Source: an uncultured Duganella sp. | GTDB lineage: Bacteria; Pseudomonadota; Gammaproteobacteria; Burkholderiales; Burkholderiaceae_D | Length of the DNA stretch: 64,000 nt | Assembly (NCBI GenBank): GCA_966112955.1 | Contig: CBHWEO010000001.1 | Span: 35,548-99,547 of the forward strand | Direction: 5' to 3' | In this document: positions 1-64,000 of the stretch, piece by piece | Layout of the letters: each line of letters opens with the position of its first letter | How positions within the stretch are numbered: the first letter of the stretch is position 1 | Translations under genes and position numbers: made by a program | The notes under the pieces: model-generated | The model's database searches: none | Seen by the model: the letters and a program-made list of their open reading frames with translations, nothing else | What the model was told of the DNA's origin: nothing

Positions 1-621
1 CTGAAGTCGTGGGAAGCCGGCCTGAAAGCGCGCTTCTGGGACAAGCGCGCGAGCCTGAACCTGGCCGCCTTCAATTACGACTACACCAACCTGCAATTGT
101 CCGGCGTGGCCATCGTGGCGGGCGCGCCGCGCTTCGTCACGCAGAATGCCGGCGCGGCCAGCGTCAAGGGCCTGGAGCTCGACGGCCAGGTGCGCGCCGG
201 CGCCAACGACAGTTTCAGCTACGGCCTGACGCTGCTGGATGCGCATTACGTGAGCTACCGGCCGAACGGCGTCGTGTCGTGGGCCGGCGAACCGCTGGAC
301 CGCGCGCCGCGCACCGTCGCCAGCCTGGGTTGGGACCATGGCTTCCGCCTGCCGGGCGCCCTGCTGTTGGCCGGCATCAATGCGCGCCGCAGCGCGGCCT
401 ATAACATCAGCGTTTCCAGCCAGCTGCTGCAGTACCGCATCCCGGCGCGCACCGCCAGCGATTTCACGCTGTCCTACCGTCCCGACGCCGCCAGCTGGAG
501 CCTGATGGCGCGTGTGAAGAACCTGGAGAACAAGGTACAGCCGATCACGATCGACAGTTTCGGCATGTCGGTGCCGAGCGATCCACGGACTGTCGATATC
601 CGTTTCGACTACCACTTCTGA
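1..621 (+). CDS. TonB-dependent receptor, C-terminal beta-barrel part (5' truncated by window edge)
   Basis: Frame 1 is open from base 1 (LKSWEAGLKARFWDKRASLNLAAFNYDYTNLQ...). It has alternating barrel strands and ends PRTVDIRFDYHF with a terminal Phe. Confidence 0.9.
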   Translation: MKSWEAGLKARFWDKRASLNLAAFNYDYTNLQLSGVAIVAGAPRFVTQNAGAASVKGLELDGQVRAGANDSFSYGLTLLDAHYVSYRPNGVVSWAGEPLDRAPRTVASLGWDHGFRLPGALLLAGINARRSAAYNISVSSQLLQYRIPARTASDFTLSYRPDAASWSLMARVKNLENKVQPITIDSFGMSVPSDPRTVDIRFDYHF

Positions 622-632
622 AGAGGAGGCGT

Positions 633-1433
633 ATGAAGCCGTTGTTGAACCACCTGCCCCGCATCACCCTGGTCCTGCTGGCGGCGTTCCTGGCCGTCCT
701 TGCCGCCCGCAGCTGGAACGAAACGACGACCCTGCTCGTGGTCAGTTCGATCCTGATGTTCGCCTGTTGCCTGGCCAGCGCAACCCACCTGCTGGGGCCG
801 CGCCCCGCCATGCGTTTCATGCTGATCGGCGTGGTCCTGGGCTGGGTGGCGGAAGAACTGGGGGCGACCCGCGGCTGGTTCTTCGGTTCCTACGACTACA
901 CGGACGTGCTGGGCCCGCGCATCGGTGCCGTGCCCTTCATCATCCCGCTGATGTGGTTCGCGCTGTGCTACGTGGCCTACGTGATCGCCAACCTGATCGT
1001 GTGGCAGGCCCCCACCGATGGCGCGCCGCCCCTCAAGCAATCGCTGGTAATGTCCTTCCTGGCGGCGATGATCGTCACCGCCTACGACCTGGGCGCCGAC
1101 CCCTACATGGTCTTCACGCTCAAGGCCTGGATCATGACCAAGACCGACGGCGGGTGGTTCGGCGAAACGCTGCAGGGCTTCGTTGGCTGGATGACCGTTT
1201 CGTTTATCATCATCTACGGCTTCCGCGCAACGCTGCGCCGCAAGCCGCCGGTCGCCAGCAGCGCCGTGACGCCGGTGCATGCGCTGGTGCCGCTGTTCAT
1301 TTACGGCGGCAGCATGGCGTTCCAGGCGGTGGAAGGCAGCCCGATTGAAACCCGCGCCATCGCCCTGTTCGCGATGGGCATCCCGCTCCTGACGGCGCTG
1401 TGCGGCTGGACGCGCTGGAAGGAAGCCGCATGA
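633..1433 (+). CDS. Carotenoid-biosynthesis (CruF/DUF422-like) integral membrane protein
   Basis: Multi-TM 266 aa with family motifs EELG..TG.FFG.Y.Y, P..IPLMW, AYDL..DP and P..GFVGW-like. RBS GAGGAGG lies upstream. Confidence 0.75.
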   Translation: MKPLLNHLPRITLVLLAAFLAVLAARSWNETTTLLVVSSILMFACCLASATHLLGPRPAMRFMLIGVVLGWVAEELGATRGWFFGSYDYTDVLGPRIGAVPFIIPLMWFALCYVAYVIANLIVWQAPTDGAPPLKQSLVMSFLAAMIVTAYDLGADPYMVFTLKAWIMTKTDGGWFGETLQGFVGWMTVSFIIIYGFRATLRRKPPVASSAVTPVHALVPLFIYGGSMAFQAVEGSPIETRAIALFAMGIPLLTALCGWTRWKEAA

Positions 1434-2793
1434 ACGCCGCCATCCCTGCCGCCGCGGCGCCCACCCTGCGCGCCGATCCACTGGCGGACGACACCGTTTC
1501 CGCCATCCTGGCCGGCCACGACGGCAGCCAGTGGGAAGCCATCGCCATCGTCAACCGCCTGCTGGCCCAATGGCAGACCAATGCCATCGTGTCCGCCTGG
1601 CGAGCGCCGGAAGGGACGCCCGCGCAGATTGCCGCCGCGCTGGAAGCCTACCTGGCCGCCGGCAGCAGGCTCCCCGCGTGGGCCGACGCCAGCCGGATCG
1701 CCCGCGCCGAAGAACTGTTCTTCGACATGAGCATGCTGTCCTGCAGCCTGCTGTTCTGCGCCAGCCTGCCCGAGTGCTACGTGGTGCCCGACCTGGCCGG
1801 CGTGCTGCACGTTGCCGGCCAGCTGGAAGCGCATTGCGATTACCGCGTGCGTTCGACGGCGGCCATGATCTTCCCGGTGATGATGCGCGGCGGCCTGGCC
1901 GACCCGGAAGGTGGCGGCATCGCGCAGATCCTCAAGGTACGCCTGATCCATGCCACGATCCGCCACCTGATCCTGCGCGGCAATCCTGCCGATGCCGTGG
2001 CGGCCGGCTGCCTGCCGGTGGCGCCGCTGGACGGCCCATGCCGCAACGTTTACGACACCCTGTTCAACAATGGCTGGAACGTGGCCGCCCACGGCCTGCC
2101 CTGCAACCAGGAGGAACTGGCCTATACCCTGCTCACCTTCCACTACATCTTCCTGCGCGGCCTGCGCCAACTGGGCCTCGGCCTGGCGCAGCAGGACGAA
2201 GAAGCCTACCTGCACACCTGGAACGTGGTCGGCCACGTACTGGGCATCGAGGAAGGCCAGATGTCGCACGGCATGGCGCAGGCCGAAGCCAGTTTCAACG
2301 CCATCCAGGCCCGCGCGCGCCTGTCGCCCTACCTGCCGGACCCGCGCCCTGCCCTGGGAGCGGCGCTCATGAAAGCCATGCAGGACGAAATCCCGCTGCG
2401 CATCCTGAAGCCGTTCCCGGTCCTGCTCACGCGCTACCTGTGCGGCGACGCTGCCCGCGTCGACCTGGCGCTGGACCAGCGCGTCAACCTGCTGTCGCGC
2501 ATCCTGTTCGCCGCAGGCATGGGCCTGGCGCGCGCCATCGACGCGCTGGTGCGCCTGGCCTTGCCCGGTTTCTCAATCTGCCGCATGATCACACGCATCT
2601 TCGGCTACCAGATCACTGTCAAATTCCTGATGGACCAGACCCGCCCACTGAAACTCCCGCCCACCCTGTTGAACCAGGTCGACGCCACCGTGCGCGGCTG
2701 GGGCGACGATCCCAAGGCGCCGCGCTGGCTGAACACCCTGGAAGCGCGCCTGGCCGGCCGCCGCGCAGGCAAGGCCGCAGGGAGCCGCCAGCC

Positions 2794-2800
<7 letters not shown>
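1430..2800 (+). CDS. MpaB/Lcp (DUF2236) family heme oxygenase-domain protein
   Basis: Motifs LPAWAD...I.RA..LF, RVRST, KVRLIHATIRH, P.NQEELAYTLLTF and W..VGH.LG. The ATG at 1430 overlaps the upstream stop (ATGA). Confidence 0.8.
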
Positions 2801-6263
<3,463 letters not shown>

Positions 6264-6267
<4 letters not shown>

Positions 6268-7169
6268 ACCAGGAAACGCAGAAAGTCCTGATCGCGGATG
6301 ACGACGGCATCAACCGCCAGGTCCTCGCGACCCTGCTGAAGCCGGAATACGTGGTGCTGCTGGCGAAATCCGGCGAGCAGACCATCGAGCGCGCCCAGCG
6401 CCATTTGCCGGACCTGGTCATGCTCGACGTGATGCTGCCGGACATGGACGGCTACGAAGTGCTGCGCCGCCTGCGCGCCGATCCCGCCACCGCCCACATC
6501 GAGGTGATCTTCATTACCGGCATGGGCCGCCCCGAGGACGAAGCCAAAGGCCTCATGCTGGGCGCGGCCGACTACATCACCAAACCCTTCAACTCCACGG
6601 TCGTGATGGCGCGCGTGGCCACCCACCTGCAAATGGTGCGCCAGCGCCGCATGCTGGAACACCTGGCGCACATGGACGGCCTGACCGAGCTGGCCAACCG
6701 CCGCCGCTTCGACGAGATCTACGCCAATGAATGGCAGCGCGCCGCGCGCCACACCCATCCCCTGTCGGTGGCGCTGCTGGACATCGACTGCTTCAAGCAG
6801 TACAACGACCACTATGGCCACCCGGCCGGCGACCGGGCCTTGCGTGCCGTGGCCCGTGCGGCCCGCAACGCCATGCGCCGCCCCTGCGACGTGGCGGCCC
6901 GCTACGGCGGCGAGGAGATCGTGATGCTGATGCCGGAGACGGACGCGGCGCAAGGCTTGTACGTCGCTGAAAGCATCCGCGAGGCGGTTGCGCAACTGCT
7001 GATCCCGCATGAAAAATCATACGCTTCGCCGGTGCTGACCGTCAGCATAGGCGGCGCCACCCTGCCGCTGGACGTGCAAGAATCGGCACCGGCGCTGTTC
7101 GATGCCGCCGACGCCGCGCTGTACCGCGCCAAGCAGGCCGGCCGCAACCGGGTGAACTGGAGGATGTGA
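6264..7169 (+). CDS. Response-regulator diguanylate cyclase (REC-GGDEF)
   Basis: REC LVMLDVMLPDMDG, DGLTELANRR, I-site RPCD and active-site RYGGEEI. Confidence 0.93.
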
Positions 7170-7447
7170 TGGACAAACGCTTGCTGATCGAGGGCCTGGT
7201 GCAAGGCGTCGGCTACCGCTACGCCTTCGCGGAACGGGCGACCGCGCTGGGCCTGGCCGGCTGGGTCCGCAACCGCCTGAGCGGTGCGGTGGAAGCCAGC
7301 GTGCATGGGCCCGCCGATGCGATCGGCGAGATGATCGCCTGGGCCCAGCGGGGCCCGAGTGCCGCCCACGTCAGCAGCGTGCAGGTGTCCGCCGACCAGG
7401 AGCCCGCGCCGCAGGACGGCGGGTTCGAAATCCGCCCCACGGCGTGA
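7169..7447 (+). CDS. acyP: Acylphosphatase
   Basis: GLVQGVGYR and GWVRN signatures; TGATG overlap with the upstream gene. Confidence 0.9.
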   Translation: MDKRLLIEGLVQGVGYRYAFAERATALGLAGWVRNRLSGAVEASVHGPADAIGEMIAWAQRGPSAAHVSSVQVSADQEPAPQDGGFEIRPTA

Positions 7448-7459
7448 CCGCCCCGCACC

Positions 7460-9937
7460 TCACGCAGCCAGGATCCTCAGCAGCAGCCAGACCGGCAGGA
7501 CGACATAGAGCATGACGTGGCCGAGCCGCTCCAGTCCGAAGCGGATGCCGGCCGCCTCGCGCGGACGCAGCACAATCGCCAGCAGCGAGCCCGATTCGAT
7601 CCCCGCCCGTAGCACGGTGGCGCCCAGCACCACGCCGATGGTCCACGCGGCCCACCAGAGGGCGAAGGCACTGAGGTAGGCCAGCGCGCCATAACTGTAG
7701 TATTCACCGAGGGCGCTGCCGTAGGCGATGTGCTGGTGCAGGTGGAAGGCCGGCATCGCCAGGCCCAGCGGCAGCAGCACGAATTTCACGAGCGGATGAT
7801 CGAGCCGGCCACCGCTGGCGCGTCCCGCCAGCGCAGCCAGCGACTGCAGCCATCCAGCGGCCGCCGGCCGGCCCGTTCCAGCCGCCCCCGGCACGGGTTG
7901 TCCCGGCGCCTCGAGCGCCGCCCCTGGGCCCGCCGCGAGCGCCGCGGCAAACGCCGCAGGGTCCGCCATGGCGAGTCCGTACCTCCACGGCGTGCCGGAC
8001 GCAAGGCGAAGCGCGAGCCCACGCCCCGGCGCCGGCACCCGCCACACCTCGACCGCCCCGATGTCGGCCAGCGCCAATTCCATCCTTTGCGCGCCCCGCG
8101 CCAGCACCAGTTTGCCGTCGCCGAGCGAGGCGCGCGCGGAAAACGCCATCATCACGCACCAGGCGACGGCCTCGGGCGCCAGGAATACCAGCCCGAACCA
8201 ACGCAACTGCGCCAGCGTGTTGGCGCGCAAGCCTTCATTCATCAGCAAGGCGAGGCACATGCCCAGCAATCCCACGCGCGCCAGCGCGCGCAAGCTCCCG
8301 GCAGCAAGACGCGCCAGCGACGGCAACACCGCCACGCGCACAGGGAACACCAGCGGTCGGCTAACATGGGCCGCCAGATCGCCAACGCCCGCTGGCCGGC
8401 GCCGTGCAAGCGCCAAAGTCCCGAGCAGCACCAGCAGCACGCAAGCCGCCGCCCCAACCCAGTCGCCCCACCGCACCATCAGTGTCGGCGCGGGTGTCCG
8501 CACGGGAAGGTCCGCGATCACCAGAGACGGCTCGCCCACCGGTGTACCCGCCAGCACGTCCCCGGCGGCATCGATGGCGGCGCTATAACCATTGGTCGTG
8601 ACGCGGAACTGCGGCAGGCGTGTCTCAATGCTGCGGAAGGCGGCGGCAGCCAGGTGCAGCCGCGCCCCCGGCCCGTCCCCACTGAACCACGAGTCGTTCG
8701 ACATGGTGAGGATGACCTGGGCGCCCAGCCTTGCCCCGGCAATGGCCAGCGCCGGGTCCACGTCATCACGGCAAATCAGCGGCAGCACCGGAATCTCGCG
8801 CCCATCCGCCAGCCGCAGCGGCAACACCCGCGCGCCATTGCCGGGCACCCACTGGCCCGCCCACGGCAGCCAGCGCCGCACGGCCGGCGCGTCCAGCCAT
8901 GCCGGCAGGTATTCCGTGAAGAGGAACAGCCGCGTCTTATGGTAGTAGCCGTCCAGGCCCGCACCGGGCCGCACGAAGGCTGCCGCGTTGTACTCGCCGG
9001 TACCATCGCGGTCGTAGGTGCCAAAAACCAGCGGCACGCCGGCAGCGTTCACGTAGTCGAGGATTTCGCGGTCGAAGGCCGCCCCCGCCTCGCTCTTCGG
9101 CTTGCCGAACGTGGTGGGATAGACGGTTTCGGACCACAGCAGCGCTTCGGCACGCTGGCGCGTCACGGCGTCGTAGCTCATGGCGAAGTGCCGGTCCAGC
9201 ACCAGGCGCACGACGGCATACGCGCCCTGCTCCCGCCGCAGCTTGTCGTAGTCGGTGAAATTGGCCTGCACCAGCCCCATCCGAAGCGGTTTGCCCGCCG
9301 GCGCCGGGGTGCCCGACAATGCCGCGGCGCCATAAGCGGCCAACAACGCCGGGACCAGCGCCGCCAGCCCCAATGGCAGCGCACAGGCCCGCCATCCGCT
9401 GCCGCGCCGCGTCACGGCGGCAGCCACGCCTTCGTTGGCCAGCAACAGCAAGAGCGTCAGGCCGGCCGTGCCACCAAGGTCCGCCGCCTGCCGCAGCAGG
9501 CGCGCGGGATAAAGTCCATAGCCCAGCGTGTCGCCCAGCACGCGCGGCAGCAGCCATTCCGCCGCGAGCCAGGCCGCGGCGGCGGCCACGGCACGCAGCC
9601 CCGTGCCGTACCAGCGCCCGGCTAGCTGGCGCACCAGCGCGTAGGCAAGGAACTGCGGCTGGAACAGCGGCGCCGCCAGCAACAGCAGGGCTAAGCCGGC
9701 TGCCTCGCCCAGTTGCGTGTAGCGGCCAAGCGCCGCGCCGAACCAGGCGAAACCGGCCGCCGTGTAAGCCACCGACATGGCCCACCCGCACAGCAAGGCG
9801 ACGCCGGCCGACCTGCGCGTTTCAAGCGCCAGCAGCCATGGCACCAGCAGGACAAAACCCAACATCCAGCCCAGGCCTCCGCGCGCGTACAGGGCCGTCA
9901 TGAGGGCGCTCGCAAACACAAAGGCAAGTAGTTTCAT
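7460..9937 (-). CDS. lnt: Apolipoprotein N-acyltransferase paralogue with a ~310-aa C-terminal membrane extension
   Basis: N-terminal TM bundle and nitrilase triad WSETVYP / YHKTRL / LICRDD, followed by LTMSNDSWF and RSIETRLPQFRVTTNGYS. Confidence 0.85.
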   Translation of the reverse strand: MKLLAFVFASALMTALYARGGLGWMLGFVLLVPWLLALETRRSAGVALLCGWAMSVAYTAAGFAWFGAALGRYTQLGEAAGLALLLLAAPLFQPQFLAYALVRQLAGRWYGTGLRAVAAAAAWLAAEWLLPRVLGDTLGYGLYPARLLRQAADLGGTAGLTLLLLLANEGVAAAVTRRGSGWRACALPLGLAALVPALLAAYGAAALSGTPAPAGKPLRMGLVQANFTDYDKLRREQGAYAVVRLVLDRHFAMSYDAVTRQRAEALLWSETVYPTTFGKPKSEAGAAFDREILDYVNAAGVPLVFGTYDRDGTGEYNAAAFVRPGAGLDGYYHKTRLFLFTEYLPAWLDAPAVRRWLPWAGQWVPGNGARVLPLRLADGREIPVLPLICRDDVDPALAIAGARLGAQVILTMSNDSWFSGDGPGARLHLAAAAFRSIETRLPQFRVTTNGYSAAIDAAGDVLAGTPVGEPSLVIADLPVRTPAPTLMVRWGDWVGAAACVLLVLLGTLALARRRPAGVGDLAAHVSRPLVFPVRVAVLPSLARLAAGSLRALARVGLLGMCLALLMNEGLRANTLAQLRWFGLVFLAPEAVAWCVMMAFSARASLGDGKLVLARGAQRMELALADIGAVEVWRVPAPGRGLALRLASGTPWRYGLAMADPAAFAAALAAGPGAALEAPGQPVPGAAGTGRPAAAGWLQSLAALAGRASGGRLDHPLVKFVLLPLGLAMPAFHLHQHIAYGSALGEYYSYGALAYLSAFALWWAAWTIGVVLGATVLRAGIESGSLLAIVLRPREAAGIRFGLERLGHVMLYVVLPVWLLLRILAA

Positions 9938-10560
9938 CGTCCGGAGGTCTCAAGCGGAGGTGGAATCACGATGCGCCGCGGCGGCAGGCCGGGCGGCGCC
10001 AGTTCGGGCGGCACCACGCGGTCGCGCGGCATTTCGAGCGGGCGATGGGCCGCGTCGTACAACTGGAAGCCGGGTGCAAACATCAGGATCGGTTCGATGG
10101 GCTGGCCATCGTCCGTGAACTGGTGGTGCCGCACATAACCTGGCGGCAGCTGGAAGTCCCTGGGCACCGCCAGGCCTACCAGGGGCGGGTTGGTGCCGGG
10201 CGGGTTGAATGCACCCAGGCCGGTATGCACGCCCTGCTCGTGCAGGCGTTTGATCACTTCGTTCATGGTCGGCTTCTCGCCGCGCATGACGTAGCTGCGC
10301 AAATCGCGCGTCGGGTCGGCGTCGCCCTCGGGTGCAGTCTGTGGCGTGGGGCGCGCTTCGTGGCGGGACGCAGCCGGCGCGGCCGGCGCGCTGGGCGCCG
10401 CCAGGACGGCCGGCGCCGTTCGTCCGCCAGCCGGAACTCCGCCTGCGGCACTGTCATCGGCCCGCACGAAGTACCACAGGAAAAACGCAAAGCTGGCCGC
10501 GCCGACGGCCAGCAGCAGCGCCGCCACCAGGTAACCCGGTCTTGGCCGCCAATGGTTCAC
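9934..10560 (-). CDS. Hypothetical protein: N-terminal membrane anchor, Ala/Pro linker, globular C-terminal region
   Basis: 4-bp overlaps with both neighbours; hydrophobic LVAALLLAVGAASFAFFLWYFV; C-terminal LPPGYVRHHQFTDDGQPIEPILMF. Confidence 0.75.
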   Translation of the reverse strand: MNHWRPRPGYLVAALLLAVGAASFAFFLWYFVRADDSAAGGVPAGGRTAPAVLAAPSAPAAPAASRHEARPTPQTAPEGDADPTRDLRSYVMRGEKPTMNEVIKRLHEQGVHTGLGAFNPPGTNPPLVGLAVPRDFQLPPGYVRHHQFTDDGQPIEPILMFAPGFQLYDAAHRPLEMPRDRVVPPELAPPGLPPRRIVIPPPLETSGR

Positions 10561-11636
10561 GGCGTCGGCGAATTGAAGACCGAGACCGCCCAGCCCATGC
10601 GCTCATGCCCCAACTGGTTCCATATCGGGTTCTTGCCGCCCGAGAAGGAGGTGTAGCGCGCCGCGCCGGTACCGGTAGTCCCACCGAACAGGCCCGCCGT
10701 GACGGTGCCGCCGGTGTAGGTCGGGTGCGTATCGTCGGACTGGATGTAGTCATAGCTGCTGCCGGCCGACACGAAGTGCGTGTTGGCGTCGCGGATCGTG
10801 GAACGCAGGGTCGAAGTAATCCGCGTCACGTAGCTGGCCTGGCTCTCGCCGTCCACGTAGCGCAAGCCGTCGGAGTCGATGATCCCGTCGCCATTGCTGT
10901 CGTAGTCCGCCGCCATGTACTGGGCGAAGTTGTCCGCGCACTTGAAGCCCTTCTGCCGCGCCACGTCGCACATCATGTGGTTCATGCGCGCCAGCGCGGG
11001 CAGGAACTTCTGCTGCATGTTCACCGTGGCACCTGTGCCGGGGTCCTTGCAGCTGCTCTGCACATTGTCCGCCGCATAGCCGGGATAATGCAGGTTCGAA
11101 ATCACCTTCACCTTCACGCCCGGGTAGGCGTTGGCGTTGATGTAGTCCATCGCCGCCGTGACATAGGTCCGGCAGCTGTTCTCGGCCGCGGTCAGCACCG
11201 AGTCGTCGCAGGTGCCGGTCTGGCTCTTGAAGGCCGAACGGGCCTGCAGCCCGTCGTTGCCGCACATCTCGAAGGTCACGACGCGAGTGTTGCTCGCCTG
11301 CATGTAAGATCGCTCCGCGACAATTTTGTTGTTGTACACATCGGATGCCACCGCGCCCGATTTGGCGCGCCGCACGCTTTCGATGTCCGCATTCCACAGC
11401 GCCGACAGGTATTCCGCGTCCACGGTCGGCGCGGAATACTTGGCCGCGCTGGTGACGGAACCGTTGTAGCCGGCGTAAATCGAATCGCCATACGCCACCA
11501 CGCGGTACTTGGTGCTGGTACCGGCGCGGTCGATGGTCCAGGAAACGTTTTGGGTCAGGGTATTTGCCGCTGCCTCTCCGCCGAAGGCGACGAAGCTGAT
11601 TGCGGCCAGAAGCATGCTGCGGAAGCGTGGGTGCAT
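10557..11636 (-). CDS. Secreted SGNH/GDSL hydrolase
   Basis: Sec signal ending AAA, block I YGDSI, block III CGNDG and block V DDTHP. Confidence 0.85.
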   Translation of the reverse strand: MHPRFRSMLLAAISFVAFGGEAAANTLTQNVSWTIDRAGTSTKYRVVAYGDSIYAGYNGSVTSAAKYSAPTVDAEYLSALWNADIESVRRAKSGAVASDVYNNKIVAERSYMQASNTRVVTFEMCGNDGLQARSAFKSQTGTCDDSVLTAAENSCRTYVTAAMDYINANAYPGVKVKVISNLHYPGYAADNVQSSCKDPGTGATVNMQQKFLPALARMNHMMCDVARQKGFKCADNFAQYMAADYDSNGDGIIDSDGLRYVDGESQASYVTRITSTLRSTIRDANTHFVSAGSSYDYIQSDDTHPTYTGGTVTAGLFGGTTGTGAARYTSFSGGKNPIWNQLGHERMGWAVSVFNSPTP

Positions 11637-11807
11637 GGAGTGTCTCCGATCATTGAAGTGTTATTCGAAACGACCAGCCAACGATTCATCTTAACGCCGC
11701 CGTGCGCGGCCGCTACCGCGTGGCTCGCAAAGCCAATCAAATGGCCGCTTCGGTCCGCGCCGTGTCGCGTGGCCGCCACGGAACGGGACGGTGCGGCATA
11801 ATATGGC

Positions 11808-12779
11808 ATGCTGAAACTCACCTTCCTTGGAACCTCATCCGGCGTACCCACCATTCGCCGCAACGTCACCGCGCTGGCCGTGCACTCGACCATGGGGCGC
11901 GACTGGTGGCTGGTCGACTGCGGCGAAGCCACCCAGCACCAGCTGCAGCGCGTGCCGCTCACCGTGCATGACCTGGCGGGCATCTGCATTACCCACATCC
12001 ACGGCGACCACAGTTACGGCTTGCCAGGATTGCTGGCCAGCGCCGCCATGACCGGCCGCAAGAAACCATTGCTGCTGATCGCCCCGGCCGGCGTCAAGGC
12101 CTGGCTGGACGCGACCATGCTGCACACCGAGCTTTTCCTCACGTTCGACATCATCCACATCGACGTCGCCAGCCGGCAGCAAGTCTTCCAAGAAGATGGC
12201 CTGGCGATCGAACGCTTCCCGCTCTCGCACCGGGTGCCCAGCTTCGCGTTCAGGTTCAGTTTCGAAAAGTCGGCGTGGAAGGTCGACCGCGAAGCCCTGC
12301 TGGCGCGCGGCGTGCCGCCCGGCCCGGCCTGGGGCTTGCTCCAGCATGGCAAGGACGTGGTGCTGGACGACGGCTCACTGCTGTCCGCCGCCGACTTCCG
12401 CAGCGAGCAGACGGAGCGCGCGGTGGCCGTCATTGGCGGCGACAACGACAACCCGGCGCTGCTGGCGCAAGCCTGCGCGGGCGCGGACGTGCTGGTGCAC
12501 GAGGCCACCTATACGGAGGCGGTGCTGCAAAAAGTCGGCCCCGGTCCGCAGCACAGCTCCGCGCAGCGCACGGCCTCGTTCGCGGCCGCGGCGGGCGTGC
12601 CAAACCTGGTGCTCACCCATTTCAGCCCGCGCTACGACAACCCGGAGGGCATGGCCGAAGTGGATGCCGAGGCACGCCGCCACTACCACGGCCAGCTCCA
12701 CCTGGCCCGCGATTTCGATTCTTATGAACTCAGCCACGGCCTGCTGGCGCAGCTGCCGCCGGCCCGCCGTGTAAAATGA
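11808..12779 (+). CDS. rnz: Ribonuclease Z family metallo-beta-lactamase-fold protein
   Basis: LTFLGTSSGVP, VDCGEATQ, THIHGDH, HEATY and LTHFSPRY. Confidence 0.88.
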   Translation: MLKLTFLGTSSGVPTIRRNVTALAVHSTMGRDWWLVDCGEATQHQLQRVPLTVHDLAGICITHIHGDHSYGLPGLLASAAMTGRKKPLLLIAPAGVKAWLDATMLHTELFLTFDIIHIDVASRQQVFQEDGLAIERFPLSHRVPSFAFRFSFEKSAWKVDREALLARGVPPGPAWGLLQHGKDVVLDDGSLLSAADFRSEQTERAVAVIGGDNDNPALLAQACAGADVLVHEATYTEAVLQKVGPGPQHSSAQRTASFAAAAGVPNLVLTHFSPRYDNPEGMAEVDAEARRHYHGQLHLARDFDSYELSHGLLAQLPPARRVK

Positions 12780-12783
12780 CGCC

Positions 12784-13155
12784 ATGCCTGCCATTACCGA
12801 ATTCCGTACCCAGTCCCCTGCTCCCGAATACGACCACCCGCGCGCAGACCGCCGGCTCGTGGGCAATCCGAAGCGCACCACCTGGAGCCACTTCACCAAC
12901 GCCAGCGGCGAAGTGCATGCCGGCGTCTGGGCCTGCGAGCGGGGCAGCTGGCGCATCGCCTTCGCCCCAAACAAGGATGAATACTTCTGTGTCCTCGAGG
13001 GCCGCTGCCGCGTGATCGACGAGCAGGGTCACGCCGCCGAAGCCGGTCCCGGCGACGCGCTCGTGATCCCGGGCGGCTTCAAGGGCGTGTTCGAAGTGGT
13101 CGAGCCGGTTCGCAAGCACTACGTGATCGTCGAACGCGACCTCGGCAGGCGCTGA
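12784..13155 (+). CDS. Cupin (DUF861/EutQ-like) protein
   Basis: AGVWAC..G.W, DEYFCVLEG and PGDALVIP.GFKG.FEV. Confidence 0.85.
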   Translation: MPAITEFRTQSPAPEYDHPRADRRLVGNPKRTTWSHFTNASGEVHAGVWACERGSWRIAFAPNKDEYFCVLEGRCRVIDEQGHAAEAGPGDALVIPGGFKGVFEVVEPVRKHYVIVERDLGRR

Positions 13156-13170
13156 GCGCCTGCCCGGATT

Positions 13171-15495
13171 TCATCGCGCGATGCTGGCGACTTCCCCGTC
13201 ACTCAGCGCGCTGCCGTAGATGCGCAGGTCGTCCATCGCGCCCTTGTAGGGCGTATCCCACCAGTTCACACCCAGGGCGAACATGCCATTCGGGCTGGTG
13301 AACACGTTCGGGAAGTTGGCGCCGCTGAAGCGCCGGGCGCCGTTGACGTACACGTTGACCGCGCCGTTCCTGACGGTGAAGGCGACGTGCGACCATTGCC
13401 CGACAGGGATGTTCATGCCCAGGCCAGCATCGTACCAAGCCGTGCCCGACCACAGCATGCTTGCCCCGCCCACGAAGTCATGCCCCTTGGGCAGGAAGCT
13501 GATCCACGAGTCGCCGGAACGGGCGCCGAAGAAGGTCGTGGTGAAGGCCGTCAGCTGCGCCGGTTTGAGCCACATGGCCACCGTGTAGTTGTTCGATGCG
13601 ATCAAGCCGTCCGGCAGGCGGATGCCGGTCGCGCCATTGAAGACGGCCGCACTGCCCTTCATGCCCGGCTCGTAAGCAAGGCTGCCGCCGGCCTGGTCGA
13701 TCCTGCCGCCGACGACCGTGCCCGCCGGGAACGCGCCGGTCGCGTCGTTCAGGGTGCCGTCGAACGTGTAATGCGCCACCATGCTGCCCAGCTTGCGGAC
13801 TGTGACGACGAAGGTCTTCACCGCCTTTGCGTGGCCCTTCGTAATGGTCGCCGTCAGCGTGAGGGTCACGTCGCCGGCCGGGCTGGTGACCTGGCCGCTG
13901 TTGCTCAACACCGCCGGATTCGATGAAGTCCAGGTGATCACGGAATCGCGGGCGGCGCTGGTCGGCAGCACGATGTCGCCCGTAATGGCATTGGTATTGC
14001 CCAGCGAAAGTTCGCTATACACCGCGTTCACCACTTGCATATCGCTGCGCTGGGGCAGGCGGCTGCCCATGATGGAAATGCCGTCGCGCGATGTCGCGGT
14101 AAAGGTCATCACGTAACTTTTGGACGTTTCATCCCACTGGTTCAGGAATACGCCCTTGAACGGCGGCGAGCCGGCCAGCGTGATTTCCGCCTGGTTGCCG
14201 CCGGCCAGCGCCCAGCTGCCGTTGACGGCGCCGCTGATGGTGCCGTTCGCATTCAGGGTCACCAGCTTCGACTTCTTGATCGTGGCGGAAATATCCTTGC
14301 CGTGGTTGACGAACAGGTAGTCGCCGAACACGAATCCGCGCTGCACCGGGCCCGCGGTTTCGTTGGTGTTCCGGTATGGCGCCACCACGGGCCAGCCGTC
14401 CGCATTCATGAACATCTGGTGGACGCGGACTTCATGCTGCTCGCCGCGCTCCGGGAAGCGGCTATGGAAAACCAGGAAATGCTTGCCTGTCGCCGCATCG
14501 TAATAGGCCGAGTTGTGGCCCGCCGATACATAGCCGGTGCCGATGCCGGTGCCCGCTTCTCCGATCTTGCGCTCGAACAGGAAGTTGCCCATGATTTTCA
14601 CGCCGTAGGGCGCAATCGAGGCATCGTCGAACAGCGGCTTGGACGGATCGGCCTTGACGTTGGCCATGTTCACGCCTTGCGCGTCGACATAGGGCCCGTC
14701 CGGCGTGGCGGAGCGCGCGACACGCATGTTGTAGCCGCCCGCCGCATCCAGGCCGCCGAAGGAGGCGAACAGGTAGTAGTACTGCGTCTTCGGGCTATAC
14801 ATCACGTACGCGCCTTCGATCCGGCTGTGGTTCCCGCCCACCAGGCGCTTGCCGTAGCCCTGCCCCGGCAGCGGCATGCCGGTGGCGGGGTTCATCTGCA
14901 GGATGAAGATCCCGCCCGAGTACGAACCATAGACCATCCACAGCCGTCCACCCTGGTCGAAGAAGACGTTCGGGTCGACGGTATTGGGATGCTTCTGCGC
15001 GTCGTAGATGGTGCCGTCGTAGCTGGCCTGGCCCCACATGCCCGACTTCAGGATGATGCCCTTGTTCACGTACGGGCCTTCGATATTGTCGGCCACCGCG
15101 ACGCCCAGCGCGGAGCGTGGCGAATCGCCCTTGCAGGCGTTGTAATACATGTAGTAGCGGCCATCCGCCAGGCGCACCACGTCCGGCGCCCACAGGGTGC
15201 TGGTCTGCGCCCAGCTGAACGCCTCCGCCAGTTCCGTGTAGACGTTCTTCGAACCGTTGAGGAACAGCTTGTTGGTGGCGCTGACGGAATCGGTGAGCTG
15301 GGTCCAGTTCATCAGGTCGGCCGACTTGGCCGATGCGAGATGGGAGCCGAAGACGTAGTAGGTGCCGCCGCTCCTGATCACGGAAGGATCATGGACGGAG
15401 GCGTTCTGGAAGGTGATTTGCGCCGCAGCGCCGAAGGAAAGCATGGAGGACGCCAGTAAGGCGGCTGCCCTCCATCGCGAGAAGGAATTGGTCAC
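13171..15495 (-). CDS. Secreted GH43 (endo-arabinanase-like) with C-terminal beta-sandwich, Ig-like and LamG domains
   Basis: VHDPS, WAPDV, VDPNVF, IEGAY and GHNS motifs; TWTSSNP Ig-like repeat; LamG end FKGAMDDLRIY-like. GTG start with GGAGA RBS. Confidence 0.88.
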   Translation of the reverse strand: MTNSFSRWRAAALLASSMLSFGAAAQITFQNASVHDPSVIRSGGTYYVFGSHLASAKSADLMNWTQLTDSVSATNKLFLNGSKNVYTELAEAFSWAQTSTLWAPDVVRLADGRYYMYYNACKGDSPRSALGVAVADNIEGPYVNKGIILKSGMWGQASYDGTIYDAQKHPNTVDPNVFFDQGGRLWMVYGSYSGGIFILQMNPATGMPLPGQGYGKRLVGGNHSRIEGAYVMYSPKTQYYYLFASFGGLDAAGGYNMRVARSATPDGPYVDAQGVNMANVKADPSKPLFDDASIAPYGVKIMGNFLFERKIGEAGTGIGTGYVSAGHNSAYYDAATGKHFLVFHSRFPERGEQHEVRVHQMFMNADGWPVVAPYRNTNETAGPVQRGFVFGDYLFVNHGKDISATIKKSKLVTLNANGTISGAVNGSWALAGGNQAEITLAGSPPFKGVFLNQWDETSKSYVMTFTATSRDGISIMGSRLPQRSDMQVVNAVYSELSLGNTNAITGDIVLPTSAARDSVITWTSSNPAVLSNSGQVTSPAGDVTLTLTATITKGHAKAVKTFVVTVRKLGSMVAHYTFDGTLNDATGAFPAGTVVGGRIDQAGGSLAYEPGMKGSAAVFNGATGIRLPDGLIASNNYTVAMWLKPAQLTAFTTTFFGARSGDSWISFLPKGHDFVGGASMLWSGTAWYDAGLGMNIPVGQWSHVAFTVRNGAVNVYVNGARRFSGANFPNVFTSPNGMFALGVNWWDTPYKGAMDDLRIYGSALSDGEVASIAR

Positions 15496-15616
15496 TTGTA
15501 GTCTCCACTGGTGTTGTTATGGTTTTACGGAGATTCAAGTTATCGCGCCACTATCCAGGTGTCCAATGACCTTTTCCGCCGCCGCGATAGCCAAACCGGC
15601 ATCGCAGCAGCAATCC

Positions 15617-16924
15617 TCATTCGGTATTGGTCGGCGCGCCCGTCGTTTCGCTGCTTGGCTGGCCGATGGCTTCGTTCGCGGGAGGCTTCACCTCGGCGCA
15701 TTCGTCGTCCAGCGGCAGCACGATCGGCACGCGCAGGCAGATGCTCTGCGTCGGCAGGACTTCGCCCCAGTCGCGGATCAGGTCGCGATAGGCGCTGCCC
15801 ACCGCACGGATATTGCGCTGCAGGTCGAACAGCCCGAGCGGGTTGACCGTACCGCGGTTCTCGCGCAAGGCGATGTCCCAATCCACCTGGTCGATCAGCG
15901 AGTACCAGGTGAAGCCGACGATCGGCACGCCATTATTGCGTACCCTCAGCACGTTGGCCCACTCCTTGTGCAGCCAGCGTACCGCCTCGTCGCCGTTCGG
16001 TCCTTCCATCAGGTTGGTCTCCGTATGCATGACGGGCAGCCGGTAGCGGTTGTAGTACTGGTGGGTGATGACCGCATAGCCGAACACCTCGCCGCATCCC
16101 TGCGTCGCGCCGTTGGCGCTGACGCGGTGCTCGTTGGTCATGTAGTAGTCATTCCCCATGATGCACTGATGCTTGAGGTTGTTATCGAGGAAGAAGTGGT
16201 ACTCATCGCGCGTCATGCCGTTATCCATCAGGTACTCGTAGATTTCCGAGTCGACGCGGCGGCCGTAATTCAGGTCCAGCGACAGGAAGCGGCGCGCATT
16301 GCGGAATTCGGCCTGCCCGATCGCAGCGGGGCTCTCGGCGTGGAAGTATTCGCTCGACTCGCTCTGGATGAACAGGGCGTCGGGCCGCACTTCCAGGATT
16401 GCGCGCATCGCCAGGATATTGGCCTTCACGATGTGCTTGATCGCGGTGACGAAGCCCCGGTCGGTCGCCATCTGCTCGTTCCACCAGCCGTACATGGCCG
16501 AGAACAAGGCGCAGATTTGCATCTCGTTGACGGGTGTGTACACCTGCACCCAGGGATAGCGCCGGGCGAAGGCCCGCGCATACTTCGCGAACTCCGCCGG
16601 AAAGTCGGGATTCTGGAAATTGCCGATCCAGTCGGGAACCCCGAAATGGCACAAGTCGGCAATGGCGATGATGTTCCTGCGCCGCAGGTCGCGGAAAGTC
16701 TCGTCGGCGAACGACCAGTCGTACTTGCCCGAACCGGTCCAGGCCAGGTGCAGCGGTGCCCCGTAGCGCAAGGCCCGGATGCCCATTTCCTCCACCAGGT
16801 CGAAGTCCTTGCGCCACAACTTGTAGTGGCCGCACTTCTCCATCTCATCCATCCGCACCCGGCCGTTTTCGATGGTGGGAATGCTGTTTTCGATCCCCGT
16901 GGCGAAGATAAACCCGTTGAACAT
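15617..16924 (-). CDS. Glycoside hydrolase family 1-like protein
   Basis: Start MFNGFIFATGIENS at 16924; acid/base TPVNEM; nucleophile MHTETN; GFTWYSLIDQVDW. Confidence 0.85.
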   Translation of the reverse strand: MFNGFIFATGIENSIPTIENGRVRMDEMEKCGHYKLWRKDFDLVEEMGIRALRYGAPLHLAWTGSGKYDWSFADETFRDLRRRNIIAIADLCHFGVPDWIGNFQNPDFPAEFAKYARAFARRYPWVQVYTPVNEMQICALFSAMYGWWNEQMATDRGFVTAIKHIVKANILAMRAILEVRPDALFIQSESSEYFHAESPAAIGQAEFRNARRFLSLDLNYGRRVDSEIYEYLMDNGMTRDEYHFFLDNNLKHQCIMGNDYYMTNEHRVSANGATQGCGEVFGYAVITHQYYNRYRLPVMHTETNLMEGPNGDEAVRWLHKEWANVLRVRNNGVPIVGFTWYSLIDQVDWDIALRENRGTVNPLGLFDLQRNIRAVGSAYRDLIRDWGEVLPTQSICLRVPIVLPLDDECAEVKPPANEAIGQPSSETTGAPTNTE

Positions 16925-17100
16925 GGCAAGCTCCCGCGAATCCGATATCGCACGATACCGTCTTCGGCCGGAATGCCTCGCCCGCTTGCCCGCCTTGCTG
17001 CCGGGGTCGCGCGGCCGCGCCGGCCCGGTTCGGGTTCTACGGTGCGTCCCGATAACGCCTCGCTTGCTAAGATGCGGCAAGGCATATCGAAGGAGACTGT

Positions 17101-17406
17101 ATGGAGCGCTTCCTGCTCGTCTATCGCGCCGAGCCTGCCGATCCTGGCGAAATCCCGCAGCACGACCTGCAGCAATGGACGCGCTGGTTTGATTCCCTGG
17201 GCGGCCGCCTGCTCGACCGCGGCAGCCTGTCGCTGGGCAGCGTGGAGATCGACACCCGGCTGGCGGGGCCGAAATCGTCCGGCAGTTCACTTGCCGGCTA
17301 CGCCATCGTCGCGGCCACGGACTTCAACGATGCCGTCGCCCTGGCCGAACAGTGCCCCATCTTCGACGAGCATGGCTCGCTCGAGATCGCCCACCTGGCA
17401 GAATGA
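17101..17406 (+). CDS. YciI/DGPF-family protein
   Basis: W..WF..LG, LAGY.IV.A.DF.DAV.LA..CP motifs; RBS AGGAGA. Confidence 0.8.
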   Translation: MERFLLVYRAEPADPGEIPQHDLQQWTRWFDSLGGRLLDRGSLSLGSVEIDTRLAGPKSSGSSLAGYAIVAATDFNDAVALAEQCPIFDEHGSLEIAHLAE

Positions 17407-17451
17407 CGGGCACGCAGCCGCCGCACTCCTTGCCCGCCCAGTCATGGAGCG

Positions 17452-17742
17452 TCAGCGCATGCTGCCCGCTTCCGCGCTGGCAGATGCCTTGGCGCCCTCG
17501 CTGCCTTTTTTCGCGGCCCCCTTGCGTGGCTTTTTAGCCGGAACCCACTGGCCTTTCCCATCCCGCATATGATTGTGCGGCAAGACGGCCGGCTTGGCGG
17601 GCTGCGCAGCGGATGCGGCAGGCTGCGCCTTGTCTTCGGCAGTTGCGGGTTTGGCAGGCGCTGCGTCCTGGCTCCAAGCGGTTTGTGCGCCCGCCAGGGC
17701 CAACATGGCTGCCACCAGCTTCATACTCGTTTGCGCTTTCAT
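17452..17742 (-). CDS. Small secreted Ala/Lys/Pro-rich hypothetical protein
   Basis: Signal peptide MKAQTSMKLVAAMLALAGAQTAWSQ; RBS AAAGGAA; FNR-type box 67 bp upstream. Confidence 0.7.
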   Translation of the reverse strand: MKAQTSMKLVAAMLALAGAQTAWSQDAAPAKPATAEDKAQPAASAAQPAKPAVLPHNHMRDGKGQWVPAKKPRKGAAKKGSEGAKASASAEAGSMR

Positions 17743-17802
17743 TTCCGTTCCTTTAAGGTTGTTCAGGTCGATCCAAGATAGCCGCCGCCCATGGGGGCGG
17801 CC

Positions 17803-17816
17803 ATGACTTGAATCAA
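17803..17816. promoter_or_regulatory. FNR/Anr-type box (ATGACTTGAATCAA)
   Basis: Matches WTGAY-N4-RTCAW; intergenic, upstream of 17742(-). Confidence 0.65.
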
Positions 17817-17856
17817 GTTCTCTCCCTCATCGCCCGCCTGGCCATTTGCATCCCAA

Positions 17857-17870
17857 TTGACTTGAGTCAA
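17857..17870. promoter_or_regulatory. FNR/Anr-type box (TTGACTTGAGTCAA)
   Basis: Perfect TTGAC-N4-GTCAA palindrome, 74 bp upstream of the 17938 ATG. Confidence 0.75.
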
Positions 17871-17937
17871 ATATCACTATGGCAAAGGCTGCCTGCCCCC
17901 CGTAAGCTAGTGCTATCGAGCACCTGGGAGCACGTGC

Positions 17938-19524
17938 ATGCCAATCCTGAGCCGCTTATGGCGCGTCAATGCCGCCCTGTGGGGATACCTGCTGTGGCTG
18001 GCCTGCGTGCGCCTGCACCTGTTGCGGCCCAGCGTCTCGCCCGGCCTGCGCTTTGCATCCACGCTTGAGGGCCTGGGCACCACATTCGTCAAGCTCGGCC
18101 AGGGCCTGAGCCTGCACAGCGAGCTGCTGCCGGATGACTTCATCCAGGCCCTGGGCAAGCTGCAGGAGCACGTGGCGCCATTTCCCGCCGAGCTCGCCCT
18201 GCGGGAAATCGAGCGCTCCGTCGGCCAGCCCTTGGCAGCGGCTTTTGCCGAAGTCGAACCGCGGCCGCTGGCCGCAGGTTCCATCGCCCAGGTACACAGC
18301 GCCGTACTGAAGGACGGCCGGCGCGTGATCATCAAGGTCAGGCGTCCCGGCATCCGGCGCCAGATCGAGCAGGACGTCCGCATCCTGCGCTGGTTCGTGC
18401 GCACGCTGCTGGCGGTACTGCCGCGCTTTCGGCGCCTGCTGTCGCTGGACCTGATCGACGAGCTGTCGCGCAACCTGCACCGTGAAATCGCCTTCCGCCA
18501 GGAAGTCGCGAATATTGCCTGTTTCGTCGAGTTGTTCCGCGATTCGCCCACCGTCCACGTGCCGGCGCCCGTGCCGGAACTCAGTTCGGACTGGGTGCTG
18601 GTGCAGGAAATGCGCGTCGGCCGCCGCCTCGACGATCCGGCTTCCCGCGCCGACGGCAAGCGCCTGGCGCAAAACCTGGTGGATGCCTATTTGCGGCAGA
18701 TCTTCACGGCCGGCGTATTCCATGGCGACCCGCATCCGGGCAATGTGTTCGTGCTGGAGGATGGGCGCCTGTGCCTGCATGACTTCGGCCTGGTCGGCGT
18801 ACTCGACCGCACCACACGCGCCAACCTCGCCAGCTTCATGCAGGCACTGCAGCACCAGGACGGCGAATGGCTGCTGGATGCCTGCCTTGACCTCGGTATC
18901 CTGCAAGGCCAGCTGGACCGCAATGTCTACCGTCGCAAGCTGGAAGAACTGGTGCAGGACTATGCCCGGCTGCCGCTGCGCGACTGGTCCTTCGGCCAAG
19001 CCTTCGTGCGCATCTCGCGCATGGGCCAGGGCCGCCACCTGCATTTGCCCCACAACCTGCTGGTACTGCTGCGCGCCGTGTTCCTGATGGAAAGCGCGGT
19101 GCGGATGCTCGACCCCGAGTTCAACCTGATGGAAGGCTTGTGCGCCAAGGCCGGCCAGGTGCTGTCGGCCAGCGCCGTACCGGCTTTCGACGAACTGGCC
19201 ACGCGCCTGAAGAGCGAGGCGCTGGCCTCGCTGCAGGAATTGCCGGCCACCGTCAACCGGCTGGCGCACCGCCTGCGCACCGACGGGCTGGCAATCACCT
19301 TCCACCACGCCGGGCTCGATGAAATCCACGGCGAAATGCGTCGGGCCAGCCAGCGCGTCGCCGCCGCCCTGATCGCGCTCGGCCTGTACATCGCGTCGGC
19401 CCTGGTGCTGCAACAGGATATCGGTCCGCGCCTCGGCGGCATGCCCTTGCTGGCAGCAGCCGGCTTCACCGTCGCCGCCTGGCTCACCTACCGCGTCGTG
19501 CGGGTACTGGACCGCAACCCGTGA
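17938..19524 (+). CDS. AarF/ABC1/UbiB-family atypical kinase
   Basis: LG.TFVKLGQ.LS, LAAGSIAQVH, VIIKVRRPGI, FHGDPHPGN and HDFGLVG; C-terminal TM hairpin. Confidence 0.92.
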   Translation: MPILSRLWRVNAALWGYLLWLACVRLHLLRPSVSPGLRFASTLEGLGTTFVKLGQGLSLHSELLPDDFIQALGKLQEHVAPFPAELALREIERSVGQPLAAAFAEVEPRPLAAGSIAQVHSAVLKDGRRVIIKVRRPGIRRQIEQDVRILRWFVRTLLAVLPRFRRLLSLDLIDELSRNLHREIAFRQEVANIACFVELFRDSPTVHVPAPVPELSSDWVLVQEMRVGRRLDDPASRADGKRLAQNLVDAYLRQIFTAGVFHGDPHPGNVFVLEDGRLCLHDFGLVGVLDRTTRANLASFMQALQHQDGEWLLDACLDLGILQGQLDRNVYRRKLEELVQDYARLPLRDWSFGQAFVRISRMGQGRHLHLPHNLLVLLRAVFLMESAVRMLDPEFNLMEGLCAKAGQVLSASAVPAFDELATRLKSEALASLQELPATVNRLAHRLRTDGLAITFHHAGLDEIHGEMRRASQRVAAALIALGLYIASALVLQQDIGPRLGGMPLLAAAGFTVAAWLTYRVVRVLDRNP

Positions 19525-19540
19525 ACAACAGGAGATTCCC

Positions 19541-20827
19541 TTGAGCCTTGACTTGGCCCCCACCACATTAAAAGAACAGCAATTGCTCGAACACTGGAAG
19601 GCCGACCCCACGGCCACTTACCGCAGCTGGTTCCTGTGGGCCGAGCGCCTCAAGAATTTCCGCTCGATTCGCCGCGGGTTGCAGGCGGTGGTCAAGGAGA
19701 TCCGCGAAAACAGCTTCGGCAACGCCTACCGCGGCTCGTCGCTCGAAACCGTGGTCCACTCGATCGCCGAGCAGCGCCAGATATTCAAGGGCGCCGACCA
19801 CGCATTTCTGTGGAAGCCCAAACTGCGTATCCCGGACATTTACGAGCATCGCGACAACCAGCTCGCCTTTGCACGCTTTCTCGACACCTGCCTGTGCTGC
19901 AACGCCGAAGCCGGCGTCGTGGAGGCGATCCGCGAACTCGATGCCCGCCAGATCAAAGGCCTGGGACCCGCCTGCGCCAACCTGCTGTATTTCCTGCACT
20001 CCACCCTGGTCCCGCCCAACAATACGGCGATCGTCAAGGGATTCAATGCCTTCTTTGGCGCCAGCGTCAAGCTGGGGCGGTGGAACGATTACCTCGCGAT
20101 GCGTGAGCGTGTCCTCGAGTTCAACGCAACGCACCGCAAGTGCCTGTCGAACGATCTCGGCGCTGTGGCCGGCTTTCTGTTCGACGTTGGCACGGGCCGC
20201 TATCCAGCAGTCGCCGGCCGGGCCGCCCCGCTCGACTGGCAAGCCGACCTGGCAAAAGCGCACGCCGAATCCGCGGCGGCGCAGCGGGCGCGCGTGGCCG
20301 CCAGCCAGAACGAGCAAACGCATACGCAGGTGCAAGGTTGCCTGCGGGACCTTGGCATGGCGCTTGGCTTCAGGGTGTGGGTAGCGAGCAACGACAAAAG
20401 CCGGCCCTTTGGCCACGGGCGCCTGGACGACGGCTGCCTGCAAGAGCTTCCGGCGTCCATCCGTGCCAGCGGCGCCGCCGACACCATCGCCTTGATCGAC
20501 GTGTTATGGCTCAACCGGGACTCCGGCCAGATCAGGATGGCATTCGAAGTTGAGCACAGCACCAGCATCTATTCCGGCATCGTCCGTATGCTGGACCTTG
20601 CCCTCGGCGTCCCGCACCACGAAGGGGCTGTCTTCTTCCTGGTGGCGCCGGACGCCCGCGAAAGCGAGGTGCGCGAGCAATTCGCCAGGCCGGCATTTTC
20701 GCGCGTCAAGGAACTCAACGTTCGCTACATCGGTTATGGCGAGCTGACCCGGCATAGCGAAGCCATTGCCCGCTTTGGCGATGGCGAAAAAGCCATCCTC
20801 GCCATTTCCAAACCGCTGGCATCGTAG
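19541..20827 (+). CDS. Putative nuclease: N-terminal HhH-like region + C-terminal PD-(D/E)XK restriction-endonuclease-like domain
   Basis: IKGLGPACANLLYFLH (HhH-like), HTQVQ..L..LG...G..VW, IDVLW and AFEVEHSTSIYSG. TTG start after AGGAGA. Confidence 0.6.
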   Translation: MSLDLAPTTLKEQQLLEHWKADPTATYRSWFLWAERLKNFRSIRRGLQAVVKEIRENSFGNAYRGSSLETVVHSIAEQRQIFKGADHAFLWKPKLRIPDIYEHRDNQLAFARFLDTCLCCNAEAGVVEAIRELDARQIKGLGPACANLLYFLHSTLVPPNNTAIVKGFNAFFGASVKLGRWNDYLAMRERVLEFNATHRKCLSNDLGAVAGFLFDVGTGRYPAVAGRAAPLDWQADLAKAHAESAAAQRARVAASQNEQTHTQVQGCLRDLGMALGFRVWVASNDKSRPFGHGRLDDGCLQELPASIRASGAADTIALIDVLWLNRDSGQIRMAFEVEHSTSIYSGIVRMLDLALGVPHHEGAVFFLVAPDARESEVREQFARPAFSRVKELNVRYIGYGELTRHSEAIARFGDGEKAILAISKPLAS

Positions 20828-20834
20828 GGCGGCG

Positions 20835-21500
20835 CTAAGGCTCCTGGACCTTGGTGGCCGGCACGCTGCCCCAGCGCGGCCAGAAGCGCGGGGTGGCCGC
20901 GGCATAGCGCCGGTAAGCGTCGCCGAATGCGTGCAGCGCCTCGCCTTCCTCCTGGCGTGCCAGCAAGACGTACATCACGCACAGCACGGGGAACATCAGC
21001 AGGGTCAGCAACGTCGGCCACTGCAGCAGGAAGCCGAACATGATCAGGATGAAGGCCGCGTATTGCGGGTGGCGCATGCGTGCATACCATCCGGTGGTCG
21101 CCAGCCGGTGCGCGCGCTGCGCTTCATACAGCACCCGCCAGGCCGAAGCCAGCAGCAGGAAGCCGCCAAAGATGAACAGGTTACTCAGCAGATGGAACGG
21201 CCCCCAGTGCGGGTTGGCCTTCCAGCCCAGCAGCATTTCGAGCAGGTGGCCAGCGTCGTGCGAGAGCCAGTCGATGCCGGGAAAATACTGCTTCAGCCAT
21301 GGCAGCAGCAGGTAGATCGTCAGCGGGAAGCCGTACATCTCGGCAAACAGCGCCACCAGGAATCCCGAGAAAGCGCCAAACGAGCGCCAGTCGCGCCGGG
21401 TCCGCGGTGTATAGAAGCTGAGCGCGAACACGATGAAAATGGCCGAATTGAGAAAGGCCAGCGACCACAGGCCATATCCCGCTTGCGTAGCGTGGTTCAT
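20835..21500 (-). CDS. Isoprenylcysteine carboxyl-methyltransferase (ICMT/PEMT) family membrane protein
   Basis: [15 protein letters not shown], and EE..AL..FG..Y..Y...TPRF.P at the C-terminus. Confidence 0.88.
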
Positions 21501-21704
21501 TCACTCCTCCCTTGCCCCGTTGCGCTCGCGGCCGTGATGGTGCTTGCCGTGCCCGCGGTGCATCAACAGGTGCATCAGGGGGCAGGCCAGGAACAAGGCG
21601 TATGGCAGGAACGCCACCAGGTGGGCACGGTGTTCCGTCCACAGGAAGTATGCCGCCACCGCCAGGAATCCCCCCAGCACCAGGCGGTACGTGGTATTGC
21701 TCAT
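21501..21704 (-). CDS. DUF2933-type small membrane protein (67 aa)
   Basis: MSNTTYRLVLGGFLAVAAYFLWTEHRAHL...LACPLMHLLMHRGHGKHHHG; abuts the ICMT start. Confidence 0.85.
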   Translation of the reverse strand: MSNTTYRLVLGGFLAVAAYFLWTEHRAHLVAFLPYALFLACPLMHLLMHRGHGKHHHGRERNGAREE

Positions 21705-21773
21705 GACGTGCTCCCATGCGTTCAGGGACCAGCCCCGATGGCCCACTGTACGACCGCGCGGCGATCGCAGTCC

Positions 21774-21787
21774 TTGACCTGGATCAA
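21774..21787. promoter_or_regulatory. FNR/Anr-type box (TTGACCTGGATCAA)
   Basis: Near-perfect consensus, centred between the divergent starts 21704(-) and 21849(+). Confidence 0.8.
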
Positions 21788-21848
21788 AATCGCCACACAG
21801 GCGGGCGGCGCCACCGCAAAGCGGCGCGGGCGGCATACAATCACTGGC

Positions 21849-23021
21849 ATGGACTCCCTTGTCATCAGCGCTACCGCCACCCCACCGTGGAACAGCCGCG
21901 CCGTCGAAATGTGCGAGCATAAGGGCATCGGCCATCCGGACAGCATTTGCGACGGCATCGCCGAAGCCGCCTCGCAAGCGCTGTGCCGCGCCTATCTCGC
22001 ACAATACGGCGCCATCCAGCACCACAATGTCGACAAGGCGCTGCTGGTGGGCGGCGAGGCCACGCCCCGCTTTGGCGGCGGCGAACTGCTGGCGCCGGCG
22101 CGCCTGATCCTGTGCGGCCGTGCCAGCGCCCTGCCGCCACCACTGCACCTTGATGAGGTGCTGGAGCAGGCCGTGCGCGATTACCTGGCGCAGCACCTGC
22201 GGCACGCCCGGGAGCTGTTCCGTATCGAGATTGCGGTACGCGCGGGCAGCCCCAACCTGCGGCAAGTGTTCGCGCGCGGCGCCGCCATCGCCAACGACAC
22301 CTCCTTCGGTGTCGGCTATGCTCCGCTGTCGCCGCTGGAGCAGGCGGTCCTGGCGCTGGCCGACGCCATGCGCATGCCGGACTTCCAGCGCGCCTTTCCC
22401 GCCGCCGGCGACGACTTCAAGATCATGGGGCGCCGCGTCGGCAGCCAGCTTGCCATGACGGTGGCACTGGCCTTTATCGACCGCCAGGTTGCCAGCAGCG
22501 ACGCCTACCAGCAGCAGAAGGAGGCGGTACGCGCGCACCTGCAGGCGCAACTGGGCAGCGACTGCCCGCTCACGCTGAATGCCCTGGACCGTTCGCAAGT
22601 GGTGACGGAGGCGGACTGCTTCCTTACGGTCACCGGTCTCAGCGCGGAACAGGGTGACGATGGCGAGGTGGGGCGCGGCAACCGCGTCAACCGCCTGATC
22701 ACGCCCAACCGCACCATGTCGCTGGAGGCGGCGGCGGGCAAGAATCCGGTGGCGCACGCCGGCAAGCTGTACAACGTATTGGCCCGGCAGATGGCCGCCG
22801 CCCTGCAGGCACGGCTGGACGGCGCCGAAGTCACGGTGCAGCTGCTGTCGGAAATCGGCGCCCCGCTCGACCAGCCACGCCTGGTGCATGTCGACGTGCG
22901 GCAGGCTGCGCCGCTCAGCCCGGCGGAACACGCAATGGTGCGTGAAGTGGTCGCGGCGCAGCTGCGGGCGCTGCCAGCCCTGTCGCAAGACATCGTGGCA
23001 GGGAAGGTCCGCCTGTTCTAA
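21849..23021 (+). CDS. mat: Methionine adenosyltransferase, archaeal-type
   Basis: VEMCEHKGIGHPDSICD, ANDTSFGVGYAP, GEVGRGNR.N.LITP.R.MSLEA.AGKNPV.H.GKLYN. Start is 21849; the upstream part of ORF 20766 is shadow. Confidence 0.88.
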   Translation: MDSLVISATATPPWNSRAVEMCEHKGIGHPDSICDGIAEAASQALCRAYLAQYGAIQHHNVDKALLVGGEATPRFGGGELLAPARLILCGRASALPPPLHLDEVLEQAVRDYLAQHLRHARELFRIEIAVRAGSPNLRQVFARGAAIANDTSFGVGYAPLSPLEQAVLALADAMRMPDFQRAFPAAGDDFKIMGRRVGSQLAMTVALAFIDRQVASSDAYQQQKEAVRAHLQAQLGSDCPLTLNALDRSQVVTEADCFLTVTGLSAEQGDDGEVGRGNRVNRLITPNRTMSLEAAAGKNPVAHAGKLYNVLARQMAAALQARLDGAEVTVQLLSEIGAPLDQPRLVHVDVRQAAPLSPAEHAMVREVVAAQLRALPALSQDIVAGKVRLF

Positions 23022-23033
23022 GGCGCGCCCGCC

Positions 23034-23720
23034 TCAGAGCAGGGGCAAGCCGCCATCCGGCAATTTGCCGGCCACGCTGTCGCCATTGGCCAGCGGCGGC
23101 AGCGGCGTTGCCTTGCGCTGGCGCGGCGCAGGCTGCGGCCGCGCCGGGCGTTGCAGGCGCAGCAGGCGGCGCCGGATTTCGTCCGAATCCATCCACAGGT
23201 CGGAGCCCTTGAGGATGCTTTTGATTTCGCGCAGGCTGAGGAAAGGCACGCACAGGCGCTCCATGAACTTGCCGAACCAGTTGGCGACCGCCACTGCCTG
23301 CGCCTGCTGGTCGCTGCCCTTGCCGGTGAAATAGCCGGAATAGCTGTGGAACAGCAGCTGGCAGTTGTCATGCACCAGCAATTCGTCGCCAGCCAGGAAG
23401 ATGAAGGCGCCCATGGAATACGCGCGCGCCTCCAGCACCGTCACCACATGGGCTGCCGACGCGCGCATATTGTTGATCAACTGCAGTCCCGTGTCGAAAT
23501 CGCCACCCGCCGTGTTCAGGTGCAGGTAAATCAGGTCGGTATCGCTGGCGGAGCGCAGCGTGTAGAACAGGTCGTTGTACCAGGCCGACGCGTCAATCAG
23601 CCCGGACAGGTAGAACGAGACCTGCCGCAACGAGGTTTGCCGCTCGAAGCGTTGCAAGCCATTGAATACCAGCGGCGCTTCGCCGTCGCCTTCGTCCGGT
23701 GCAATTTGATCTTCAGCCAT
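23034..23720 (-). CDS. ClpP/crotonase-like serine protease
   Basis: IYLHLNTAGG, AYSMG (nucleophile Ser), LLFHSY (His) and DLWMD (Asp); RBS GGGAGG. Confidence 0.8.
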   Translation of the reverse strand: MAEDQIAPDEGDGEAPLVFNGLQRFERQTSLRQVSFYLSGLIDASAWYNDLFYTLRSASDTDLIYLHLNTAGGDFDTGLQLINNMRASAAHVVTVLEARAYSMGAFIFLAGDELLVHDNCQLLFHSYSGYFTGKGSDQQAQAVAVANWFGKFMERLCVPFLSLREIKSILKGSDLWMDSDEIRRRLLRLQRPARPQPAPRQRKATPLPPLANGDSVAGKLPDGGLPLL

Positions 23721-23763
23721 GATGGCCTCCCTTCCCCACATCGTTGCGCGGCGTTGCCGAACG

Positions 23764-23798
23764 GGCTGGCGGCGGCCGATGCCGGCCGGCCGCCAGCC
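23764..23798 (-). terminator. GC-rich hairpin downstream of hsp20 (possible terminator or RNA-stabilising stem)
   Basis: GGCTGGCGGC (23764-73) and GCCGCCAGCC (23789-98) form a 10-bp inverted repeat; no U-tract. Confidence 0.35.
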
Positions 23799-23801
23799 GG
23801 T

Positions 23802-24248
23802 TCAGTTGATGGCCACGTGCTTGGACGATTTGCCGGGTTTCTTCGGCAGCGTCAATACCAGCACGCCGTCGGTGTACTTGGCTTCCACCTTGGCGTCATC
23901 GATGTCGCTGGACAGCGTGAAGCTGCGGGTCTGCTGGCCAAAATAGCGTTCCGAGCGCAGCGATTTGCCTTCCTTCTGCTCGGTTTCCCGCTTGAGTTCA
24001 GCGGTGATGGTTACCACGTTGCCTTCGACGTCGACGTCGATGTCCTCTTTCTTCACACCGGGAATTTCCGCCTTCACGGTATAGGCCGTGTCGGCCTCGG
24101 AGACGTCCATCTTGATGCGCGGCTCGACATTCCAGTCGCGCAAGGCCGGGCGCAGGCTGAAGTCCCGCATCCATTCTTCCAGGCCGTGGAAAGGTTCAAA
24201 ACGGGCGAGGTCGCTGAACGGGTCGAAACGGGTCAGGTGATTAGCCAT
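23802..24248 (-). CDS. Hsp20/alpha-crystallin small heat-shock protein
   Basis: MDV.E....YTVKAEIPGVKKEDI.V, ERYFG...RSFTL and AKY.DGVL.LTLPK. Confidence 0.95.
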   Translation of the reverse strand: MANHLTRFDPFSDLARFEPFHGLEEWMRDFSLRPALRDWNVEPRIKMDVSEADTAYTVKAEIPGVKKEDIDVDVEGNVVTITAELKRETEQKEGKSLRSERYFGQQTRSFTLSSDIDDAKVEAKYTDGVLVLTLPKKPGKSSKHVAIN

Positions 24249-24331
24249 GATATTCCTCACTTTCCTGATGAGTTGGCGGCATCCGGCAGGATGCCTGCCA
24301 ATGATCATATGCAGCGGACGCAAGCAGCGAC

Positions 24332-24345
24332 ATGACCTGGGTCAA
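24332..24345. promoter_or_regulatory. FNR/Anr-type box (ATGACCTGGGTCAA)
   Basis: Consensus match, 90 bp upstream of the hsp20 ATG. Confidence 0.7.
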
Positions 24346-24357
24346 TTGCCGCCACGC

Positions 24358-25197
24358 TCACCAGCGGCCGGAGGCGCCGCCACCGCCGAAGCGCCCGCCG
24401 CCGCCCGCGCCATTGCCGTGCGTGCGCCCGCCCAACAGCATCCAGGGCGCGGCAACGCCCAGCAGCGCCAGTACGAAGGCAGCGGCGGCGACGGCCACGC
24501 TGACCAGAAACACACCGCTGAGCAGCCAGACGCTGAGGCCAGCCAGGCTGCCGGCAATGGCGGCACTGGCCAGGCGGCCGCACAGCGCGCGCAAGCCGCG
24601 CGCCAGCAGCAGCGCTACCACCAGGACCGCCAGCGGCGATGGCGCCAGCGCGCTGGCGGCGCGCGGCGCCACGGGCGGCGGCGGCGCCTCGCCTGCCACC
24701 AGCGCCACCATCTGCGCCGTGCCGGCATCCAGCCCGGCGAAGTAGTCGCCGCGGCGGAAGTGCGGCACCATCAGCTCGTCAATCAGGCGCCGGCTGGCGG
24801 CATCGGTCAACACCCCTTCCAGCCCGTAGCCGACCTCGATGCGCGCCGTCCGGGCGGCCGTCGCCACCAGCAGGACGGCGCCATCGTCCACCTTGGCCCG
24901 CCCCAGCTTCCATTGCTCGGCCACGCGCAAGGCGTACTGTTCGATCGGCTCGGCGCCGGTATCGGGCACCAGCAGCACGGCAAGCTGGCTGCCGCGCCGC
25001 GCCTCCAGGCCGGCCAGGCGCTGTTCCAGCACGGCCCGCTGGCCTGCGTTCAGCACCCCGCTCAGGTCCACCACGTGGCCGCTGCGCGGCGGCACCGGCA
25101 TGGCTGTGCCAGGCGCAGCTCCCACGCTTGGCAGCCACAGCAACAATGCCAGCGCCAACAGTAGCAGCAGGACTATATGCAGCGTCCTGGTTTTCAT
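24358..25197 (-). CDS. TPM-domain (YgcG-like) membrane protein
   Basis: VVDLSGVL, E.IEQYALRVAEQWKLGR...DDG..LLVA, RIEVGYGLEG.LTD; Gly-rich tail GRFGGGGASGRW. Confidence 0.9.
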   Translation of the reverse strand: MKTRTLHIVLLLLLALALLLWLPSVGAAPGTAMPVPPRSGHVVDLSGVLNAGQRAVLEQRLAGLEARRGSQLAVLLVPDTGAEPIEQYALRVAEQWKLGRAKVDDGAVLLVATAARTARIEVGYGLEGVLTDAASRRLIDELMVPHFRRGDYFAGLDAGTAQMVALVAGEAPPPPVAPRAASALAPSPLAVLVVALLLARGLRALCGRLASAAIAGSLAGLSVWLLSGVFLVSVAVAAAAFVLALLGVAAPWMLLGGRTHGNGAGGGGRFGGGGASGRW

Positions 25198-25285
25198 GAT
25201 GCCCTCCTCGCAGGCGGCGCGCCACAGCCATCCACGCCGCCAATTCCGCATGGATGGCGCGGGCCGCGCGTGTGATGGCCAGCAG

Positions 25286-26008
25286 CTAGGTCATATACTG
25301 GCCGCCATTGGCACTGAACGTGGCGCCAGTGATGTAGGCGGCATCGTCGCCCACCAGGAAGCGGACGATCCGTGCCACCTCGTCCGGCCTGCCAAGGCGC
25401 CCGACCGGAATCTGGCCGACGATACGCTGCAGGATGGCCTGGTCCATGGCACCCACCATCTCGGTCGCGATATAGCCCGGGGCGACGGCGTTGACGGTGA
25501 TACCCTTGGCCGCCGATTCCAGCGCCAGGGCCTTGGTGAACCCCAGCATTCCGGCTTTGGCGGCCGCGTAATTGGTCTGCCCCAGTTGGCCGCGCTGGCC
25601 ATTGACCGAGGAAATATTGACGATGCGGCCGAAGGCGCGCTCGCGCATGTCGCCGATAACGGCGCGGCACATGTTGAAGCAGGAGGTCAGGTCGGTCGCA
25701 ATCACGCTGTTCCATTGCTCAGGCGACATCTTGTGCAGCATGACGTCATGCGTGATGCCGGCATTGTTGACCAGGATCTCGACTGCGCCCAGCATGTCGC
25801 GCACCCGCGCGATGCCGGCCACACAGGCCGCATAATCCGACACATCCCATTGGCAGACCGGGATGCCTGTCTCGCGATGGAACGCCTCGGCCGCCGTGAA
25901 GTTGCCCTGGAACACCGCCGCCACGCGGTAACCTTCCGCTTTCAGGCGATCCGCAATCGCGGCTCCGATACCGCGCGTACCGCCTGTGACCACTGCCACC
26001 CGTCCCAT
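25286..26008 (-). CDS. phaB: Acetoacetyl-CoA reductase
   Basis: VAVVTGGTRGIG, LVNNAGIT, NISSVNGQRGQ.GQTNYAAAKAG and NGGQYM. Confidence 0.88.
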   Translation of the reverse strand: MGRVAVVTGGTRGIGAAIADRLKAEGYRVAAVFQGNFTAAEAFHRETGIPVCQWDVSDYAACVAGIARVRDMLGAVEILVNNAGITHDVMLHKMSPEQWNSVIATDLTSCFNMCRAVIGDMRERAFGRIVNISSVNGQRGQLGQTNYAAAKAGMLGFTKALALESAAKGITVNAVAPGYIATEMVGAMDQAILQRIVGQIPVGRLGRPDEVARIVRFLVGDDAAYITGATFSANGGQYMT

Positions 26009-26055
26009 ACCCGCCTCCCTGATTTCCGTCTGATGGATTTCCCCAGCCCGCCCGG

Positions 26056-26694
26056 CTAGGCGGCGGCGCCATTGCCGTGCATGTCCAGGGGCACCCCGAT
26101 GCTTTGCGCCAGCAGGATGTGCTGCGTGAAGCGCAGCCCCATTGCCGCCGCCAGGCGTTCACGGTCGATCAGGGCGCGCGGCACGCTGGCCAGGCCCTCG
26201 GCGGCGCACTGGAGCGCGACATTCTGGCTGATGCAGCCGGCGCCGATGGCCGCCAGCTGCAAGCGGTCGGCGGGATCCACCAGCTGCATGCGCGCCAGGT
26301 CGGCGACATAGACCAGGTTCACTGGCGCCTCGGCCACGAAGTCCTGCGTACCGGTCAGGTGGCGCAGGTCCTCGGCGCAGACGTTCAGCAGCAGGTTGAG
26401 GCCGGCGTCATAGCAATACAGGCCCTCCTTCATGGCAACGTAGACATCGGTCTCCTGGTTGTTGTAGGCACTGGGCGCGGTGCGGTGGTCCGGCCGGTTG
26501 TAGCCGGCGGCGGCCCACAGCAATCGCGACAGCTGGTACAGCGGCAGCGGGGCCGGTGCGAACGCGCGCTGCGAACAGCGCCGGCCCAGGATCTCGATCA
26601 TCGACATTCCCAGGTCACTCACGCCCGCGTCCTGTGTGAAACAGGACGGCTTGACTAGATCGATTGCGCTGTTGGCGCGGAACTGTTCACCCAC
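26056..26694 (-). CDS. Nitroreductase / SagB-ThcOx-like FMN oxidoreductase
   Basis: RRCSQRAF, LSRLLWAAAG.N, RTAPSA.N.Q and GCISQNV.L. The GTG start at 26694 follows GGAGG; an alternative start is 26724. Confidence 0.85.
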   Translation of the reverse strand: MGEQFRANSAIDLVKPSCFTQDAGVSDLGMSMIEILGRRCSQRAFAPAPLPLYQLSRLLWAAAGYNRPDHRTAPSAYNNQETDVYVAMKEGLYCYDAGLNLLLNVCAEDLRHLTGTQDFVAEAPVNLVYVADLARMQLVDPADRLQLAAIGAGCISQNVALQCAAEGLASVPRALIDRERLAAAMGLRFTQHILLAQSIGVPLDMHGNGAAA

Positions 26695-26798
26695 CTTTGC
26701 CTCCCTTGGTCGTGGCCCATGCATCCCTTCACGATAGATAATGGAGCGGCGGCTGTCACGGGGAATGGCGGCCGCGCGCGGGAAAATCTCGGCAAAAC

Positions 26799-26812
26799 CT
26801 AATCCAGATCAA
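26799..26812. promoter_or_regulatory. Degenerate FNR-type box overlapping the ADH stop codon (TTGATCTGGATTAG on -)
   Basis: Perfect left half and CTGG spacer, 2 mismatches in the right half; 81-111 bp upstream of the nitroreductase. Confidence 0.4.
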
Positions 26813-27821
26813 ATTTCCCGCCATCGCGGCACGTCCGAAGGCCCGGAACCAGCACCGCCGCCCCGTGCACACGGCCTTTGCGCAGGTCGGCGAGCGCCTC
26901 GTTCGCCTGCAGCAGCGGATAAGTCTGTATCGCAACCTGCAGCGCATGGCGCGCCGCGATCGCCAGGAACGCCGCCGCATCCGCACGCGTGAGGTTGGCC
27001 ACGGAGCGCAGGCTGCGCTCGCCCCACAGCAGCTTGTAGGGGAATGACGGAATATCGCTCATGTGGATGCCGCCGCAGATCACCTTGCCGCCTTTGCGGA
27101 CCGCCGCCAGCGCGCGCGGCACCAGGCCGCCGTCAGGAGCGAAGATCAGTGCGGCATCGAGCGCCGCCGGCGGGTCCTGGTCGGCGCCGCCGGCCCAGGC
27201 CGCGCCGAGCCGCAGGGCGAAGTCCTGCGCCGCCCGGTCGCCCGGGCGGGTGAAGGCGTACACCTCGCTTCCCTGGTGCCGCGCCACCTGCGCCACAAGG
27301 TGCGCCGCGGCCCCGAAACCATAGATGCCCAGCCGCCCTGCCGGCACTGCCATGGCATAGGCGCGATAGCCGATCAAACCGGCGCACATGAGCGGCGCCG
27401 CATGGGCTGCGTCATAGCAGTCAGGTATGGGGTAGGTGAATGCTGCCTCCGCCAGCATGAACTCGGCGTACCCGCCGTTGTGGTCGCAACCGTTGAAACG
27501 GATGGCATCGCACAGGTTCTCGTCGCCACGCGCGCAGGCGCCGCAGGCGCCGCAAGTCCACGCCAGCCAGCCTGCACCGACCCGGTCGCCCAACCGCGGA
27601 CTTGCCACGCCGGGCCCCAGCCGCACCACCCGTCCCACCACCTCATGCCCCGGCACTACCGGATAGCGGGCGGCGACTTCGCCGTCAACCAGATGCAGGT
27701 CCGTGCGGCACACCCCGCACGCTTCGACTTGCAACAGCAGCTGGCCCGCTCCCGGCTCCGGCACGGCCTTCCTTACCGGCCGCAGCGGACTGCCGGGAGC
27801 ATCGAGCTGCATGGCCCACAT
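26799..27821 (-). CDS. Zinc-dependent alcohol dehydrogenase
   Basis: CGVCRTDLH, PGHEVVG, CG.CG.C.RG.ENLC, PLMCAG.IGYRA and GIYGFGAAAH. The start could be up to 39 bp further upstream. Confidence 0.92.
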   Translation of the reverse strand: MWAMQLDAPGSPLRPVRKAVPEPGAGQLLLQVEACGVCRTDLHLVDGEVAARYPVVPGHEVVGRVVRLGPGVASPRLGDRVGAGWLAWTCGACGACARGDENLCDAIRFNGCDHNGGYAEFMLAEAAFTYPIPDCYDAAHAAPLMCAGLIGYRAYAMAVPAGRLGIYGFGAAAHLVAQVARHQGSEVYAFTRPGDRAAQDFALRLGAAWAGGADQDPPAALDAALIFAPDGGLVPRALAAVRKGGKVICGGIHMSDIPSFPYKLLWGERSLRSVANLTRADAAAFLAIAARHALQVAIQTYPLLQANEALADLRKGRVHGAAVLVPGLRTCRDGGKFDLD

Positions 27822-27908
27822 TGTCGGTTGCTCCCTGCTGGATCCCGCCATGGCGACCACCTCCCTGTTTGCGAGGTACTACCATAACCGGCGCCCGGCG
27901 CGGCAGCC

Positions 27909-27922
27909 ATGACCTGGATCAT
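27909..27922. promoter_or_regulatory. FNR/Anr-type box (ATGACCTGGATCAT)
   Basis: Symmetric WTGAY-N4-RTCAW upstream of the ADH gene. Confidence 0.65.
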
Positions 27923-27943
27923 CCCAGGCGTGCGCTTCCCACC

Positions 27944-29314
27944 TCAGGCAATGCGCAGCAGGCTTGAAGCGTGTGGTGCCAGGGTCTGGCGGATGGCGCC
28001 TTTCGCCGGCGCCAGGTCGGCGCGCCGCCACAGGTCGCGCACCGAGACGGTCTTTCCGCCCAGGTTCAGGCGCGACAGGTCGAACACGATTTCCGCCGCC
28101 GCGTCTTCCGTGTTGAACAGCGCCAGGTAGTATTCGCCTTTGGCGCCGCCGCGCGGCTGGGCGCTCCAGATGCGGGTGCCGGCGTCCGCGCGGTGGGGGC
28201 GGTTCTGATGGCTCTTCTGGTTGACCGCCACCACTTCGGGGTTGGTCAGCAAGGCCAGCGTCGGCGCATCCAGCTTGCGCAGGTCGCCGCCCATGATCAG
28301 CGGCGAACGCGCGATGCTCCACAGGGTCATCAGGGTCTGCTGCTCGTCCGGCGTGAACTTGGTATTGCGCTCGCCCAGTGCCAGGCGGCCCAGCGGCAGC
28401 ATGTCGGCGTCCGGCCAGGAGTCTTCGCCCAGGTAGGGGTTCCAGTTCTCCAGGCGCTGGAACTGCTCCTTCAGCAGCTTCCACTCGTCCCAGAAGTCGT
28501 CGGAAATGCGCCACATCTGGGCATAGTGCGGCACGTGGAACGCCCATTTCAAATCCATCTCGCCGGGCGACAGGCTGAGCGTGATGTCGCGGCCCGAGGC
28601 CACGATCGCCTTGTGCGCGGCTTCGACTTCAGGCCAGTTCTTGTCGTAAGGGAGCGACATGTCGTCCATCTTCACGAAGTCAATGCCCCAGGATGCAAAC
28701 AGCTTGAACACCGAGTTGTAGTATTCCTGCGCGCCCGGCTTGCTCATGTCGACGCCGTACATGTCGCCGTTCCACTCGCAGATCGACTTGGTATCGGCGA
28801 TATCCTGCGCCCGGTAGCTGGTGCCCAGGATCGGCGTATTCTTGCGCACCGCCTGGCGCGGGATGCCGCGCATCAGGTGCACGCCGAACTTCATGCCCAT
28901 GCGGTGCATCTGGTCGGCCAGGCCTTTGAAGCCCTTGCCGTTCGCCGATGAAGGGAAGCGGTTGGGCGCCGGCAGCAGGCGGCCGTACTCGTCCATCGTC
29001 AGCTCGGCATCCTTGCGGTACTCGTAGCTGTTGGCGTTCGGCTCATACCACTGGATGTCGACCGTGAAGATGTTGTAGCCCGAGGGCAGCAGCTTCTGCG
29101 CCATGATGCGCGCATTCTCCAGCGCCTGCGCCTCGGTGATGGTGGTGGCGAAGGAATTCCAGCTGTTCCAGCCCATGGGCGGCGTCGGCGTCAGCGGCTT
29201 GCGGCTGGCAGGTTTCGCGTCCGCGGCGATGGCGGCGCCCGGCAGGCCGGCTACGGCTGCAGCCGCGGTGGCCATGGAGGCGGTAAGGAGTTTTCGGCGG
29301 GATAAGGTATTCAT
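27944..29314 (-). CDS. GH27 alpha-galactosidase / beta-L-arabinopyranosidase, Tat-exported
   Basis: SRRKLL Tat motif, TPPMGWNSWN, VDIQW, DFVKMDD and WRISDDFWD. Confidence 0.9.
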   Translation of the reverse strand: MNTLSRRKLLTASMATAAAAVAGLPGAAIAADAKPASRKPLTPTPPMGWNSWNSFATTITEAQALENARIMAQKLLPSGYNIFTVDIQWYEPNANSYEYRKDAELTMDEYGRLLPAPNRFPSSANGKGFKGLADQMHRMGMKFGVHLMRGIPRQAVRKNTPILGTSYRAQDIADTKSICEWNGDMYGVDMSKPGAQEYYNSVFKLFASWGIDFVKMDDMSLPYDKNWPEVEAAHKAIVASGRDITLSLSPGEMDLKWAFHVPHYAQMWRISDDFWDEWKLLKEQFQRLENWNPYLGEDSWPDADMLPLGRLALGERNTKFTPDEQQTLMTLWSIARSPLIMGGDLRKLDAPTLALLTNPEVVAVNQKSHQNRPHRADAGTRIWSAQPRGGAKGEYYLALFNTEDAAAEIVFDLSRLNLGGKTVSVRDLWRRADLAPAKGAIRQTLAPHASSLLRIA

Positions 29315-29318
29315 GTGT

Positions 29319-32261
29319 TCAATGGCCCAGTTTTACAGTAATTGGTTTGCCGTCATAACGCACAGTCCGGGTGGGCTCGGCCTGTCCGATGCCCTTGCCG
29401 TTGGCCGGGTCGACCAGCACAAGGTTCAGGGTGCGCGACTTGACCATGCCGGGGAAGCTGCCCTTGCGGGCCCCGATCGAGAAGGTCTTCGCCGCTTCGT
29501 TCCAGCGCAGGTCGATGCGGGCGGACTGGCCCTTTTCGTATGCATAGGTCTCGTTGTCGTCTTCGTACAGGGTAAAGCTGCCGTCGGCGCCCGGATAGAT
29601 GCGGATTTCGAGCGGCGCATCCGGCTGCTCCGTGGCGTACTGCACTTCCGGCCCCAGCGGCAGGATGGCGCCGGCACGCACGTAGAGCGGCACGATGTCC
29701 AGCGGTACGTCGCGCTGCACTTCCTGCCCGCCGGCGTAGTGCTGGTTGGTCCAGAAGTCGTACCATCCGGCGCCCTTCGGCAGGTAGGTGCGCAGGCTCA
29801 TATCCAATGCGGGCTTTTGCTCGGCCAGGGCGCGGATGGCGCTCGGTGTGCGCCAGGCAAGGCGCACGCTGCGGTCCGAGGTGGCCTGGTAATACTCCAG
29901 CGTGAGCTTGACGCGCTGCCCCTTGCGCAGCACCTGGCGCGTCGTACCGAGCCGCTTGCCGCCGTTCACCCAGCTCTCGATCACGCGTTTGCCGTCCAGG
30001 AAGAGGCGGTAACCGTCGTCGCCTTCGACGCCGATCTCGAATTCGCCGTCTTCCGGCGCTTCCAGCGTGCCGTTCCAGCGCACGGAGAAGTCGTCCAGCT
30101 TTTCCAGCCCGGCGGGAATCGTGGCCAGCGGCGGGGCGGGCCATACGTGGTCGATGATCTTGTCGACCACCTTGCCCTTCGGCGTTTCGAAGTTGCGGCC
30201 TTCGAAGTACTGGCCGGCCAGGCCCGGCTCGCCTTCCGGCGTACGCAGGGCTTCGGCGGGGATGGTCGCGGGCGGCGGCGCCGAGATGCGGAACATCGGC
30301 CGCGTCACCGGGTGGACCAGCAGCGAAGGCCCGAACATGAACGCATCGTTGATGGCGTAGGTCGCCTTGTCGCTTGCGAAGTCCATCGGCAGTGCGCGCA
30401 TCAGGGTGTAATGGTCGCTGGTGACTTTCGCGCTCAGGCCGTAGATGTAGGGCAGCAGCCGGTAGCGCAGGTGGACGACATCCAGCAGCGATTTGTAGAC
30501 ATCCGGGTCGAGCTTCCTGAAGATATAGGGCTCGCGCTCGATGTCCGTGCCGTGCACCCGCATGATGGGGTTGAAAGCGCCGTACTGGAACCAGCGGGCG
30601 AACAGTTCGCGGTAGGCCGGGTCCTTTTCACCGCCGGGGTAGTCACGGTTCACGAAGAAGCCGCCGGTATCCTGGGTCCAGTAAGGATTGCCGGTGATCG
30701 TCACGTTGACGCCGCCGCTGACCTGCTTGCGCAGGGTGTCCCAGCTGGAGAAGATGTCGCCCGACCAGGACGCGGCGCCAGTGCGTTGCGCCCCGGCCCA
30801 CGCCGAGCGGGTCAGCGTAAACACGCGCTTGTCGCTGGTGGCGCGCTGGCCGTCATAGGTGCCCTGGGTGGTCAGCAGCGTATAGGGGTTCAGGTAACGG
30901 GTAAAGTCGCCCAGCGCGTTGCGGCCCAGGCCTTTGATGTCGGACTCGTTTTTCGCCATGTCCCAGGCGGCGGAACCGACTTCGACTTCGGTGCCGTCCA
31001 TCCAGAGCGCATCCACGCCATGATCGAACAGGCCGGATTTCACGTGTTTGAAGTAGATCTGCCGCCCCAGCGGGCTGTAGGCGTCGTACACCCGCGCTTT
31101 CTGCGAAATCCAGTGCAGCGGTTCGAAGCGCAGGCCGTGCTGGTCGAGTTCCTTCGCCAGCGCCGTGTCGTTGCCAATGGACGGCCAGATCGACACCATC
31201 AGCTTGAGGTTCAGCTTGTGCAGGCTGTCCGTCATGCCGCGCGGATCGGGGAAGCGCACGCGGTCCCATGCCATGCCGCTCCAGCTGCCATCCTTGTCGC
31301 TGCCCCAGTACTGCCAGTCCTGCACGATGTAGTCGAGCGGGAAGCGCTCCTTGCGGAAGGTTTCCGCCACTTCCACGATGCGTTGCTGCGTCTGGTAGCG
31401 TTCCTTGCTCATGAACAGGCCGAACGCCTGTTTCGGGTACATGGGCGCGGCGCCGGTCAGGCGGCGGTACTCGCCGACCACGTCATCCATCGAGCGGCCG
31501 CCCATGAAGTAATAGTCGACGCCGCCGGGCGCGCTTTCCGCCCACAGCCGGGCGCCTTGCGGGCCGTCCTGGAAGCGCATTTTTGAATAGGTGTCCCACA
31601 GGATGCCGTAGCGCTCCGACGACATCATGACCGGGATGATGATGCCCAGGTTGGTCTGCACCAGTTGCAGTTCCTGGTTGCGGCGGTTGACGGTATCGCT
31701 GTCGGTATAGCCGAAACCGAAGATCGCTTCGTCCGGCTTAAGGGTGAAGCGGTTTTCCACCTCATATGTGGGAGCGCCGGAAATCTCCAGTTCCCGGATC
31801 GATTGCGGCTGGCTCGATTCGCGCGTGTACAGGCGGCCCGCGCCGTCCATGAAGCTCAGGGCGCCGGTCTTGCGGTCGATGGCGACGCGCAGGGCGGCGC
31901 TTTTGATGGTCAGCGCCGCGGGCCCCTCTTCCACCTCGAAGGCCACCTTGCCGGGCTTGTCGACCACCACCAGGCTCGGCGCGGTCCAATGGTTCCTGCC
32001 CAGGTTTGCGTTCACGCGCACGGTGGCGGGGCCGTAGAAGATCACGTTCTTGGTGACGTCCCCGATGCGGAACTGTACGCCGTCCTTCAGGCGCACGTAG
32101 CCGAAGCCGTCGCGGCTCGGGAAAGGCACGGCCAGCAGGTGGCCATTGGCGTCCAGCCCGGTGGCTGCAGGACCGGACGGCGCAGCTGCCCAGGCGTCGG
32201 GCCAGGCTGCCGTTGCCAGGGCCAGGGAAGCGGCCAGGATGGTGCGGTGTACGAGTCGCAT
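29319..32261 (-). CDS. GH31 alpha-xylosidase-like enzyme with PA14 insert
   Basis: YIVQDWQYW, ALWMDGTE, WTQDTGGF, RWFQYGAF.PIMRVHG; PA14 (FSVRWNG.L...EDG...GDDGYRLF.DG); signal peptide. Confidence 0.9.
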   Translation of the reverse strand: MRLVHRTILAASLALATAAWPDAWAAAPSGPAATGLDANGHLLAVPFPSRDGFGYVRLKDGVQFRIGDVTKNVIFYGPATVRVNANLGRNHWTAPSLVVVDKPGKVAFEVEEGPAALTIKSAALRVAIDRKTGALSFMDGAGRLYTRESSQPQSIRELEISGAPTYEVENRFTLKPDEAIFGFGYTDSDTVNRRNQELQLVQTNLGIIIPVMMSSERYGILWDTYSKMRFQDGPQGARLWAESAPGGVDYYFMGGRSMDDVVGEYRRLTGAAPMYPKQAFGLFMSKERYQTQQRIVEVAETFRKERFPLDYIVQDWQYWGSDKDGSWSGMAWDRVRFPDPRGMTDSLHKLNLKLMVSIWPSIGNDTALAKELDQHGLRFEPLHWISQKARVYDAYSPLGRQIYFKHVKSGLFDHGVDALWMDGTEVEVGSAAWDMAKNESDIKGLGRNALGDFTRYLNPYTLLTTQGTYDGQRATSDKRVFTLTRSAWAGAQRTGAASWSGDIFSSWDTLRKQVSGGVNVTITGNPYWTQDTGGFFVNRDYPGGEKDPAYRELFARWFQYGAFNPIMRVHGTDIEREPYIFRKLDPDVYKSLLDVVHLRYRLLPYIYGLSAKVTSDHYTLMRALPMDFASDKATYAINDAFMFGPSLLVHPVTRPMFRISAPPPATIPAEALRTPEGEPGLAGQYFEGRNFETPKGKVVDKIIDHVWPAPPLATIPAGLEKLDDFSVRWNGTLEAPEDGEFEIGVEGDDGYRLFLDGKRVIESWVNGGKRLGTTRQVLRKGQRVKLTLEYYQATSDRSVRLAWRTPSAIRALAEQKPALDMSLRTYLPKGAGWYDFWTNQHYAGGQEVQRDVPLDIVPLYVRAGAILPLGPEVQYATEQPDAPLEIRIYPGADGSFTLYEDDNETYAYEKGQSARIDLRWNEAAKTFSIGARKGSFPGMVKSRTLNLVLVDPANGKGIGQAEPTRTVRYDGKPITVKLGH

Positions 32262-32280
32262 TGGCGCTCCTTGATGGGGT

Positions 32281-34194
32281 TCAGCGGAACACCGCGACAA
32301 ACCCGCCGCGCGGCTTGATGGTGACGCGCACTTTCCCGGACTGCAGTTCGCCCTGGCTGAAATCGCGCTGACCTGCCCCGTCGGTGATCATGGCGCCCTT
32401 GCCCTGGCCGATGAAGGACAGGTCGAGTTCAACGGTACGTTCGGACTGCCCGCCATTGATGCCGGCTACGTACCAGCTGTTGCCGGCCTTGCGCGCCACC
32501 ACCACGTGCGAACCGGGATAGCCTGCAAGGAAGCGGCTGTCGTCCCAGTTGCGCGGCAGGTCACGCAGGAAATTGCGCACGTATTCGGGCACGGTTGCCA
32601 TGCCTTGGGGGATCTCGGCGAAATGCTGGATGCCGGACAGGAACAGCACCGACTGCGCCAGTTCAAAGCCGTTGCGGGTGATGCGCTTGATCTGCCCCAT
32701 GTCGCCGAACACCATCGGCGTAAAGTCCATCGGGTCGAACAGGTTGCGGATCATGGCCGCGTTGACCGCATGGCCTGGCACCGCGTCATGGTCCCGCTGG
32801 TCGAAGGTGGTGAACTCGAAACCGCGGATGGCTTCGGCCGTCATCAGGTTCGGGTAGGTGCGCTCCAGGCCGCGCGGCAGCGTCGCGCCATGGAAGTTCA
32901 CCAGCAGGCCCGCGTCGGCGGCATCTTTCAGGATGTCGAGGTAATACTGGATCATCGACACGCCGTCGCCGCCGAAGAAGTCAACCTTGATGCCCTTGAT
33001 GCCCATTTCGCGCAGGCGCGCAAACTCTTTCACCCGGCTTTCGCGCGTCACCAGCTTGTTGCGCGGCGTCTGCGGTGCATCGTTCCAGGCGCCGGCGGAG
33101 TTGTACCACACCAGGGTCCCCACACCCCTGGAGCCGGCATAGCGGGCCAGTTCGGCCATCTTCTCGTAGCCGATCTGCTTGTCCCATTCCGCGTCCACCA
33201 GGGTGTAATCCCATTTCATGTCCACCGCGTAGTCGACGAACTTCTTCTGCACGTCGAACACGGTAGCCTCATCCTTCAGCAACGGCCAGCTCCAGGAGGC
33301 ATGGCCGGGCTGCACCAGCTTGGCGTCGAACTGGATGGCCGGCGCCGCGAGGTCGGTGCCGAGGGTCGAATCCATGACCGTATTCAGCGCCCCCACTGCC
33401 ACCACGCGCCACGGGGTGGTCATGGTGCCCGACGTTTCAGCCAGCAGGCCGCCATTCGTGAATACTTCCGGCGGCGTCGGCCCGTCGATGCGGTACACGC
33501 CGCCGGGCGAAGCGGTCGCCAGGCGCGATGCATGGAACTTGCCGTCCATATTGGCTTCCGTCAGCGCGACCCAGGTTTCGCCGCTCTTGAACAGCGCCGG
33601 GAAGACCCAGCCCGCTTTCAGCGGCGCCGGCTTCCCGACAGGCATGTCGAGCTGGTAATGCTCCTCGTACGAAGGATTGGTCTTGCCCCAGCCCGTCTTG
33701 GCCACGGCCATCGGCTGCAGGAAGGCGCGAGTCTTGGGGTCGAACGCAAAACCGGTCGCTTCGCTCACGAAGCGCTTCACCGGAATCTTCGTGTCGGCCA
33801 CGACGTAGCGGAATGCCAGCCCGTCGTCCGAGACGCGGAATGCCACGTCCATCTTCTGGCCGGCCGCATTGACCACGGAATACACCTGTTCATTGGCGCG
33901 GTAGTCGATGGCGCGGCGCTTGCCGACGGCCATGGTGTACTGCTCGGAGACCGTCCTGACCGGCGACACATCGGCGAGCTTGAGCTCCTGCGAGAAGTCC
34001 GCGCCGGCCAGTTTGAGGCCCAGCGGCGACGACAACAGCACCATCTGGCCGTTGCGCTTGACGGTGTATGACAGGGTCTTGTCCGGCTTCACCGCCACCG
34101 TCACGTCCAGCTCCTTGTTCGGGCTCTGGAGGGCGAGCGCGGAACTGCTCGCGAAGGCACATCCCAGCAGGATACTCAGGTTCTTCAACTTCAT
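32281..34194 (-). CDS. GH97 glycoside hydrolase
   Basis: L.SPN..L.V N-terminus, PG.ASWSW, LVDAEWD, KGIKVDFF, VNFHGAT.P.G..RTYPN...EA.RG.E. Confidence 0.92.
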   Translation of the reverse strand: MKLKNLSILLGCAFASSSALALQSPNKELDVTVAVKPDKTLSYTVKRNGQMVLLSSPLGLKLAGADFSQELKLADVSPVRTVSEQYTMAVGKRRAIDYRANEQVYSVVNAAGQKMDVAFRVSDDGLAFRYVVADTKIPVKRFVSEATGFAFDPKTRAFLQPMAVAKTGWGKTNPSYEEHYQLDMPVGKPAPLKAGWVFPALFKSGETWVALTEANMDGKFHASRLATASPGGVYRIDGPTPPEVFTNGGLLAETSGTMTTPWRVVAVGALNTVMDSTLGTDLAAPAIQFDAKLVQPGHASWSWPLLKDEATVFDVQKKFVDYAVDMKWDYTLVDAEWDKQIGYEKMAELARYAGSRGVGTLVWYNSAGAWNDAPQTPRNKLVTRESRVKEFARLREMGIKGIKVDFFGGDGVSMIQYYLDILKDAADAGLLVNFHGATLPRGLERTYPNLMTAEAIRGFEFTTFDQRDHDAVPGHAVNAAMIRNLFDPMDFTPMVFGDMGQIKRITRNGFELAQSVLFLSGIQHFAEIPQGMATVPEYVRNFLRDLPRNWDDSRFLAGYPGSHVVVARKAGNSWYVAGINGGQSERTVELDLSFIGQGKGAMITDGAGQRDFSQGELQSGKVRVTIKPRGGFVAVFR

Positions 34195-34212
34195 CTTGTC
34201 TCTTTGGTCAGG

Positions 34213-34971
34213 TTAGGATTTCGGCGGCGCGGCATCTTCCCAGCGCAGGTGCACCACCTTGTAGCCATTTTCGCGGATCGCCTTGAGTAGCAGCGGCAAG
34301 GCCTCGGCGGTCGGGCCGTTGGCATCGTGCATCAGGATGATGCCGCTGCCCGCGCTCTTCAGGCGCTCCACCAGGCGCGCGACCAGCACGTCGGCGCGCA
34401 TATCGTTCGGGTAGTAGTCTTCAATGCCCAGGTCGACCGAGGCGATGGTGACCTTGCGTTCCTTGAGCGCCGCCAGGATGGCAGGCGTCTCCTCCAGGAA
34501 CGGGAAGCGGTAGGCCGCCGGAGGCGCGCCGAATACGCTGGAAAAGGCCTGGATCCCCTTTTCCAGGTCGGCCAGCTGCGCCGCCACCGGCATCGATTTC
34601 AGCGGCGGGTGCGCGTAGCTGTGCAAGGCCGGCGTGTGGCCCGATTCGGCCACGCGCCTTCCCAACTCGGGATGCTTCTCGAGGTTCACGCCGGTCATGA
34701 AGAAGGTCGCCCTGGTGCATTCCGCCGAAAGGGTTTTCAGGACCCGGTCCAGGGTTTCCGGATTGGGGCCGTCGTCGAAGGTCAGCACCACCTCGCCCGG
34801 CTGCAAAGGCAGTTGGCCATATTGCACCCTGCCGTAGCCTGCGTATTCGCGTTTCAGCGTCAGGGTGCGCGACGTGCCCAGTGTACCAGGCGCGCACTGG
34901 GCGGCCGCATCCAGTCCGGCGCCGGCGCAAGCCAGCGCAAACAACAGGCGGGTGAGTAGTGGGGACATCAT
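34213..34971 (-). CDS. Polysaccharide deacetylase (CE4/NodB)
   Basis: LTFDDGP, HSYAH, YRFPF and IILMHD; signal peptide; ATGA overlap with the upstream gene. Confidence 0.9.
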   Translation of the reverse strand: MMSPLLTRLLFALACAGAGLDAAAQCAPGTLGTSRTLTLKREYAGYGRVQYGQLPLQPGEVVLTFDDGPNPETLDRVLKTLSAECTRATFFMTGVNLEKHPELGRRVAESGHTPALHSYAHPPLKSMPVAAQLADLEKGIQAFSSVFGAPPAAYRFPFLEETPAILAALKERKVTIASVDLGIEDYYPNDMRADVLVARLVERLKSAGSGIILMHDANGPTAEALPLLLKAIRENGYKVVHLRWEDAAPPKS

Positions 34972-36950
34972 TTCACCTCCAGTTCGAATCCGTTGGCGGG
35001 CACGTCGTCCGCGCTGAACAGGTTGACGAAGGGCGCATCGCTCCAGGCGTAGCGCACCTTGGTGGCGTGGGCGGCCGCCGCGCCGCGCAGCCTGACGGCA
35101 TCGCCTTCGACGGTCGCCTGCACGTACTTGCACGCCTCCTTGACGCAAGCCTCGAAGCCGATCGCCGTGTCCGACGAATAGGTGCGCAGGCCGCCGTTGG
35201 TGTCGCTGAAACGTACCACAATATCCTTGCCCTTGCGGCTTGCCGATACCGCCTGCGGGCCGCCCGGCGTCACCTTCTCGCCGTACGCGACAGCCCGCGC
35301 GGCACGCGCCAGGCGTTCGCCGACGATGCGCTTCTGGCCCGGGTGGATGTCGGAACGGTCGCCGAAGTCGAACGTCACCGCCAGCCCCGCATGCGGATCG
35401 TTGCGGACCGCTTCAGTCTGCACCTGGCGCAGCTCGGCCCATGCCGAGTAACCCGGCTTGGTCGAGACCGAACCGAAGGAAGTCAGTTGCACCACCATGA
35501 ATGGCAGCTCCGGCTGGCCAAACGTCTTGCGCCAGTCTTCGAACAGCAGCGGCATCAGCTTGCGGTAGGCCTCGGTCGCGCCGGCATTCGCCTCGCCCTG
35601 GTACCACGCCGCCAGCTTGAATTTATAGCCGGCCAGCGGTGCGATCATGCCGTTGTACATGGTGACCATGCCGGTGGGCGGATCCCACGGCGCCGCCGGC
35701 TGCGACGCCTTCACGTGGGAACCGACCTGGTACTTCCAGCTGGCCGGCAATTCGACCCGGGTACCGTCCGCGGCACGCAGGTAACGCTGGCCGGCCGGAC
35801 CGACGAGCCCACCGCCGTTGTCGTCGTCCAGCACGCGCACCGCGATCACGTTCCTGCCGGCTTTCAGCACGCCCTTCGGCACGGAATATTCGCGCCCTTT
35901 CCACCAATTGATGTTGGCGCCGACGCGCACCCCATTCACCCAGGTGGTATCCGCCGTGGCGATCTGGCCGAGCATTAGCTGGTTCATGGCGCCGGCCTGC
36001 TCCGCCGTCAGCTCGACCGAGGTGCGGAACCATGCCACACCGCGATGCTTGCTGACCGATTCGATGCCAGACTCGCTCCAGCGTGCGCCCAGTTCCATGC
36101 TGGGCCACTGGCTGTCGTCAAATTCCTGCGAGGCCCATCCCCGTTGCGCGCGAGCGTGGGGATCGACCTTCTGCCACCAGGCTTCCTGGCGCGCTTCCTC
36201 GGCGCGGGCACCCAGCGCCGGATCGGCGGCATAATTGTCCAGGACGTCCAGCGCGGGCCCGTAGTCGGGAAGCTTGCGCAGCGAGGCGCTGCTGATCCAG
36301 CTCTCGATGGTGCTGCCGCCCCAGCTGGCGTTCACGAAACCCACGGGAATGTTGTAGCGCCGTTGCAGCGAACGCGCCATGTAATAGCAGACTGCGGAAG
36401 CCTCGCCGGTGGTCGCCGCGCCCGCGACTTTCCACTGGGGGGGTGCCTTGAATTCATCCTGGCGGGTCGCCACGCTGGCACTGGCGATATTGGCGAAGCG
36501 GATGTTCGGGTTGGCGGAGTATTCGACATCCATCGGCGCGTTGGTCGCGATGGCCATCCGCAGTTCCATGTTCGACTGTCCGCCGCACAGGAAAACGTCG
36601 CCGACCATGATGTCGTTCAGGGCGGTGGTGCTGCCGTTCGCGCTGGCGCTCAGCACATAAGGACCGCCGGCGGCCATGGCCGGCAACTGGGCACGCCAGG
36701 CACCGCTGCCATCCGCCACGGCTTGCACGGTCTTGCCATTGAAGCTTACGGTAACCGGGGCGGCGGCTGGTGCCTTGCCCCAAACAGTAATCGGCTGGTC
36801 GCGCTGCAGGACGGCGTGCTCGCCAAAAATGCCGGCGAAGGTCGCCGCCTGGGTGGCTGCACCGGCCGGCGCCATCGCCGCCATTGCAATGACGCCGAAC
36901 CCGCCGGCGAACGTATGGCAGGCCCGCTGCCAGCGCTTCTTGAAGTCCAT
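34968..36950 (-). CDS. Sialate O-acetylesterase-family (SASA) carbohydrate esterase
   Basis: HAVLQRD.P..VWG, GDVFLCGGQSNM, WGGSTIESW, WYQGEAN and DIHP. Confidence 0.9.
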   Translation of the reverse strand: MDFKKRWQRACHTFAGGFGVIAMAAMAPAGAATQAATFAGIFGEHAVLQRDQPITVWGKAPAAAPVTVSFNGKTVQAVADGSGAWRAQLPAMAAGGPYVLSASANGSTTALNDIMVGDVFLCGGQSNMELRMAIATNAPMDVEYSANPNIRFANIASASVATRQDEFKAPPQWKVAGAATTGEASAVCYYMARSLQRRYNIPVGFVNASWGGSTIESWISSASLRKLPDYGPALDVLDNYAADPALGARAEEARQEAWWQKVDPHARAQRGWASQEFDDSQWPSMELGARWSESGIESVSKHRGVAWFRTSVELTAEQAGAMNQLMLGQIATADTTWVNGVRVGANINWWKGREYSVPKGVLKAGRNVIAVRVLDDDNGGGLVGPAGQRYLRAADGTRVELPASWKYQVGSHVKASQPAAPWDPPTGMVTMYNGMIAPLAGYKFKLAAWYQGEANAGATEAYRKLMPLLFEDWRKTFGQPELPFMVVQLTSFGSVSTKPGYSAWAELRQVQTEAVRNDPHAGLAVTFDFGDRSDIHPGQKRIVGERLARAARAVAYGEKVTPGGPQAVSASRKGKDIVVRFSDTNGGLRTYSSDTAIGFEACVKEACKYVQATVEGDAVRLRGAAAAHATKVRYAWSDAPFVNLFSADDVPANGFELEVK

Positions 36951-36973
36951 ACTTTTCGAATAGCCGTTATTTG

Positions 36974-37001
36974 GAACCATGCAATTGTGCGGGCATGGTT
37001 C
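36974..37001. promoter_or_regulatory. Inverted repeat upstream of the glycan cluster (possible operator or leader hairpin)
   Basis: GAACCATGC-N10-GCATGGTTC, 24-51 bp upstream of the 36950 start. Confidence 0.35.
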
Positions 37002-37074
37002 AGGCAGCGGCAATTACGAAAGTGACCAAGCCCTACAACGATATTTCGTATCAGGGCGCGGGCAGCGGCGCCCC

Positions 37075-37713
37075 TCAGTAGGCGACGGTAAAGCGCCGGC
37101 GCGAATGGGCCGGGTGCTCCAGCTCATCCAGCATGGCAACCGCGTAGTCCTGCACCGAAATGCGGCTGCGGCCCTGGTCGTCCGTCAGCAGCTGGTCACC
37201 GCCGAGGCGGAACCTGCCGGTCCGCTCGCCCGGTTCGATCAGGGCGGCCGGGCTCAGGAAGGTCCATTCCAGTTCCGGCTCCTTGCGCAATTTCTCCAGG
37301 GTGTCGCGCGCCCCGAGGGCCGATCCCTTCCACTGGGCGGGGAATTGGGGTGTATCGACGGCCTGCACACCTGGCGCCACCTCCAGGCTGCCGGCCCCGC
37401 CCACCATCAGCAGGCGCGGCACGCCGGCCTGCTTGGTAGCAGCGAGGATCGAATCAACGCCACGGCCATAATATTCGCGCACGTCCTGCTGCGCATGGCC
37501 GCTGAAGGCGCTGATCACCGCGTCGTGTCCGGCGAGCTGGCTGGCCAGCTTCTGCTGGTCAAGCACGTCGGTACCGAGTACCGTCAGGCCGGCCTGCGGC
37601 GCCAGCCGTTCGGGGCGGCTGACCAGTGCGGTGACCTGGTGGCCGCGGGACAGCGCCTCGGCCAGCAAGCCACTGCCCACGAAGCCGGTTGCGCCGATCA
37701 ATGCGATTTTCAT
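37075..37713 (-). CDS. NAD(P)-binding oxidoreductase (YwnB-like)
   Basis: MKIALIGATGFVG, VGGAGSL, WTFLSP, G.RTGRFRLG.D.L and ISVQDYA.A.LDELE. Confidence 0.9.
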   Translation of the reverse strand: MKIALIGATGFVGSGLLAEALSRGHQVTALVSRPERLAPQAGLTVLGTDVLDQQKLASQLAGHDAVISAFSGHAQQDVREYYGRGVDSILAATKQAGVPRLLMVGGAGSLEVAPGVQAVDTPQFPAQWKGSALGARDTLEKLRKEPELEWTFLSPAALIEPGERTGRFRLGGDQLLTDDQGRSRISVQDYAVAMLDELEHPAHSRRRFTVAY

Positions 37714-37795
37714 GAAAAACTCCTGGTTGGTTGAAGATGGATTCAGTATGAGGTCTTTACGAAGCCGCGATAAGTGGGCAGAATTCGCAATCACT

Positions 37796-38710
37796 ATGAA
37801 GCCAACCTTAACAATCGATCGCCTGAAGCGCATGGCCGTCTTCGCCCGCGTGGTGGAAGCCGGCTCGATGAGCGCAGCCGCGCGCGAGCTCGGGATGACC
37901 ACGTCGGCCGTCAGCCAGCAAGTGCGCCAGCTGGAAGCGGAAACCGGCCTGGCCCTGCTGCACCGCTCCACCCGGCACCTGAGCACCACGGAGGCGGGCC
38001 AGGCCTACTACGAAGACTGCGCGGCCATGCTGCTGGCGGCGCAAACGGCGGAGCAGCGCCTGTCCGACCTGCGCGACGAGCCGCGCGGCGAATTGCGTAT
38101 CGCCTTCCCGGTGGGTTTCAGCGCCCATGTCGCGGCGGCCCTGGCGCCGCTGCTGCGGGCCCACCCGCACCTGTCGCTGCGACTGTTCGCCGAAGACCGG
38201 CGCATCGACCTGATCGCAGAACGCATCGACCTGGCCATCCGCGTCGGCACGCTCACCGACTCCAACCTGGTGGCGCGCCGCCTGGCCGAATGGCGCCAAG
38301 TGCTCGTCGCCTCCGCTTCCTTCGCGCAGGAACATGGCTTGCCGCGGTCGCCGGAAGAACTCGCGCGTTACCCGGTGCTCAACCTGAGCGTGATCAACCA
38401 GACCGAATTCATCGAGCTGCACCGCCCCGGCGAACCTGCCCACCGCGTGCGCGTCAACGGCTCCGTCGCCGGCAACAGCTTCGTCGCACTCCGGCACATG
38501 ATGCTGCACGGTTGCGGCATCATGCGCATGCCCGGTCCGGATGCGGCGCCCCTGGTGGAAGCCGGGCTGGCGGTAGCGGTGCTTCCGGAAGGGTCGATGG
38601 CGCCGATGGGCGTCTATGCGCTCACCGTCCAGCGCGATTCGCAGCCCGCCAAAGTGCGGTTGGCGATTGCCGCCATCCGCGAATACCTCGACAATATGCC
38701 GTCCCACTGA
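37796..38710 (+). CDS. LysR-family transcriptional regulator
   Basis: HTH GSMSAAARELGMTTSAVSQQVRQLE..G..LLHRSTR; divergent from the oxidoreductase. Confidence 0.93.
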   Translation: MKPTLTIDRLKRMAVFARVVEAGSMSAAARELGMTTSAVSQQVRQLEAETGLALLHRSTRHLSTTEAGQAYYEDCAAMLLAAQTAEQRLSDLRDEPRGELRIAFPVGFSAHVAAALAPLLRAHPHLSLRLFAEDRRIDLIAERIDLAIRVGTLTDSNLVARRLAEWRQVLVASASFAQEHGLPRSPEELARYPVLNLSVINQTEFIELHRPGEPAHRVRVNGSVAGNSFVALRHMMLHGCGIMRMPGPDAAPLVEAGLAVAVLPEGSMAPMGVYALTVQRDSQPAKVRLAIAAIREYLDNMPSH

Positions 38711-38737
38711 CACCCACCCGAGCCAGACGAATACGCC

Positions 38738-40372
38738 ATGCGCCCTGCCATGAACAAAACCGCTGCAGTCACCCTCCTGTTTATTTCACTGTCAGGCAAC
38801 GGTGCGGCCGCCGCCGAATCGCCGTGCGAAGGCATGCTCCGCGCCAGCCAGCCCGGCGTGCAGATGCAGTTGCCCAAGACGGTCCCGCGCGACGCGGCGC
38901 TGCCGGCGCATTGCGTCGTGCAGGGCATGATTGGTGCGCGTACCGGCGCGGATGGCAAGCACTATGGCATCCAGTTCGAAATACGGATGCCCGAAGACTG
39001 GCAGCAGCGGCTGTTGTTCCAGGGCGGTGCCGGCCTCGATGGTTTCCTGGGCCAGGCAACCGGAGGGATTCCGCTGTCCAGTTCCTCCGCCAGGCCCGCC
39101 CTCGCCCGGGGCTACGCTGTGGTCTCGATGGATGGCGGCCACCAGGGCCAGGACGCCTCCTTCGCCCGCGACCAGCAAGCCCGCCTCGATTACGCTTACG
39201 CCGCCATCGGCAAAGTGTGGGAGCAGGCCAAGCGCATCGCCGGGCTCTATTACGGGCAGCCGGCGAAATATGCGTATTTCATGGGTTGTTCCAACGGCGG
39301 GCGCGAAGCCATGATCGCCGCGCAGCGCTACCCGACGGAATTTGACGGCATCGTCGCCGGCAATCCAGGCTTCCGCCTCAGCTGTGCCGCAGTGGCGGAG
39401 GCATGGGATACCAGGGCCTTCATGAGCATCGCGCCGAAAGATGCGGCCGGCCGCCCGGTCCTGGCGGAGGCATTCAGTCCGGCCGACCTCAAGCTGGTGG
39501 GCGAGCGGATTGCCGCCGAATGCGACGCGCTCGATGGCATCAGGGACGGCCTGGTCAACAACCACGGCGCCTGCCGCTTCGATCCCGCCGTCCTGCAGTG
39601 CCCGGCCAAGGGGAATGGCGCTTGCCTCAGTGAGCAGAAAGTCCGGGTATTGCGCCAAGTCTTTGCCGGCCCCCGCAACAGCGCCGGGCAAGCGCTGTAC
39701 AGTTCCTGGCCCTACGACACCGGCATTGCCGCCGACGCCTGGCGCGCCTGGAAGCTGGGATTCTCGAAGGACGCCGCGAGGCCCGATGCGCTCAATGCGA
39801 CCCTGGGCGCCGAGGCAATGAAGAACTATTTCATGACGCCGCCGGACGAACGTTTCGACGTCCTGGCCTTCGACTTCGACCGCGACGCGCGCCGCGTGGC
39901 ACAGACAGGCGCCTTGAACGATGCCGTGTCGACGTACATGACCACCTTCGCTTCGCGCGGCGGCAAACTGCTCATTTACCATGGCATGTCGGACCCGGTG
40001 TTCTCCGCCAACGACATCATGCGCTGGTATGAGGACCTGGCCGCGGACACCGACGGCGGCGACATGGCGCGCACCCGGCAATGGGCCAGGCTGTTCCTGG
40101 TGCCCGGCATGACGCACTGCGGCGACGGCCCGGCCCTGGACAACTTCGACCCACTGGCCGCCATCGAGCGCTGGGTGGAGCGGAAGGAAGCCCCTGGCTC
40201 GATTCCCGCGAGGGGCAAGGCATTCCCGGACAAGTCGCAACCGCTGTGCCCTTATCCCGAATTCGCGCAGTACCAGGGCGGCGATGCCAATGACATCAGG
40301 TCGTATCGCTGCGCGGCCGGGCTACGTCCCCAGCGGCCAGGCCATGCCGATGGCGAGGGCGATAAACAGTAA
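38738..40372 (+). CDS. Tannase/feruloyl esterase family hydrolase (secreted)
   Basis: GCSNGGRE, HGMSD, VPGMTHC, FQGGAG.DG and QPLCPYP..A.Y.G. Confidence 0.92.
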   Translation: MRPAMNKTAAVTLLFISLSGNGAAAAESPCEGMLRASQPGVQMQLPKTVPRDAALPAHCVVQGMIGARTGADGKHYGIQFEIRMPEDWQQRLLFQGGAGLDGFLGQATGGIPLSSSSARPALARGYAVVSMDGGHQGQDASFARDQQARLDYAYAAIGKVWEQAKRIAGLYYGQPAKYAYFMGCSNGGREAMIAAQRYPTEFDGIVAGNPGFRLSCAAVAEAWDTRAFMSIAPKDAAGRPVLAEAFSPADLKLVGERIAAECDALDGIRDGLVNNHGACRFDPAVLQCPAKGNGACLSEQKVRVLRQVFAGPRNSAGQALYSSWPYDTGIAADAWRAWKLGFSKDAARPDALNATLGAEAMKNYFMTPPDERFDVLAFDFDRDARRVAQTGALNDAVSTYMTTFASRGGKLLIYHGMSDPVFSANDIMRWYEDLAADTDGGDMARTRQWARLFLVPGMTHCGDGPALDNFDPLAAIERWVERKEAPGSIPARGKAFPDKSQPLCPYPEFAQYQGGDANDIRSYRCAAGLRPQRPGHADGEGDKQ

Positions 40373-40960
40373 GCCCGTGCCGCGCTGCAGGCGCGCCATA
40401 CCCGGCCCCGCGAGGACCCGCGTGCCAACGGTGCCCGCCGCGATCACATAGGACAGGTGGGAGACGAAGGTGCATGAAACGAAGGTCAGGCTGAGCAGGA
40501 GGAAGCTGCGCACGTCCACCTGCCCCGGCGGCAGGAATTGCGGGAACACCGCGGCAAAGAACAGGATGGCTTTCGGATTGCAGCAGGCGACCAGCATCCC
40601 GCGCCGGAACAGCGCCAGCCGGCTGCCAGTTTCCGCCGCCACCAGGCCGGCCGCGCCGCTGCCCGGCGTGCCCTGCCCCGCAACCCGCCACTGCCTGACG
40701 CCAAGCCAGGCAAGGTAGCCAGCGCCGGCCAGCTTGAGCGCGGCGAGTGCCATCGGGCTGCGGTGGAACAGCAGGCCGACACCGCTCACCGCCAGGCAGG
40801 CCACCACGAACACACCGGCCGCATTGCCCGCCGAGCTGTAGGCGGTGCGGCGCGCGCCAACCGCCAGGCTGGTCGAAATGGCCAGCAGGACGCCCGGGCC
40901 AGGGCTGAAGCTCGCGGCCAGCGCCAGGCACAGGAAGGCAAACCATGTGGCAAATGTCAT
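40322..40960 (-). CDS. LysE/RhtB family exporter
   Basis: SPGPG, LKLAGAGYL.WLG and FRRG.LV...NPKA.LFF.AVFPQF. Confidence 0.9.
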   Translation of the reverse strand: MTFATWFAFLCLALAASFSPGPGVLLAISTSLAVGARRTAYSSAGNAAGVFVVACLAVSGVGLLFHRSPMALAALKLAGAGYLAWLGVRQWRVAGQGTPGSGAAGLVAAETGSRLALFRRGMLVACCNPKAILFFAAVFPQFLPPGQVDVRSFLLLSLTFVSCTFVSHLSYVIAAGTVGTRVLAGPGMARLQRGTGLLFIALAIGMAWPLGT

Positions 40961-40963
40961 GGC

Positions 40964-41587
40964 TCAGGACTCGTGATCCAGGCCATGTGCGGCAAAGCCG
41001 GGGCGTCCGGCCAGGCGCTCGTAATAGGCTTTCACGGCGGGCAGCACGGCATGTTCGATCGGCGTCGAGACCCAGCGATGCACCGACAGGCCGAGCACGA
41101 TGTCGGCCAGTGTGAACTGCGGCCCTGCCGCGTACGCGCCCGTCTCCGCCAAACGCTCATCGAGGATGCCCATCATGCGGTTCCACGCAACGGCACTGGC
41201 CGCAATCGCGTCCGGATCGCTGTGCGCCGCGCTCTTGCGCACCAAGGCCATGAAGGCATAGCGCCAGGCGTTGTTCAGCTCCGTGGCCTGCCAGTCCATC
41301 CACTTTTCAACGTGTGCGCGGGCGAGCGGATCGGCCGGCAGCAAATCCGTGCGGCCGTGGCGCGCGGCCAGGTAGCGGCAAATGGTGTTCGACTCCCACA
41401 GTGTTTCATCGCCGTCTCGCAGCACCGGCACCAGACCGCGCGGGTTGAGGCGCAGGAATTCCGGCGCGGTGGTGGGCAGGCCCGGCTCGCCCCAGGGCTC
41501 CAGTGCGTAAGGCAGGCCGATTTCAGCGCAGGTCCACAGCACCTTGCGAACGTTGATTGAAGTGGGTTTTCCAAGGATGGTCAGCAT
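40964..41587 (-). CDS. Glutathione S-transferase family protein
   Basis: SINVRKVLW, LNPRGLVP.L.DG...LWESNTI.RYL and FTLADI. Confidence 0.92.
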   Translation of the reverse strand: MLTILGKPTSINVRKVLWTCAEIGLPYALEPWGEPGLPTTAPEFLRLNPRGLVPVLRDGDETLWESNTICRYLAARHGRTDLLPADPLARAHVEKWMDWQATELNNAWRYAFMALVRKSAAHSDPDAIAASAVAWNRMMGILDERLAETGAYAAGPQFTLADIVLGLSVHRWVSTPIEHAVLPAVKAYYERLAGRPGFAAHGLDHES

Positions 41588-41689
41588 GGCGTGACAAATG
41601 AGTGATCAAGTGCGGCCAGTATCCCACTCAGCCAGGGAATTAAAAATCCCCTAAAATGAACAACATCTTTAACTCATGATTAAGAATCG

Positions 41690-42577
41690 ATGGACAAGAT
41701 GCGCAGCATGGAAGTGTTCGTGCAGGTGGTGGACGCCGGCAGTTTCAGCGCGGCCGCCCGCGCACTCGATATGTCCACCGTCATGGTCAGCAAGCACGTC
41801 GCCGCACTGGAAACACTGGTCGGCGCCCGCCTTCTGCACCGCACGACGCGCAGCCAGAGCCTGAGCGAGATCGGCGAGCGCTATGTCGAGCAATGCCGCC
41901 AGATCCTGCAGCTGGTGCGGGAAGCCGAAACCGGCGCGATGGCCATGCGAGCGGCGCCGCGCGGCACGCTGAAAGTGAGCGCGCCGGTGGCTTTCGGCAG
42001 CCAGTGCCTGGCGCCGGCCATGGCGGAATACCTGGACCGCCATCCCGAGGTGAGCCTGGACCTGGAGCTGTCCAACCGCCTGTCGGACGTGGTGGAAGAA
42101 GGACTGGACGCTGCGGTGCGCATCGGCCACCTGAAAGACACCGCCATGGTGGCGCGCCCCCTGCGGCCGCTGCAGATGATCATCTGCGCCGCACCGGGTT
42201 ACCTCAAGCGCCACGGCACGCCGCGCACGCCGGCCGACCTGGCGCGGCACCAGTGCATGAATTTCACGCACTGGCGGCATGAGACGCGCTGGCGTCTCGC
42301 CGGCCCCGCCGACGCGGACGCATCGCCCCCCGCCTGCCGCATGCGCTCCAACAACGGCGAGGCACTCCGCCAGGCTGCCATCGCCGGCCTGGGCATTGTC
42401 ATGCAGGCCGAAGCCATGCTGGCGGACGAAATGGCGCGCGGCCGCCTGGTGCCGATCCTGCGCGATTACTGGCCCACGCCACGCCCCATGCACCTGATCT
42501 ACCCGCGCGACCGACAGTCGACGCCCAAGCTATCCAGTTTCGTGGAGTTCGTGGTGGAGCGCTTCGGCCTGCACTGA
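41690..42577 (+). CDS. LysR-family transcriptional regulator
   Basis: GSFSAAARAL..S...VSKHVAALE..VG.RLL.RTTR; divergent from the GST gene. Confidence 0.93.
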   Translation: MDKMRSMEVFVQVVDAGSFSAAARALDMSTVMVSKHVAALETLVGARLLHRTTRSQSLSEIGERYVEQCRQILQLVREAETGAMAMRAAPRGTLKVSAPVAFGSQCLAPAMAEYLDRHPEVSLDLELSNRLSDVVEEGLDAAVRIGHLKDTAMVARPLRPLQMIICAAPGYLKRHGTPRTPADLARHQCMNFTHWRHETRWRLAGPADADASPPACRMRSNNGEALRQAAIAGLGIVMQAEAMLADEMARGRLVPILRDYWPTPRPMHLIYPRDRQSTPKLSSFVEFVVERFGLH

Positions 42578-42598
42578 GCCCGCAGGAACTGCCAGGGT

Positions 42599-43471
42599 CT
42601 ACTCCCAGGCCCGCGCCTTCGAGCGGTATGCCGTCCAGGTGAAACCCACGCCCAGCGAAAGGCCGCTGTTCTTGCGGAACAGCGGGCTGTCGCGATTCGC
42701 CGCATGCGAATAGTTGTCGTAACGGGCGAAGTAGAACAGGCGCCAGTCCTGCGCCAACTCGTGCGACAGGCTCGCGCCGATGCGCGTCATCATGAACCCG
42801 CCCACAGCCCGGTAGGCAGGACGCCAGGTGTTGGCATATTGCGGTGCGACCTCATAGAAATACTGGTTCAGGCGGGCGTTCCCGAACACCGCGCCAATGT
42901 TCGCATCCGCCCGCCAGCCATGCTCGCCGGCTCCTCTCGTTTCGAGAACGACCCGCGGCTCGAACACCAGGCCCTGGCGCCGGAAACCATTGCCGATTTC
43001 GAGCGGCGTGCGTAAAGGCACTTCCAGGCGCACACGGTTTGCCGCCGACGGCTCGGACAACAACACTTTCAACCGCGGACCGAATTCCAGCAGCGAATGC
43101 AAGTCCGGCATGCCGGAGCGCGCCGCCACGTCATCGGAACGGGCAGGCAGGGACAGGGCAACGCCGAGATCCAGCTCGACACGCTCGCTGTTGAACAAGC
43201 GGGCACTCACGCCGGAGCGGTCCGCCCGCAGCACCTTGCCGCGATAGATCAACATCGGCAATACCAGCGCGCGCCCGGAGTGGTCGGCGGAACCGGGGTA
43301 GGCAGGTGTCGATGCCGCACCCCCGAAGAGGCCGGCCTCCCACAGCGGCAGGTCCGGCGCCGGCGCTACTTGCTGTCCGGCGGCCGGCAGCGCCGTGGCC
43401 AGCATCGCCATCCCGGCTGCCAATGGCCGGACTACGTCGTGGAATCGGTAAAGCGCGGAAGAAGCATCCAT
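42599..43471 (-). CDS. MipA/OmpV family outer-membrane protein
   Basis: PLWEAGLFGG....PAYPGS, LP.LIYRG..LR, ARSGMPDL..LLEFGP and YFYEV; start uncertain. Confidence 0.75.
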   Translation of the reverse strand: MDASSALYRFHDVVRPLAAGMAMLATALPAAGQQVAPAPDLPLWEAGLFGGAASTPAYPGSADHSGRALVLPMLIYRGKVLRADRSGVSARLFNSERVELDLGVALSLPARSDDVAARSGMPDLHSLLEFGPRLKVLLSEPSAANRVRLEVPLRTPLEIGNGFRRQGLVFEPRVVLETRGAGEHGWRADANIGAVFGNARLNQYFYEVAPQYANTWRPAYRAVGGFMMTRIGASLSHELAQDWRLFYFARYDNYSHAANRDSPLFRKNSGLSLGVGFTWTAYRSKARAWE

Positions 43472-43561
43472 CTTTCGATAAGCGTCTGGGTTGGTGGGCA
43501 CAAGCGAAAATTGTAGCATTGCCAACTCAGCGGCCGGCGGCAGGCGATGACGGCGCCGCCT

Positions 43562-43575
43562 TTGACACAGATCAT
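43562..43575. promoter_or_regulatory. FNR/Anr-type box (TTGACACAGATCAT)
   Basis: Consensus match between the divergent MipA and L,D-transpeptidase genes. Confidence 0.65.
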
Positions 43576-43640
43576 TGCCGCCCAACTTGGCAGCCGATAC
43601 TGTCGCAACTGACTTCAAGCGATCAGGGAAAGGTTGTTCT

Positions 43641-45263
43641 ATGGCGCAGCGTACCGTTCTGGCCTCGCTCCTGCTGGTGTTTGCATTGCTGCCGGGACCG
43701 CCGCCTGCCATGGCCCAGGAGCCTGCATCGATCGCCAGCCTGCTCGATGCCTATCGCAGCGGGCAAATGGAAACAAGCCGGGCCTGGGGCCAAAGCATCG
43801 GCATGGTCCAGCAGTTCTACCAGGCGGCCGAATACCGTCCCGTATGGGGAGGTAACGCTTCGCCCCTCGCCCGGCAAGCGCTGCGCCAACTGCAGTCGGC
43901 CGCCGGGCACGGCCTGGCGCCCGAAGATTACACAGTCGATGCCGCCATGCCGGAACGCGGCCCGGTCACGCCGGCGCAGGCCGCCCGTTTCGAGCTGGCG
44001 CTGACGTCAGCGATGCTGCGCTTCCTGCACGACCTGCATACCGGACGCACCGCCCCAGACTTCACCTGGATCGAGGGCAGCCCACCACCACGCGATTTCG
44101 ACGCGGTGTCGCTGCTGCATGCGGCACTCCGCCACCAGCAATTGGACGAGGCGGTGGCGGGGGCGCAACCGCCGCATGCCCTCTACCGCCGTGTCCAGCG
44201 CACCCTGGCCGCGTACCGCGCGCTGGAACCTCGTTTTCGCGACCTGGCGCCACTGCCCCCATTGCCGGGCGGCGCCGCGGTCTCGCCCGGAATGGAATAT
44301 GCCTTCGCCGCCGAACTCCGGGCCCGGCTCGCACTCCTGGGCGATATGCCGGACAGCGCCGGCGACGCTGGCGGCGGCACGTATGACGAAGCGCTGGCCG
44401 ACGGCGTCAGGCGCTTCCAGATGCGCCATGGGCTGCAGCAGGATGGAGTGATCGGCAAGGCAACCATGGCGGCATTGTCGGTCCCGCTGGCGCAGCGCAT
44501 CCGCCAGCTCGAGCTGACACTGGAGCGCTTGCGCTGGATGCCGGCGCTCCCGCCCGGCCGCATCATCGTGATCAATGTTCCCTCCTTCCGCTTGTGGGCG
44601 CTGGATACCCGCGCCCAATCCGACGTCCCCCCGCTCGAAATGCGCGTGATCGTCGGCAAGGCCGCGCAAACGCCAACGCCACTGTTCATCGCCCGCCTGC
44701 GCCACGTGGAATTCCATCCGGCCTGGAATATCCCGCGCAGCATCGCGCTGCAGGAAATCGTGCCGAAACTCGTCCGCGATCCGAGCTACCTGGCCCGGCA
44801 GGACATGGAACTGGTGGACCGGGGCGGCGGCGTGGTCGATGGCATCCCCAGCGCCGCGGCACTGCGCTCCGGCGCCGTGCGGATAAGGCAGCGGCCTGGC
44901 ACCGGCAATCCGCTGGGTGCGGTGAAATTCGCCATGCCCAATCCGATGAATATCTACCTCCACGATACGCCGGCCACCGAGCTCTTCGCCAGGCAGCGGC
45001 GCGACTTCAGCCACGGCTGCATCCGGCTCGAGCGGCCGGCGGAGCTGGCGGCCTTCGTCCTGCAGGATGTGGAAGGCTGGGACTTGCCCGCCATCCTGCA
45101 GGCGATGGATCCCGGCCCCACCAAGGCGGTTCCCCTCAGCGCCCCCATCCCCGTGGTGCTGTTTTATGCGACCGCCATGACGGACCGCCAGGGACGCGCG
45201 CTGTTCTCCGACGACATCTATGGGCTGGACCACAAGCTCCTTGACGCGCTGGCCTCCAGGTGA
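43641..45263 (+). CDS. L,D-transpeptidase, YcbB/LdtD type, with peptidoglycan-binding domain
   Basis: VRRFQ.RHGL..DG.IG (PG-binding), INVPSFRL, NPLG.VKF.MPN...IYLHDTP and SHGCIRL. Confidence 0.92.
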   Translation: MAQRTVLASLLLVFALLPGPPPAMAQEPASIASLLDAYRSGQMETSRAWGQSIGMVQQFYQAAEYRPVWGGNASPLARQALRQLQSAAGHGLAPEDYTVDAAMPERGPVTPAQAARFELALTSAMLRFLHDLHTGRTAPDFTWIEGSPPPRDFDAVSLLHAALRHQQLDEAVAGAQPPHALYRRVQRTLAAYRALEPRFRDLAPLPPLPGGAAVSPGMEYAFAAELRARLALLGDMPDSAGDAGGGTYDEALADGVRRFQMRHGLQQDGVIGKATMAALSVPLAQRIRQLELTLERLRWMPALPPGRIIVINVPSFRLWALDTRAQSDVPPLEMRVIVGKAAQTPTPLFIARLRHVEFHPAWNIPRSIALQEIVPKLVRDPSYLARQDMELVDRGGGVVDGIPSAAALRSGAVRIRQRPGTGNPLGAVKFAMPNPMNIYLHDTPATELFARQRRDFSHGCIRLERPAELAAFVLQDVEGWDLPAILQAMDPGPTKAVPLSAPIPVVLFYATAMTDRQGRALFSDDIYGLDHKLLDALASR

Positions 45264-45292
45264 AGGCCGACCCGGCACCATTGCCGGGATTT

Positions 45293-45306
45293 TTGATCTG
45301 TGTCAT
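45293..45306. promoter_or_regulatory. FNR/Anr-type box (TTGATCTGTGTCAT)
   Basis: Consensus match, 69 bp upstream of a USP gene. Confidence 0.7.
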
Positions 45307-45368
45307 TGCCGGGCGGCCGCCCCGCCCCGACACTCGAAGACATCCATACGCACCCTGGGGAGCAAGCC

Positions 45369-46202
45369 ATGTTCAAGACGATTGTCGTCCACGTCAGTCC
45401 CGCCTCCGGCATGCCGGCAACGTTTGCCACTGCGGCCAGCCTGGCAAGGACCCATGGCGCACACCTGGTCGGTACCGCCGTCAGCGGCGTGGCGGAAATG
45501 AGCTATCTTGTGGCCACCAGCGCCGCCGTGGCAGTCATGCCGACCTTCGATATCGAATCCTTGCGCAACGATGCGCAGCAGCACCTGGACGCCTTCGGGC
45601 GCCAATGCCAGGGCGAAGCCCTGCCCTCGTACGAGACGCGCCTGTTCGACACGACCGCGGTGGAAGCGCTCCTGCTGCAGTCACGCTACTGCGACCTGCT
45701 GGTGGCCGGCAACCAGGACGTCACGGAAACCGGCCTCCTGACCACCGCCAGGCTGCCAGGGCACCTGGTGACGCGCTGTGTGCGGCCGGTACTGCTGGTG
45801 CCACCCGGCCACCATGCCAGGGACAACTTCAGCAAGGTCATGATTGCCTGGAATGGCAGCCCGGGCGCCAGCCGCGCGCTGGCCTTCGCCATGCCGCTGC
45901 TGTTGCGCGCGGCGCAACTGACGATTGTCGTCTGCAATCCGGACGATGAACGCATCGACATGGGCGCCGAACCGGGCGCCGACCTCGCGGCCTACCTGGC
46001 GCGCCATCACCGCAACGTGCAATTGCGCAGGATCGACACGGTGCAGCCGCCGGGCACTGCGCTGTGCGAACTGGCGCAGCAGCATTACGACCTGGTGGTG
46101 GCCGGCGCCTATGGCCATAGCCGGCTGCACGACTGGATGCTGGGCAGCACAACCGCCGGCCTGGTCGAACAATGCCCGGTTCCCTTGCTGATGACACAAT
46201 GA
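45369..46202 (+). CDS. Universal stress protein (tandem-domain)
   Basis: MFKTIVVHV, IAWNGS..ASRAL and DLVVAGAYGHSRL..WMLGSTT. Confidence 0.92.
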   Translation: MFKTIVVHVSPASGMPATFATAASLARTHGAHLVGTAVSGVAEMSYLVATSAAVAVMPTFDIESLRNDAQQHLDAFGRQCQGEALPSYETRLFDTTAVEALLLQSRYCDLLVAGNQDVTETGLLTTARLPGHLVTRCVRPVLLVPPGHHARDNFSKVMIAWNGSPGASRALAFAMPLLLRAAQLTIVVCNPDDERIDMGAEPGADLAAYLARHHRNVQLRRIDTVQPPGTALCELAQQHYDLVVAGAYGHSRLHDWMLGSTTAGLVEQCPVPLLMTQ

Positions 46203-46212
46203 GCGCCCGCCG

Positions 46213-46557
46213 ATGAATGCACGCGACGACGACGCCGGCGCCGGGAACCTGCTGCTGGTGTCGAACGAGATCCAGCTGCTGCTGGCGGAAGAACGCACCG
46301 CCCTGTCGCTGCTACGCACCGGCATCACGGTGTTCGCGCTGCCCCTGTCCGTCCTCGGGCTGCTGATCGCCACCTCCGGCAATTACCACCTGCACGATGT
46401 GGTCATGCTGCTGTTGCCGCTGCTGGTGCTGAGCGGGGTGCTGGTGGTGCTGGGCAGCTACCTGGTCATCCGCGGCTTGCTGGTGGTGCACCGCTGCGAC
46501 CTGCGGGTGCGTGAGCTCAAGCGCCGCAACCAGACCGTTGCCCATCTCATGGATTGA
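46213..46557 (+). CDS. DUF202/YidH-like small membrane protein
   Basis: LLAEERTALSLLRTG motif plus two further TM segments. Confidence 0.75.
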   Translation: MNARDDDAGAGNLLLVSNEIQLLLAEERTALSLLRTGITVFALPLSVLGLLIATSGNYHLHDVVMLLLPLLVLSGVLVVLGSYLVIRGLLVVHRCDLRVRELKRRNQTVAHLMD

Positions 46558-46581
46558 ATGGGCGGCCCCCGCGCACGCGGC

Positions 46582-46595
46582 ATGATCCATGTCAT
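46582..46595. promoter_or_regulatory. FNR/Anr-type box (ATGATCCATGTCAT)
   Basis: WTGAY-N4-RTCAW match, 63 bp upstream of the efflux adaptor gene. Confidence 0.6.
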
Positions 46596-46651
46596 GGCCG
46601 TGGCGGCTGCGCAACGACACACTGGGCACGTCCTGACTACCTGAGGCAAGC

Positions 46652-47674
46652 ATGTCCGTTCCTGTATCCCGCCGGCGGCGCTGGCTCTACGCCTTGCTGG
46701 GCGCCAGCCTGCTGGGCGCCGCCGCGCTGTCGCTCTGGTACCTGGCCGGCCCGCTTGAAGTGACGGTGACCCCCGTGTTGCGCGGGCCGGCAATCGATGC
46801 CATCTATGCCACCGGCACCGTGGAACCGACCGTCATGCTGCCGCTCGCGCCCCGCACCGGCGGCCGCCTGGCCGCGCGCCTGGCCGATGAAGGCGACCGC
46901 GTCCGCAAAGGCCAGCTGCTGGCCCGTTTTGACGATGCCGACCTGGCCGGCAGCGTCCAGGAACAGGCCGCCCGCGTCGACTACGCACGCAGCCACGACG
47001 CGCGCTTGCAGGCCCTGGCCGAACGCGGTTTCATCGCCAGCAGCGAGGCCCAGCGCGCCCGCTCCGAACTGCTGGCGGCGGAGGCGGCCTTGCGCCGGGT
47101 GCGCGCCCTGCGCGAGCAGAACGCCCTGCTGGCCCCGGCGGACGGCACCATCATCCGCCGCGACGGCGAAGTGGGCCAGTACCTCGCCCCCGGCCAGGCC
47201 CTGTTCTTCCTCGCCTGCTGCGCGCCGCTGCGGGTGACCGCCGAAATCGACGAGGAAGACATCAGCCGTGTCCGCGTCGGCCAGGCGGTCGTGCTGCGCG
47301 CCGATGCCTTGCCGGGCCAGGTGTTCGATGGCACCGTCAGCGAGGTGACACCCAAGGGCGACCCGGTGGCGCGCAGCTACCGCGTACGGATCGCGCTGGC
47401 GGCGCCCGGGGCGCTGCAGACCGGCATGACCGTCGACGCCAACCTGGTCGTGGCCAGGCGCGACCATGCCATGCTGCTGCCGGTCCAGGCCATCCGCGAC
47501 AACGCGGTGTGGGTGGTGGCCGGCGACCGGCTGCAGCGCCGCACCGTCGTGCCCGGCGCGCGCGGCCCGCAACAACAGGAAGTGCTGCGCGGCCTGGAGG
47601 GCAATGAACGGGTGGTGGTGCCGGACGGCGCGCCGCTCAAGGCCGGACGCTGGGTGCGTCCCCGCGCGCCATAG
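46652..47674 (+). CDS. Periplasmic adaptor (membrane fusion) protein
   Basis: N-terminal TM, ATGTVEP, GD.VRKGQLLARFD, APADG.I, and V.AEIDEEDI.RV.VGQ. Confidence 0.9.
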   Translation: MSVPVSRRRRWLYALLGASLLGAAALSLWYLAGPLEVTVTPVLRGPAIDAIYATGTVEPTVMLPLAPRTGGRLAARLADEGDRVRKGQLLARFDDADLAGSVQEQAARVDYARSHDARLQALAERGFIASSEAQRARSELLAAEAALRRVRALREQNALLAPADGTIIRRDGEVGQYLAPGQALFFLACCAPLRVTAEIDEEDISRVRVGQAVVLRADALPGQVFDGTVSEVTPKGDPVARSYRVRIALAAPGALQTGMTVDANLVVARRDHAMLLPVQAIRDNAVWVVAGDRLQRRTVVPGARGPQQQEVLRGLEGNERVVVPDGAPLKAGRWVRPRAP

Positions 47675-47683
47675 GGGGCAGGC

Positions 47684-48928
47684 GTGCGCGTCCAGCTCAC
47701 CATCGCCCTTGCGCAGCTGCGCCGGCGGCGCCGTTCCACCCTGGTATCGCTGCTGGGCATCATGCTGGGCGTCGCCTTCTTCCTGGCGGTCTCGGCCCTG
47801 ATGCGCGGCTCGGAGCAGGATTTCCTGCAGCGCCTGGTCGACAACAGCCCCCATATCACCGTCATGGACCAGTTCCGCACGCCGCGGCTGCAGCCGGCGC
47901 AAGTGCGCTGGCCCGGGGCGGCCGTGGCCATCAGCAACGTCAAGCCGCCCGTCGAAACGCGCGGCATCCGCAGCTACCGCAGCAAGCTGGCGGCCATCGA
48001 ACACTGGCCGGGCTTGCGGGTGGCGCCCGTGCTGCGCGGGTCGGCCGTGCTGAGCTTTGCCGGCCAGCAGCAGGGCATCAGCCTGTCCGGGGTGGTGCCG
48101 GCCCGCATGCAGGCCGTGTCGACCATCGACGAACAGATGGTGGCCGGCACGCTCGACGAGCTGGCCGCGTCGCCCAACGGCCTGGTGATCGGCCAGGGGC
48201 TGGCCGACAAATTCTCGCTCGGGCTGGGCAGCACGGTCAGCGTGGTGACCGCCGGCGGCGGCGCCCGGATCATGAAGGTCGTCGGCATCTTCCGCACCGG
48301 CAATGCCGCCTACGACGAAGGCGAGACTTTTACCCTGCTCAAGCGGGCGCAGGTGATCCTGGCACGGCCGGACCGTGTCAACCGCTTCATCATCCAGCTG
48401 GCGGACCCGCAGTCGGCCCGCAGCGTGGCCAGCGACATCGAGCGGCAACTGGGCTACAAGGCCGTTTCGTGGAGCGAAGCGTCGGAAGACCTGCTCAGCC
48501 TGTTAAAGGTGCGCAATATCATCATGTACAGCGTGGTCACCGCCATCCTGGTGGTGGCATCGTTCGGCATCTACAACACGATTTCCACCATTGTGGTCGA
48601 CAAGCGGCGCGACATCGCCATCCTCAAGGCGATCGGCTTCGAAGCGGCCGACGTGCGCCGGATCTTTGTCTACCAGGGCATGATCATCGGCCTGCTTGGC
48701 AGTGCTGCCGGACTGGTGCTGGGCTACGGCATGATGCACGTGCTGGCACAGGTCGAACTGAAACCGCCGGGCGTCAGCGACATCGTCCACCTGCCGGTCT
48801 GGTGGGGCGCGGAGCAATACCTGCTGGCCGTCGCCTTTGCGATGGCGGCCTGCCTGGGCGCCGCCTACCTGCCGGCCAACAAAGCCGGCCAGCTGCAACC
48901 GGTCGACACGCTGCGGGGCGCCACATGA
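47684..48928 (+). CDS. ABC permease, LolC/E-MacB (FtsX-like)
   Basis: 4-TM topology, D.RRDIAILKAIG and YLPANKA..L.PV..LRG; GTG start. Confidence 0.9.
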   Translation: MRVQLTIALAQLRRRRRSTLVSLLGIMLGVAFFLAVSALMRGSEQDFLQRLVDNSPHITVMDQFRTPRLQPAQVRWPGAAVAISNVKPPVETRGIRSYRSKLAAIEHWPGLRVAPVLRGSAVLSFAGQQQGISLSGVVPARMQAVSTIDEQMVAGTLDELAASPNGLVIGQGLADKFSLGLGSTVSVVTAGGGARIMKVVGIFRTGNAAYDEGETFTLLKRAQVILARPDRVNRFIIQLADPQSARSVASDIERQLGYKAVSWSEASEDLLSLLKVRNIIMYSVVTAILVVASFGIYNTISTIVVDKRRDIAILKAIGFEAADVRRIFVYQGMIIGLLGSAAGLVLGYGMMHVLAQVELKPPGVSDIVHLPVWWGAEQYLLAVAFAMAACLGAAYLPANKAGQLQPVDTLRGAT

Positions 48929-49635
48929 ACAGCGTGCTGAAAGCCGAACACCTGGCGCGCCGCCTGGCCGGCGCGGTGCCGGTGACCCTGGTCGACGATA
49001 TTTCGCTGGAAGTCCAGCGCGGCGAGTTCATCTGCATCATGGGGCCGTCCGGCTCGGGCAAATCATCCCTGCTCTACCTGCTGGGCCTGCTCGACAAACC
49101 GGACGCCGGCCAGCTCTGGCTGGACGGCGACAACGCCAGCCACTGCGACGACAAGCAGCTGGCGGCGCTGCGCCTGGCCAAGCTGGGCTTCGTCTTCCAG
49201 TTCCATTTCCTGCTCGCGGAATTCACCGTCCTGCAGAACGTGCTGCTGCCGATGCAGCGCCTGGGGCGGCGCGACGGTAATGCCGCGCGCGGGCACGGCA
49301 TGGGCCTGCTGGACCGGCTTGGCATCGCCGAGCATGCGCACAAATATCCGTCCCAGCTGTCGGGCGGCCAGCGCCAGCGCGCCGCCCTGGCGCGCGCCCT
49401 GGCCAACGATCCGCTGCTGATCCTGGCGGATGAACCGACCGGCAACCTGGACTCCGCGGCCACGCTCAACGTGCGCCAGCTGCTGCGCGAACTGGCCGAT
49501 GGCGGCCAGACCGTGGTGGCAGTGACGCATGATGCCGGCTTTGCCAGCGCTGCCGACCGTTGCATCGGCATTGTCGACGGCCGTATCGCGCCGGACTGGC
49601 AACCTGGCGCGGTCAAGCCCCTTGGCGCGGGGTGA
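48925..49635 (+). CDS. ABC ATPase, LolD-like
   Basis: GPSGSGKS, FVFQFH.LL.EF, LSGGQRQR, LADEPTGNLD and VTHD. Confidence 0.93.
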   Translation: MNSVLKAEHLARRLAGAVPVTLVDDISLEVQRGEFICIMGPSGSGKSSLLYLLGLLDKPDAGQLWLDGDNASHCDDKQLAALRLAKLGFVFQFHFLLAEFTVLQNVLLPMQRLGRRDGNAARGHGMGLLDRLGIAEHAHKYPSQLSGGQRQRAALARALANDPLLILADEPTGNLDSAATLNVRQLLRELADGGQTVVAVTHDAGFASAADRCIGIVDGRIAPDWQPGAVKPLGAG

Positions 49636-50089
49636 CCAGGACGTTGGATTTGTGGACCAGCACGGGGACGGGGCTGCTGTTCAGCACCCGCAGCGTCACG
49701 CTGCCGAGCAGGCGGTCCTGGTCGCCATGCCAGCCATGCGAGGCCATGTAGATCAGGTCGCATCCCAGGCGCGCGGCTTCCAGCAGGATCATGGCGTGCG
49801 GCATGCTGCCGCGCACCTTGCGGCAATCGTACGTGACGCCGGCGGCCTGCGCCGCCTCGCTCAACTGCGCGAGGTAACCATCGCCGATACGGTCGAACAG
49901 CGCCACCTGGCGCTCGGTGAGCCCCGGATCCATGTGCAGCATGCTTTCCATGGCGTCGGGTGGCAGCAGCGGGACCACGTAGAAGCCGTGCACACGGGCG
50001 CCCACCTGCCGTGCAAACTGGATCCCGCCCAGCACGGCACGCCGCGACAGCGCCGAGCCGTCGGTGGGCAACAGGATATCGTGGTACAT
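49613..50089 (-). CDS. Universal stress protein (single domain)
   Basis: MYHDILLPTDGS, DLIYMASHG and LLGSVT.RVL..SPVPVLV; RBS GGAGG. Confidence 0.92.
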   Translation of the reverse strand: MYHDILLPTDGSALSRRAVLGGIQFARQVGARVHGFYVVPLLPPDAMESMLHMDPGLTERQVALFDRIGDGYLAQLSEAAQAAGVTYDCRKVRGSMPHAMILLEAARLGCDLIYMASHGWHGDQDRLLGSVTLRVLNSSPVPVLVHKSNVLVTPRQGA

Positions 50090-50111
50090 GCTGGCCTCCG
50101 TGGCAGGCCGG

Positions 50112-50255
50112 CTAACGCCAATTGGACTGGAGCAAGCCCCATCCCAATTGTTCGCGCACGCGCTCCGGCGTGGCATACGGGCTGACATCGCCGCTTGGCA
50201 GTGGCACGAACGTGGTGCCGTTGCCCGGTGCCGGGCTGGCTGGGTTGGTGTCCAT
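50112..50255 (-). CDS. Unannotated small protein (47 aa)
   Basis: MDTNPASPAPGNGTTFVPLPSGDVSPYATPERVREQLGWGLLQSNWR*; RBS GGGAG 9 nt upstream; stop 22 bp before the USP start. Below the ORF-track cutoff. Confidence 0.6.
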   Translation of the reverse strand: MDTNPASPAPGNGTTFVPLPSGDVSPYATPERVREQLGWGLLQSNWR

Positions 50256-50501
50256 GATGCTTGCTCCCTGGTGCGGCAATCGTCACTTGCCATGCAACCA
50301 ATGTAGGCCACGCACGCGGCCGGCGACATCAAGGAAGGCCGCGACCTGGTGTAGGGTTTCTCCCAACGCCACGCCGTAGTGCATCCCCTACGGCGGCGGA
50401 GTTTGCAACAGTCCACTGCGCCGGGTGCTTGAGTCTTATCTTTCCGACATGCGATACTACGGCTCACATACATGCCTGCACTGCAGGCGCTGGGGGGAAT
50501 C

Positions 50502-50918
50502 ATGCATGCCACAAGCCCACCAATTCTGCTGGTGGAAGATGATGACGTCGACGCCATGACCGTCAAGCGCGCCTTGCGCGCGATTGAGGTCAGCAACCCG
50601 CTGGTGCTGGCCGAACAGGGCGAGGCTGCGCTGGCCTACCTGAGCGCCCCCGGCAATGCGCCCCCTTGCATCATCCTGCTCGACCTGAACATGCCGATCA
50701 TGAACGGCCTGGAATTCCTGCACCAGGTCAAGCAGCACAGCGAATGGCGGCGCATCCCCGTGGTCGTGCTCACCACCTCGGAAGAAACCATGGACCGCGA
50801 TGCCAGCTTCGACCTTGGCGCCGCCGGCTTCCTGCCCAAGTGCAGCGATTATGGGCGCTTCCTCGACGTGATGCGGGCCTGGGACCAGTACTGGACCTGG
50901 AGCGACTTGCCGGTCTGA
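50502..50918 (+). CDS. Single-domain response regulator (Rcp1-like)
   Basis: LLVEDDD, ILLDLNMP.MNG.EFL, IPVVVLTTS and FLPK. Confidence 0.92.
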   Translation: MHATSPPILLVEDDDVDAMTVKRALRAIEVSNPLVLAEQGEAALAYLSAPGNAPPCIILLDLNMPIMNGLEFLHQVKQHSEWRRIPVVVLTTSEETMDRDASFDLGAAGFLPKCSDYGRFLDVMRAWDQYWTWSDLPV

Positions 50919-50922
50919 CGCG

Positions 50923-50945
50923 GGGGCAGCGGCCGGCCCTGCCCC
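50923..50945 (+). terminator. Hairpin after the response regulator
   Basis: GGGGCAG-N9-CTGCCCC, immediately after the stop at 50918. Confidence 0.35.
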
Positions 50946-50964
50946 GACTCGGCTTTCCCGCCAG

Positions 50965-50978
50965 TTGATCCAGATCAT
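50965..50978. promoter_or_regulatory. FNR/Anr-type box (TTGATCCAGATCAT)
   Basis: One mismatch to TTGAT-N4-ATCAA, 60 bp upstream of the CBS gene. Confidence 0.75.
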
Positions 50979-51031
50979 GGCTGGCAGCGCCTGCGCTGGC
51001 GCAGACTGGCAGCATCAACCAGGAGGCCATC

Positions 51032-51487
51032 ATGCATGCACCACTGCTCGTTTCCACTCTATGCCAGCGCAATGTCGTCACGGCGCAAGACAGTATCAGC
51101 GTCAAGGATGCCGCCGAACTGATGCGCAGGCACCACGTCGGCAGCGTCGTCATCACAGCGGGCAACCTCAATAAACCGGTCGGGATCGTGACCGACCGCG
51201 ACATCGCCATCGTGGCCGTGGCGCGCGACTTTGACCCGCTCACCATGCCGGTTGCCGACATCATGTCCACGCAGCTGCACACCATCAGTGCTTCCCAGCC
51301 CGCCGTTTCAGCCTTGAAGGCGATGCGCCGCCACGGCGTGCGCCGTTTGCCCGTCACCGGCGAGTTCGATGAACTGGTCGGCATCATTTCACTCGACGAC
51401 CTGCTGAATGCCTATGGCGCGGAACTGCTGCTGTTCGCGCAGGCGATGCGCCGCGAACGCGAAGCGGAACAGCGCGTGCGCGTCTAA
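51032..51487 (+). CDS. CBS-domain pair protein
   Basis: AAELMRRHHVGSVVI, VGIVTDRDI, M.RHGVRRLPV and LVGIISLDDLL. Confidence 0.92.
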   Translation: MHAPLLVSTLCQRNVVTAQDSISVKDAAELMRRHHVGSVVITAGNLNKPVGIVTDRDIAIVAVARDFDPLTMPVADIMSTQLHTISASQPAVSALKAMRRHGVRRLPVTGEFDELVGIISLDDLLNAYGAELLLFAQAMRREREAEQRVRV

Positions 51488-51508
51488 GGCCTGGCGGCCA
51501 GCCAGGCC
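51488..51508. terminator. Hairpin between convergent genes
   Basis: GGCCTGGC-GGCCA-GCCAGGCC, 8-bp stem. Confidence 0.35.
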
Positions 51509-51518
51509 GCGCCCCCCA

Positions 51519-51944
51519 TCATTGCTCCAGCGGCGCCTTCCAACGCAGCACCAGCTCGGCGCCGCCATGCGCGCGGGCGTGCACGGTCTTGCGCACGGAC
51601 TGGCCCAGGTTGTCAGCGACCACCTGGTACTTGCCCGGCGGGACCTTGAAGAAGACATACGGGCCGTCGCTGGTCGCTTCGGCCACGGTACGGCCCTGCG
51701 CGTCGAGCAGCGTCACCTTCACCCCGGCGAAGAATTCGCCGGTTTCCGCCGCCAGTGTGATGCGCAGGTTGTACTGCGCGGCAGCGGCGCGGAAAGCATT
51801 GGCCTCGTCCAGGCCGATGCCCCCGGTCACGAAGCTGACCGCGCCCTGCGTCTGCGGCGCCGGCATCGGCAGTTCGCCCGCCAGGCAAGCCTGTCCCGCC
51901 AAGGTGCACAGCATCGCTGCGCACAAACGATAAAAGTGTTGCAT
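51519..51944 (-). CDS. Secreted carboxypeptidase-regulatory-like domain protein
   Basis: Signal peptide, V.FVTGGIG.DE, YNLR.T.A...G.F.A.V.V and GP..F.K.P.G.Y.V.A. Confidence 0.8.
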   Translation of the reverse strand: MQHFYRLCAAMLCTLAGQACLAGELPMPAPQTQGAVSFVTGGIGLDEANAFRAAAAQYNLRITLAAETGEFFAGVKVTLLDAQGRTVAEATSDGPYVFFKVPPGKYQVVADNLGQSVRKTVHARAHGGAELVLRWKAPLEQ

Positions 51945-52026
51945 GTCTGGCCTCCTGAAGCTCCATGGAAAAATGTCGGCGCCTTGCACCTGCCGCCATG
52001 GTAGGCATGCGGCCGCCCAGCGAGAC

Positions 52027-52040
52027 ATGATCCAGGTCAA
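52027..52040. promoter_or_regulatory. FNR/Anr-type box (ATGATCCAGGTCAA)
   Basis: First of two tandem boxes in a divergent promoter. Confidence 0.7.
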
Positions 52041-52051
52041 GCCACACCGAC

Positions 52052-52065
52052 TTGATCCAGATCAA
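52052..52065. promoter_or_regulatory. FNR/Anr-type box, perfect consensus (TTGATCCAGATCAA)
   Basis: Exact TTGAT-N4-ATCAA upstream of a USP gene. Confidence 0.85.
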
Positions 52066-52171
52066 AAAACTCCCAAGATCCGGCGCGAGCCCGCATTCCG
52101 TGGTGGACGCTGCGGCGCTTGCCAACTAGCCTGACTGTATCGATTGACCCGACCTTAAGATGGAGGAAACC

Positions 52172-53011
52172 ATGTCCTATCGAACCATCCTGGTGCACGT
52201 CGACCGCACCGCAGCGGCGCCAGCCCGCATCAAGCTGGCCGCACAACTGGCGGCGCGCGAGGGCGCGCACCTGACCGGCAGCGCCATGAGCGGTGTGCCG
52301 CGCTTCATGTATGCCGGCGACCCCTTCGATGCCAGCGGCGCCATCATTGGCGACTACCTGGAGCTCGCCGCCAAACGCGCCAACCAGGCCCTCGACCAGT
52401 TTGACGAGATCACTGCCAGGATGGGGCTGTCCTCGGTGGAGCGCCGCAACAGCAAGGACGATGAATATTCCGCGCTGTGCCTGCAAGCCCGCTACGCCGA
52501 CCTGGTGGTGCTGGGCCAGGCCATGCCCGGCGGCGGCGAGGCGGCCATGCTGCGCGACCTGCCCGAGCATGTGATCCTGCACTCCGGCAAGCCGGTGCTG
52601 GTGGTCCCGTATGCCGGCGACTTCCCGACGCTGGGCGAGCGGCCGCTGGTGGCATGGGATGGCAGCCTGGAGGCAGCGCACGCGGTAGCGGCCGCGCTGC
52701 CGCTGCTGAAGCGCAGCGGCAAGGTCACGCTGGCCGTGTTTGGCGCCGAGCCCGGCTACGATGCCCACGGTGAAGAGCCGGGCGCCGATATCGCCCTGTA
52801 CCTGGCACGCCACGGCGTCAAGGTGGAGGTGCAGCGCCTGCCCGACCCGGTCGACGTCGGCAACGCCATCCTGTCGCTGGCGGCCGACCTCAATGCCGAC
52901 CTGCTGGTGATGGGGGCCTACGGCCACAGCCGCCTGCGCCAAGTGCTGGTGGGCGGCGCCACGCGCACCATCCTCGAGAGCATGACCCTGCCGGTGCTGA
53001 TGGCGCATTGA
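52172..53011 (+). CDS. Universal stress protein (tandem-domain)
   Basis: MSYRTILVHVD, ARYADLVVLGQ, LVAWDGS.EA and ADLLVMGAYGHSRLRQ.LVGGATR. Confidence 0.93.
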   Translation: MSYRTILVHVDRTAAAPARIKLAAQLAAREGAHLTGSAMSGVPRFMYAGDPFDASGAIIGDYLELAAKRANQALDQFDEITARMGLSSVERRNSKDDEYSALCLQARYADLVVLGQAMPGGGEAAMLRDLPEHVILHSGKPVLVVPYAGDFPTLGERPLVAWDGSLEAAHAVAAALPLLKRSGKVTLAVFGAEPGYDAHGEEPGADIALYLARHGVKVEVQRLPDPVDVGNAILSLAADLNADLLVMGAYGHSRLRQVLVGGATRTILESMTLPVLMAH

Positions 53012-53125
53012 TGAACGCCTGCTGGCAGCCCAGCCAGCCCGCCTCGCTGCGCAGCGGGCAGCGCCATGGCGGGCGGCCGGCCTGCACCGCGTTGAGGTCG
53101 CGCCGGCCCTGGCCGCGCACGCCCG

Positions 53126-53611
53126 CTACGCCTGGCCGGGCGAGGCGAACTGGCGGAACAGCGGCACCAGCCGCCCGTGGTAGGTGTCACGGGCGATTTC
53201 GGCATCGGTCACCGCGACTTGCGCCATCGGCGGCTTGCCGCACAGCGCGGCCATCTCCGCCAGCGCGCTGTCGCCGCCACGGCCGCCCATGGTGCAAAAC
53301 AGTGCCACGCGATTGAAATCCTGGCAATGCTGCAGGATATAGCTGCGCATCGGGCTGGCCACCTGCCCGGCCCACACCGGCGCACCAAGGATCACCAGCG
53401 CATAGTCGGCGGGACGGTTCTCGGCTGCGAGGATGGCCGGCTGCTGGCGCCGCACGGACTCCCACACCGAACGCAGGAAGCCCAGCGGTCCGGCGCGGCC
53501 CCGCGCTTCGCGGATCAGCTCGAAGTCTGCGCCGCAGGACGCGGCAATTTCACGGCCCAGCCTGGCGGTCAGGCCGCTACGGGAATAGCATACGACTAAA
53601 CAGGAACGCAT
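53126..53611 (-). CDS. Flavodoxin-like protein
   Basis: LVVCYSRSG.T, LVILGAPVWAG..ASPMRSY and VALFCTMGG. Confidence 0.88.
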   Translation of the reverse strand: MRSCLVVCYSRSGLTARLGREIAASCGADFELIREARGRAGPLGFLRSVWESVRRQQPAILAAENRPADYALVILGAPVWAGQVASPMRSYILQHCQDFNRVALFCTMGGRGGDSALAEMAALCGKPPMAQVAVTDAEIARDTYHGRLVPLFRQFASPGQA

Positions 53612-53683
53612 GATGGGCTCCTCCAGGAACGGTACAGCGCACGGGCGCTGCCACCACAGTAGACGCTGGCGCCGCGGCTGAAC

Positions 53684-53697
53684 ATGATCCAGGTCAG
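53684..53697. promoter_or_regulatory. FNR/Anr-type box (ATGATCCAGGTCAG)
   Basis: Same core as the boxes at 52027 and 62213; 79 bp upstream of the flavodoxin gene. Confidence 0.6.
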
Positions 53698-53804
53698 GAA
53701 AGCGGCTGCCGTCCCGGGGTGGCCGCTGGCTGGTAACCAACTATCAGGCACTATGGCATAATGGGCCGCCACCCACTTTGCCGACTGCGGGCAAGCAGCC
53801 ATCC

Positions 53805-54626
53805 ATGACGAGACCTCCCAGCACGGTGCACGCCACCGTATGCCTCGCGGCACTGCTTGCGGCGCTTGGCGGCCACGCCCACGCTGGCGCGGCGCCCGGC
53901 TGCAAGCGCACCATCGTCGTGGCCAGCAGCCAGGTCGGGCGTGCCATGACCATCGGCCCCGACAACACCGTCCGGGGCGCCGTCAAGGATTTTCTCGACC
54001 TGGTGAGCCGGCGTACCGGTTGCACCTTCAGCTATGTCCCGGTAGCGCGCTCCCAGGCCTGGATCATGGTCGAGTGGGGCCGGGCCGATATCATGCCGGC
54101 CGCGGTGCAAAACCATGCGCGCGACCAGTTCGCGCAATTCATCCCGACACACCAGGTCAGGCCGATGCTGCTCACGCTCGACCGCAACCTGCCCGCCATC
54201 GCCACGACAACCGAGCTGTTGCAGGCCGGCCTGCGGGTCGGCGTGGTGCGCGTTTACGATTTTGGCCCGGCCTACCGCGCGCTGGTGGATGGCCTGCAGC
54301 GGCAAGGCAGGCTGCAGGCCGCCGCCGACCCGCATGCCATCGCCAGTTTGTTGCGCAACGGGCGCATCCAGGCTGCGCTCCTGCCGCCGGCCGCCTTCGC
54401 CGATGCCGGCGAAGCGCAGCAGCTGGCGCGGCGCCTGCAATGGCGCGAACTGGGCGACCTGCCGCGCGTGCCCATTGGCTTTTACCTTTCCACCACGGTC
54501 CTGGACGACGCCGACCGCGCCATCCTCCACGAAGCGATACGGCAGGCCGTGGCAGGCGATGCCTATGCCAGGGCGATGCGCCAGCACTATCCACCGTGGG
54601 CCTTGCAGGACGTCAGCGGCAATTGA
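53805..54626 (+). CDS. Stand-alone periplasmic substrate-binding (family 3-like) protein
   Basis: Signal peptide, G...DF...VS.RTGC.F, R.W.M...GRADI and GV.R.YDFG..Y. Confidence 0.75.
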   Translation: MTRPPSTVHATVCLAALLAALGGHAHAGAAPGCKRTIVVASSQVGRAMTIGPDNTVRGAVKDFLDLVSRRTGCTFSYVPVARSQAWIMVEWGRADIMPAAVQNHARDQFAQFIPTHQVRPMLLTLDRNLPAIATTTELLQAGLRVGVVRVYDFGPAYRALVDGLQRQGRLQAAADPHAIASLLRNGRIQAALLPPAAFADAGEAQQLARRLQWRELGDLPRVPIGFYLSTTVLDDADRAILHEAIRQAVAGDAYARAMRQHYPPWALQDVSGN

Positions 54627-54644
54627 ACGCGGTGTCGTGCAGGA

Positions 54645-55742
54645 CTAGAAGAACCACTGCAAGTGGCTGTACAGCACGTCCGGCACCCGGCCGAACTCGC
54701 TGTCCCGGCGGCCCCCGCCAAATTGCTGGAAGCCCAGCGCCCACTCCAGGTCGCTGCGCAGCGAGCACGTGATGGACGGCGACAGGTAGTGGCTGCGGTC
54801 GGACAGGTTGCGTACGGCATACAGGCTGACTTTCCAGAGCGGCGTGAGCTCGTAGCCGGCATAGACGCCCGCATAGCGGTGGCCCGGCGCCGCCGCAGCC
54901 GGTCCGCCATTGCGGAACAGTTCGGCTGACAGCGTCAGCGTATTGCCAAAGGCATAGTCGAGCCCAAGCAGCATGCGGCGGTAGCCGCGCCCGGCGGCCG
55001 GCCGCAGTTGCGCCGCTTCCGCCCGCACGCCGAAGCCGCCGAGCTGTGTCGCCAGGTCCGCGCCCAGCAGGTGGCTGTCGCCGAACTTGCCCCAGGCCAG
55101 CGAGTAATCGATGCCGCGCCCATTGCCGTGCACATGCGCTGCCGCACTGGCCTGGTGCCGCGCGTGGGCCGGCGCATACACCACGCTGAGCCGTTCCAGC
55201 GGCCCCAGCTTGTGCTCGACCAGCAGCGCGTCCACCCCGGGCCGTTCCTCGCGCTCAAGCTGGGTTGCCGCAATCGGATTCAGCACATCCAGCGGACTCC
55301 AGAAGCGCCCGGTTCCCCAGGCGATGCGCTGGCGGCCAACCTTGACGTCGGTAGCGCCATGGCGCACGGTCAGGCTGGCGCGGTACAGCCGGTGGCGGCC
55401 CTGCACGTCGCGCCGCGCCAGGTAGCGCTGCTCCGCGCGCCAGTATTGCCCGCTTGCCTGTTGCTGCTGCAAGGCGAACTGCGCGGTGTGCAGGTAACTG
55501 CCGGCCAGCAGTTCATTGTCGTACTGCAGGTCCAGGCTGGCCGCCGGCGCCAGGGGCCCCTGCAGCTTGAGGCGGGCACGGCTGACGTCCAGCAGGTAGC
55601 TGCGCTCCGGTCCGGCCAGCGTGCTGGATTGGATCGCCAGGTTCTTCAGGTAGCCGCTCAGGGACAGGTCCGGCGCCGCCTGGCCGTCTTGCGCGCAAGC
55701 CTTCGCCGCCACGACCAGCAAGGCCGCCAGCAGCCTAGCCAT
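54645..55742 (-). CDS. Putative outer-membrane beta-barrel protein
   Basis: Signal peptide, LYRASL, VKVGRQRIAWG.GRFWSP.D, RPGVDA and terminal QWFF. Confidence 0.7.
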   Translation of the reverse strand: MARLLAALLVVAAKACAQDGQAAPDLSLSGYLKNLAIQSSTLAGPERSYLLDVSRARLKLQGPLAPAASLDLQYDNELLAGSYLHTAQFALQQQQASGQYWRAEQRYLARRDVQGRHRLYRASLTVRHGATDVKVGRQRIAWGTGRFWSPLDVLNPIAATQLEREERPGVDALLVEHKLGPLERLSVVYAPAHARHQASAAAHVHGNGRGIDYSLAWGKFGDSHLLGADLATQLGGFGVRAEAAQLRPAAGRGYRRMLLGLDYAFGNTLTLSAELFRNGGPAAAAPGHRYAGVYAGYELTPLWKVSLYAVRNLSDRSHYLSPSITCSLRSDLEWALGFQQFGGGRRDSEFGRVPDVLYSHLQWFF

Positions 55743-58224
55743 GGCGGATGGCCTCGATCGGTTGCAGGCGCGCCGCCTTCCAGGCGGGGTACAGCGTGGC
55801 CAGCACACTCAGCGCCAGCAAGGCGCCGGCCGGCAGGATGGTGCTGCGCAGCGCCAGCTCGGGATAAATCATGCCGGTCAGGCCGGGGATGGTGGTGATG
55901 CCCTCGGCGTAGCGCGACATGTCGATTCCCGCGCTGTTGAAATACGCGACCACCGCGACCCCGCCCAGGAAGCCGATCAGCAGGCCGCACAGCGACAAGA
56001 CCAGGGCTTCGTACACCACGATGCGCACCACCCCGCCCGGCGCCGTGCCCAGGGCCAGCATGATGCCGAACTCACGGGTGCGCTCCAGCACCGACATCAG
56101 CAAGGTATTCATCACCCCGATCGCCACCACCGCAAACACGATGCCGACGACCAGGCGCAGGTTGAGGCGCACATAGCCGATCATCTGCGACACTTCCGGC
56201 AACAGTTCCTGCCATGGCAGGACGGCCAGGGCCGGATCCTGCCGCTCCCGCAGCGCCGCTGCCACCGCAGCCACGTCATCGCGCTCGCGCAAGCGCAGCG
56301 CCAGCGCCGACAGGCGCCCTTCGAGCCCCAGCAGCGCCTGCGCACTGGCCAGGTTCACGAAGCCATAGCCATGATCGAAGGCCGGGCTTTCCGTGGCAAA
56401 GATGGCGCCCACCCGGTAGGCGGCCGACGCCACGGTGCCATCGCGGGCCTGCGCCATCACAATGAGCTTTTCGCCCTCGCGCACCCCAAGTTCAGCCGCC
56501 AGCGCGCGGCCGATGGCCACGTCGCGCGGCCGCGCCGGTTCCAGCCAGCGCCCCTGGCGCAGCGCGCGGTCGATGGCGGTCACACGCCGCTCCTGGGCCG
56601 GGTCGATGCCTACCAGGTTGACGATCGCCGACTTGACGGCGCTGCTCACCAGCACCTGGGCCTGCACGCGCGGCGCGGCCGCCACCACCGCAGGGTGGCG
56701 GCGGGCGGCGGCCAGCGCCACGGCGTCCTGCGCCAACGAAAATTCCGGTGCCATATCGTCGCGGAAGCGCGCGTGCTGCACCTGCAGGTCGCCCGTGATG
56801 TAGCCCGTCGAATTGGTGACCAGTTGCGACAGGTAACCCTGCACGAAACTCAGCAGGAAGACAAATGCCCCCAGGCCGAAGGCGCTGGCGGAGGCGGTCA
56901 GGATGGCGCGGCGGCGGTTGCGCCCGACGCTGCGGGCGGCAATCTTCAGGAACAGCGGCAGCGGCCCGCCGCCGCCGCCGGCACGGCTGCCGCTGTCGTG
57001 GGCGCCGCCCTTGATGGCCTGCACCGGGTCCAGCCGCACCGCGCGCCAGGCCGGATACACCGCAGCCACCAGGCTGGTGCAAAAGACGATGGCGGACAGC
57101 AGCAGCAGCCGGTCGGCGCGCGCCATCGGATAGACCACCCCGGTCAGGCCTTGCATCGACTCCATGGCCTTGTCATAGTGGCTGAGGTCGATGCCCGCCT
57201 GGCCCCAGTGCCAGGTCATGCCCAGCCCGGCGCCGGCGCCGCAGGCCAGGCCCAGCACGCCCAGGATGCAAGCCTCGGCAAACACGAGCCGCGTGAGCTG
57301 CGCGCCGCTGGTGCCGAGCGCCATCATCACGCCGAATTCGCGCAAGCGCTCCATCACGCCCATCAGGACCGTGTTGGTGACCCCCACCGCCACCACGACG
57401 AACAGCACCAGCAACAGAATAATGGCCAGCACGTCGTGGAACCTGGTGGACTGCACCACCGTGGGCAGCAGCGCTTCCCAGGCCAGTCCCTCGTAGCCGG
57501 GCCCCAGCCTGGCCGCGGCACGCGCCGCCAGCGCGGCGGCCTGGCGGCGGTCCTGCAGGCGCACCACGACCGCGCTCACGCCGTGGCCGGCGGCCAGCAG
57601 GTCCTGCGCCGCGGCCAGCGGCATCAGCACCAGCGCCCCGTCCAGCATGTCCATGTGCGCATCGAAGATGCCGCGCACCCGGTAACGGCCGGCCCCCACC
57701 GCGCCATCGGCCGCCTGCGTCAACAGCACCACCTCGTCGCCCAGGCGCGCGCCAAGGATCTCGGCGGCCTTGTCGCCGATCACGATTTCCCGCGCGTCAG
57801 CCGAAGACAGGTAGCTGCCCTGCACAATCGTCCGGTGCAGCGTGGTCAGCGCCTGCTCCTGCCCGGGGTCGACTCCCATCAACATCACGCCACGCGACTT
57901 GTCGCCCAGGCTGGCGACGGCCATCGCCTCCAGGCGCTGCGCGGTGGCGACGATCCCCGCCTCGCCGGCCAGTGCCGCCAGCACCGGGCCCGGGTCGTCC
58001 ATCACCAGGTCCAGCGTCTGGTTGTCATGGTAGCCGCTGCGGTGCAGCTGCACGTGGCCCGCCACGTAACGCGTCGAGTTCTCGATCATCTGGTCGTTCA
58101 CGCCTTCGATGAACGACCACAGGAAGAACAGCGCGGCCAGCCCGACCGCCATGGCGGCAATCGTCAGCGCGGAGCGGCGCGGATTGCGGAACACGTTGCG
58201 CCAGGCGAGCCGCCACAGCATCAT
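55735..58224 (-). CDS. ABC permease with duplicated MacB/FtsX module
   Basis: Two repeats: LAWRNVFRNPRRS / ARSVGRNRRR, V.ER.REFG.M.ALGT twice, and YPAW.A.RL.P..AI twice. Confidence 0.92.
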   Translation of the reverse strand: MMLWRLAWRNVFRNPRRSALTIAAMAVGLAALFFLWSFIEGVNDQMIENSTRYVAGHVQLHRSGYHDNQTLDLVMDDPGPVLAALAGEAGIVATAQRLEAMAVASLGDKSRGVMLMGVDPGQEQALTTLHRTIVQGSYLSSADAREIVIGDKAAEILGARLGDEVVLLTQAADGAVGAGRYRVRGIFDAHMDMLDGALVLMPLAAAQDLLAAGHGVSAVVVRLQDRRQAAALAARAAARLGPGYEGLAWEALLPTVVQSTRFHDVLAIILLLVLFVVVAVGVTNTVLMGVMERLREFGVMMALGTSGAQLTRLVFAEACILGVLGLACGAGAGLGMTWHWGQAGIDLSHYDKAMESMQGLTGVVYPMARADRLLLLSAIVFCTSLVAAVYPAWRAVRLDPVQAIKGGAHDSGSRAGGGGGPLPLFLKIAARSVGRNRRRAILTASASAFGLGAFVFLLSFVQGYLSQLVTNSTGYITGDLQVQHARFRDDMAPEFSLAQDAVALAAARRHPAVVAAAPRVQAQVLVSSAVKSAIVNLVGIDPAQERRVTAIDRALRQGRWLEPARPRDVAIGRALAAELGVREGEKLIVMAQARDGTVASAAYRVGAIFATESPAFDHGYGFVNLASAQALLGLEGRLSALALRLRERDDVAAVAAALRERQDPALAVLPWQELLPEVSQMIGYVRLNLRLVVGIVFAVVAIGVMNTLLMSVLERTREFGIMLALGTAPGGVVRIVVYEALVLSLCGLLIGFLGGVAVVAYFNSAGIDMSRYAEGITTIPGLTGMIYPELALRSTILPAGALLALSVLATLYPAWKAARLQPIEAIRHG

Positions 58225-58907
58225 TGCACCTCCTGGCCGACGACCTGGCCGTCCTTCATGCGGACGATGCGTTTGGCGCGTTGCATGACCATCGGGTCAT
58301 GAGTCGAAAAGATGAACGTGGTGCCCTGCTCGGCGTTCAGCTTGCGCATCAGGTCCAACAGCGCCGCGCCGGCCACCGAATCGAGGTTGGCGGTCGGTTC
58401 GTCGGGCAGCACGATCAGTGGGTCGGCGGCAATGGCGCGCGCGACCGCCACGCGCTGTTGCTGCCCACCCGACAGTTCGCGCGGGCGGCGCTGCTCCAGC
58501 CCGTCCAGCCCCAGTTCCTTGAGCAGCCCCAGCGCACGCTGCCGGCGCTGCCGTTCCGGCACGCCCTGCAGCAGCATCACGTACTCCACGTTTTCCAGCG
58601 CCGACAGCACGGGGATCAGGTTGTATTCCTGGAACACGAAGCCGATCTTCCGCAGCCGCAGGCGCGACAGCGCGCTTTTCGACAGGCTGGTGATTTCCTG
58701 CTCGCCCAGCCAGATCCGGCCGGCGCTCGGGGTATCCAGCCCGCCGATCAGGTTCAGCAAGGTCGTCTTGCCCGAACCGGACGGCCCCACCAGCGCGACG
58801 AAATCGCCTTGCGCGATGTCCAGGTTGACGTCGCGCAGGGCATGCACGGCCACGGTCCCCTGCTGGTAGACCTTGCTGAGCGCCTGCACACGTACCAGGG
58901 CAGTCAT
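58221..58907 (-). CDS. ABC ATPase, LolD-like
   Basis: GPSGSGKT, LSGGQQQRVA, DEPTANLD and STHD. Confidence 0.93.
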   Translation of the reverse strand: MTALVRVQALSKVYQQGTVAVHALRDVNLDIAQGDFVALVGPSGSGKTTLLNLIGGLDTPSAGRIWLGEQEITSLSKSALSRLRLRKIGFVFQEYNLIPVLSALENVEYVMLLQGVPERQRRQRALGLLKELGLDGLEQRRPRELSGGQQQRVAVARAIAADPLIVLPDEPTANLDSVAGAALLDLMRKLNAEQGTTFIFSTHDPMVMQRAKRIVRMKDGQVVGQEVQ

Positions 58908-59656
58908 TTTTCCGTCTTTTTCAGGTTCCGTTCGCTGAACGTTTCAGGATCGATCGGCGCGTCGTAGCGCGCCTTGAGCAAGGTCACTACCGTACTGTGG
59001 CCAGGCCTGGACTGCGGCCGCATCTCCCAACGGGTGGGCAGCATCCGCCCGCCCATCTCGCGCACTTCCGAGAACAACAGCACGCGCACCAGCTCACCGC
59101 GTTCGCTGTAGAACGACTGGCTGATGGGCATCGCATCTTCCTTGCGCACCAGGTAGACCACCTTGCCCCAGACCACGGCCGCCTCCGGCTTCGGCGACGA
59201 CTCAATGCGGTACACCACCTTGCCTTCCACCGTTTCGCTGCCAGCGATACGGTGGTGGTAATCATTGACCGCACTGCTCTCCTTGACCAGGTCGTCGTTG
59301 GTGAAATCAGAGCCCATCCATGGCTGCAGCATCATCGAGGGCGGTACCTTGATCACCCGTTCCACACTGGGCAGGTAATTCCACATCTCGTTGCGGATGC
59401 GCAGTGAGCCGATGCCGGCCTCCTTGGCCGGTGCCGTGATGCGGATGAAGCTGTAAGCCGGGCGCTCCATCCACATGCGCATGCGCAACGTGCGCTGCCA
59501 GCGCGGCGTGGTGATCCGCATGTCGACCTCGCCCTGGATGGTCTTGCCCCACAGCAAAGATTCGACGCGTTCGACCAGGGCCGCCGCATCGTCGCCGGCA
59601 TGGGCCGGCCAGGTAGCGCATGCCAGTAGCCAGCCGAGTGCGAACTGTCGCATCAT
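58904..59656 (-). CDS. LolA-like outer-membrane lipoprotein-sorting protein
   Basis: Signal peptide, SFIRITAPAKEAG..SL, MWNYLP..ERVIK.PPSMM..PWMGSDFTNDDL and FSERNL. Confidence 0.85.
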   Translation of the reverse strand: MMRQFALGWLLACATWPAHAGDDAAALVERVESLLWGKTIQGEVDMRITTPRWQRTLRMRMWMERPAYSFIRITAPAKEAGIGSLRIRNEMWNYLPSVERVIKVPPSMMLQPWMGSDFTNDDLVKESSAVNDYHHRIAGSETVEGKVVYRIESSPKPEAAVVWGKVVYLVRKEDAMPISQSFYSERGELVRVLLFSEVREMGGRMLPTRWEMRPQSRPGHSTVVTLLKARYDAPIDPETFSERNLKKTEK

Positions 59657-59706
59657 TTCCTCCCCGCCAAACGATCATGCGCCGATCCACCGCCGCGATC
59701 AACCGC

Positions 59707-61653
59707 TCAGGCCCGCGCTTCCTGCGCGCCGGCCTTGCGGGGCAGCAGCGGCTGCACCGGCGACGCCAGCAGCGCGTCGATGGCCGCGCGTTCCAGCACT
59801 TCCTTCTCGAGCAGGGCTTGCGCCAACAAATCCAGCTGTTGGCGTCGCGCAACAAGCGTCTCGCGCACGCGCGCCTGGGCGGCAGCCAGCAAGGCCGCCA
59901 CTTCATCGTCCACCAGTTGCGCGGTGCGCTCGCTGTAGCCGCGCCGCTCCGCCCGCAGCGCGGCGTAGCCGCCCACCCCGGGCCCCTGTTCATAGGTCGC
60001 CAGGCCCAGGCGCTCGCTCATGCCGTACTGCAGCATCATGTGGCGCGCCATCTCGGTGGCCTGCTGCAGGTCGTTCTGGGCGCCGGTCGAGACATCGCCG
60101 AACACCAGCTCTTCCGCCACCCGCCCGCCGAGGAACACGTCGAGCCGGTCGAGCAGCTCTGCCTTGCGCAGCAGGAAGCGGTCTTCGGTCGGCACCTGCC
60201 GCGTATAGCCGAGCGCCGCGATGCCGCGCGGGATGATCGAAATCTTGGCCACGCGGTCGGCATGCGGCCGTGTTTCGGCAACCAGGGCATGGCCGGCCTC
60301 GTGGTAAGCCACGGTTTCCTTCTCCGTGCGGCTCATCACCCGGGTCTTCTTTTCCAGCCCGGCCAGCAAGCGGTCGATGGCGTCTTCAAAATCGCTCATC
60401 GTGACCTGTTCCTTGCGCTTGCGCCCGGCCAGCAGGGCCGCTTCGTTGACCAGGTTGGCCAGGTCGGCGCCCGCAAAGCCCGCGGTGCGCGCCGCCAGGC
60501 CTGGCACGTCGACGTCCGGCCCGGCCTTGACCACCCGCAAGTGCACTTCCAGGATGCGCTGGCGGCCGGCCAGGTCGGGCCGGTCGAGCGCAATCTGGCG
60601 GTCGAAGCGTCCTGGCCGCAGCAGGGCCGCATCCAGGATTTCCGGACGGTTGGTGGCGGCCAGCAGGATCACGCCCTTGTTGGTGTCGAAACCATCCATC
60701 TCGACCAGCAGCTGGTTCAGGGTCTGTTCCTGCTCGTTGTGACCGCCTTCCAGGCCGCCAATGCCGCGCGCCCGGCCCAGCGCATCAAGTTCGTCGATGA
60801 AGATGATGCAAGGCGCCTTCAGCACCGCCTGGGCAAACAGGTCGCGTACGCGGGCGGCGCCGACGCCGACGAACATTTCCACGAATTCGGACCCGCTGAT
60901 GGAAAAGAATGGCACGCCCGCCTCGCCGGCCACCGCCTTGGCCAGCAAGGTCTTGCCGGTGCCCGGCGCGCCGACGATCAGCACGCCTTTCGGAATCTTG
61001 CCGCCCAGGCGGCGGTAGCGCTCGGGGTTGCGCAGGAACTCGACCAGTTCCATCAACTCTTCCTTCGCCTCGTCGATGCCCGCCACGTCGGCGAAGGTCA
61101 CGCCGGTCTTGGCCGCCATGTAGACGCGCGCATGGCTCTTGCCGATGCCCAGCAGTCCTTCGCCCAGTCCGCCGCCCTTGCCCAGCAAGCGCGGCAAGCC
61201 GAACAGGACCAGCAGGGGCAGCGCCCACCACAGCAGCGAGCCGGCCCAGTTGCTGTCCTGCCGCCCCGCGTAGCGGATGCCGGCTTGCTCCAGCTCGTCC
61301 ACCAGGCCGGGATCGGCCACCCGCACCGCCACAAAAGCGCATTCCTGCCCCGGCTTGCACGCCAGTGCCGGCGTGCGGCCGGCGGGCAGCACCAGGCCCA
61401 GGGCGTCCGGCTGGGCCGTACCCCGCACCAGTTGCTCACTGAGCGTGACTTCCTTGAGCTTGCCCGCCTTCACCAGCCGCTTGAACTCGCTGTAGCTCAG
61501 CTCGTCGCCCCCTGCGCCGCCCAGCACGCCGAAGGCCAGGAAGGCCAGGAACGGCAGCAAAAGCAGCCAGAGCCACGGCCCCGGCTGGATACCCGGCTGC
61601 TTCGGCTCCTGCCCTGCGCCGGCCGGGCCGGTTTCCCCTGCATCTGGCGTCAT
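59707..61653 (-). CDS. ftsH: ATP-dependent zinc metalloprotease FtsH (paralogue)
   Basis: [49 protein letters not shown] and STGAQNDL. Confidence 0.95.
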
Positions 61654-61666
61654 CGCTGCGGGTCCG

Positions 61667-62155
61667 TCATTGCTTCGGGGCGGGTTTCTGCCCTTCGCGT
61701 TCGACCATCTGCTCCATCATCATCTGCATCATGTCCATGCGCTTTTCCATCATGTCCATGCGCTCACCAGGAGAGGGTTTGGGACCCGCTTCGCCCATCA
61801 TCGGGCAGCCCTTGGCGTCGCCCTTGTCCTTCATCATCTGGCAGTCCATCATCTGCATGGCGCCGCCCCCCGCCGGGCGCATTGCCTGCAAGCCTTCATG
61901 CATGGCTTCCATATGCTCCTGCATCAGGCGCTGGCGCTCCTGCGGGTCCTTGGTGGCCTTGATCTTGTCCATCTGGCCGATCATCTTCTTCATCTGCTCA
62001 TAGGCGGCAGCGAAACGCTTGTCCGTGGCTGCCGGCGCCGCCGCTGGCTTGGCCTGGGCCGGCTTGGCCGCCGCTTCCGGCGGGTGGTGCTTGTCGTCGG
62101 CGTAGGCGGTGCTTGCCAGCAGGGTTGCCAGCATCAGGGATAGGACGGTGCGCAT
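61667..62155 (-). CDS. Periplasmic Met/His-rich coiled-coil protein (possible Cu-binding)
   Basis: Signal peptide then DDKHH; MQEHMEAMH, MMDCQMM, CPMM and MDMMEKRMDMMQMMMEQM. Confidence 0.75.
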   Translation of the reverse strand: MRTVLSLMLATLLASTAYADDKHHPPEAAAKPAQAKPAAAPAATDKRFAAAYEQMKKMIGQMDKIKATKDPQERQRLMQEHMEAMHEGLQAMRPAGGGAMQMMDCQMMKDKGDAKGCPMMGEAGPKPSPGERMDMMEKRMDMMQMMMEQMVEREGQKPAPKQ

Positions 62156-62212
62156 GGTAGCCTCCATTGGTGTCGAATATGGCGATCGTGCCCCGCTGGC
62201 GCTCCTGGCTCC

Positions 62213-62226
62213 ATGATCCAGGTCAA
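62213..62226. promoter_or_regulatory. FNR/Anr-type box (ATGATCCAGGTCAA)
   Basis: 64 bp upstream of the 62155 start that heads the ftsH-ABC operon. Confidence 0.7.
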
Positions 62227-62399
62227 GAATCGCGCTGCCGTGGCGGCATCGTCGATGCCTTCGCGGTGAGCCTGCACGTTGAACAGGCAGGGGTCTCGGA
62301 CGGTGCCAGGCCCGGGTTCAAGCGCGTCCATGCGGCGGGCCGGTTCGCGTTCAACGCCGCCGCGCTGCCGATGCGGCGGTGTACGGTGCCGAGAAGGTG

Positions 62400-62423
62400 C
62401 ACGTCGAGTGCAACTTCGACGTG
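62400..62423 (-). terminator. Hairpin downstream of the E3 gene
   Basis: CACGTCGA-N8-TCGACGTG just after the 62436 stop; no clear U-tract. Confidence 0.35.
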
Positions 62424-62435
62424 GCCACCGAGTTC

Positions 62436-63830
62436 TCAAATATGTAGCGCATGCCCCAGTGCGCGCAGCGCGGCCTCCTGGATTGCCTCGCCCAGGGTCG
62501 GATGAGCATGGATCGTGCCGGCAATGTCCTCCAGCGTCGCCCCCATTTCGATGGACTGCGCAAAGGCGGCGGATAGTTCCGACACCGCCTTGCCCACTGC
62601 CTGCCAGCCCACGATCAGGTGATTGTCGCTGCGTGCCACCACCCGCACGAACCCGTCCTTCGATTCGAGCGACATGGCGCGACCGTTGGCGCTGAACGGG
62701 AACGAGGCGTCGATGCAGGCAATGCCCTGCGCCCTGGCCTGCTGCGGCGTGGCGCCCACCACCACCACTTCCGGATCGGTGAAGCACACCGCCGCAATGG
62801 CCGCCGGGCTGAAGTGGCGCCGCTTGCCGCTGATGATTTCGGCCACCATCTCGCCTTGCGCCATGGCCCGGTGCGCCAGCATCGGCTCGCCGGTCACATC
62901 GCCGATGGCCCACACGCCGCGCATCGAGGTACGGCACTGGTCATCGACCTTGATGAAGTGGCCGTCCATGTCGATGCGCAGCTTCTCCAGGCCAAAGCCA
63001 CGCGTGTTCGGGCGCCGCCCGACAGCCACCAGCACCTGGTCCGCCGGCAGGGCCGATTCTTCGCCGTTTGCGTTCCGGATGCGCACTGCGCCTTCCTGGT
63101 CCCGGCCCAGTACCGAGCAGCCCAGATGGGTTTCGATGCCCAGTCCCTTGAGCGCGATGGCGACGGGGCGGGTCAGGTCCGGGTCGTATGCAGGCAGGAC
63201 GCGTTCCTGCGCCTCCACTACGTGCACCTGCGCGCCAAGCTTGGCATACGCGGTACCCAGCTCCAGGCCGATATACCCTGCCCCGACCACCACCAGCCGG
63301 CCAGGCACGGTCTTGGGCGACAGCGCTTCCGTTGCGCTGATCACCGGCCCGCCGAACGGCATGAAAGGCAGTTCCGTCGCGTGCGAACCGGTCGCCAGCA
63401 GCAGGTGCTCGCAGCCGATGCGCTGGGGGCTTTCGCCGTCGCGGATCACTTCAACCGTTTTGCCGTCGACGATATTGGCCCAGCCCTTGACCACACGCAC
63501 GCCGCTTTTCTTCAGCAGGGCCGCCACGCCGCCGGTCAGGCGCCCCACGATGCCGTCTTTCCACAGAACGGTCTGGCCGATGTCGATGCGCGGTGCCTGC
63601 ACCGAAATGCCAAGCGACGAGCCGCTGGCGAAATGGCTCGCTTTTTCGAATTCCTCCGCCGCGTGGATCAGGGCCTTGCTGGGGATGCAGCCGACGTTCA
63701 GGCAAGTGCCGCCCAGTTCAACTGCTTCGACCAGCGTGGTCGGGATGCCCAGCTGGCCGGCGCGGATGGCCGCGATATAGCCGCCAGGTCCGCCGCCGAT
63801 CACCAGCAGCGTAGTGGTATGTTGGTTCAT
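62436..63830 (-). CDS. lpdV: Dihydrolipoamide dehydrogenase (E3 of branched-chain 2-oxo-acid dehydrogenase)
   Basis: [41 protein letters not shown] and HAHPTLGE. Confidence 0.93.
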
Positions 63831-63833
63831 GGC

Positions 63834-64000
63834 TTACTCCACAAAGAGCATCGCTGGGCATTCGAGCAAGGCGCGGATGGCTTGCACGAACTGCGCCGCG
63901 TGCATGCCGTCGACCACCCGGTGGTCGAACGAGGACGAGAGGTTCATCATCTTGCGGATGACCACCGCGCCCTGCCGCACCATGGGCCGCTCCACGATCT
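63834..64000 (-). CDS. bkdB: Dihydrolipoamide acyltransferase (E2), C-terminal end (truncated by window)
   Basis: IVERPMVRQGAVVIRKMMNLSSSFDHRVVDGMHAAQFVQ...LFVE*. Confidence 0.9.
   Translation of the reverse strand, partial: IVERPMVRQGAVVIRKMMNLSSSFDHRVVDGMHAAQFVQAIRALLECPAMLFVE

What the first reader, a model, noticed from the sequence alone, without database searches (positions are those of the whole stretch)
7460..11636. Three-gene module: secreted SGNH hydrolase, unknown membrane-anchored protein, atypical Lnt
Seen: both junctions are 4-bp overlaps. Neither partner has a lipobox Cys after its hydrophobic segment, so the Lnt has no obvious local apolipoprotein substrate. Known: Lnt transfers an acyl chain from phospholipid via a Cys thioester, and SGNH enzymes hydrolyse or transfer acyl esters. 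Inference: an undescribed periplasmic or surface acyl-editing system (acylation/deacylation of a non-lipoprotein acceptor), separate from housekeeping Lnt.
Basis: partly seen in the sequence, partly recalled or inferred. Interest (0 to 1): 0.7.

Follow-up and report, generated by a model that had tools for sequence, protein, structure and literature searches.

The report
Conserved Lnt-paralogue, SGNH esterase acyl-transfer cassette
The three genes are real and form an undescribed, strongly conserved four-part cassette: a secreted esterase, a membrane-tethered periplasmic protein, a re-tooled copy of the enzyme that adds the third fatty acid to bacterial lipoproteins, and a new membrane module fused to it. 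It occurs in soil and freshwater Gram-negative bacteria of several phyla and probably puts a membrane-derived fatty acid on something other than a classical lipoprotein.

Summary
Three minus-strand genes overlap by 4 bp (GTGA, ATGA): a 359-aa secreted SGNH enzyme, a 208-aa N-anchored periplasmic protein ("MID") and an 825-aa Lnt-like protein. None has a lipobox.

The genome also carries a canonical 491-aa lnt, so this copy is a paralogue. It belongs to a separate, well-supported clade. It keeps the catalytic Glu-Lys-Cys triad and E343. In all 70 paralogues compared, the E. coli Lnt residues needed for the lipoprotein-acceptor step are replaced.

Its C-terminal 326 residues form a new membrane module with a cytoplasmic PH-like domain. 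Other phyla encode this module as a separate gene next to the other three.

All four parts stay linked in every locus where the contig allows, under at least four gene arrangements. No other neighbour is conserved. SGNH and the module were found in the same 6 of 61 sampled genera. The SGNH protein is unusually conserved (about 60-65% identity across phyla) and has an invariant signal-peptidase-I site followed by S/N/T-T-[LIV]-x-Q-N.

Function is inferred only: a dedicated acyl-transfer system for a non-lipobox acceptor. The leading candidate acceptor is the SGNH N-terminus, as in AatD-CexE. I found no description in the literature or family libraries I searched.

The parts
10557..11636 (-). 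Secreted SGNH/GDSL-type enzyme, 359 aa. It is the most conserved part of the cassette.
   Evidence: ORF. Pfam Lipase_GDSL_2 and Lipase_GDSL hits are below cut-off. 127 columns are invariant in 22 sequences that include homologues from several phyla. Identity is 77-92% in 80 genome loci.
11565..11636 (-). Signal peptide (residues 1-24) ending in A-x-A, a signal-peptidase-I site with no lipobox.
   Evidence: In 238 homologues, position -3 is A or V in 234 and position -1 is A in 234.
11526..11564 (-). Predicted mature N-terminus NTLTQNVSWTIDR, conserved from residue +1 and the candidate acylation site.
   Evidence: Position +1 is S (178), N (51) or T (9) of 238, followed by T-[LIV]-x-Q-N-x-x-W.
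11475..11492 (-). SGNH block I, YGDSIY, with the nucleophile Ser52.
   Evidence: Invariant Y49, G50 and S52.
11250..11264 (-). SGNH block III, CGNDG, with the oxyanion-hole Asn127.
   Evidence: Invariant C125-G126-N127-D128.
10719..10739 (-). SGNH block V, SDDTHPT, with Asp301 and His304.
   Evidence: Invariant S300, D301, H304, P305 and T306.
10869..10907 (-). DYDSNGDGIIDSD loop, a possible Ca2+-binding insertion of the DxNxDGxID type.
   Evidence: Conserved D246, G249, D250 and D254. The Ca2+ role is inferred from the motif only.
9934..10560 (-). MID: a 208-aa type-II membrane-anchored periplasmic protein of unknown fold.
   Evidence: ORF. No Pfam or NCBIfam family. Always lies next to the Lnt-like gene, and between it and the SGNH gene in the fused Burkholderiales/Lysobacterales layout.
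10465..10533 (-). MID transmembrane anchor, followed by a variable Ala/Pro-rich disordered linker.
   Evidence: AF2 helix 8-33; residues 40-82 have pLDDT below 50. The linker varies in length and sequence.
9949..10317 (-). MID conserved periplasmic C-domain, with invariant PPGT and GYVRHxQxTDDG.
   Evidence: Alignment of 33 sequences. AF2 gives pLDDT 91-96 for residues 130-200, but the chain is mostly extended with one beta-hairpin. No Foldseek match.
8438..9937 (-). Lnt-like N-acyltransferase part (residues 1-500): LNT_N membrane domain plus CN-hydrolase domain.
   Evidence: PF20154 and PF00795 hits; TIGR00546 scores 186.3 bits. Triad equivalents are E270, K334 and C389, plus E342.
8762..8779 (-). 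LICRDD: catalytic Cys389 followed by R-D in place of the Y388-E389 of E. coli Lnt.
   Evidence: C is invariant. Y388 becomes L or R in 65 of 70 paralogues, and E389 becomes D in 70 of 70.
9515..9541 (-). VLGDTLGYG: replaces the conserved L-T-G-F-P-W segment after TM5 of Lnt (G145 to D, with F146-P147-W148 deleted).
   Evidence: Seen in 70 of 70 paralogues. G145 is essential in E. coli Lnt (PMC5500890).
7460..8440 (-). C-module (326 aa plus stop): a new membrane module fused to the Lnt-like part.
   Evidence: No Pfam family. AF2 pLDDT 86, pTM 0.80. Free-standing 275-300-aa homologues lie next to split cassettes.
7928..8128 (-). Cytoplasmic PH-like beta-sandwich inside the C-module.
   Evidence: AF2 strands plus a closing helix. 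There are only weak Foldseek matches, all to PH domains, at E 0.08-1. The cytoplasmic side is inferred from topology.
7688..7753 (-). PAFHLHQHIAYGSALGEYYSYG: the most conserved motif of the C-module, at the end of a TM helix.
   Evidence: Invariant Q, I, G, G, E and G, with near-invariant H. The periplasmic-face position is inferred from the model.

Best explanation
This is a self-contained envelope acyl-transfer system built around a neofunctionalised Lnt paralogue.

Shown:
- The positions that E. coli Lnt needs for function are replaced by a different set that is equally conserved. Some of them were assigned to the second, lipoprotein-acceptor step.
- The enzyme is never found without three partners: a secreted SGNH enzyme, a membrane-tethered periplasmic protein (MID) and a new membrane module with a cytoplasmic PH-like domain.

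Inferred:
- The thioester-bound acyl chain is passed to a non-lipobox acceptor at the periplasmic face of the inner membrane.
- My preferred acceptor (about 0.3 on its own) is the alpha-amine of the SGNH enzyme's new N-terminus (S/N/T-T-L-x-Q-N), exposed after signal peptidase I cleaves the signal peptide. AatD N-palmitoylates CexE and Aap in this way.
- Acylation would turn the esterase into a lipid-anchored interfacial enzyme.
- MID, with its long flexible linker and extended, partner-shaped C-domain, would hold or present the SGNH protein.
- The C-module would be a scaffold or regulatory unit.
For: - A canonical lnt lies elsewhere in the genome. It is also present in all six other cassette genomes of the same family that were tested.
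- The paralogues form one clade with 99/98 support.
- The triad, E343, N314, Y333, W415, F416 and R432 are invariant. G145D with deletion of FPW, V339F, G342T, R352D, E389D and Y388L/R are fixed in 65-70 of 70 paralogues.
- In E. coli Lnt these positions are essential. V339A, Y388W and E389A still form the acyl-enzyme, which makes them acceptor-step residues (PMC5500890).
- All four parts are linked in all 67 informative loci of the 80 fetched and in three split arrangements with a different gene order.
- No other conserved neighbour was found in 55 loci.
- SGNH and the C-module occur in the same 6 of 61 genera.
- The SGNH protein has an invariant SPase-I site and an N-terminus conserved from +1 in 238 homologues.
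- AatD is an experimental precedent for an Lnt homologue acylating a neighbouring SPase-I-processed protein (PMC7943197).
- In L055 the SGNH gene is tandemly duplicated and both copies carry the same N-terminus.
Against: - No substrate was observed, so all functional steps are inferred.
- The +1 residue is S, N or T, not the invariant Gly of AatD clients.
- There is no flexible tether after it. The N-terminal segment may simply be part of the fold.
- The cassette has no AatPABC-like exporter.
- The extreme conservation of the whole SGNH protein fits a catalytic partner in a tight complex at least as well as a passive client.
- MID and the C-module have no assigned biochemical role.
- I could not run a complex prediction or fold the SGNH protein.
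Confidence: 0.5

Rival explanations
1. Two-centre acyl relay or lipid editing. The Lnt-like enzyme loads a long acyl chain from a phospholipid. The chain goes to a small-molecule, lipid or glycan acceptor, for example the amine of PE to give N-acyl-PE, or an aminolipid or envelope glycan. The transfer is either direct or passes through the Ser52 acyl-enzyme of the SGNH partner. This follows the logic of the MBOAT/AT3 plus SGNH systems (PatA/PatB, OatA, AlgI/J/X, DltB/D), with phospholipid as donor in place of a cytoplasmic acyl donor. This is essentially the first reader's idea.
For: - The SGNH catalytic residues are invariant, so it is an active enzyme and not just cargo.
- Its whole surface is conserved across phyla, which fits a tight complex.
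- The cassette is self-contained and spreads across phyla, so its substrate should be universal, such as membrane phospholipid.
- The Lnt acceptor pocket is re-tooled.
Against: - No member of the Lnt family is known to hand an acyl group to a Ser enzyme or to a lipid amine (my knowledge).
- There is no polysaccharide or lipid biosynthesis gene nearby.
- This idea does not explain the conserved SPase-I N-terminus any better than the client-acylation idea does.
Confidence: 0.28
2. Lipase plus dedicated helper. The SGNH protein is a secreted or periplasmic (phospho)lipase. MID is its steric chaperone or inhibitor, like the membrane-anchored lipase-specific foldase Lif that is encoded downstream of lipA. 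The Lnt-like/C-module protein deals with the lipid consequences, for example by handling or re-using lysophospholipids.
For: - MID has the Lif-like layout: an N-terminal TM helix, an Ala/Pro linker, and a gene directly downstream of the esterase and translationally coupled to it.
- Its C-domain is modelled as an extended, partner-wrapping chain.
- One distant SGNH copy (L096) carries a Thr-rich linker and a Cys-rich C-terminal extension, as secreted enzymes often do.
Against: - MID gave no Pfam family at all, so no match to the lipase-chaperone family, and no fold match.
- Lnt chemistry produces lysophospholipid rather than consuming it.
- This idea does not explain why the acceptor pocket of the Lnt-like enzyme is so specifically re-tooled and conserved.
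Confidence: 0.12
3. An ordinary second Lnt. The paralogue still N-acylates classical diacylglyceryl-cysteine lipoproteins, perhaps a subset of them or under particular conditions. The SGNH and MID genes merely share its operon.
For: - It passes the TIGR00546 cut-off and has the full triad.
- In one other family (G300, G474) it is the only TIGR00546 match above the cut-off.
Against: - Six positions essential for E. coli Lnt function are replaced in 65-70 of 70 paralogues.
- A canonical lnt coexists with it in all seven Burkholderiales cassette genomes tested.
- The G300 result is a lineage effect. 18 of 26 genomes of that family show no TIGR00546 hit at 1e-20, with or without the cassette.
- Linkage with three other parts persists through gene-order shuffling, which mere co-location does not predict.
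Confidence: 0.07

Closest known systems
Apolipoprotein N-acyltransferase Lnt (E. coli b0657/CutE; TIGR00546; PDB 5N6H, 5XHQ, 5VRG, 6NWR)
   Same: - Same two-domain build (LNT_N membrane domain plus periplasmic CN-hydrolase domain).
- Same Glu-Lys-Cys triad, plus E343, N314, Y333, W415-F416 and R432.
- Hence probably the same first half-reaction (phospholipid sn-1 acyl to a Cys thioester).
   Different: - Separate clade that coexists with a canonical Lnt.
- G145D with loss of F146-P147-W148, V339F, G342T, R352D, Y388L/R and E389D.
- An insertion after the catalytic Glu.
- A 326-aa extra membrane/PH-like module.
- Obligate linkage to the SGNH and MID genes.
- The acceptor is unknown.
AatD of the Aat/Cex system of enteroaggregative and enterotoxigenic E. 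coli (PMC7943197, PMC7478709)
   Same: An Lnt-family paralogue with an intact triad that serves a dedicated, neighbouring exported protein. That protein has a signal-peptidase-I site, no lipobox and a conserved mature N-terminus.
   Different: - AatD is about 400 aa with no extra module.
- Its clients are small coat proteins with an invariant N-terminal Gly.
- It works with the AatPABC exporter.
- Here the candidate client is a 36-kDa enzyme starting with S, N or T.
- There is no exporter here, two other partners are present, and acylation has not been shown.
- I did not test sequence relatedness to AatD, because I did not fetch a virulence plasmid.
MBOAT or AT3 membrane acyltransferase plus extracytoplasmic SGNH transferase (PatA/PatB, OatA, AlgI/AlgJ/AlgX, DltB/DltD)
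   Same: A membrane acyl-handling enzyme is genetically coupled to an extracytoplasmic SGNH-fold enzyme, sometimes with a small membrane-anchored helper.
   Different: The membrane component here belongs to the Lnt/CN-hydrolase family, not MBOAT or AT3. The donor would be a long-chain phospholipid acyl group rather than acetyl or D-alanyl. No polymer-synthesis genes are linked.
Lipase-specific foldase Lif/LipH (Pseudomonas and Burkholderia lipA-lipH operons)
   Same: MID shares the layout: an N-terminal TM anchor, an Ala/Pro-rich linker, a periplasmic C-domain, and a gene immediately downstream of an esterase gene.
   Different: No sequence or fold similarity. The MID C-domain is short (about 115 aa) and modelled as extended with one beta-hairpin, not the alpha-helical Lif scaffold. 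This comparison rests on my knowledge of Lif.

Membership tests
Lnt (apolipoprotein N-acyltransferase, TIGR00546) | LNT_N polytopic domain plus CN-hydrolase domain, scoring above the curated cut-off | tested here: met
   PF20154 E 4e-13 and PF00795 E 6e-14. TIGR00546 scores 186.3 bits against a cut-off of 132.9.
Lnt (apolipoprotein N-acyltransferase, TIGR00546) | Catalytic triad E267-K335-C387 plus E343 | tested here: met
   Invariant in 70 of 70 paralogues. The window residues are E270, K334, C389 and E342.
Lnt (apolipoprotein N-acyltransferase, TIGR00546) | Other residues essential for E. coli Lnt function (G145, V339, G342, R352, Y388, E389), several of them assigned to the acceptor step | tested here: not met
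   These positions are D, F, T, D, L/R and D in 65-70 of 70 paralogues, and F146-W148 are deleted. Their roles are taken from PMC5500890.
Lnt (apolipoprotein N-acyltransferase, TIGR00546) | Orthology: the genome's single housekeeping copy, grouping with canonical Lnt | tested here: not met
   A canonical copy scoring 297.9 bits lies on contig C425. The paralogues form a separate clade with 99/98 support.
Lnt (apolipoprotein N-acyltransferase, TIGR00546) | N-acylates diacylglyceryl-Cys lipoproteins and complements lnt depletion | not testable with these tools
   This needs a complementation or in vitro assay.
AatD-type client-specific N-acyltransferase system | Lnt-family enzyme with an intact triad, encoded beside its exported client | tested here: met
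   The precedent is described in PMC7943197.
AatD-type client-specific N-acyltransferase system | Client is cleaved by signal peptidase I and has an invariant N-terminal Gly | tested here: not met
   The AxA site is conserved, but position +1 is S (178), N (51) or T (9) of 238 and never G.
AatD-type client-specific N-acyltransferase system | Linked AatP/AatC ABC transporter, AatB adaptor and AatA TolC-like channel | tested here: not met
   No conserved flanking family in 55 loci.
AatD-type client-specific N-acyltransferase system | Demonstrated N-acylation of the client | not testable with these tools
   This needs mass spectrometry or click-labelling.
SGNH/GDSL hydrolase superfamily (gene 1) | Blocks I (GDS), II (G), III (GxND) and V (DxxH) with Ser, Gly, Asn and His | tested here: met
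   S52, G94, N127 and D301/H304 lie in invariant motifs.
SGNH/GDSL hydrolase superfamily (gene 1) | Pfam family score above the gathering threshold | tested here: not met
   PF13472 scores 29.4 against 32.9 and PF00657 scores 21.8 against 23.6. No PDB sequence relative at E below 0.01. It is a very divergent branch.
MBOAT/AT3 plus SGNH O-acyltransferase pairs | Membrane partner belongs to MBOAT or acyltransferase-3 | tested here: not met
   The membrane partner matches only LNT_N and CN_hydrolase. The C-module has no Pfam hit.
Lipase-specific foldase (Lif) | Sequence or fold match to the lipase-chaperone family | tested here: not met
   MID has no Pfam or NCBIfam hit and no Foldseek match. Only the layout resembles Lif.
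Bacterial PH (bPH) domain membrane proteins (C-module) | Two TM helices followed by a PH-like beta-sandwich with a closing helix | tested here: inconclusive
   The AF2 model shows this layout. Foldseek hits to PH domains are weak, at E 0.08-1. No Pfam bPH hit.

The most novel reading that the evidence does not exclude
Environmental diderm bacteria of several phyla have a lipobox-independent protein-lipidation route. After signal peptidase I cleaves the SGNH esterase, a dedicated Lnt paralogue N-acylates its new S/N/T N-terminus with a phospholipid-derived fatty acid. The reaction is assisted by a tethered adaptor (MID) and a PH-domain membrane module. This would make AatD-type acylation, so far known only from enteric pathogens and only on glycine, a widespread way of anchoring enzymes to membranes.
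Probability: 0.27. Interest if true: 0.85.

Novelty: new variant of a known kind. Interest (0 to 1): 0.66.

Why it matters
Lnt is treated as a single-purpose enzyme of lipoprotein maturation and as an antibiotic target. AatD is the only characterised paralogue I know of with a different, non-lipobox protein acceptor.

This cassette shows a second large branch of the family: several thousand SGNH partner sequences in the databases, and about 500 species representatives. It spans Burkholderiales, Lysobacterales, Acidobacteriota, Binatota and Desulfobacterota.

The donor half of the active site is kept and the acceptor half is rebuilt. The enzyme is locked to an unusually conserved esterase and to two proteins that match no known family.

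Finding the acceptor would define either a new kind of protein lipidation or a new envelope lipid modification. It would also assign functions to three unannotated protein families. The cassette is compact and self-contained, so it can be tested directly by heterologous expression in laboratory E. coli.

Tried and rejected
- **Anti-phage defence models:** PADLOC gave no hits.
- **Regulatory RNA:** the Rfam scan of 7000-12200 returned only two sub-threshold chance matches. The consensus scan found no sigma-70-like promoter, and the two terminator-like sites lie inside the MID gene at chance level.
- **Solved structures by sequence:** nothing credible for the SGNH protein or MID. phmmer with the whole 825-aa protein found no PDB chain.
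- **Foldseek:** MID had no match. The C-module matched only weak PH domains, with nothing for its membrane part.
- **Extra cassette genes:** clustering of the flanking ORFs of 55 loci found no family in more than 11 loci, all of them close relatives.
- **Plasmid carriage:** no copies in PLSDB.
- **Naming the organisms of the split cassettes (L096-L098):** exact cluster look-ups gave no names. Names came instead from homologues of the L097 SGNH protein.
- **'The paralogue is the only Lnt' in G300:** rejected as evidence for a housekeeping role, because that whole family scores poorly or not at all on TIGR00546.
- **Literature:** searches for this gene combination found no description. The hit on Legionella PlaC/LapA concerned LapA homologues and was irrelevant.
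- **AatD sequence comparison:** I did not fetch AatD for a residue-level comparison, because it lies on virulence plasmids of pathogenic E. coli. I used the papers instead.

Full report
**1. The observation**

The minus strand carries three ORFs: 10557-11636 (359 aa), 9934-10560 (208 aa, GTG start) and 7460-9937 (825 aa). The junctions read ccgGTGAacc and cgATGAaac, so both are 4-bp start/stop overlaps. A GGAGA Shine-Dalgarno sequence lies upstream of the first ATG.

The unit is bounded on one side by a convergent acylphosphatase gene that ends 12 bp away. On the other side lies a divergent metallo-beta-lactamase-fold gene (my reading of its sequence; it was not scanned against families).

- **Gene 1.** It gives weak GDSL Pfam hits. 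It has all SGNH blocks, a signal peptide ending in AxA, six cysteines and no lipobox.
- **Gene 2.** It matches no family. It consists of one TM helix, a variable Ala/Pro linker and a conserved domain of about 115 aa.
- **Gene 3.** It has LNT_N plus CN_hydrolase and scores 186 bits on TIGR00546 (cut-off 132.9). It also carries about 326 residues beyond a normal Lnt.

**2. It is a paralogue, not the housekeeping lnt**

- The same assembly has a canonical lnt on contig C425. It scores 297.9 bits and encodes 491 aa with the ICYE motif.
- Six other cassette-bearing genomes of the same family each have a canonical copy (286-318 bits) plus the long paralogue (180-205 bits). Three genomes without the cassette have only the canonical copy.
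- In a maximum-likelihood tree, 16 paralogues form one clade with 99/98 support, apart from the canonical Lnts of the same genomes.

**3. The catalytic core is kept and the acceptor side is rebuilt**

I aligned 70 paralogues with E. coli Lnt.

- Invariant: E267, K335, C387, E343, N314, Y333, W415, F416 and R432.
- Fixed changes specific to the paralogues:
  - G145 to D, together with deletion of F146-P147-W148 (70 of 70)
  - V339 to F (70 of 70)
  - G342 to T (69 of 70)
  - R352 to D (68 of 70)
  - E389 to D (70 of 70)
  - Y388 to L or R (65 of 70)

Lu et al. found G145, V339, G342, R352, Y388 and E389 to be essential in E. coli Lnt. They also showed that V339A, Y388W and E389A still form the acyl-enzyme, which assigns these residues to the second, lipoprotein-binding step (PMC5500890).

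My inference is that the phospholipid-to-cysteine half-reaction is retained, while the acceptor is different and is itself under strong constraint.

**4. A fourth component**

The C-terminal 326 residues match no Pfam family. An exhaustive HMMER search found 286 relatives. Some are fused to an Lnt (about 800-840 aa) and many are free-standing proteins of 275-300 aa.

Three free-standing examples each lie within a few kb of a separate Lnt-like gene (527-545 aa), a MID homologue and an SGNH homologue at 60-65% identity. Their gene orders and strands differ from each other and from the window.

AlphaFold2 gave pLDDT 86 and pTM 0.80. The model shows two TM helices, a beta-sandwich with a closing helix, and then three or four long helices. 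Foldseek matched only PH domains, weakly, and nothing matched the membrane part.

The best-conserved motif is PAFhLHQHIAYGxxFGEYY, at the end of a TM helix. By topological reasoning it sits on the periplasmic face, the same side as the Lnt active site.

**5. Linkage and distribution**

- A scan of one genome per species found 516 loci encoding a relative of the SGNH protein. I fetched the best 80.
- In each of the 67 of those 80 loci whose contig extends through the cassette, SGNH, MID, the Lnt part and the C-module follow in the same order. The Lnt part and the C-module lie in one reading frame.
- The hosts are:
  - Oxalobacteraceae
  - Comamonadaceae/Sphaerotilaceae-type genera
  - Vitreoscilla
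  - Lysobacterales and Rhodanobacteraceae
- Homologues of the distant SGNH branch are named Vicinamibacterales, Binatia and Thermodesulfobacteriota.
- No further neighbour is conserved, and no copy is on a plasmid in PLSDB.
- In 61 genera sampled from the family, SGNH and the C-module occur in exactly the same six genomes.
- Across the phylum the cassette is rare and patchy: 4 of 401 genomes.

**6. The partners**

*SGNH protein*
- It is the most conserved part: 77-92% identity within the 80 loci and about 60-65% to the distant branch. 127 columns are invariant in an alignment of 22 sequences that includes the distant branch.
- In 238 homologues the signal peptide ends in A/V-x-A. The mature protein starts with S (178), N (51) or T (9), followed by T-[LIV]-x-Q-N-x-x-W. 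The C-terminus is conserved to the last residue, [FY]NPATP.
- One locus (L055) has two tandem SGNH copies.
- One distant copy (L096) has a Thr-rich linker and a Cys-rich C-terminal extension.

*MID*
- The model has a TM helix, a disordered linker and a confidently modelled but mostly extended C-part with one beta-hairpin. It has no fold match.
- This looks like a segment that takes its shape on a partner.

**7. Mechanism**

The firm conclusion is that this is a dedicated acyl-transfer system, distinct from lipoprotein maturation.

For the acceptor I favour the SGNH N-terminus, at about 0.3. An Lnt homologue, AatD, has been shown to N-palmitoylate the first residue of neighbouring SPase-I-processed proteins that lack a lipobox (PMC7943197). 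The SGNH protein has such a site, and its N-terminus is conserved from +1.

The weak points are these:
- the +1 residue is not Gly
- there is no tether after it
- there is no Aat-type exporter
- the roles of MID and the C-module are unexplained

The main rival, at about 0.28, is a two-centre relay or lipid-editing system in which the SGNH serine or a lipid amine is the acceptor. This follows the logic of the MBOAT/AT3-SGNH pairs. A Lif-like lipase-helper reading and an 'ordinary second Lnt' reading are less likely (see the rival explanations).

**8. An apparent exception**

In G300 and G474, which belong to another family, only the paralogue passes TIGR00546. However, 18 of 26 genomes of that family show no hit at 1e-20, and the rest score 78-108 bits, whether or not they have the cassette. 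This is a lineage property of their canonical Lnt or of the model. It is not evidence that the paralogue does the housekeeping job.

**9. Novelty and limits**

I found no description in the literature searches or in Pfam, NCBIfam or PADLOC. Earlier agents of this scan met the same cassette in two other genomes and also found no function. Their notes agree with my results but are not independent evidence. A note on other Lnt-like systems led me to AatD, and I checked that precedent in the paper itself.

Noticed in passing
L055:2830-5326 (MAG Burkholderiales REEB19): The SGNH gene is tandemly duplicated ahead of the MID and Lnt-like genes. Both copies keep the AxA site, the S-T-L-N-Q-N N-terminus and all catalytic blocks.
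   Followed up: partly
L096:2928-4430: In a split cassette from an unnamed metagenome contig, the SGNH protein carries a poly-Thr linker of about 20 residues and a Cys-rich C-terminal extension of about 120 aa (CGNGVVEGGEQCE-type repeat). The extension has no Pfam or NCBIfam hit. This suggests that the enzyme is displayed or secreted in that lineage.
   Followed up: partly
L098:446-1336 and L099: A DUF6687 protein (PF20392, E 2e-44) lies directly upstream of the free-standing C-module gene, on the same strand. It was not seen in the fused cassettes.
   Followed up: no
G300 and G474 (family f28 of the same class); L115, L128: In this family TIGR00546 finds a canonical-type Lnt only weakly (78-108 bits, partial) or not at all in most genomes. 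In two cassette carriers the paralogue is the only hit above the cut-off. Either the family's Lnt is very divergent or it is missing.
   Followed up: partly
G050:C8:47217-48413 (L116): One cassette-bearing genome has a second, long-branched canonical-type Lnt copy (272.9 bits) about 23 kb from the cassette on the same contig. That gives it three Lnt-family genes.
   Followed up: no
window 1531-7447 (+): A 7TM-type hybrid histidine kinase, a REC-GGDEF response regulator and an acylphosphatase form a same-strand run. It ends 12 bp from the 3' end of the Lnt-like gene, in convergent orientation. It is conserved only in the closest relatives (9 of 55 loci), so it is not part of the cassette.
   Followed up: partly
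window 13171-15495 (-): A 774-aa secreted protein whose sequence resembles a GH43-type glycoside hydrolase with a C-terminal LamG/laminin-G-like domain. This rests on reading the sequence only; it was not scanned against families.
   Followed up: no
window 10869-10907 (SGNH residues 244-256): The conserved loop DYDSNGDGIIDSD resembles EF-hand or dockerin-type Ca2+ sites. It gave a spurious weak PDB hit to repeats of a cyanobacterial protein (Glr1262).
   Followed up: no

Follow-up and report, generated by a model that had tools for sequence, protein, structure and literature searches.

FNR-type promoter boxes clustered in an uncultured Duganella suggest a counterpart of the Burkholderia lxa locus

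The genes of the lxa locus of Burkholderia cenocepacia respond to low oxygen with a 2- to 240-fold induction, and a TGA-N6-TCA motif lies at 17 intergenic points of that locus (PMC3721108). The same study reports the gene pairs BCAM1483/BCAM1484 and BCAM0049/BCAM0050 as low-oxygen-induced, and cites work in which universal stress proteins (USPs) of Pseudomonas aeruginosa depend on Anr. As for the regulator, a review has proposed FixLJ-FixK, and not an Fe-S FNR, for Burkholderia lxa (PMC12071387). The predicted core FNR regulon includes USP, P-type ATPase and ccoN genes, the heavy-metal P-type ATPases of the ccoI/fixI type being core targets (PMC2908626).

In the 64-kb stretch of DNA analysed here (the window), WTGAY-N4-RTCAW (WTGAYNNNNRTCAW) has 12 exact matches against 0.30 expected from dinucleotide shuffles (maximum 2), which upholds the motif excess when checked against a shuffled background. 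Two near-fits, at 26799 and 53684, bring the number of boxes to 14 (Table 1), as the preliminary description had counted, and its figure of nine boxes with the spacer CCAG or CTGG was reproduced. All 14 lie in promoter regions. A position weight matrix (PWM) built from these boxes and run over the entire window at a score of at least 12 returned no further match, so that the stretches at 1–17.4 and 28–43.4 kb, described earlier as empty, are empty at this threshold as well. From box centre to the start codon downstream, taking starts with a Shine-Dalgarno sequence, the distance is 60.5 to 128.5 bp, near the 55–115 bp first given.

Assembly-wide, the motif occurs 114 times in 5.76 Mb; the window, with 1.1% of the genome DNA, contains 10% of the matches, and its density (12 in 64 kb) amounts to a 10.5-fold enrichment over the genome background (Poisson P ~4e-9). 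The two blocks of the window are the densest box clusters of the assembly (7 in 20 kb, no other contig exceeding 3). The cluster, described earlier as two blocks, extends past 62226: a fifteenth box, at C1:104137 (window-equivalent 68590), stands 4.6 kb beyond the window end, before a phosphofructokinase (PFK) gene. Among genome-wide PWM matches scoring at least 18, 46 of 53 are promoter-proximal, and a reversed-sequence control gave 0. The spacer gives independent support: sites outside the window with a central YR step are promoter-proximal in 82% of cases, versus 48% for other spacers. The refined consensus is TTGAY-C-YR-G-RTCAA. The window boxes belong to a larger regulon, which comprises some 45–65 promoters across the genome.

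Table 1. Boxes and genes of the window, with the −10 hexamer found downstream of each box at class II spacing; distances are from box centre to ATG.
Feature	Position	Strand	−10 hexamer (distance, strand)	Remarks
96-aa secreted-looking protein	17452..17742	-		no Pfam family; probably served directly by box 17803
Box ATGACTTGAATCAA	17803..17816		TATCTT (22 nt, minus)	exact match
Box TTGACTTGAGTCAA	17857..17870		none in either direction	exact match; 54 bp from box 17803
ABC1/UbiB-type kinase	17938-19524	+		Pfam ABC1 3e-61; ATG 17938, 74.5 bp from box 17857
428-aa protein	19541-20827	+		no Pfam family; after ABC1 gene
DUF2933-like small membrane protein + ICMT-family membrane methyltransferase	20835..21706	-		Pfam ICMT/PEMT; small ORF read from sequence; DUF2933 ATG 74.5 bp from box 21774
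Box TTGACCTGGATCAA	21774..21787		TACAGT (23 nt, minus); none on MAT side	exact match; between divergent DUF2933-ICMT and MAT
Archaeal-type methionine adenosyltransferase (MAT)	21849..23021	+		Pfam PF01941 9e-124; ATG 68.5 bp from box 21774
Hsp20, then ClpP/NfeD-like protease	23034..24248	-		Pfam HSP20 9e-23, CLP_protease 3e-12; Hsp20 ATG 24248, 90.5 bp from box 24332
Box ATGACCTGGGTCAA	24332..24345		TATGAT (22 nt, minus)	exact match
Zn-alcohol dehydrogenase (ADH), nitroreductase, PhaB-like SDR, TPM-domain protein	24358..27860	-		Pfam
Weak box CTAATCCAGATCAA	26799..26812		none	near-fit; PWM score 16.9, lowest of 14
Box ATGACCTGGATCAT	27909..27922		TATGGT (22 nt, minus)	exact match
Box TTGACACAGATCAT	43562..43575		TACTGT (22 nt, plus)	exact match
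L,D-transpeptidase	43641..45263	+		Pfam Scaffold, PG_binding, YkuD domains; ATG 43641 with Shine-Dalgarno sequence, 72.5 bp from box 43562
Terminator-like hairpin	45271-45288			3' of L,D-transpeptidase gene
Box TTGATCTGTGTCAT	45293..45306		GACACT (22 nt, plus)	exact match
Tandem-type USP1 + 114-aa protein of unknown family	45369..46557	+		Pfam Usp
Box ATGATCCATGTCAT	46582..46595		CACACT (22 nt, plus)	exact match
HlyD-type adaptor, MacB/FtsX permease, ABC ATPase	46652..49635	+		Pfam
USP2	about 50384 to 49613	-		Pfam; island gene without box
Receiver-only response regulator	about 50503-50918	+		Pfam; island gene without box
Box TTGATCCAGATCAT	50965..50978		CAGACT (23 nt, plus)	exact match
CBS-pair protein	51032..51487	+		Pfam CBS 1e-28
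Small protein, weak CarboxypepD_reg-like domain	51519..51944	-		Pfam below curated cut-off; box 52027 target; ATG 51944 with Shine-Dalgarno sequence
Box ATGATCCAGGTCAA	52027..52040		TACCAT (23 nt, minus)	exact match
Box TTGATCCAGATCAA	52052..52065		none	exact match; sole perfect palindrome; 25 bp from box 52027
Tandem USP3	52172..53011	+		Pfam Usp, 2 stretches; ATG 52172, 113.5 bp downstream of box 52052
Flavodoxin-like protein	53126..53611	-		weak Pfam Flavodoxin_4; class II target of box 53684 by −10 geometry; ATG 53611 with Shine-Dalgarno sequence, 79.5 bp from box
Box ATGATCCAGGTCAG	53684..53697		TACTGT (22 nt, minus); none on plus side	near-fit; PWM score 19.0
SBP_bac_3-like periplasmic protein	53805..54626	+		weak Pfam match; 114.5 bp from box 53684
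166-aa protein, FtsH, LolA-like, ABC ATPase, double MacB-type permease, outer-membrane barrel-like protein (six-gene operon)	54645..62155	-		Pfam
Box ATGATCCAGGTCAA	62213..62226		CACGAT (22 nt, minus)	exact match
Dihydrolipoamide dehydrogenase (E3)	62436..63830	-		Pfam; last gene of FocA-like/E1alpha/E1beta/E2/E3 string

The promoters have a recurrent geometry. Genome-wide, of 58 gene-facing directions, 19 have a TANNNT hexamer at a peak 21–23 nt past the box, other offsets being near zero, which places the box at −41.5, the position of class II activation. In the window, a gene-facing −10 hexamer stands at this spacing at 10–11 of the 14 boxes, and a search for sigma-70 −35/−10 promoters near the boxes gave no match. 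These data support the view that the palindromes are true sites of the CRP/FNR family, placed in promoters of class II geometry. With a −10 and no −35, most of these promoters would have the activator dimer bound at −41.5, from where it would recruit RNA polymerase directly.

The hexamers also suggest which genes the boxes serve. Thus, box 17803, with its class II promoter at the 96-aa gene, likely serves this gene; by the same geometry, box 21774 would serve DUF2933-ICMT rather than clearly MAT, and box 53684 the minus-strand flavodoxin-like gene, with the SBP_bac_3-like gene as a possible second target. Box 26799, of doubtful function, overlaps the stop codon of ADH and precedes the nitroreductase gene. 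The Zn-ADH-to-TPM genes are likely one operon, because they share one strand with gaps of 34–105 bp. The window has three USPs, of which USP1 and USP3 follow boxes; upstream of USP2 and the receiver-only response regulator, direct reading of the sequence and the PWM scan found no box. The FocA-like/E1–E3 string begins outside the window, and its membership in the box regulon is uncertain because the class II −10 of the fifteenth box faces PFK, not this string.

The association of boxes with these genes extends to other genomes. In same-genus relatives and on two Burkholderiaceae plasmids, R. pickettii pRp12D0 and B. vietnamiensis pBVIE02, the same genes recur in shuffled order and boxes are again present. 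One relative, G074, has 8 boxes within a 14-kb shuffled island of orthologues, and another, G024, has 5 among orthologues. Two boxes lie upstream of the G074 orthologues of USP1 and the 114-aa protein (69% and 76% identity), two upstream of those of HlyD/MacB/ABC ATPase (71–84%), and two upstream of the CBS-pair orthologue in G024 (68%); in both relatives, USP3 orthologues have boxes upstream and homologues of the 96-aa protein adjoin boxes. DUF2933/ICMT orthologues (65–86% identical) are preceded by boxes, in relatives as well as on plasmids. MAT follows a box by 77–115 bp in pBVIE02, Paraburkholderia, Trinickia and one MAG, and ABC1 homologues adjoin MAT in Pseudomonas, Ralstonia and Burkholderia loci. 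The six-gene LolA/ABC/FtsH cluster, also present in MAG L029, is box-preceded on pRp12D0; the distance from box to LolA-like operon there is roughly 75–80 bp, as it is on pBVIE02 for MAT and for the FtsH operon.

No CRP/FNR-type regulator is encoded within the window. The preliminary description had placed the regulator elsewhere, and contig C2 indeed encodes a bona fide Fe-S FNR: the protein passes the NCBIfam FNR cut-off (244 vs 228 bits), can be aligned to A. fischeri FNR across the Cys cluster, and is 93–95% conserved in close relatives bearing the island. Further boxed genes of the genome encode a hemerythrin beside fnr, a Cu-type ATPase, PhaC, a USP, Hsp20, PFK and a DUF411 protein. The window's box type also occurs at ccoN, a typical FNR target, and, with the C-YR-G spacer, at nirK, qnorB and nosZ, normally targets of DNR/NnrR. 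Genes for CcoN, hemerythrin, Cu-ATPase, PhaC, USP, Hsp20 and PFK are classic oxygen-limitation genes.

We therefore consider it probable that an FNR-branch activator, most likely the [4Fe-4S] FNR, switches on the boxed island under oxygen limitation. This FNR/Anr orthologue, activated as oxygen drops, would bind the 14 palindromes through its E--SR helix and turn on about a dozen transcription units together. The products could form four arms: protein and redox protection (USPs, Hsp20, CBS, nitroreductase, flavodoxin-like protein); fermentation and storage (Zn-ADH and PhaB-like reductase, with PhaC and PFK outside the window); protein quality control (FtsH, ClpP/NfeD-like protease); and envelope remodelling (L,D-transpeptidase, two MacB-type ABC systems with a LolA-like protein, ICMT methyltransferase, perhaps MAT). 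Several observations count against this reading, namely that class II geometry is missing at boxes 17857, 26799 and 52052 and on the MAT side of 21774, that USP2 and the receiver protein are unboxed, that nirK, qnorB and nosZ are boxed and two other regulators have the E--SR helix, and that FixLJ-FixK was proposed for lxa.

The first of these regulators, a FixK-like paralogue divided between contigs C385 and C15, has an LETVSR helix and lacks an N-terminal Cys cluster. This paralogue could be the direct activator under a two-component relay, low oxygen being sensed by a kinase and FNR at most switching on its operon. Its gene follows those of a USP and a NarL/FixJ-type response regulator, with a box 88 bp upstream of the USP; matching pairs are the low-oxygen-induced BCAM1483/BCAM1484 and BCAM0049/BCAM0050 (PMC3721108), and the review cited above favours such a regulator (PMC12071387). 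Nevertheless, the box concerned (C385:1561) has no class II −10, a FixL-type haem-PAS kinase was not identified, the contig being truncated, and a genuine, conserved FNR exists, so we regard direct control by the paralogue as unlikely. Under control by FNR, the boxed USP/response-regulator/FixK-like operon may form a second tier reinforcing FNR.

The second, on contig C111, is a DNR-like regulator; among proteins of solved structure, P. aeruginosa DNR comes closest to it (1.7e-40). Its gene lies between nirK and qnorB, the boxes of which (TTGACCTAGATCAA and ATGATCCAGGTCAA) are indistinguishable from those of the window, and nosZ has a matching box, as if the island answered mainly to NO or denitrification status and not to oxygen itself. 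We give this idea only a slim chance: ccoN bears the same box type, the relative G016, which lacks a close DNR-like orthologue (best 25% identity), has nonetheless retained a box before its ICMT region, and equivalent genes respond to low oxygen in the non-denitrifier B. cenocepacia, in a study that also cites Anr-dependent USPs in P. aeruginosa (PMC3721108). Having said this, we would note that, with the E--SR helix in all three regulators and the box at nirK, qnorB, nosZ and ccoN, sequence does not separate O2 from NO control; in the lxa-like FNR/Anr reading first offered, promoter sites and gene set hold, while oxygen is not singled out as the signal.

On pRp12D0 and pBVIE02, MAT, ABC1, FtsH, TPM/LemA and ICMT/DUF2933 genes are interleaved with copper and heavy-metal resistance genes (P-type ATPases, multicopper oxidase, MerR/CadR regulators, RND efflux genes), as are the LolA-ABC genes on pRp12D0 only, and another physiological role is therefore conceivable. 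A metal or envelope-stress module, with a CRP/FNR-type regulator sensing neither O2 nor NO and a merely compositional likeness to lxa, would also suit the boxes before the Cu-type ATPase and DUF411 genes. It is nonetheless very improbable, given that the box is of the FNR-branch type, that the respiratory targets ccoN, nosZ and qnorB share it, and that ccoI/fixI-type ATPases are themselves core FNR targets (PMC2908626). Finally, chance matches or a non-regulatory repeat, for which the weak box on a stop codon might speak, can be dismissed, being contradicted by the motif excess, the confinement to promoters, the phased −10 hexamers and the boxes kept beside shuffled orthologues in G074, G024 and the plasmids.

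The window shares with lxa its USPs, Hsp20, nitroreductase, Zn-ADH, PhaB-like SDR, CBS protein, FtsH and LolA/ABC cluster. The Lol-like exporter had been thought an unusual member; FtsH and the ABC/outer-membrane transporter cluster, however, are already listed in lxa (BCAM0302-0305, BCAM0309) and thus count among its usual members. The best explanation of the region is that it is an accessory counterpart, a relative, of the B. cenocepacia lxa locus, and its dense cluster of FNR-type boxes offers a good new example, in another bacterium, of this known kind.

The 14 palindromes of the window that fit or nearly fit WTGAY-N4-RTCAW (hereafter boxes, named by their start position) form a cluster far beyond chance. 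A pattern search returned 12 exact matches, against 0.30 expected and a maximum of 2 in dinucleotide-preserving shuffles, and reproduced all the coordinates claimed for these sites in the preliminary description; the two remaining sites, 26799 (CTAATCCAGATCAA) and 53684 (ATGATCCAGGTCAG), are near-fits, in line with its wording of “fitting or close to”. One box has the perfect consensus, and the spacer is CCAG or CTGG in 9 of the 14, the number first counted. When a symmetrised PWM derived from these 14 was run across the whole 64 kb, no further match scored 12 or more; therefore 1–17.4 kb and 28–43.4 kb are without boxes, as had been proposed. In the source assembly (5.76 Mb in 472 contigs, with the window at C1:35548–99547), the degenerate pattern occurs 114 times, and 12 of these matches fall inside the window, which is 1.1% of the DNA. 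This density is 10.5 times the genome background (Poisson P ~4e-9). The densest clusters of the assembly are the two boxed gene groups of the window, block 1 and block 2 (together, the island), with 7 boxes in 20 kb, whereas other contigs reach 3 at the most.

Start codons lie downstream of all 14 boxes. Genome-wide, 46 of the 53 sites with a PWM score of at least 18 are promoter-proximal, and the reversed-sequence control gave 0. When TANNNT hexamers were counted downstream of every strong box in the genome, a peak appeared 21–23 nt after the box (19 of 58 gene-facing directions), with nearly none at other offsets. With this spacing the centre of the box falls at −41.5, as in the class II arrangement of FNR/CRP activators. 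Within the window, a −10-like hexamer follows 22–23 nt after 10–11 of the 14 boxes (see table), and is missing at 17857, 26799, 52052 and on the side of 21774 that faces the archaeal-type methionine adenosyltransferase (MAT) gene. By this geometry, some of the box-to-gene pairings first proposed need correction, the MAT side of 21774 being one example. A sigma-70 scan found no canonical −35/−10 promoter near the boxes, which fits activator dependence. The counts from the sigma-70 and terminator scans were near the shuffled expectation, with one useful result, a hairpin after the L,D-transpeptidase (Ldt) gene. This G+C-rich hairpin with ATTTTT (window 45271–45288) follows the Ldt stop codon directly and leaves 4 nt to box 45293; the terminator’s T-run extends into the beginning of the activator site predicted for the next promoter. 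Upstream of MAT (window 21835–21851), the sole −10-like hexamer, TACAAT, ends 9 nt before the ATG, ahead of which no Shine-Dalgarno sequence is evident. The MAT transcript is possibly leaderless; TACAAT as its −10 would put the box near −67.

Boxes with a phased −10-like hexamer and their predicted targets, and the gene content of the two blocks
Feature	Window position	Strand	Predicted target or content
Box, phased hexamer	17803	−	96-aa gene
Box, phased hexamer	21774	−	DUF2933-ICMT
Box, phased hexamer	24332	−	Hsp20
Box, phased hexamer	27909	−	Zn-ADH
Box, phased hexamer	43562	+	L,D-transpeptidase
Box, phased hexamer	45293	+	USP1
Box, phased hexamer	46582	+	HlyD-MacB-ABC
Box, phased hexamer	50965	+	CBS
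Box, phased hexamer	52027	−	Small CarboxypepD_reg-like gene
Box, phased hexamer	53684	−	Flavodoxin-like gene
Box, phased hexamer	62213	−	FtsH/LolA operon
Block 1	17.4–27.9 kb		96-aa secreted-looking protein
Block 1	17.4–27.9 kb		ABC1/UbiB kinase; 428-aa protein of no known family
Block 1	17.4–27.9 kb		DUF2933; ICMT-family (membrane) methyltransferase
Block 1	17.4–27.9 kb		Archaeal-type methionine adenosyltransferase (MAT)
Block 1	17.4–27.9 kb		Hsp20; ClpP/NfeD-like protease
Block 1	17.4–27.9 kb		String of Zn-ADH, nitroreductase, PhaB-like SDR, TPM
Block 2	43.5–62.3 kb		YkuD L,D-transpeptidase
Block 2	43.5–62.3 kb		USP1; 114-aa protein
Block 2	43.5–62.3 kb		HlyD, MacB, ABC ATPase
Block 2	43.5–62.3 kb		USP2; receiver-only response regulator
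Block 2	43.5–62.3 kb		CBS-pair protein; small CarboxypepD_reg-like protein
Block 2	43.5–62.3 kb		USP3, flavodoxin-like protein, SBP-like protein
Block 2	43.5–62.3 kb		Six genes: 166-aa, FtsH, LolA-like, ABC ATPase, double MacB permease, outer-membrane barrel-like

The spacer is equally regular. Its central step is pyrimidine-purine (YR) in all 14 window boxes, mostly inside C-YR-G. Outside the window, where the pattern was searched with the spacer unconstrained, 36 of 44 matches with a YR centre are promoter-proximal, versus 28 of 58 with other spacers. The spacer bias and the promoter enrichment therefore lead to a refined consensus, TTGAY-C-YR-G-RTCAA. The YR preference (mostly CA/TG within C-YR-G) holds genome-wide among functional-looking boxes and may reflect a DNA-shape requirement of this lineage’s regulator(s). 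Position, geometry and spacer are three independent lines of sequence evidence, all pointing to functional boxes. An origin of the boxes by chance or from a repeat element is ruled out by the motif excess, the phased −10 hexamers and the conserved boxes in relatives.

Because the genome has a G+C content of 67%, genes were called by third-position G+C, and they were annotated by Pfam (see table). No boxes were found in the 15-kb gap between the blocks (window 27944–43711), which is a plant-polysaccharide utilisation cluster with a GH27 alpha-galactosidase, a GH31 enzyme with PA14, GH97, a deacetylase, esterases (one of SASA type) and a tannase; it also encodes MipA beside two LysR regulators, LysE and GST. 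Block 1 is immediately preceded by GH43 and GH1-like genes. Inside block 2, the genes for the universal stress protein USP2 and the receiver-only response regulator are arranged head to head (window 49613–50918), their likely starts ~120 bp apart. This pair is without an FNR-type box, so its control probably differs from that of its neighbours.

A fifteenth box, at C1:104137 (window coordinate 68590), shows that the regulon runs past the window end. It lies between a FocA-like gene and a divergent phosphofructokinase (PFK) gene, and its class II hexamer points to the latter. The FocA/NirC-like gene heads an E1alpha-E1beta-E2-E3 2-oxoacid dehydrogenase string, the E3 of which is the last gene of the window (62436–63830); the rest of the string and the PFK gene make up locus L102 (C1:99381–105344), immediately past the 3' end of the window. 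The same box with the same phasing is found ahead of ccoN, nosZ, qnorB and the genes for PhaC, a Cu-type ATPase and PFK, as well as a further USP and a further Hsp20 outside the window. Thus, the window is the densest spot in a regulon that spans the genome and counts roughly 45–65 promoters.

Which regulator would read these boxes? The earlier remark that it is not encoded in the window was borne out, and extends to the whole of contig C1, where no CRP/FNR-family gene was found. Three candidates are encoded elsewhere in the assembly. First, a true FNR at C2:27998–28768 scores 244 bits against the NCBIfam FNR cut-off of 228, carries C-X8-C-X2-C-X5-C plus a distal Cys and the helix VESVSR, and matches A. 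fischeri FNR at 1e-55; a boxed hemerythrin gene adjoins it. Second, a FixK-like protein that lacks the Cys cluster belongs to an operon with the order box, USP, NarL/FixJ-type response regulator, FixK-like protein; an assembly gap divides this operon between C385:1561–3567 and C15:1–281 and interrupts the FixK-like protein, the two halves sharing the overlap peptide FSQMGYSSKLFNLRMTRH. Third, a DNR-like protein (C111:8707–9384), the best solved relative of which is P. aeruginosa DNR (1.7e-40), is encoded between nirK and qnorB, both boxed. An E--SR recognition helix is common to all three. The nirK, qnorB and nosZ boxes equal those of ccoN and the island in half-sites, spacer bias and −10 phasing; FNR, DNR and FixK cannot be told apart by box sequence. 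As read from sequence, then, the box alone does not separate sensing of O2 (by FNR or FixK) from that of NO (by DNR). A presence/absence comparison showed that close relatives with the island encode all three regulators, and G016, the only relative without a DNR-like orthologue, still has the box by its ICMT gene, which is weak evidence against a need for DNR. We infer that O2 is the signal, and that FNR would be the binder rather than the FixK-like or DNR-like protein.

The island is accessory within the genus. An orthologue of MAT was found in 1 of 24 same-genus genomes, of the LolA-like protein in 2 of 60 and of ICMT in 5 of 60. In these relatives the boxes accompany the island genes despite differing gene order. 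One relative (G074) has a 14-kb island with 8 boxes and genes for ICMT, DUF2933, the 96-aa protein, USP1, the 114-aa protein, HlyD-MacB-ABC, two USP3-like proteins, the 166-aa protein and Hsp20; another (G024) has 5 boxes beside the CBS, ICMT, 96-aa, nitroreductase and USP3 genes. In G016, the ICMT orthologue (L086, G016:C1:5060316–5060967) is encoded in two overlapping frames, residues 1–68 and 63–217, suggestive of either a pseudogene with a frameshift or an error in sequencing; the upstream box is retained.

Beyond the genus, relatives of MAT in Pseudomonas, Nevskia, Ralstonia, Cupriavidus, Paraburkholderia and Trinickia are repeatedly accompanied by ICMT (65–70% identity), ABC1, FtsH, TPM or LolA-ABC, and several of these loci have boxes; the box association of the MAT, ICMT, ABC1 and L,D-transpeptidase set is conserved in several genera. 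On R. pickettii pRp12D0 and the conjugative B. vietnamiensis G4 plasmid pBVIE02, the island genes are interleaved with copper/heavy-metal resistance genes, and FNR-type boxes precede the LolA-like operon on pRp12D0, and both MAT and the FtsH operon on pBVIE02, by ~75–80 bp. Identity to the plasmid counterparts, the only Burkholderiaceae compared, is 64% for the LolA-like protein and 50–52% for MAT. The plasmid loci (L103, pRp12D0 215000–262000; L104, pBVIE02 205000–250000) have their FNR-type boxes in intergenic regions and encode MAT, the ABC1 kinase, FtsH, TPM/LemA, DUF2933-ICMT, PPK2, oleate hydratase and a thymidine-phosphorylase-like protein, with LolA-ABC on pRp12D0; the interleaved neighbours are genes for P-type ATPases, a multicopper oxidase, MerR/CadR regulators and RND efflux. 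On pBVIE02, the island genes adjoin integrase and Tn3 transposase genes. It is conceivable, if rather doubtful, that MAT, DUF2933-ICMT, ABC1, FtsH, TPM/LemA and the LolA-like/MacB/barrel exporter are a horizontally mobile module, which would bring its own boxes, use the recipient’s FNR/Anr/FixK and travel on conjugative or mega-plasmids with copper/heavy-metal resistance genes. If so, it would represent an undescribed SAM-dependent membrane-methylation and envelope-trafficking arm of low-oxygen persistence in Burkholderiales and Pseudomonas.

Regulation from an FNR box at −41.5 is in itself textbook knowledge. What the current work adds is the extension of the lxa/Anr-type programme for surviving without oxygen to another genus (lxa being the low-oxygen-activated locus of Burkholderia cenocepacia), around a dozen candidate direct targets resolved to their promoters, and evidence that the same genes move, boxes included, among genomes and plasmids. 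Some conserved members are less expected, namely the archaeal-type SAM synthetase/membrane methyltransferase pair, the L,D-transpeptidase and two exporters of MacB type with their LolA-like carrier; they suggest that hypoxic persistence includes a remodelling of the envelope. The most interesting angle is the putative mobile module with its own boxes, its SAM synthetase/membrane methyltransferase pair and its envelope-trafficking genes.

Several known systems invite comparison. A parallel between DosR of M. tuberculosis and this kind of low-oxygen gene set has been drawn before (PMC3721108; PMC12071387). The DosR-like character suggested in the preliminary description holds for gene content (USPs, alpha-crystallin, nitroreductase, CBS-pair protein, phosphofructokinase, P-type ATPase) and fails for the regulator and its motif: DosR is a NarL-family regulator with another DNA motif, whereas the motif here is of CRP/FNR type, and the window has neither a DosR-type site nor a full-length NarL regulator, its sole response regulator being receiver-only. 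The likeness is an analogy in the genes present and implies no membership of the family. The FixLJ-FixK system of rhizobia, also proposed for the Burkholderia cepacia complex, has a box identical in type and, as here, a cysteine-less FixK-like protein beside a FixJ/NarL-type response regulator; it differs in that FixL was not identified here and a true FNR coexists.

Another comparison is with the class II promoters of Anr (P. aeruginosa) and FNR (E. coli). Common features are the box TTGAT-N4-ATCAA with its centre at −41.5, an Fe-S FNR/Anr orthologue bearing C-X2-C-X5-C plus a distal Cys, targets that include USPs, the cbb3 oxidase and fermentative enzymes, and a DNR paralogue with an indistinguishable box. 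The differences are that the spacer here is strongly biased to C-YR-G, the first base is often A, and the targets are unusually concentrated in one island. Comparative prediction has placed USPs, P-type ATPases and the cbb3 oxidase among the core FNR targets, with fast-changing ‘extended’ regulons around them (PMC2908626).

The lxa locus comprises 50 genes induced 2- to 240-fold by low oxygen, is required for anoxic survival of B. cenocepacia and has TGA-N6-TCA at 17 intergenic points, the motif recurring at four co-regulated loci (Sass et al. 2013, PMC3721108). It encodes six USPs, alpha-crystallin, nitroreductase, Zn-ADH, acetoacetyl-CoA reductase and PHA synthase, together with four ABC/outer-membrane transporter genes, an FtsH-type protease, a metal-dependent RNase, response regulators and an Anr-related regulator (PMC3721108). 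Its regulator in Burkholderia is only proposed, as FixK downstream of FixLJ or as Anr-like proteins (PMC12071387; PMC3759415).

There are differences. The host here is of another genus, with 67% G+C and nirK, qnorB, nosZ and cbb3 genes, and is thus likely a denitrifier, in contrast to the obligate aerobe B. cenocepacia. The island of the window is interrupted by the 15-kb glycoside-hydrolase cluster and lacks a CRP/FNR regulator, whereas lxa contains one, BCAM0287. In the part of the lxa gene table consulted, MAT, ICMT/DUF2933, the ABC1 kinase, the L,D-transpeptidase and a second MacB system are absent (PMC3721108). The Lol-like exporter, first put forward as unusual for such regulons, is already among the lxa genes (PMC3721108), as is FtsH; thus neither is an unusual member of the island.

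The likenesses are more extensive. Both are accessory clusters tens of kb long and patchily distributed between strains and species. Many USPs, alpha-crystallin/Hsp20, nitroreductase, Zn-ADH, acetoacetyl-CoA reductase, a four-gene ABC/outer-membrane transporter set, an FtsH-type Zn protease and response regulators are common to the two, and comparison of the Pfam annotation with Table 4 of PMC3721108 shows the same clustering of USP, small Hsp, nitroreductase, ADH, PHB-pathway, ABC/outer-membrane transporter and FtsH genes in the window. Both have intergenic TGA-N6-TCA palindromes and co-regulated loci elsewhere in the genome, here the 14 window boxes and the boxed USP, Hsp20, PhaC, PFK and ATPase genes, for which co-regulation is predicted. 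By annotation, the window matches the published description of the lxa locus feature for feature, and at sequence level there is good support for assigning it as an lxa-like island that an FNR-family regulator would control.

What the first reader, a model, noticed from the sequence alone, without database searches (positions are those of the whole stretch)
19541..20827. Orphan nuclease fusing a helix-hairpin-helix-like domain to a PD-(D/E)XK domain, with no methyltransferase
Seen: IKGLGPACANLLYFLH..VPP.NTAIV (about 19952 onward) resembles the HhH motif and following segment of DNA glycosylase-like folds. A helical linker leads to IDVLW...AFEVEH (about 20494-20557), a restriction-endonuclease-like D...ExE centre. 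No DNA MTase occurs in the window. The gene starts 16 bp after the UbiB-like gene, so it may share the FNR-type promoter. Inference: a modification- or damage-dependent endonuclease (type IV-like anti-phage defence or repair), possibly induced in dormancy.
Basis: partly seen in the sequence, partly recalled or inferred. Interest (0 to 1): 0.65.

Follow-up and report, generated by a model that had tools for sequence, protein, structure and literature searches.

The report
CopL-type orphan nuclease of copper islands
The gene encodes a lone restriction-enzyme-like nuclease with no methylase partner; it belongs to the uncharacterised CopL family, which sits inside copper-resistance gene clusters in more than ten bacterial phyla, so it is probably not a conventional restriction or phage-defence gene.

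Summary
The ORF (19541-20827, +, 428 aa), its motifs and the lack of any DNA methyltransferase in the window are confirmed. The C-terminal third is a PD-(D/E)XK domain (D320...E336-x-E338-H339). It is homologous to the cleavage domain of the type II enzyme R.NmeDI (Pfam NmeDI_C; PADLOC REase_II, E=1.8e-15). The N-terminal 230 residues form an all-helical domain with a good HhH motif. Its only structural neighbours are MutY-type glycosylases, and those matches are weak (Foldseek E 0.08-0.7, TM about 0.35). An invariant Asn sits where the glycosylase Asp would be.

The protein is 60% identical over its full length to CopL (Rmet_6120) of the Cupriavidus metallidurans pMOL30 cop cluster, whose function is unknown. 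Homologues occur in at least 10 phyla and on 183 plasmids, including Enterococcus and Listeria copper-resistance plasmids, and in no phage. No C5 methylase lay within about 7 kb of any locus, and no methylase family ranked among neighbours. Copper or metal genes lie within 7 kb in 74% of loci, against 3.4% background.

In this genome the gene sits with ICMT-DUF2933 in an FNR-box stress cluster, 16 bp after a UbiB-like kinase gene. "Orphan nuclease" is supported. "Anti-phage type IV" is not. A role in DNA transactions linked to copper stress is the best guess and is unproven.

The parts
17857..17870 (.). FNR/CRP-type palindrome TTGACTTGAGTCAA, 68 nt upstream of the UbiB-like ATG. It is the likely operator of the UbiB-copL transcription unit.
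   Evidence: It is one of three TTGA-N6-TCAA sites in the window. Related boxes (xTGA-N6-TCAA) stand upstream of the UbiB orthologue in genome G024. Function is inferred.
17938..19524 (+). UbiB-like ABC1 atypical kinase gene, immediately upstream and probably in the same operon.
   Evidence: Pfam ABC1, E=3.4e-61. The gap to the next gene is 16 nt. No promoter-like or terminator-like site lies between them.
19530..19534 (+). Shine-Dalgarno AGGAG, 6 nt before the TTG start.
19541..20827 (+). CopL-family gene (428 aa): HhH-bearing helical domain, long helix, then NmeDI_C PD-(D/E)XK nuclease domain.
19541..20236 (+). N-terminal all-alpha domain (residues 1-232), the most conserved part of the family.
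   Evidence: AF2 domain model has pLDDT 87.8 and pTM 0.86. Its top five Foldseek hits are all MutY, at E 0.08-0.7. Mean pairwise identity is 67%, against 59% for the nuclease domain.
19811..19846 (+). Nearly invariant loop WKPKLRIPDIYE (residues 91-102), the best-conserved segment of the whole protein. It is a candidate substrate-contact or active-site loop.
   Evidence: The loop has low pLDDT in both models.
19889..19900 (+). C117-x-C119-C120. Together with C299 (20435-20437) it makes four Cys conserved in the main clade only. It is a possible metal site and the reason CopL is called 'cys-rich'.
   Evidence: The literature label is in PMC7563307.
19952..19999 (+). Helix-hairpin-helix motif IKGLGPACANLLYFLH (G140, G142 and N147 conserved).
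   Evidence: hhalign places it on the LPGVGRxTA HhH of Nth/MutY, but the overall score is not significant.
20021..20023 (+). Near-invariant N161 (63 of 64 sequences) in PP-x-N-T-A-I-V. By eye it sits where HhH-GPD glycosylases have the catalytic Asp (P-V-D-T-H-I).
   Evidence: 63 of 64 sequences have N. The positional equivalence is by motif inspection; the hhalign register differs by 2 residues.
20237..20362 (+). Long single helix (residues 233-274) linking the domains. It is the least conserved part and a possible dimerisation element.
   Evidence: DSSP on the AF2 model shows helix 233-274. Mean pairwise identity is 44%.
20372..20824 (+). NmeDI_C-type PD-(D/E)XK nuclease domain. Candidate catalytic residues are D320 (20498-20500), E336 (20546-20548), E338 (20552-20554) and H339.
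   Evidence: PADLOC REase_II E=1.8e-15, residues 259-401. Precomputed Pfam PF27126 NmeDI_C. All these residues are shared with a full-length NmeDI-type enzyme.
20835..21500 (-). ICMT/PEMT-like membrane methyltransferase, convergent with copL (7 nt between the stop codons).
   Evidence: Pfam ICMT and PEMT. ICMT homologues lie within 7 kb of copL in 6 other genomes.
21501..21704 (-). DUF2933 gene, the family of CopO on pMOL30.
   Evidence: DUF2933 also lies next to copL homologues on pMOL30 and on the Enterococcus and Listeria plasmids.
21774..21787 (.). Second FNR-type box, TTGACCTGGATCAA, between the DUF2933 gene and the archaeal-type SAM synthetase gene.

Best explanation
**Shown (about 0.9 sure)**
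- The gene is a member of the CopL family, whose prototype is Rmet_6120 of the pMOL30 cop1 cluster.
- The protein is cytoplasmic and has two domains.
- A highly conserved all-helical N-terminal domain carries a helix-hairpin-helix motif. A long helix joins it to a PD-(D/E)XK domain homologous to the cleavage module of the type II enzyme R.NmeDI.
- All conserved acidic residues are intact (D320, E336, E338).
- It has no methyltransferase partner.
- It travels as an accessory gene of copper and heavy-metal resistance islands in many phyla.

**Inferred mechanism (about 0.35 sure)**
- It is a Mg2+-dependent DNA endonuclease that is not aimed by a methylation-protected sequence.
- The N-domain binds DNA through the HhH. 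It recognises a universal DNA feature: a damaged or metal-modified base, or an abnormal structure.
- Candidate recognition elements are the invariant WKPKLRIPDIYE loop, Q78 and N161. The domain resembles an inactive MutY/EndoIII-like reader, with Asn in place of the catalytic Asp.
- The long helix lets two subunits pair. The NmeDI-type module then cuts nearby, as R.NmeDI cuts at a fixed distance from its site.
- The benefit would be DNA quality control or repair while copper stress is on.
- A CxCC + Cys299 site in the main clade may bind metal and tune activity.

**In this genome**
- The gene, with its usual companions ICMT and DUF2933, has landed in an FNR-box stress cluster.
- It is probably co-transcribed with a UbiB-like kinase, so it would be expressed at low oxygen rather than under a copper regulator.
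For: **Family and spread**
- 60% identity over 421 aligned columns to pMOL30 CopL. The copL position and locus tag are confirmed from PMC7563307 and PMC9045368.
- More than 6,452 homologues. 569 of 599 pattern hits in species genomes were confirmed, and the 80 kept span 10 phyla at 61-80% identity.
- 183 plasmids and no phage.

**Nuclease domain**
- PADLOC REase_II E=1.8e-15 and PF27126 NmeDI_C.
- Invariant residues are shared with a full-length NmeDI-type enzyme that matches the model at E=4e-123.
- R.NmeDI cuts 12/7 nt away on both sides of its site, as a tetramer (PMC2095814).

**N-domain**
- The domain model is confident. MutY chains are the top five Foldseek hits, and MutY/OGG1 also top the whole-protein search.
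- HhH and N161 are conserved.
- The N-domain is more conserved than the nuclease domain in every distant pair.

**No methylase**
- None in 10 annotated contexts.
- No C5-MTase in 80 + 23 loci. 21 of 50 host genomes have no C5-MTase at all.
- No MTase family appears among the 25 commonest neighbour families.

**Copper link**
- 39 of 53 loci have a copper or metal gene within 7 kb, and 32 of 53 within 3 kb. The own-genome background is 3.4% and 2.1%.
- The commonest neighbours are multicopper oxidase, P1B-ATPase, CopB, HMBD, DUF305, HMA and CusF.
- In CH34, copL has a CopR-like motif upstream of its TSS and is listed among metal-mix-upregulated genes (PMC7563307 and PMC11647585).

**Operon**
-.
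Against: **N-domain assignment is weak**
- No biochemical data exist for any family member.
- The HhH-GPD assignment is not statistically supported: Foldseek E >= 0.08 with TM 0.34-0.37, hhalign E=0.15, and the Pfam HhH-GPD model does not detect the protein.
- The 'reader of damaged bases' idea therefore rests on motif-level resemblance.

**Expression and physiology**
- In CH34, copL was not induced by acute copper (PMC7563307). The protein was not found in proteomes (PMC11647595).
- From my own knowledge, unchecked here: Macomber, Rensing and Imlay (2007) reported that excess copper does not raise oxidative DNA damage in E. coli. That weakens a simple oxidative-lesion story.

**Context is not universal**
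- 14 of 53 loci show no recognisable metal gene nearby.
- The present locus has only ICMT and DUF2933, so the copper link is strong but not obligatory.
- Co-location on mobile islands could still be hitch-hiking.
Confidence: 0.4

Rival explanations
1. A methylase-independent restriction or defence nuclease (type IV-like, or aimed at some foreign-DNA feature). It would be carried as cargo by the mobile elements that also carry metal resistance, and the link to copper genes would be hitch-hiking.
For: - The only match in a defence library is to a restriction-enzyme model.
- It is solitary, accessory and patchy: only 5 of the 48 other same-genus genomes carry a close homologue.
- It is common on plasmids, 123 of 183 conjugative or mobilisable.
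- It often lies near Tn3 transposases, integrases and IS elements.
- Its reader-plus-distance-cutter layout resembles the MspJI and PvuRts1I classes (my knowledge).
Against: - Across 6 phyla the gene lies directly beside copper genes on quite different mobile and chromosomal backbones. In Leptolyngbya and Hymenobacter it is on the same strand immediately after the P-type ATPase or metal genes.
- The putative specificity domain is the most conserved part, and identity between phyla is 61-67%. Both are unlike fast-evolving defence genes.
- None occurs in phages.
- No known modified-base reader domain is detected.
Confidence: 0.25
2. A DNA-binding regulator or sensor of the copper cluster. The CxCC + Cys299 site would sense Cu(I), and the nuclease fold would be used for DNA binding or dimerisation rather than cutting.
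For: - On pMOL30, copL is divergent from copOFGJ with a shared promoter region, the classic position of a regulator (PMC11647585).
- Four Cys are conserved throughout the main clade.
- The HhH is a DNA-binding motif.
Against: - The acidic catalytic residues D320, E336 and E338 are invariant even in the clades that lack the Cys. That argues for retained catalysis.
- The Cys site is absent from the Enterococcus, Hymenobacter and Leptolyngbya versions, which sit in the same context.
- Orientation relative to neighbours is variable.
- The cop clusters already encode CopRS, CopY, CsoR or MerR regulators.
Confidence: 0.1
3. A nuclease serving the island itself: homing-like spread, site-specific cutting that favours integration or retention of the copper island, or exclusion of competing elements.
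For: - It often lies at the edge of copper modules, next to integrase or transposase genes.
- Distribution is wide and patchy, with high identity between phyla.
Against: - No conserved partner recombinase and no fixed position relative to island ends.
- In many loci it is internal to operon-like copper gene runs.
- Within this data set the tree largely follows phyla, 13 label changes against a shuffled mean of 23.6. This is not the pattern of an actively homing gene.
Confidence: 0.1
4. An ordinary type II restriction enzyme whose methyltransferase is encoded elsewhere in the genome.
For: - NCBI, JGI and UniRef name many members 'type II restriction endonuclease'.
- The catalytic domain is homologous to that of R.NmeDI.
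- The own genome has one unlinked N6/N4 methylase on contig C64.
Against: - R.NmeDI's partner is a C5-MTase overlapping its gene (PMC2095814). Here there is no C5-MTase in the genome, none in 21 of 50 other host genomes and none in any locus.
- The NmeDI recognition half is not present: only model positions 176-319 of 351 match.
- An enzyme spreading by horizontal transfer without its methylase would kill new hosts.
Confidence: 0.03

Closest known systems
CopL (Rmet_6120, WP_008652084.1) of the cop1 cluster of Cupriavidus metallidurans CH34 plasmid pMOL30
   Same: - Full-length homologue: 60% identity over residues 9-426 with the same domain order.
- Same CxCC and Cys299.
- A DUF2933 gene (CopO on pMOL30) lies next door in both.
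   Different: - On pMOL30, copL is divergent from copOFGJ, amid copABCD, copH and copE, and has a CopR-type motif upstream of its TSS.
- Here there is no P-type ATPase, multicopper oxidase or CopRS within the 64-kb window. The gene follows a UbiB-like kinase behind an FNR-type box.
- CopL itself has no known function; it is labelled 'cys-rich cytosolic protein' (PMC7563307).
R.NmeDI, type II restriction endonuclease of Neisseria meningitidis (RCCGGY, cuts 12/7 on both sides; PMC2095814); Pfam NmeDI_C (PF27126); PADLOC REase_II PDLC03534
   Same: - The C-terminal roughly 150 residues are homologous (E=1.8e-15).
- The conserved Q, ND, ID, W, ExEH, SG..R, PD and RP positions are shared with a full-length NmeDI-type enzyme.
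   Different: - The N-terminal recognition half of NmeDI (model positions 1-175) is replaced by an unrelated 230-residue HhH domain plus a 40-residue helix.
- There is no overlapping C5-methyltransferase gene.
- The context is copper resistance, not restriction-modification.
HhH-GPD DNA glycosylases (MutY, endonuclease III, OGG1; Pfam PF00730)
   Same: - All-alpha domain of similar size.
- A good HhH (IKGLGPAxANLL against LPGVGRKTANVV) followed by P-x-(D/N)-T-x-I.
- MutY and OGG1 are the best structural matches for the N-domain.
   Different: - The matches are not significant (E >= 0.08, TM about 0.35, rmsd about 10 Å; hhalign E=0.15; no Pfam hit).
- The catalytic Asp position holds a near-invariant Asn (63 of 64 sequences), and the Lys of bifunctional enzymes is Ala.
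- There is no Fe-S cluster loop at the glycosylase position.
- The domain is fused to a nuclease.
Modification-dependent 'reader + PD-(D/E)XK' enzymes (MspJI, PvuRts1I/AbaSI, Mrr-like type IV)
   Same: - Solitary, with no methylase.
- Two-domain logic: a DNA-feature reader joined to a non-specific cleavage module that cuts at a distance (analogy from my knowledge).
   Different: - No SRA, EVE/YTH, Mrr-N or other known reader domain.
- Not in defence islands.
- The reader domain is unusually conserved.
- The context is copper.

Membership tests
CopL family (pMOL30 Rmet_6120 type) | Full-length sequence homology to Rmet_6120 with the same domain order | tested here: met
   BLASTP gives 60% identity over residues 9-426 of 428. 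The pMOL30 gene at 180704-181969 contains the published copL antisense TSS at 181,548 and is Rmet_6120.
CopL family (pMOL30 Rmet_6120 type) | Cys-rich signature (CxCC and a fourth Cys) | tested here: met
   C117, C119, C120 and C299 are present. They are conserved in all main-clade members, including CH34 CopL.
CopL family (pMOL30 Rmet_6120 type) | Location inside a copper-resistance (cop) gene cluster | tested here: inconclusive
   Only the usual companions ICMT and DUF2933 are adjacent. No P1B-ATPase, multicopper oxidase, CopB/C/D or CusF lies near the gene; DUF2933 is the only panel hit on its contig. The genome's copper genes are on other contigs. Most homologues do sit in such clusters.
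NmeDI-type type II restriction endonuclease | NmeDI_C catalytic domain with conserved acidic residues | tested here: met
NmeDI-type type II restriction endonuclease | NmeDI N-terminal (recognition) half | tested here: not met
   Only model positions 176-319 of 351 align. A genuine family member aligns over 10-350.
NmeDI-type type II restriction endonuclease | Adjacent cognate C5 DNA methyltransferase | tested here: not met
   No PF00145 match in the genome. No C5-MTase in the window or in 102 homologous loci. M.NmeDI overlaps nmeDIR in Neisseria.
NmeDI-type type II restriction endonuclease | Sequence-specific double-strand cleavage | not testable with these tools
   Needs enzyme assays.
HhH-GPD DNA glycosylase superfamily | Significant sequence or profile match to PF00730 or to Nth/MutY | tested here: not met
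   No Pfam hit at E<=1. A genome-wide PF00730 search finds four other genes but not this one. hhalign against 25 Nth/MutY sequences gives E=0.15.
HhH-GPD DNA glycosylase superfamily | HhH followed by a Gly/Pro-rich loop and a catalytic Asp | tested here: not met
   The HhH is present, but the equivalent position is a near-invariant Asn161. The equivalence is by motif inspection.
HhH-GPD DNA glycosylase superfamily | Fold similarity | tested here: inconclusive
   MutY chains are the top five hits for the domain-only model, but at E 0.08-0.7, TM 0.34-0.37 and rmsd about 10 Å.
Type IV (modification-dependent) restriction / anti-phage defence | No cognate methylase | tested here: met
Type IV (modification-dependent) restriction / anti-phage defence | Known modified-base reader domain, or a match to a type IV model | tested here: not met
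   Pfam and NCBIfam give nothing. PADLOC gives only REase_II on the nuclease part.
Type IV (modification-dependent) restriction / anti-phage defence | Enrichment in defence islands | tested here: not met
   Neighbours are dominated by copper and metal families. No defence families appear among the top 25.
Type IV (modification-dependent) restriction / anti-phage defence | Cleavage of modified DNA or protection from phage | not testable with these tools
   Needs experiments.

The most novel reading that the evidence does not exclude
CopL proteins may be a so far unrecognised class of stress-linked DNA endonucleases. A catalytically silent, glycosylase-like HhH domain would find bases damaged or metallated during copper stress. 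A borrowed restriction-enzyme cleavage module would then incise next to them. This would add a DNA quality-control arm to copper resistance in more than ten phyla, including the copper-resistance plasmids of Enterococcus and Listeria. It might act as an Fe-S-independent stand-in for MutY and EndoIII when copper destroys Fe-S clusters.
Probability: 0.15. Interest if true: 0.85.

Novelty: new variant of a known kind. Interest (0 to 1): 0.58.

Why it matters
- **An old unknown gets a fold.** In the papers read here (2020-2026) CopL, a named gene of the best-studied bacterial copper-resistance cluster, has no assigned function.
- **Two records have not been joined.** Databases label its relatives 'type II restriction endonuclease', but the full-text searches made here found no paper linking that label to CopL.
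- **What the link implies.** It shows a restriction-enzyme cleavage module that has lost its methylase and its recognition domain. It has gained a very conserved HhH domain and become a regular passenger, or component, of copper and heavy-metal islands across phyla.
- **Practical relevance.** These islands include plasmids that spread copper tolerance in farm-associated Enterococcus and food-chain Listeria.
- **What follows.** The result gives a concrete, testable biochemical hypothesis for CopL. It also warns against counting these genes as restriction-modification or phage-defence systems in genome surveys.

Tried and rejected
1. **Library scans.** Pfam (local copy) and NCBIfam scans of the whole protein gave no hit. 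The domain name came only from precomputed annotation.
2. **PDB sequence searches.**
   - The single sequence found nothing.
   - The N-domain profile gave only coronavirus spike HR1 and MADS coiled-coil matches, a heptad and composition artefact that I rejected.
   - The C-domain profile gave nothing meaningful.
3. **Whole-protein Foldseek.** No hit at E<=0.001. Repeating with the N-domain alone improved it only to E=0.08.
4. **Profile-profile comparison.** hhalign of the N-domain against an Nth/MutY profile that I built from 25 genomic sequences was co-linear but not significant.
5. **Contrast cases.**
   - I expected the NmeDI_C-only relatives (Enterobacter plasmid L053; same-genus genome G004, L054) to show an adjacent methylase. 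Neither did within the stretch examined, so they could not serve as a contrast.
6. **Conventional R-M with a distant methylase.** Rejected.
7. **UbiB-copL as a conserved operon.** Rejected.
   - UbiB is absent from all 80 homologous loci.
   - The only same-genus UbiB orthologue (G024) is followed by a metallo-beta-lactamase-fold gene, not copL.
8. **Gene caller.** My simple GC3-based caller misses small genes and genes in lower-GC islands. Neighbour tallies are therefore lower bounds.
10. **tRNA genes.** There are none in the window.
Full report
**1. Observation**

The ORF 19541-20827 (+) is real.
- It starts with TTG. An AGGAG lies 6 nt before it, and the gap to the stop of the upstream UbiB-like gene is 16 nt.
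- They are family invariants, not chance strings.
- The window holds no DNA methyltransferase.
  - Thirty diverse C5-MTases used as tblastn queries hit nothing in it.
  - The 94.8%-complete genome has no PF00145, PF02384 or PF02086 match. Its single PF01555 gene is on another contig.

**2. Family and architecture**

- The protein has more than 6,452 homologues. Many are named 'type II restriction endonuclease' by NCBI, JGI or UniRef, and all carry the precomputed Pfam domain PF27126, NmeDI_C.
- Full-length relatives fall into only about ten 50%-identity clusters.
- An AlphaFold2 model (pLDDT 84.7) shows three parts:
  - an all-helical domain, residues 1-230;
  - one long helix, residues 233-274;
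  - an alpha/beta domain, residues 278-428.

**3. Nuclease domain**

- PADLOC's REase_II model is 351 positions long, the length of R.NmeDI. It matches residues 259-401 at E=1.8e-15, but only through model positions 176-319.
- A 353-aa Enterobacter plasmid enzyme matches that model end to end (E=4e-123).
- Aligned with it, the present protein keeps every invariant position: Q265, D285, I319-D320, W323, E336, E338, H339, S345-G346, R349, P370-D371 and R383-P384.
From my own knowledge, this is a BamHI-like variant of PD-(D/E)XK.
- Weak Foldseek hits for this part are PD-(D/E)XK proteins: YaeQ, 3ijm and the Can2 nuclease domain.
- R.NmeDI recognises RCCGGY and cuts 12/7 nt away on both sides, as a tetramer. 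Its gene overlaps a C5-MTase gene (PMC2095814).
- The shared part is thus best read as a cleavage module that acts at a distance from wherever the other half of the protein binds.

**4. N-terminal domain**

- Modelled alone, it is confident (pLDDT 87.8, pTM 0.86).
- Its five best PDB matches are all MutY. MutY, OGG1 and archaeal Ogg also head the whole-protein search. No match is significant: E 0.08-0.7, TM 0.34-0.37, rmsd about 10 Å.
- A profile-profile comparison with 25 Nth/MutY sequences taken from related genomes is co-linear. It puts IKGLGPAxANLL on LPGVGRxTA, but scores only E=0.15.
- The Pfam HhH-GPD model does not see the protein.
- By eye, PP-x-N161-T-A-I-V corresponds to the glycosylase P-V-D-T-H-I segment.
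  - The catalytic Asp is replaced by an Asn that is invariant in 63 of 64 sequences.
  - The Lys of bifunctional glycosylases is Ala.
- The most conserved stretch of the whole protein is SSLETVVHSIAEQRQIFKGADHAFLWKPKLRIPDIYE (residues 66-102).
- Verdict: an HhH DNA-binding domain, possibly a very distant and catalytically altered relative of HhH-GPD glycosylases. The relationship is not established.
- This domain is more conserved than the nuclease domain, 67% against 59% mean pairwise identity, and in every distant pair. That is the reverse of what is usual for specificity domains of restriction or defence enzymes.

**5. No methylase anywhere**

- Ten annotated or Pfam-annotated contexts from six phyla show none within 7-9 kb.
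- In 80 loci from species-representative genomes no C5-MTase is present.
- 21 of 50 host genomes have no C5-MTase at all.
- Pfam tallies of 225 neighbouring proteins list no methylase family among the commonest 25.

**6. What the neighbours are**

Individual contexts:

| Organism or replicon | Neighbours of the homologue |
|---|---|
| Methylorubrum | CsoR, CopZ-like HMA, DUF411, P-type ATPase |
| Duganella | CzcE on one side and copRS on the other, beside copABCD and cusF |
| Deinococcus | P-type ATPase |
| E. faecium pNB2354_1 and a Listeria plasmid | Two DUF2933 genes, lgt, CopY, P-type ATPase (Enterococcus plasmid only), HMA, multicopper oxidase |
| Hymenobacter | Same-strand run: P-ATPase, cupredoxin, DUF305, DUF4396, then the gene |
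| Leptolyngbya | P-ATPase, then the gene |
| Sphingobium | CusCBA-CusF, then the gene |

Quantitatively:
- With a tblastn panel, 39 of 53 loci of at least 12 kb have a copper or metal gene within 7 kb, and 32 of 53 within 3 kb.
- The same measure over the window's own genome gives 3.4% and 2.1% of positions. This is a one-genome baseline.
- The commonest immediate neighbours by Pfam are multicopper oxidase (11), P1B-ATPase (10), CopB (6), HMBD, DUF305, HMA and CusF.
- The 14 loci without a panel hit have heterogeneous neighbours.

Distribution:
- The gene is on 183 plasmids and in no phage record.
- It is in only 5 of the 48 other genomes of its own genus.
- It is 61-67% identical between phyla, although within the sample it mostly clusters by phylum.

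**7. It is CopL**

- On pMOL30 the homologue (WP_008652084.1, 180704-181969, minus strand) lies between copQ/copH and copO(DUF2933)-copF-copG-copJ.
- This is the gene that the literature calls copL, Rmet_6120:
  - an antisense TSS 'in copL' at 181,548;
  - a TSS 14 bp upstream of Rmet_6120;
  - the operon map 'copL<->copOFGJ' (PMC7563307, PMC9045368, PMC11647585).
- The window protein is 60% identical to it over its full length.
- What the papers say about CopL:
  - it is 'cys-rich cytosolic' and of unknown function;
  - it is not induced by acute copper;
  - it has a CopR-like motif upstream of its TSS;
  - it is listed among genes up-regulated by a metal mix;
  - it is not detected in proteomes.
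- I found no paper linking CopL to a nuclease fold.
- The 'cys-rich' feature is C117-x-C119-C120 plus C299. It is strictly conserved in the main clade but absent from the Enterococcus, Hymenobacter and Leptolyngbya branches.

**8. The local setting**

- Here the gene is not in a cop cluster. It is flanked by:
  - a UbiB-like kinase upstream, on the same strand with a 16-nt gap;
  - convergently, an ICMT-like methyltransferase and a DUF2933 gene;
  - then an archaeal-type SAM synthetase, a ClpP/NfeD-like protein, Hsp20, a TPM-domain protein, a short-chain reductase-like gene (not scanned here), a nitroreductase and an alcohol-dehydrogenase-like gene (not scanned here).
- ICMT and DUF2933 accompany copL elsewhere, for example in Accumulibacter and Comamonadaceae loci and on pMOL30. 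The trio therefore looks like a fragment of a copper module.
- FNR-type palindromes stand before UbiB (17857-17870) and between the DUF2933 and MAT genes (21774-21787).
- No sigma-70-like promoter or terminator separates UbiB from copL.
- The UbiB paralogue is itself rare.
  - One same-genus genome (G024) has it, at 82% identity.
  - There it is divergent from the nitroreductase and the short-chain reductase-like gene and is followed by a metallo-beta-lactamase-fold gene, not copL.
  - No other copL locus has UbiB.
- Co-transcription from a low-oxygen promoter is plausible for this genome. It is a local rearrangement, not a property of the family.

**9. Mechanism and rivals**

- Shown:
  - homology to CopL and to the NmeDI cleavage domain;
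  - intact acidic residues;
  - absence of a methylase;
  - the copper-island association.
- Inferred:
  - The protein is an active Mg2+-dependent endonuclease.
  - Its conserved HhH domain targets a universal DNA feature (lesion, metal adduct or structure) rather than a sequence.
  - Its nuclease cuts nearby.
  - Its selective value lies in DNA maintenance during copper or metal stress.
  - I put about 0.35 on this.
- Points against:
  - the weak fold assignment;
  - no induction by acute copper in CH34;
  - from memory, the report that copper does not raise oxidative DNA damage in E. coli.
- Rivals:

| Rival | Weight |
|---|---|
| MTase-independent defence cargo of metal-resistance elements | 0.25 |
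| Copper-sensing DNA-binding regulator | 0.10 |
| Island-serving nuclease | 0.10 |
| Ordinary type II enzyme with a remote methylase | 0.03 |

**10. Verdict**

- The gene is a new-context member of a known but uncharacterised family.
- The family itself is an unusual variant of a restriction-type nuclease: the NmeDI cleavage module is re-used without a methylase, with a new conserved HhH domain, inside copper-resistance islands.
- Notes from earlier first-stage readers on other genomes independently saw the same orphan gene 'wedged into' metal islands. They read it as a hitch-hiking defence gene. The cross-phylum statistics here make pure hitch-hiking less likely but do not exclude it.

Noticed in passing
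window 21738-23021 (+), with 20835-21704 (-): An archaeal-type S-adenosylmethionine synthetase (PF01941) is divergent from a DUF2933 + ICMT-like methyltransferase pair, with an FNR-type box (21774-21787) between them. One other copL locus (L132, Myxococcota) also has an archaeal-type MAT within 6 kb.
   Followed up: partly
window 17938-27860 versus L173 (G024:C62): The stress cluster is rearranged between two genomes of the genus. In G024 the nitroreductase and short-chain reductase-like genes are divergent from UbiB, about 285 bp apart. In the window they are convergent with UbiB and lie about 5.7 kb away, with copL, ICMT, DUF2933, MAT, ClpP-like, Hsp20 and TPM genes in between. In G024, UbiB is followed by metallo-beta-lactamase-fold, YeeE/YedE-like, FtsH, Usp and BON genes.
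   Followed up: partly
L054:4652-5791 (G004:C77, same genus): A second kind of solitary NmeDI_C protein: 379 aa, with a different N-terminal half and 39% identity to residues 236-388. It lies between an NYN-domain gene and an unknown 278-aa gene, again with no methylase nearby.
   Followed up: partly
window 19889-19900 and 20435-20437: Four cysteines (CxCC in the N-domain, one in the nuclease domain) are strictly conserved in the main clade and absent from the Bacillota, Bacteroidota and Cyanobacteriota branches. They could form an inter-domain metal or Fe-S site. I could not measure distances in the model.
   Followed up: no
window 52052-52065 and 50965-50978: There is a perfect FNR consensus TTGATCCAGATCAA at 52052 and a one-mismatch copy at 50965. 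The window carries several FNR-type boxes in front of stress-type operons.
   Followed up: no
L016 (E. faecium pNB2354_1) and L017 (Listeria plasmid): The copL homologues of Enterococcus and Listeria plasmids lie in a shared block: copL, two DUF2933 genes, lgt, a TIGR01906 membrane protein, CopY, HMA and a multicopper oxidase. Several protein accessions are identical between the two genera.
   Followed up: no
alignment A3, residues 140-211 of the protein: The N-domain profile gives a spurious hit (E=2e-5) to coronavirus spike HR1 constructs in the PDB sequence search, a heptad and composition artefact. This is a caution for automated annotation.
   Followed up: yes
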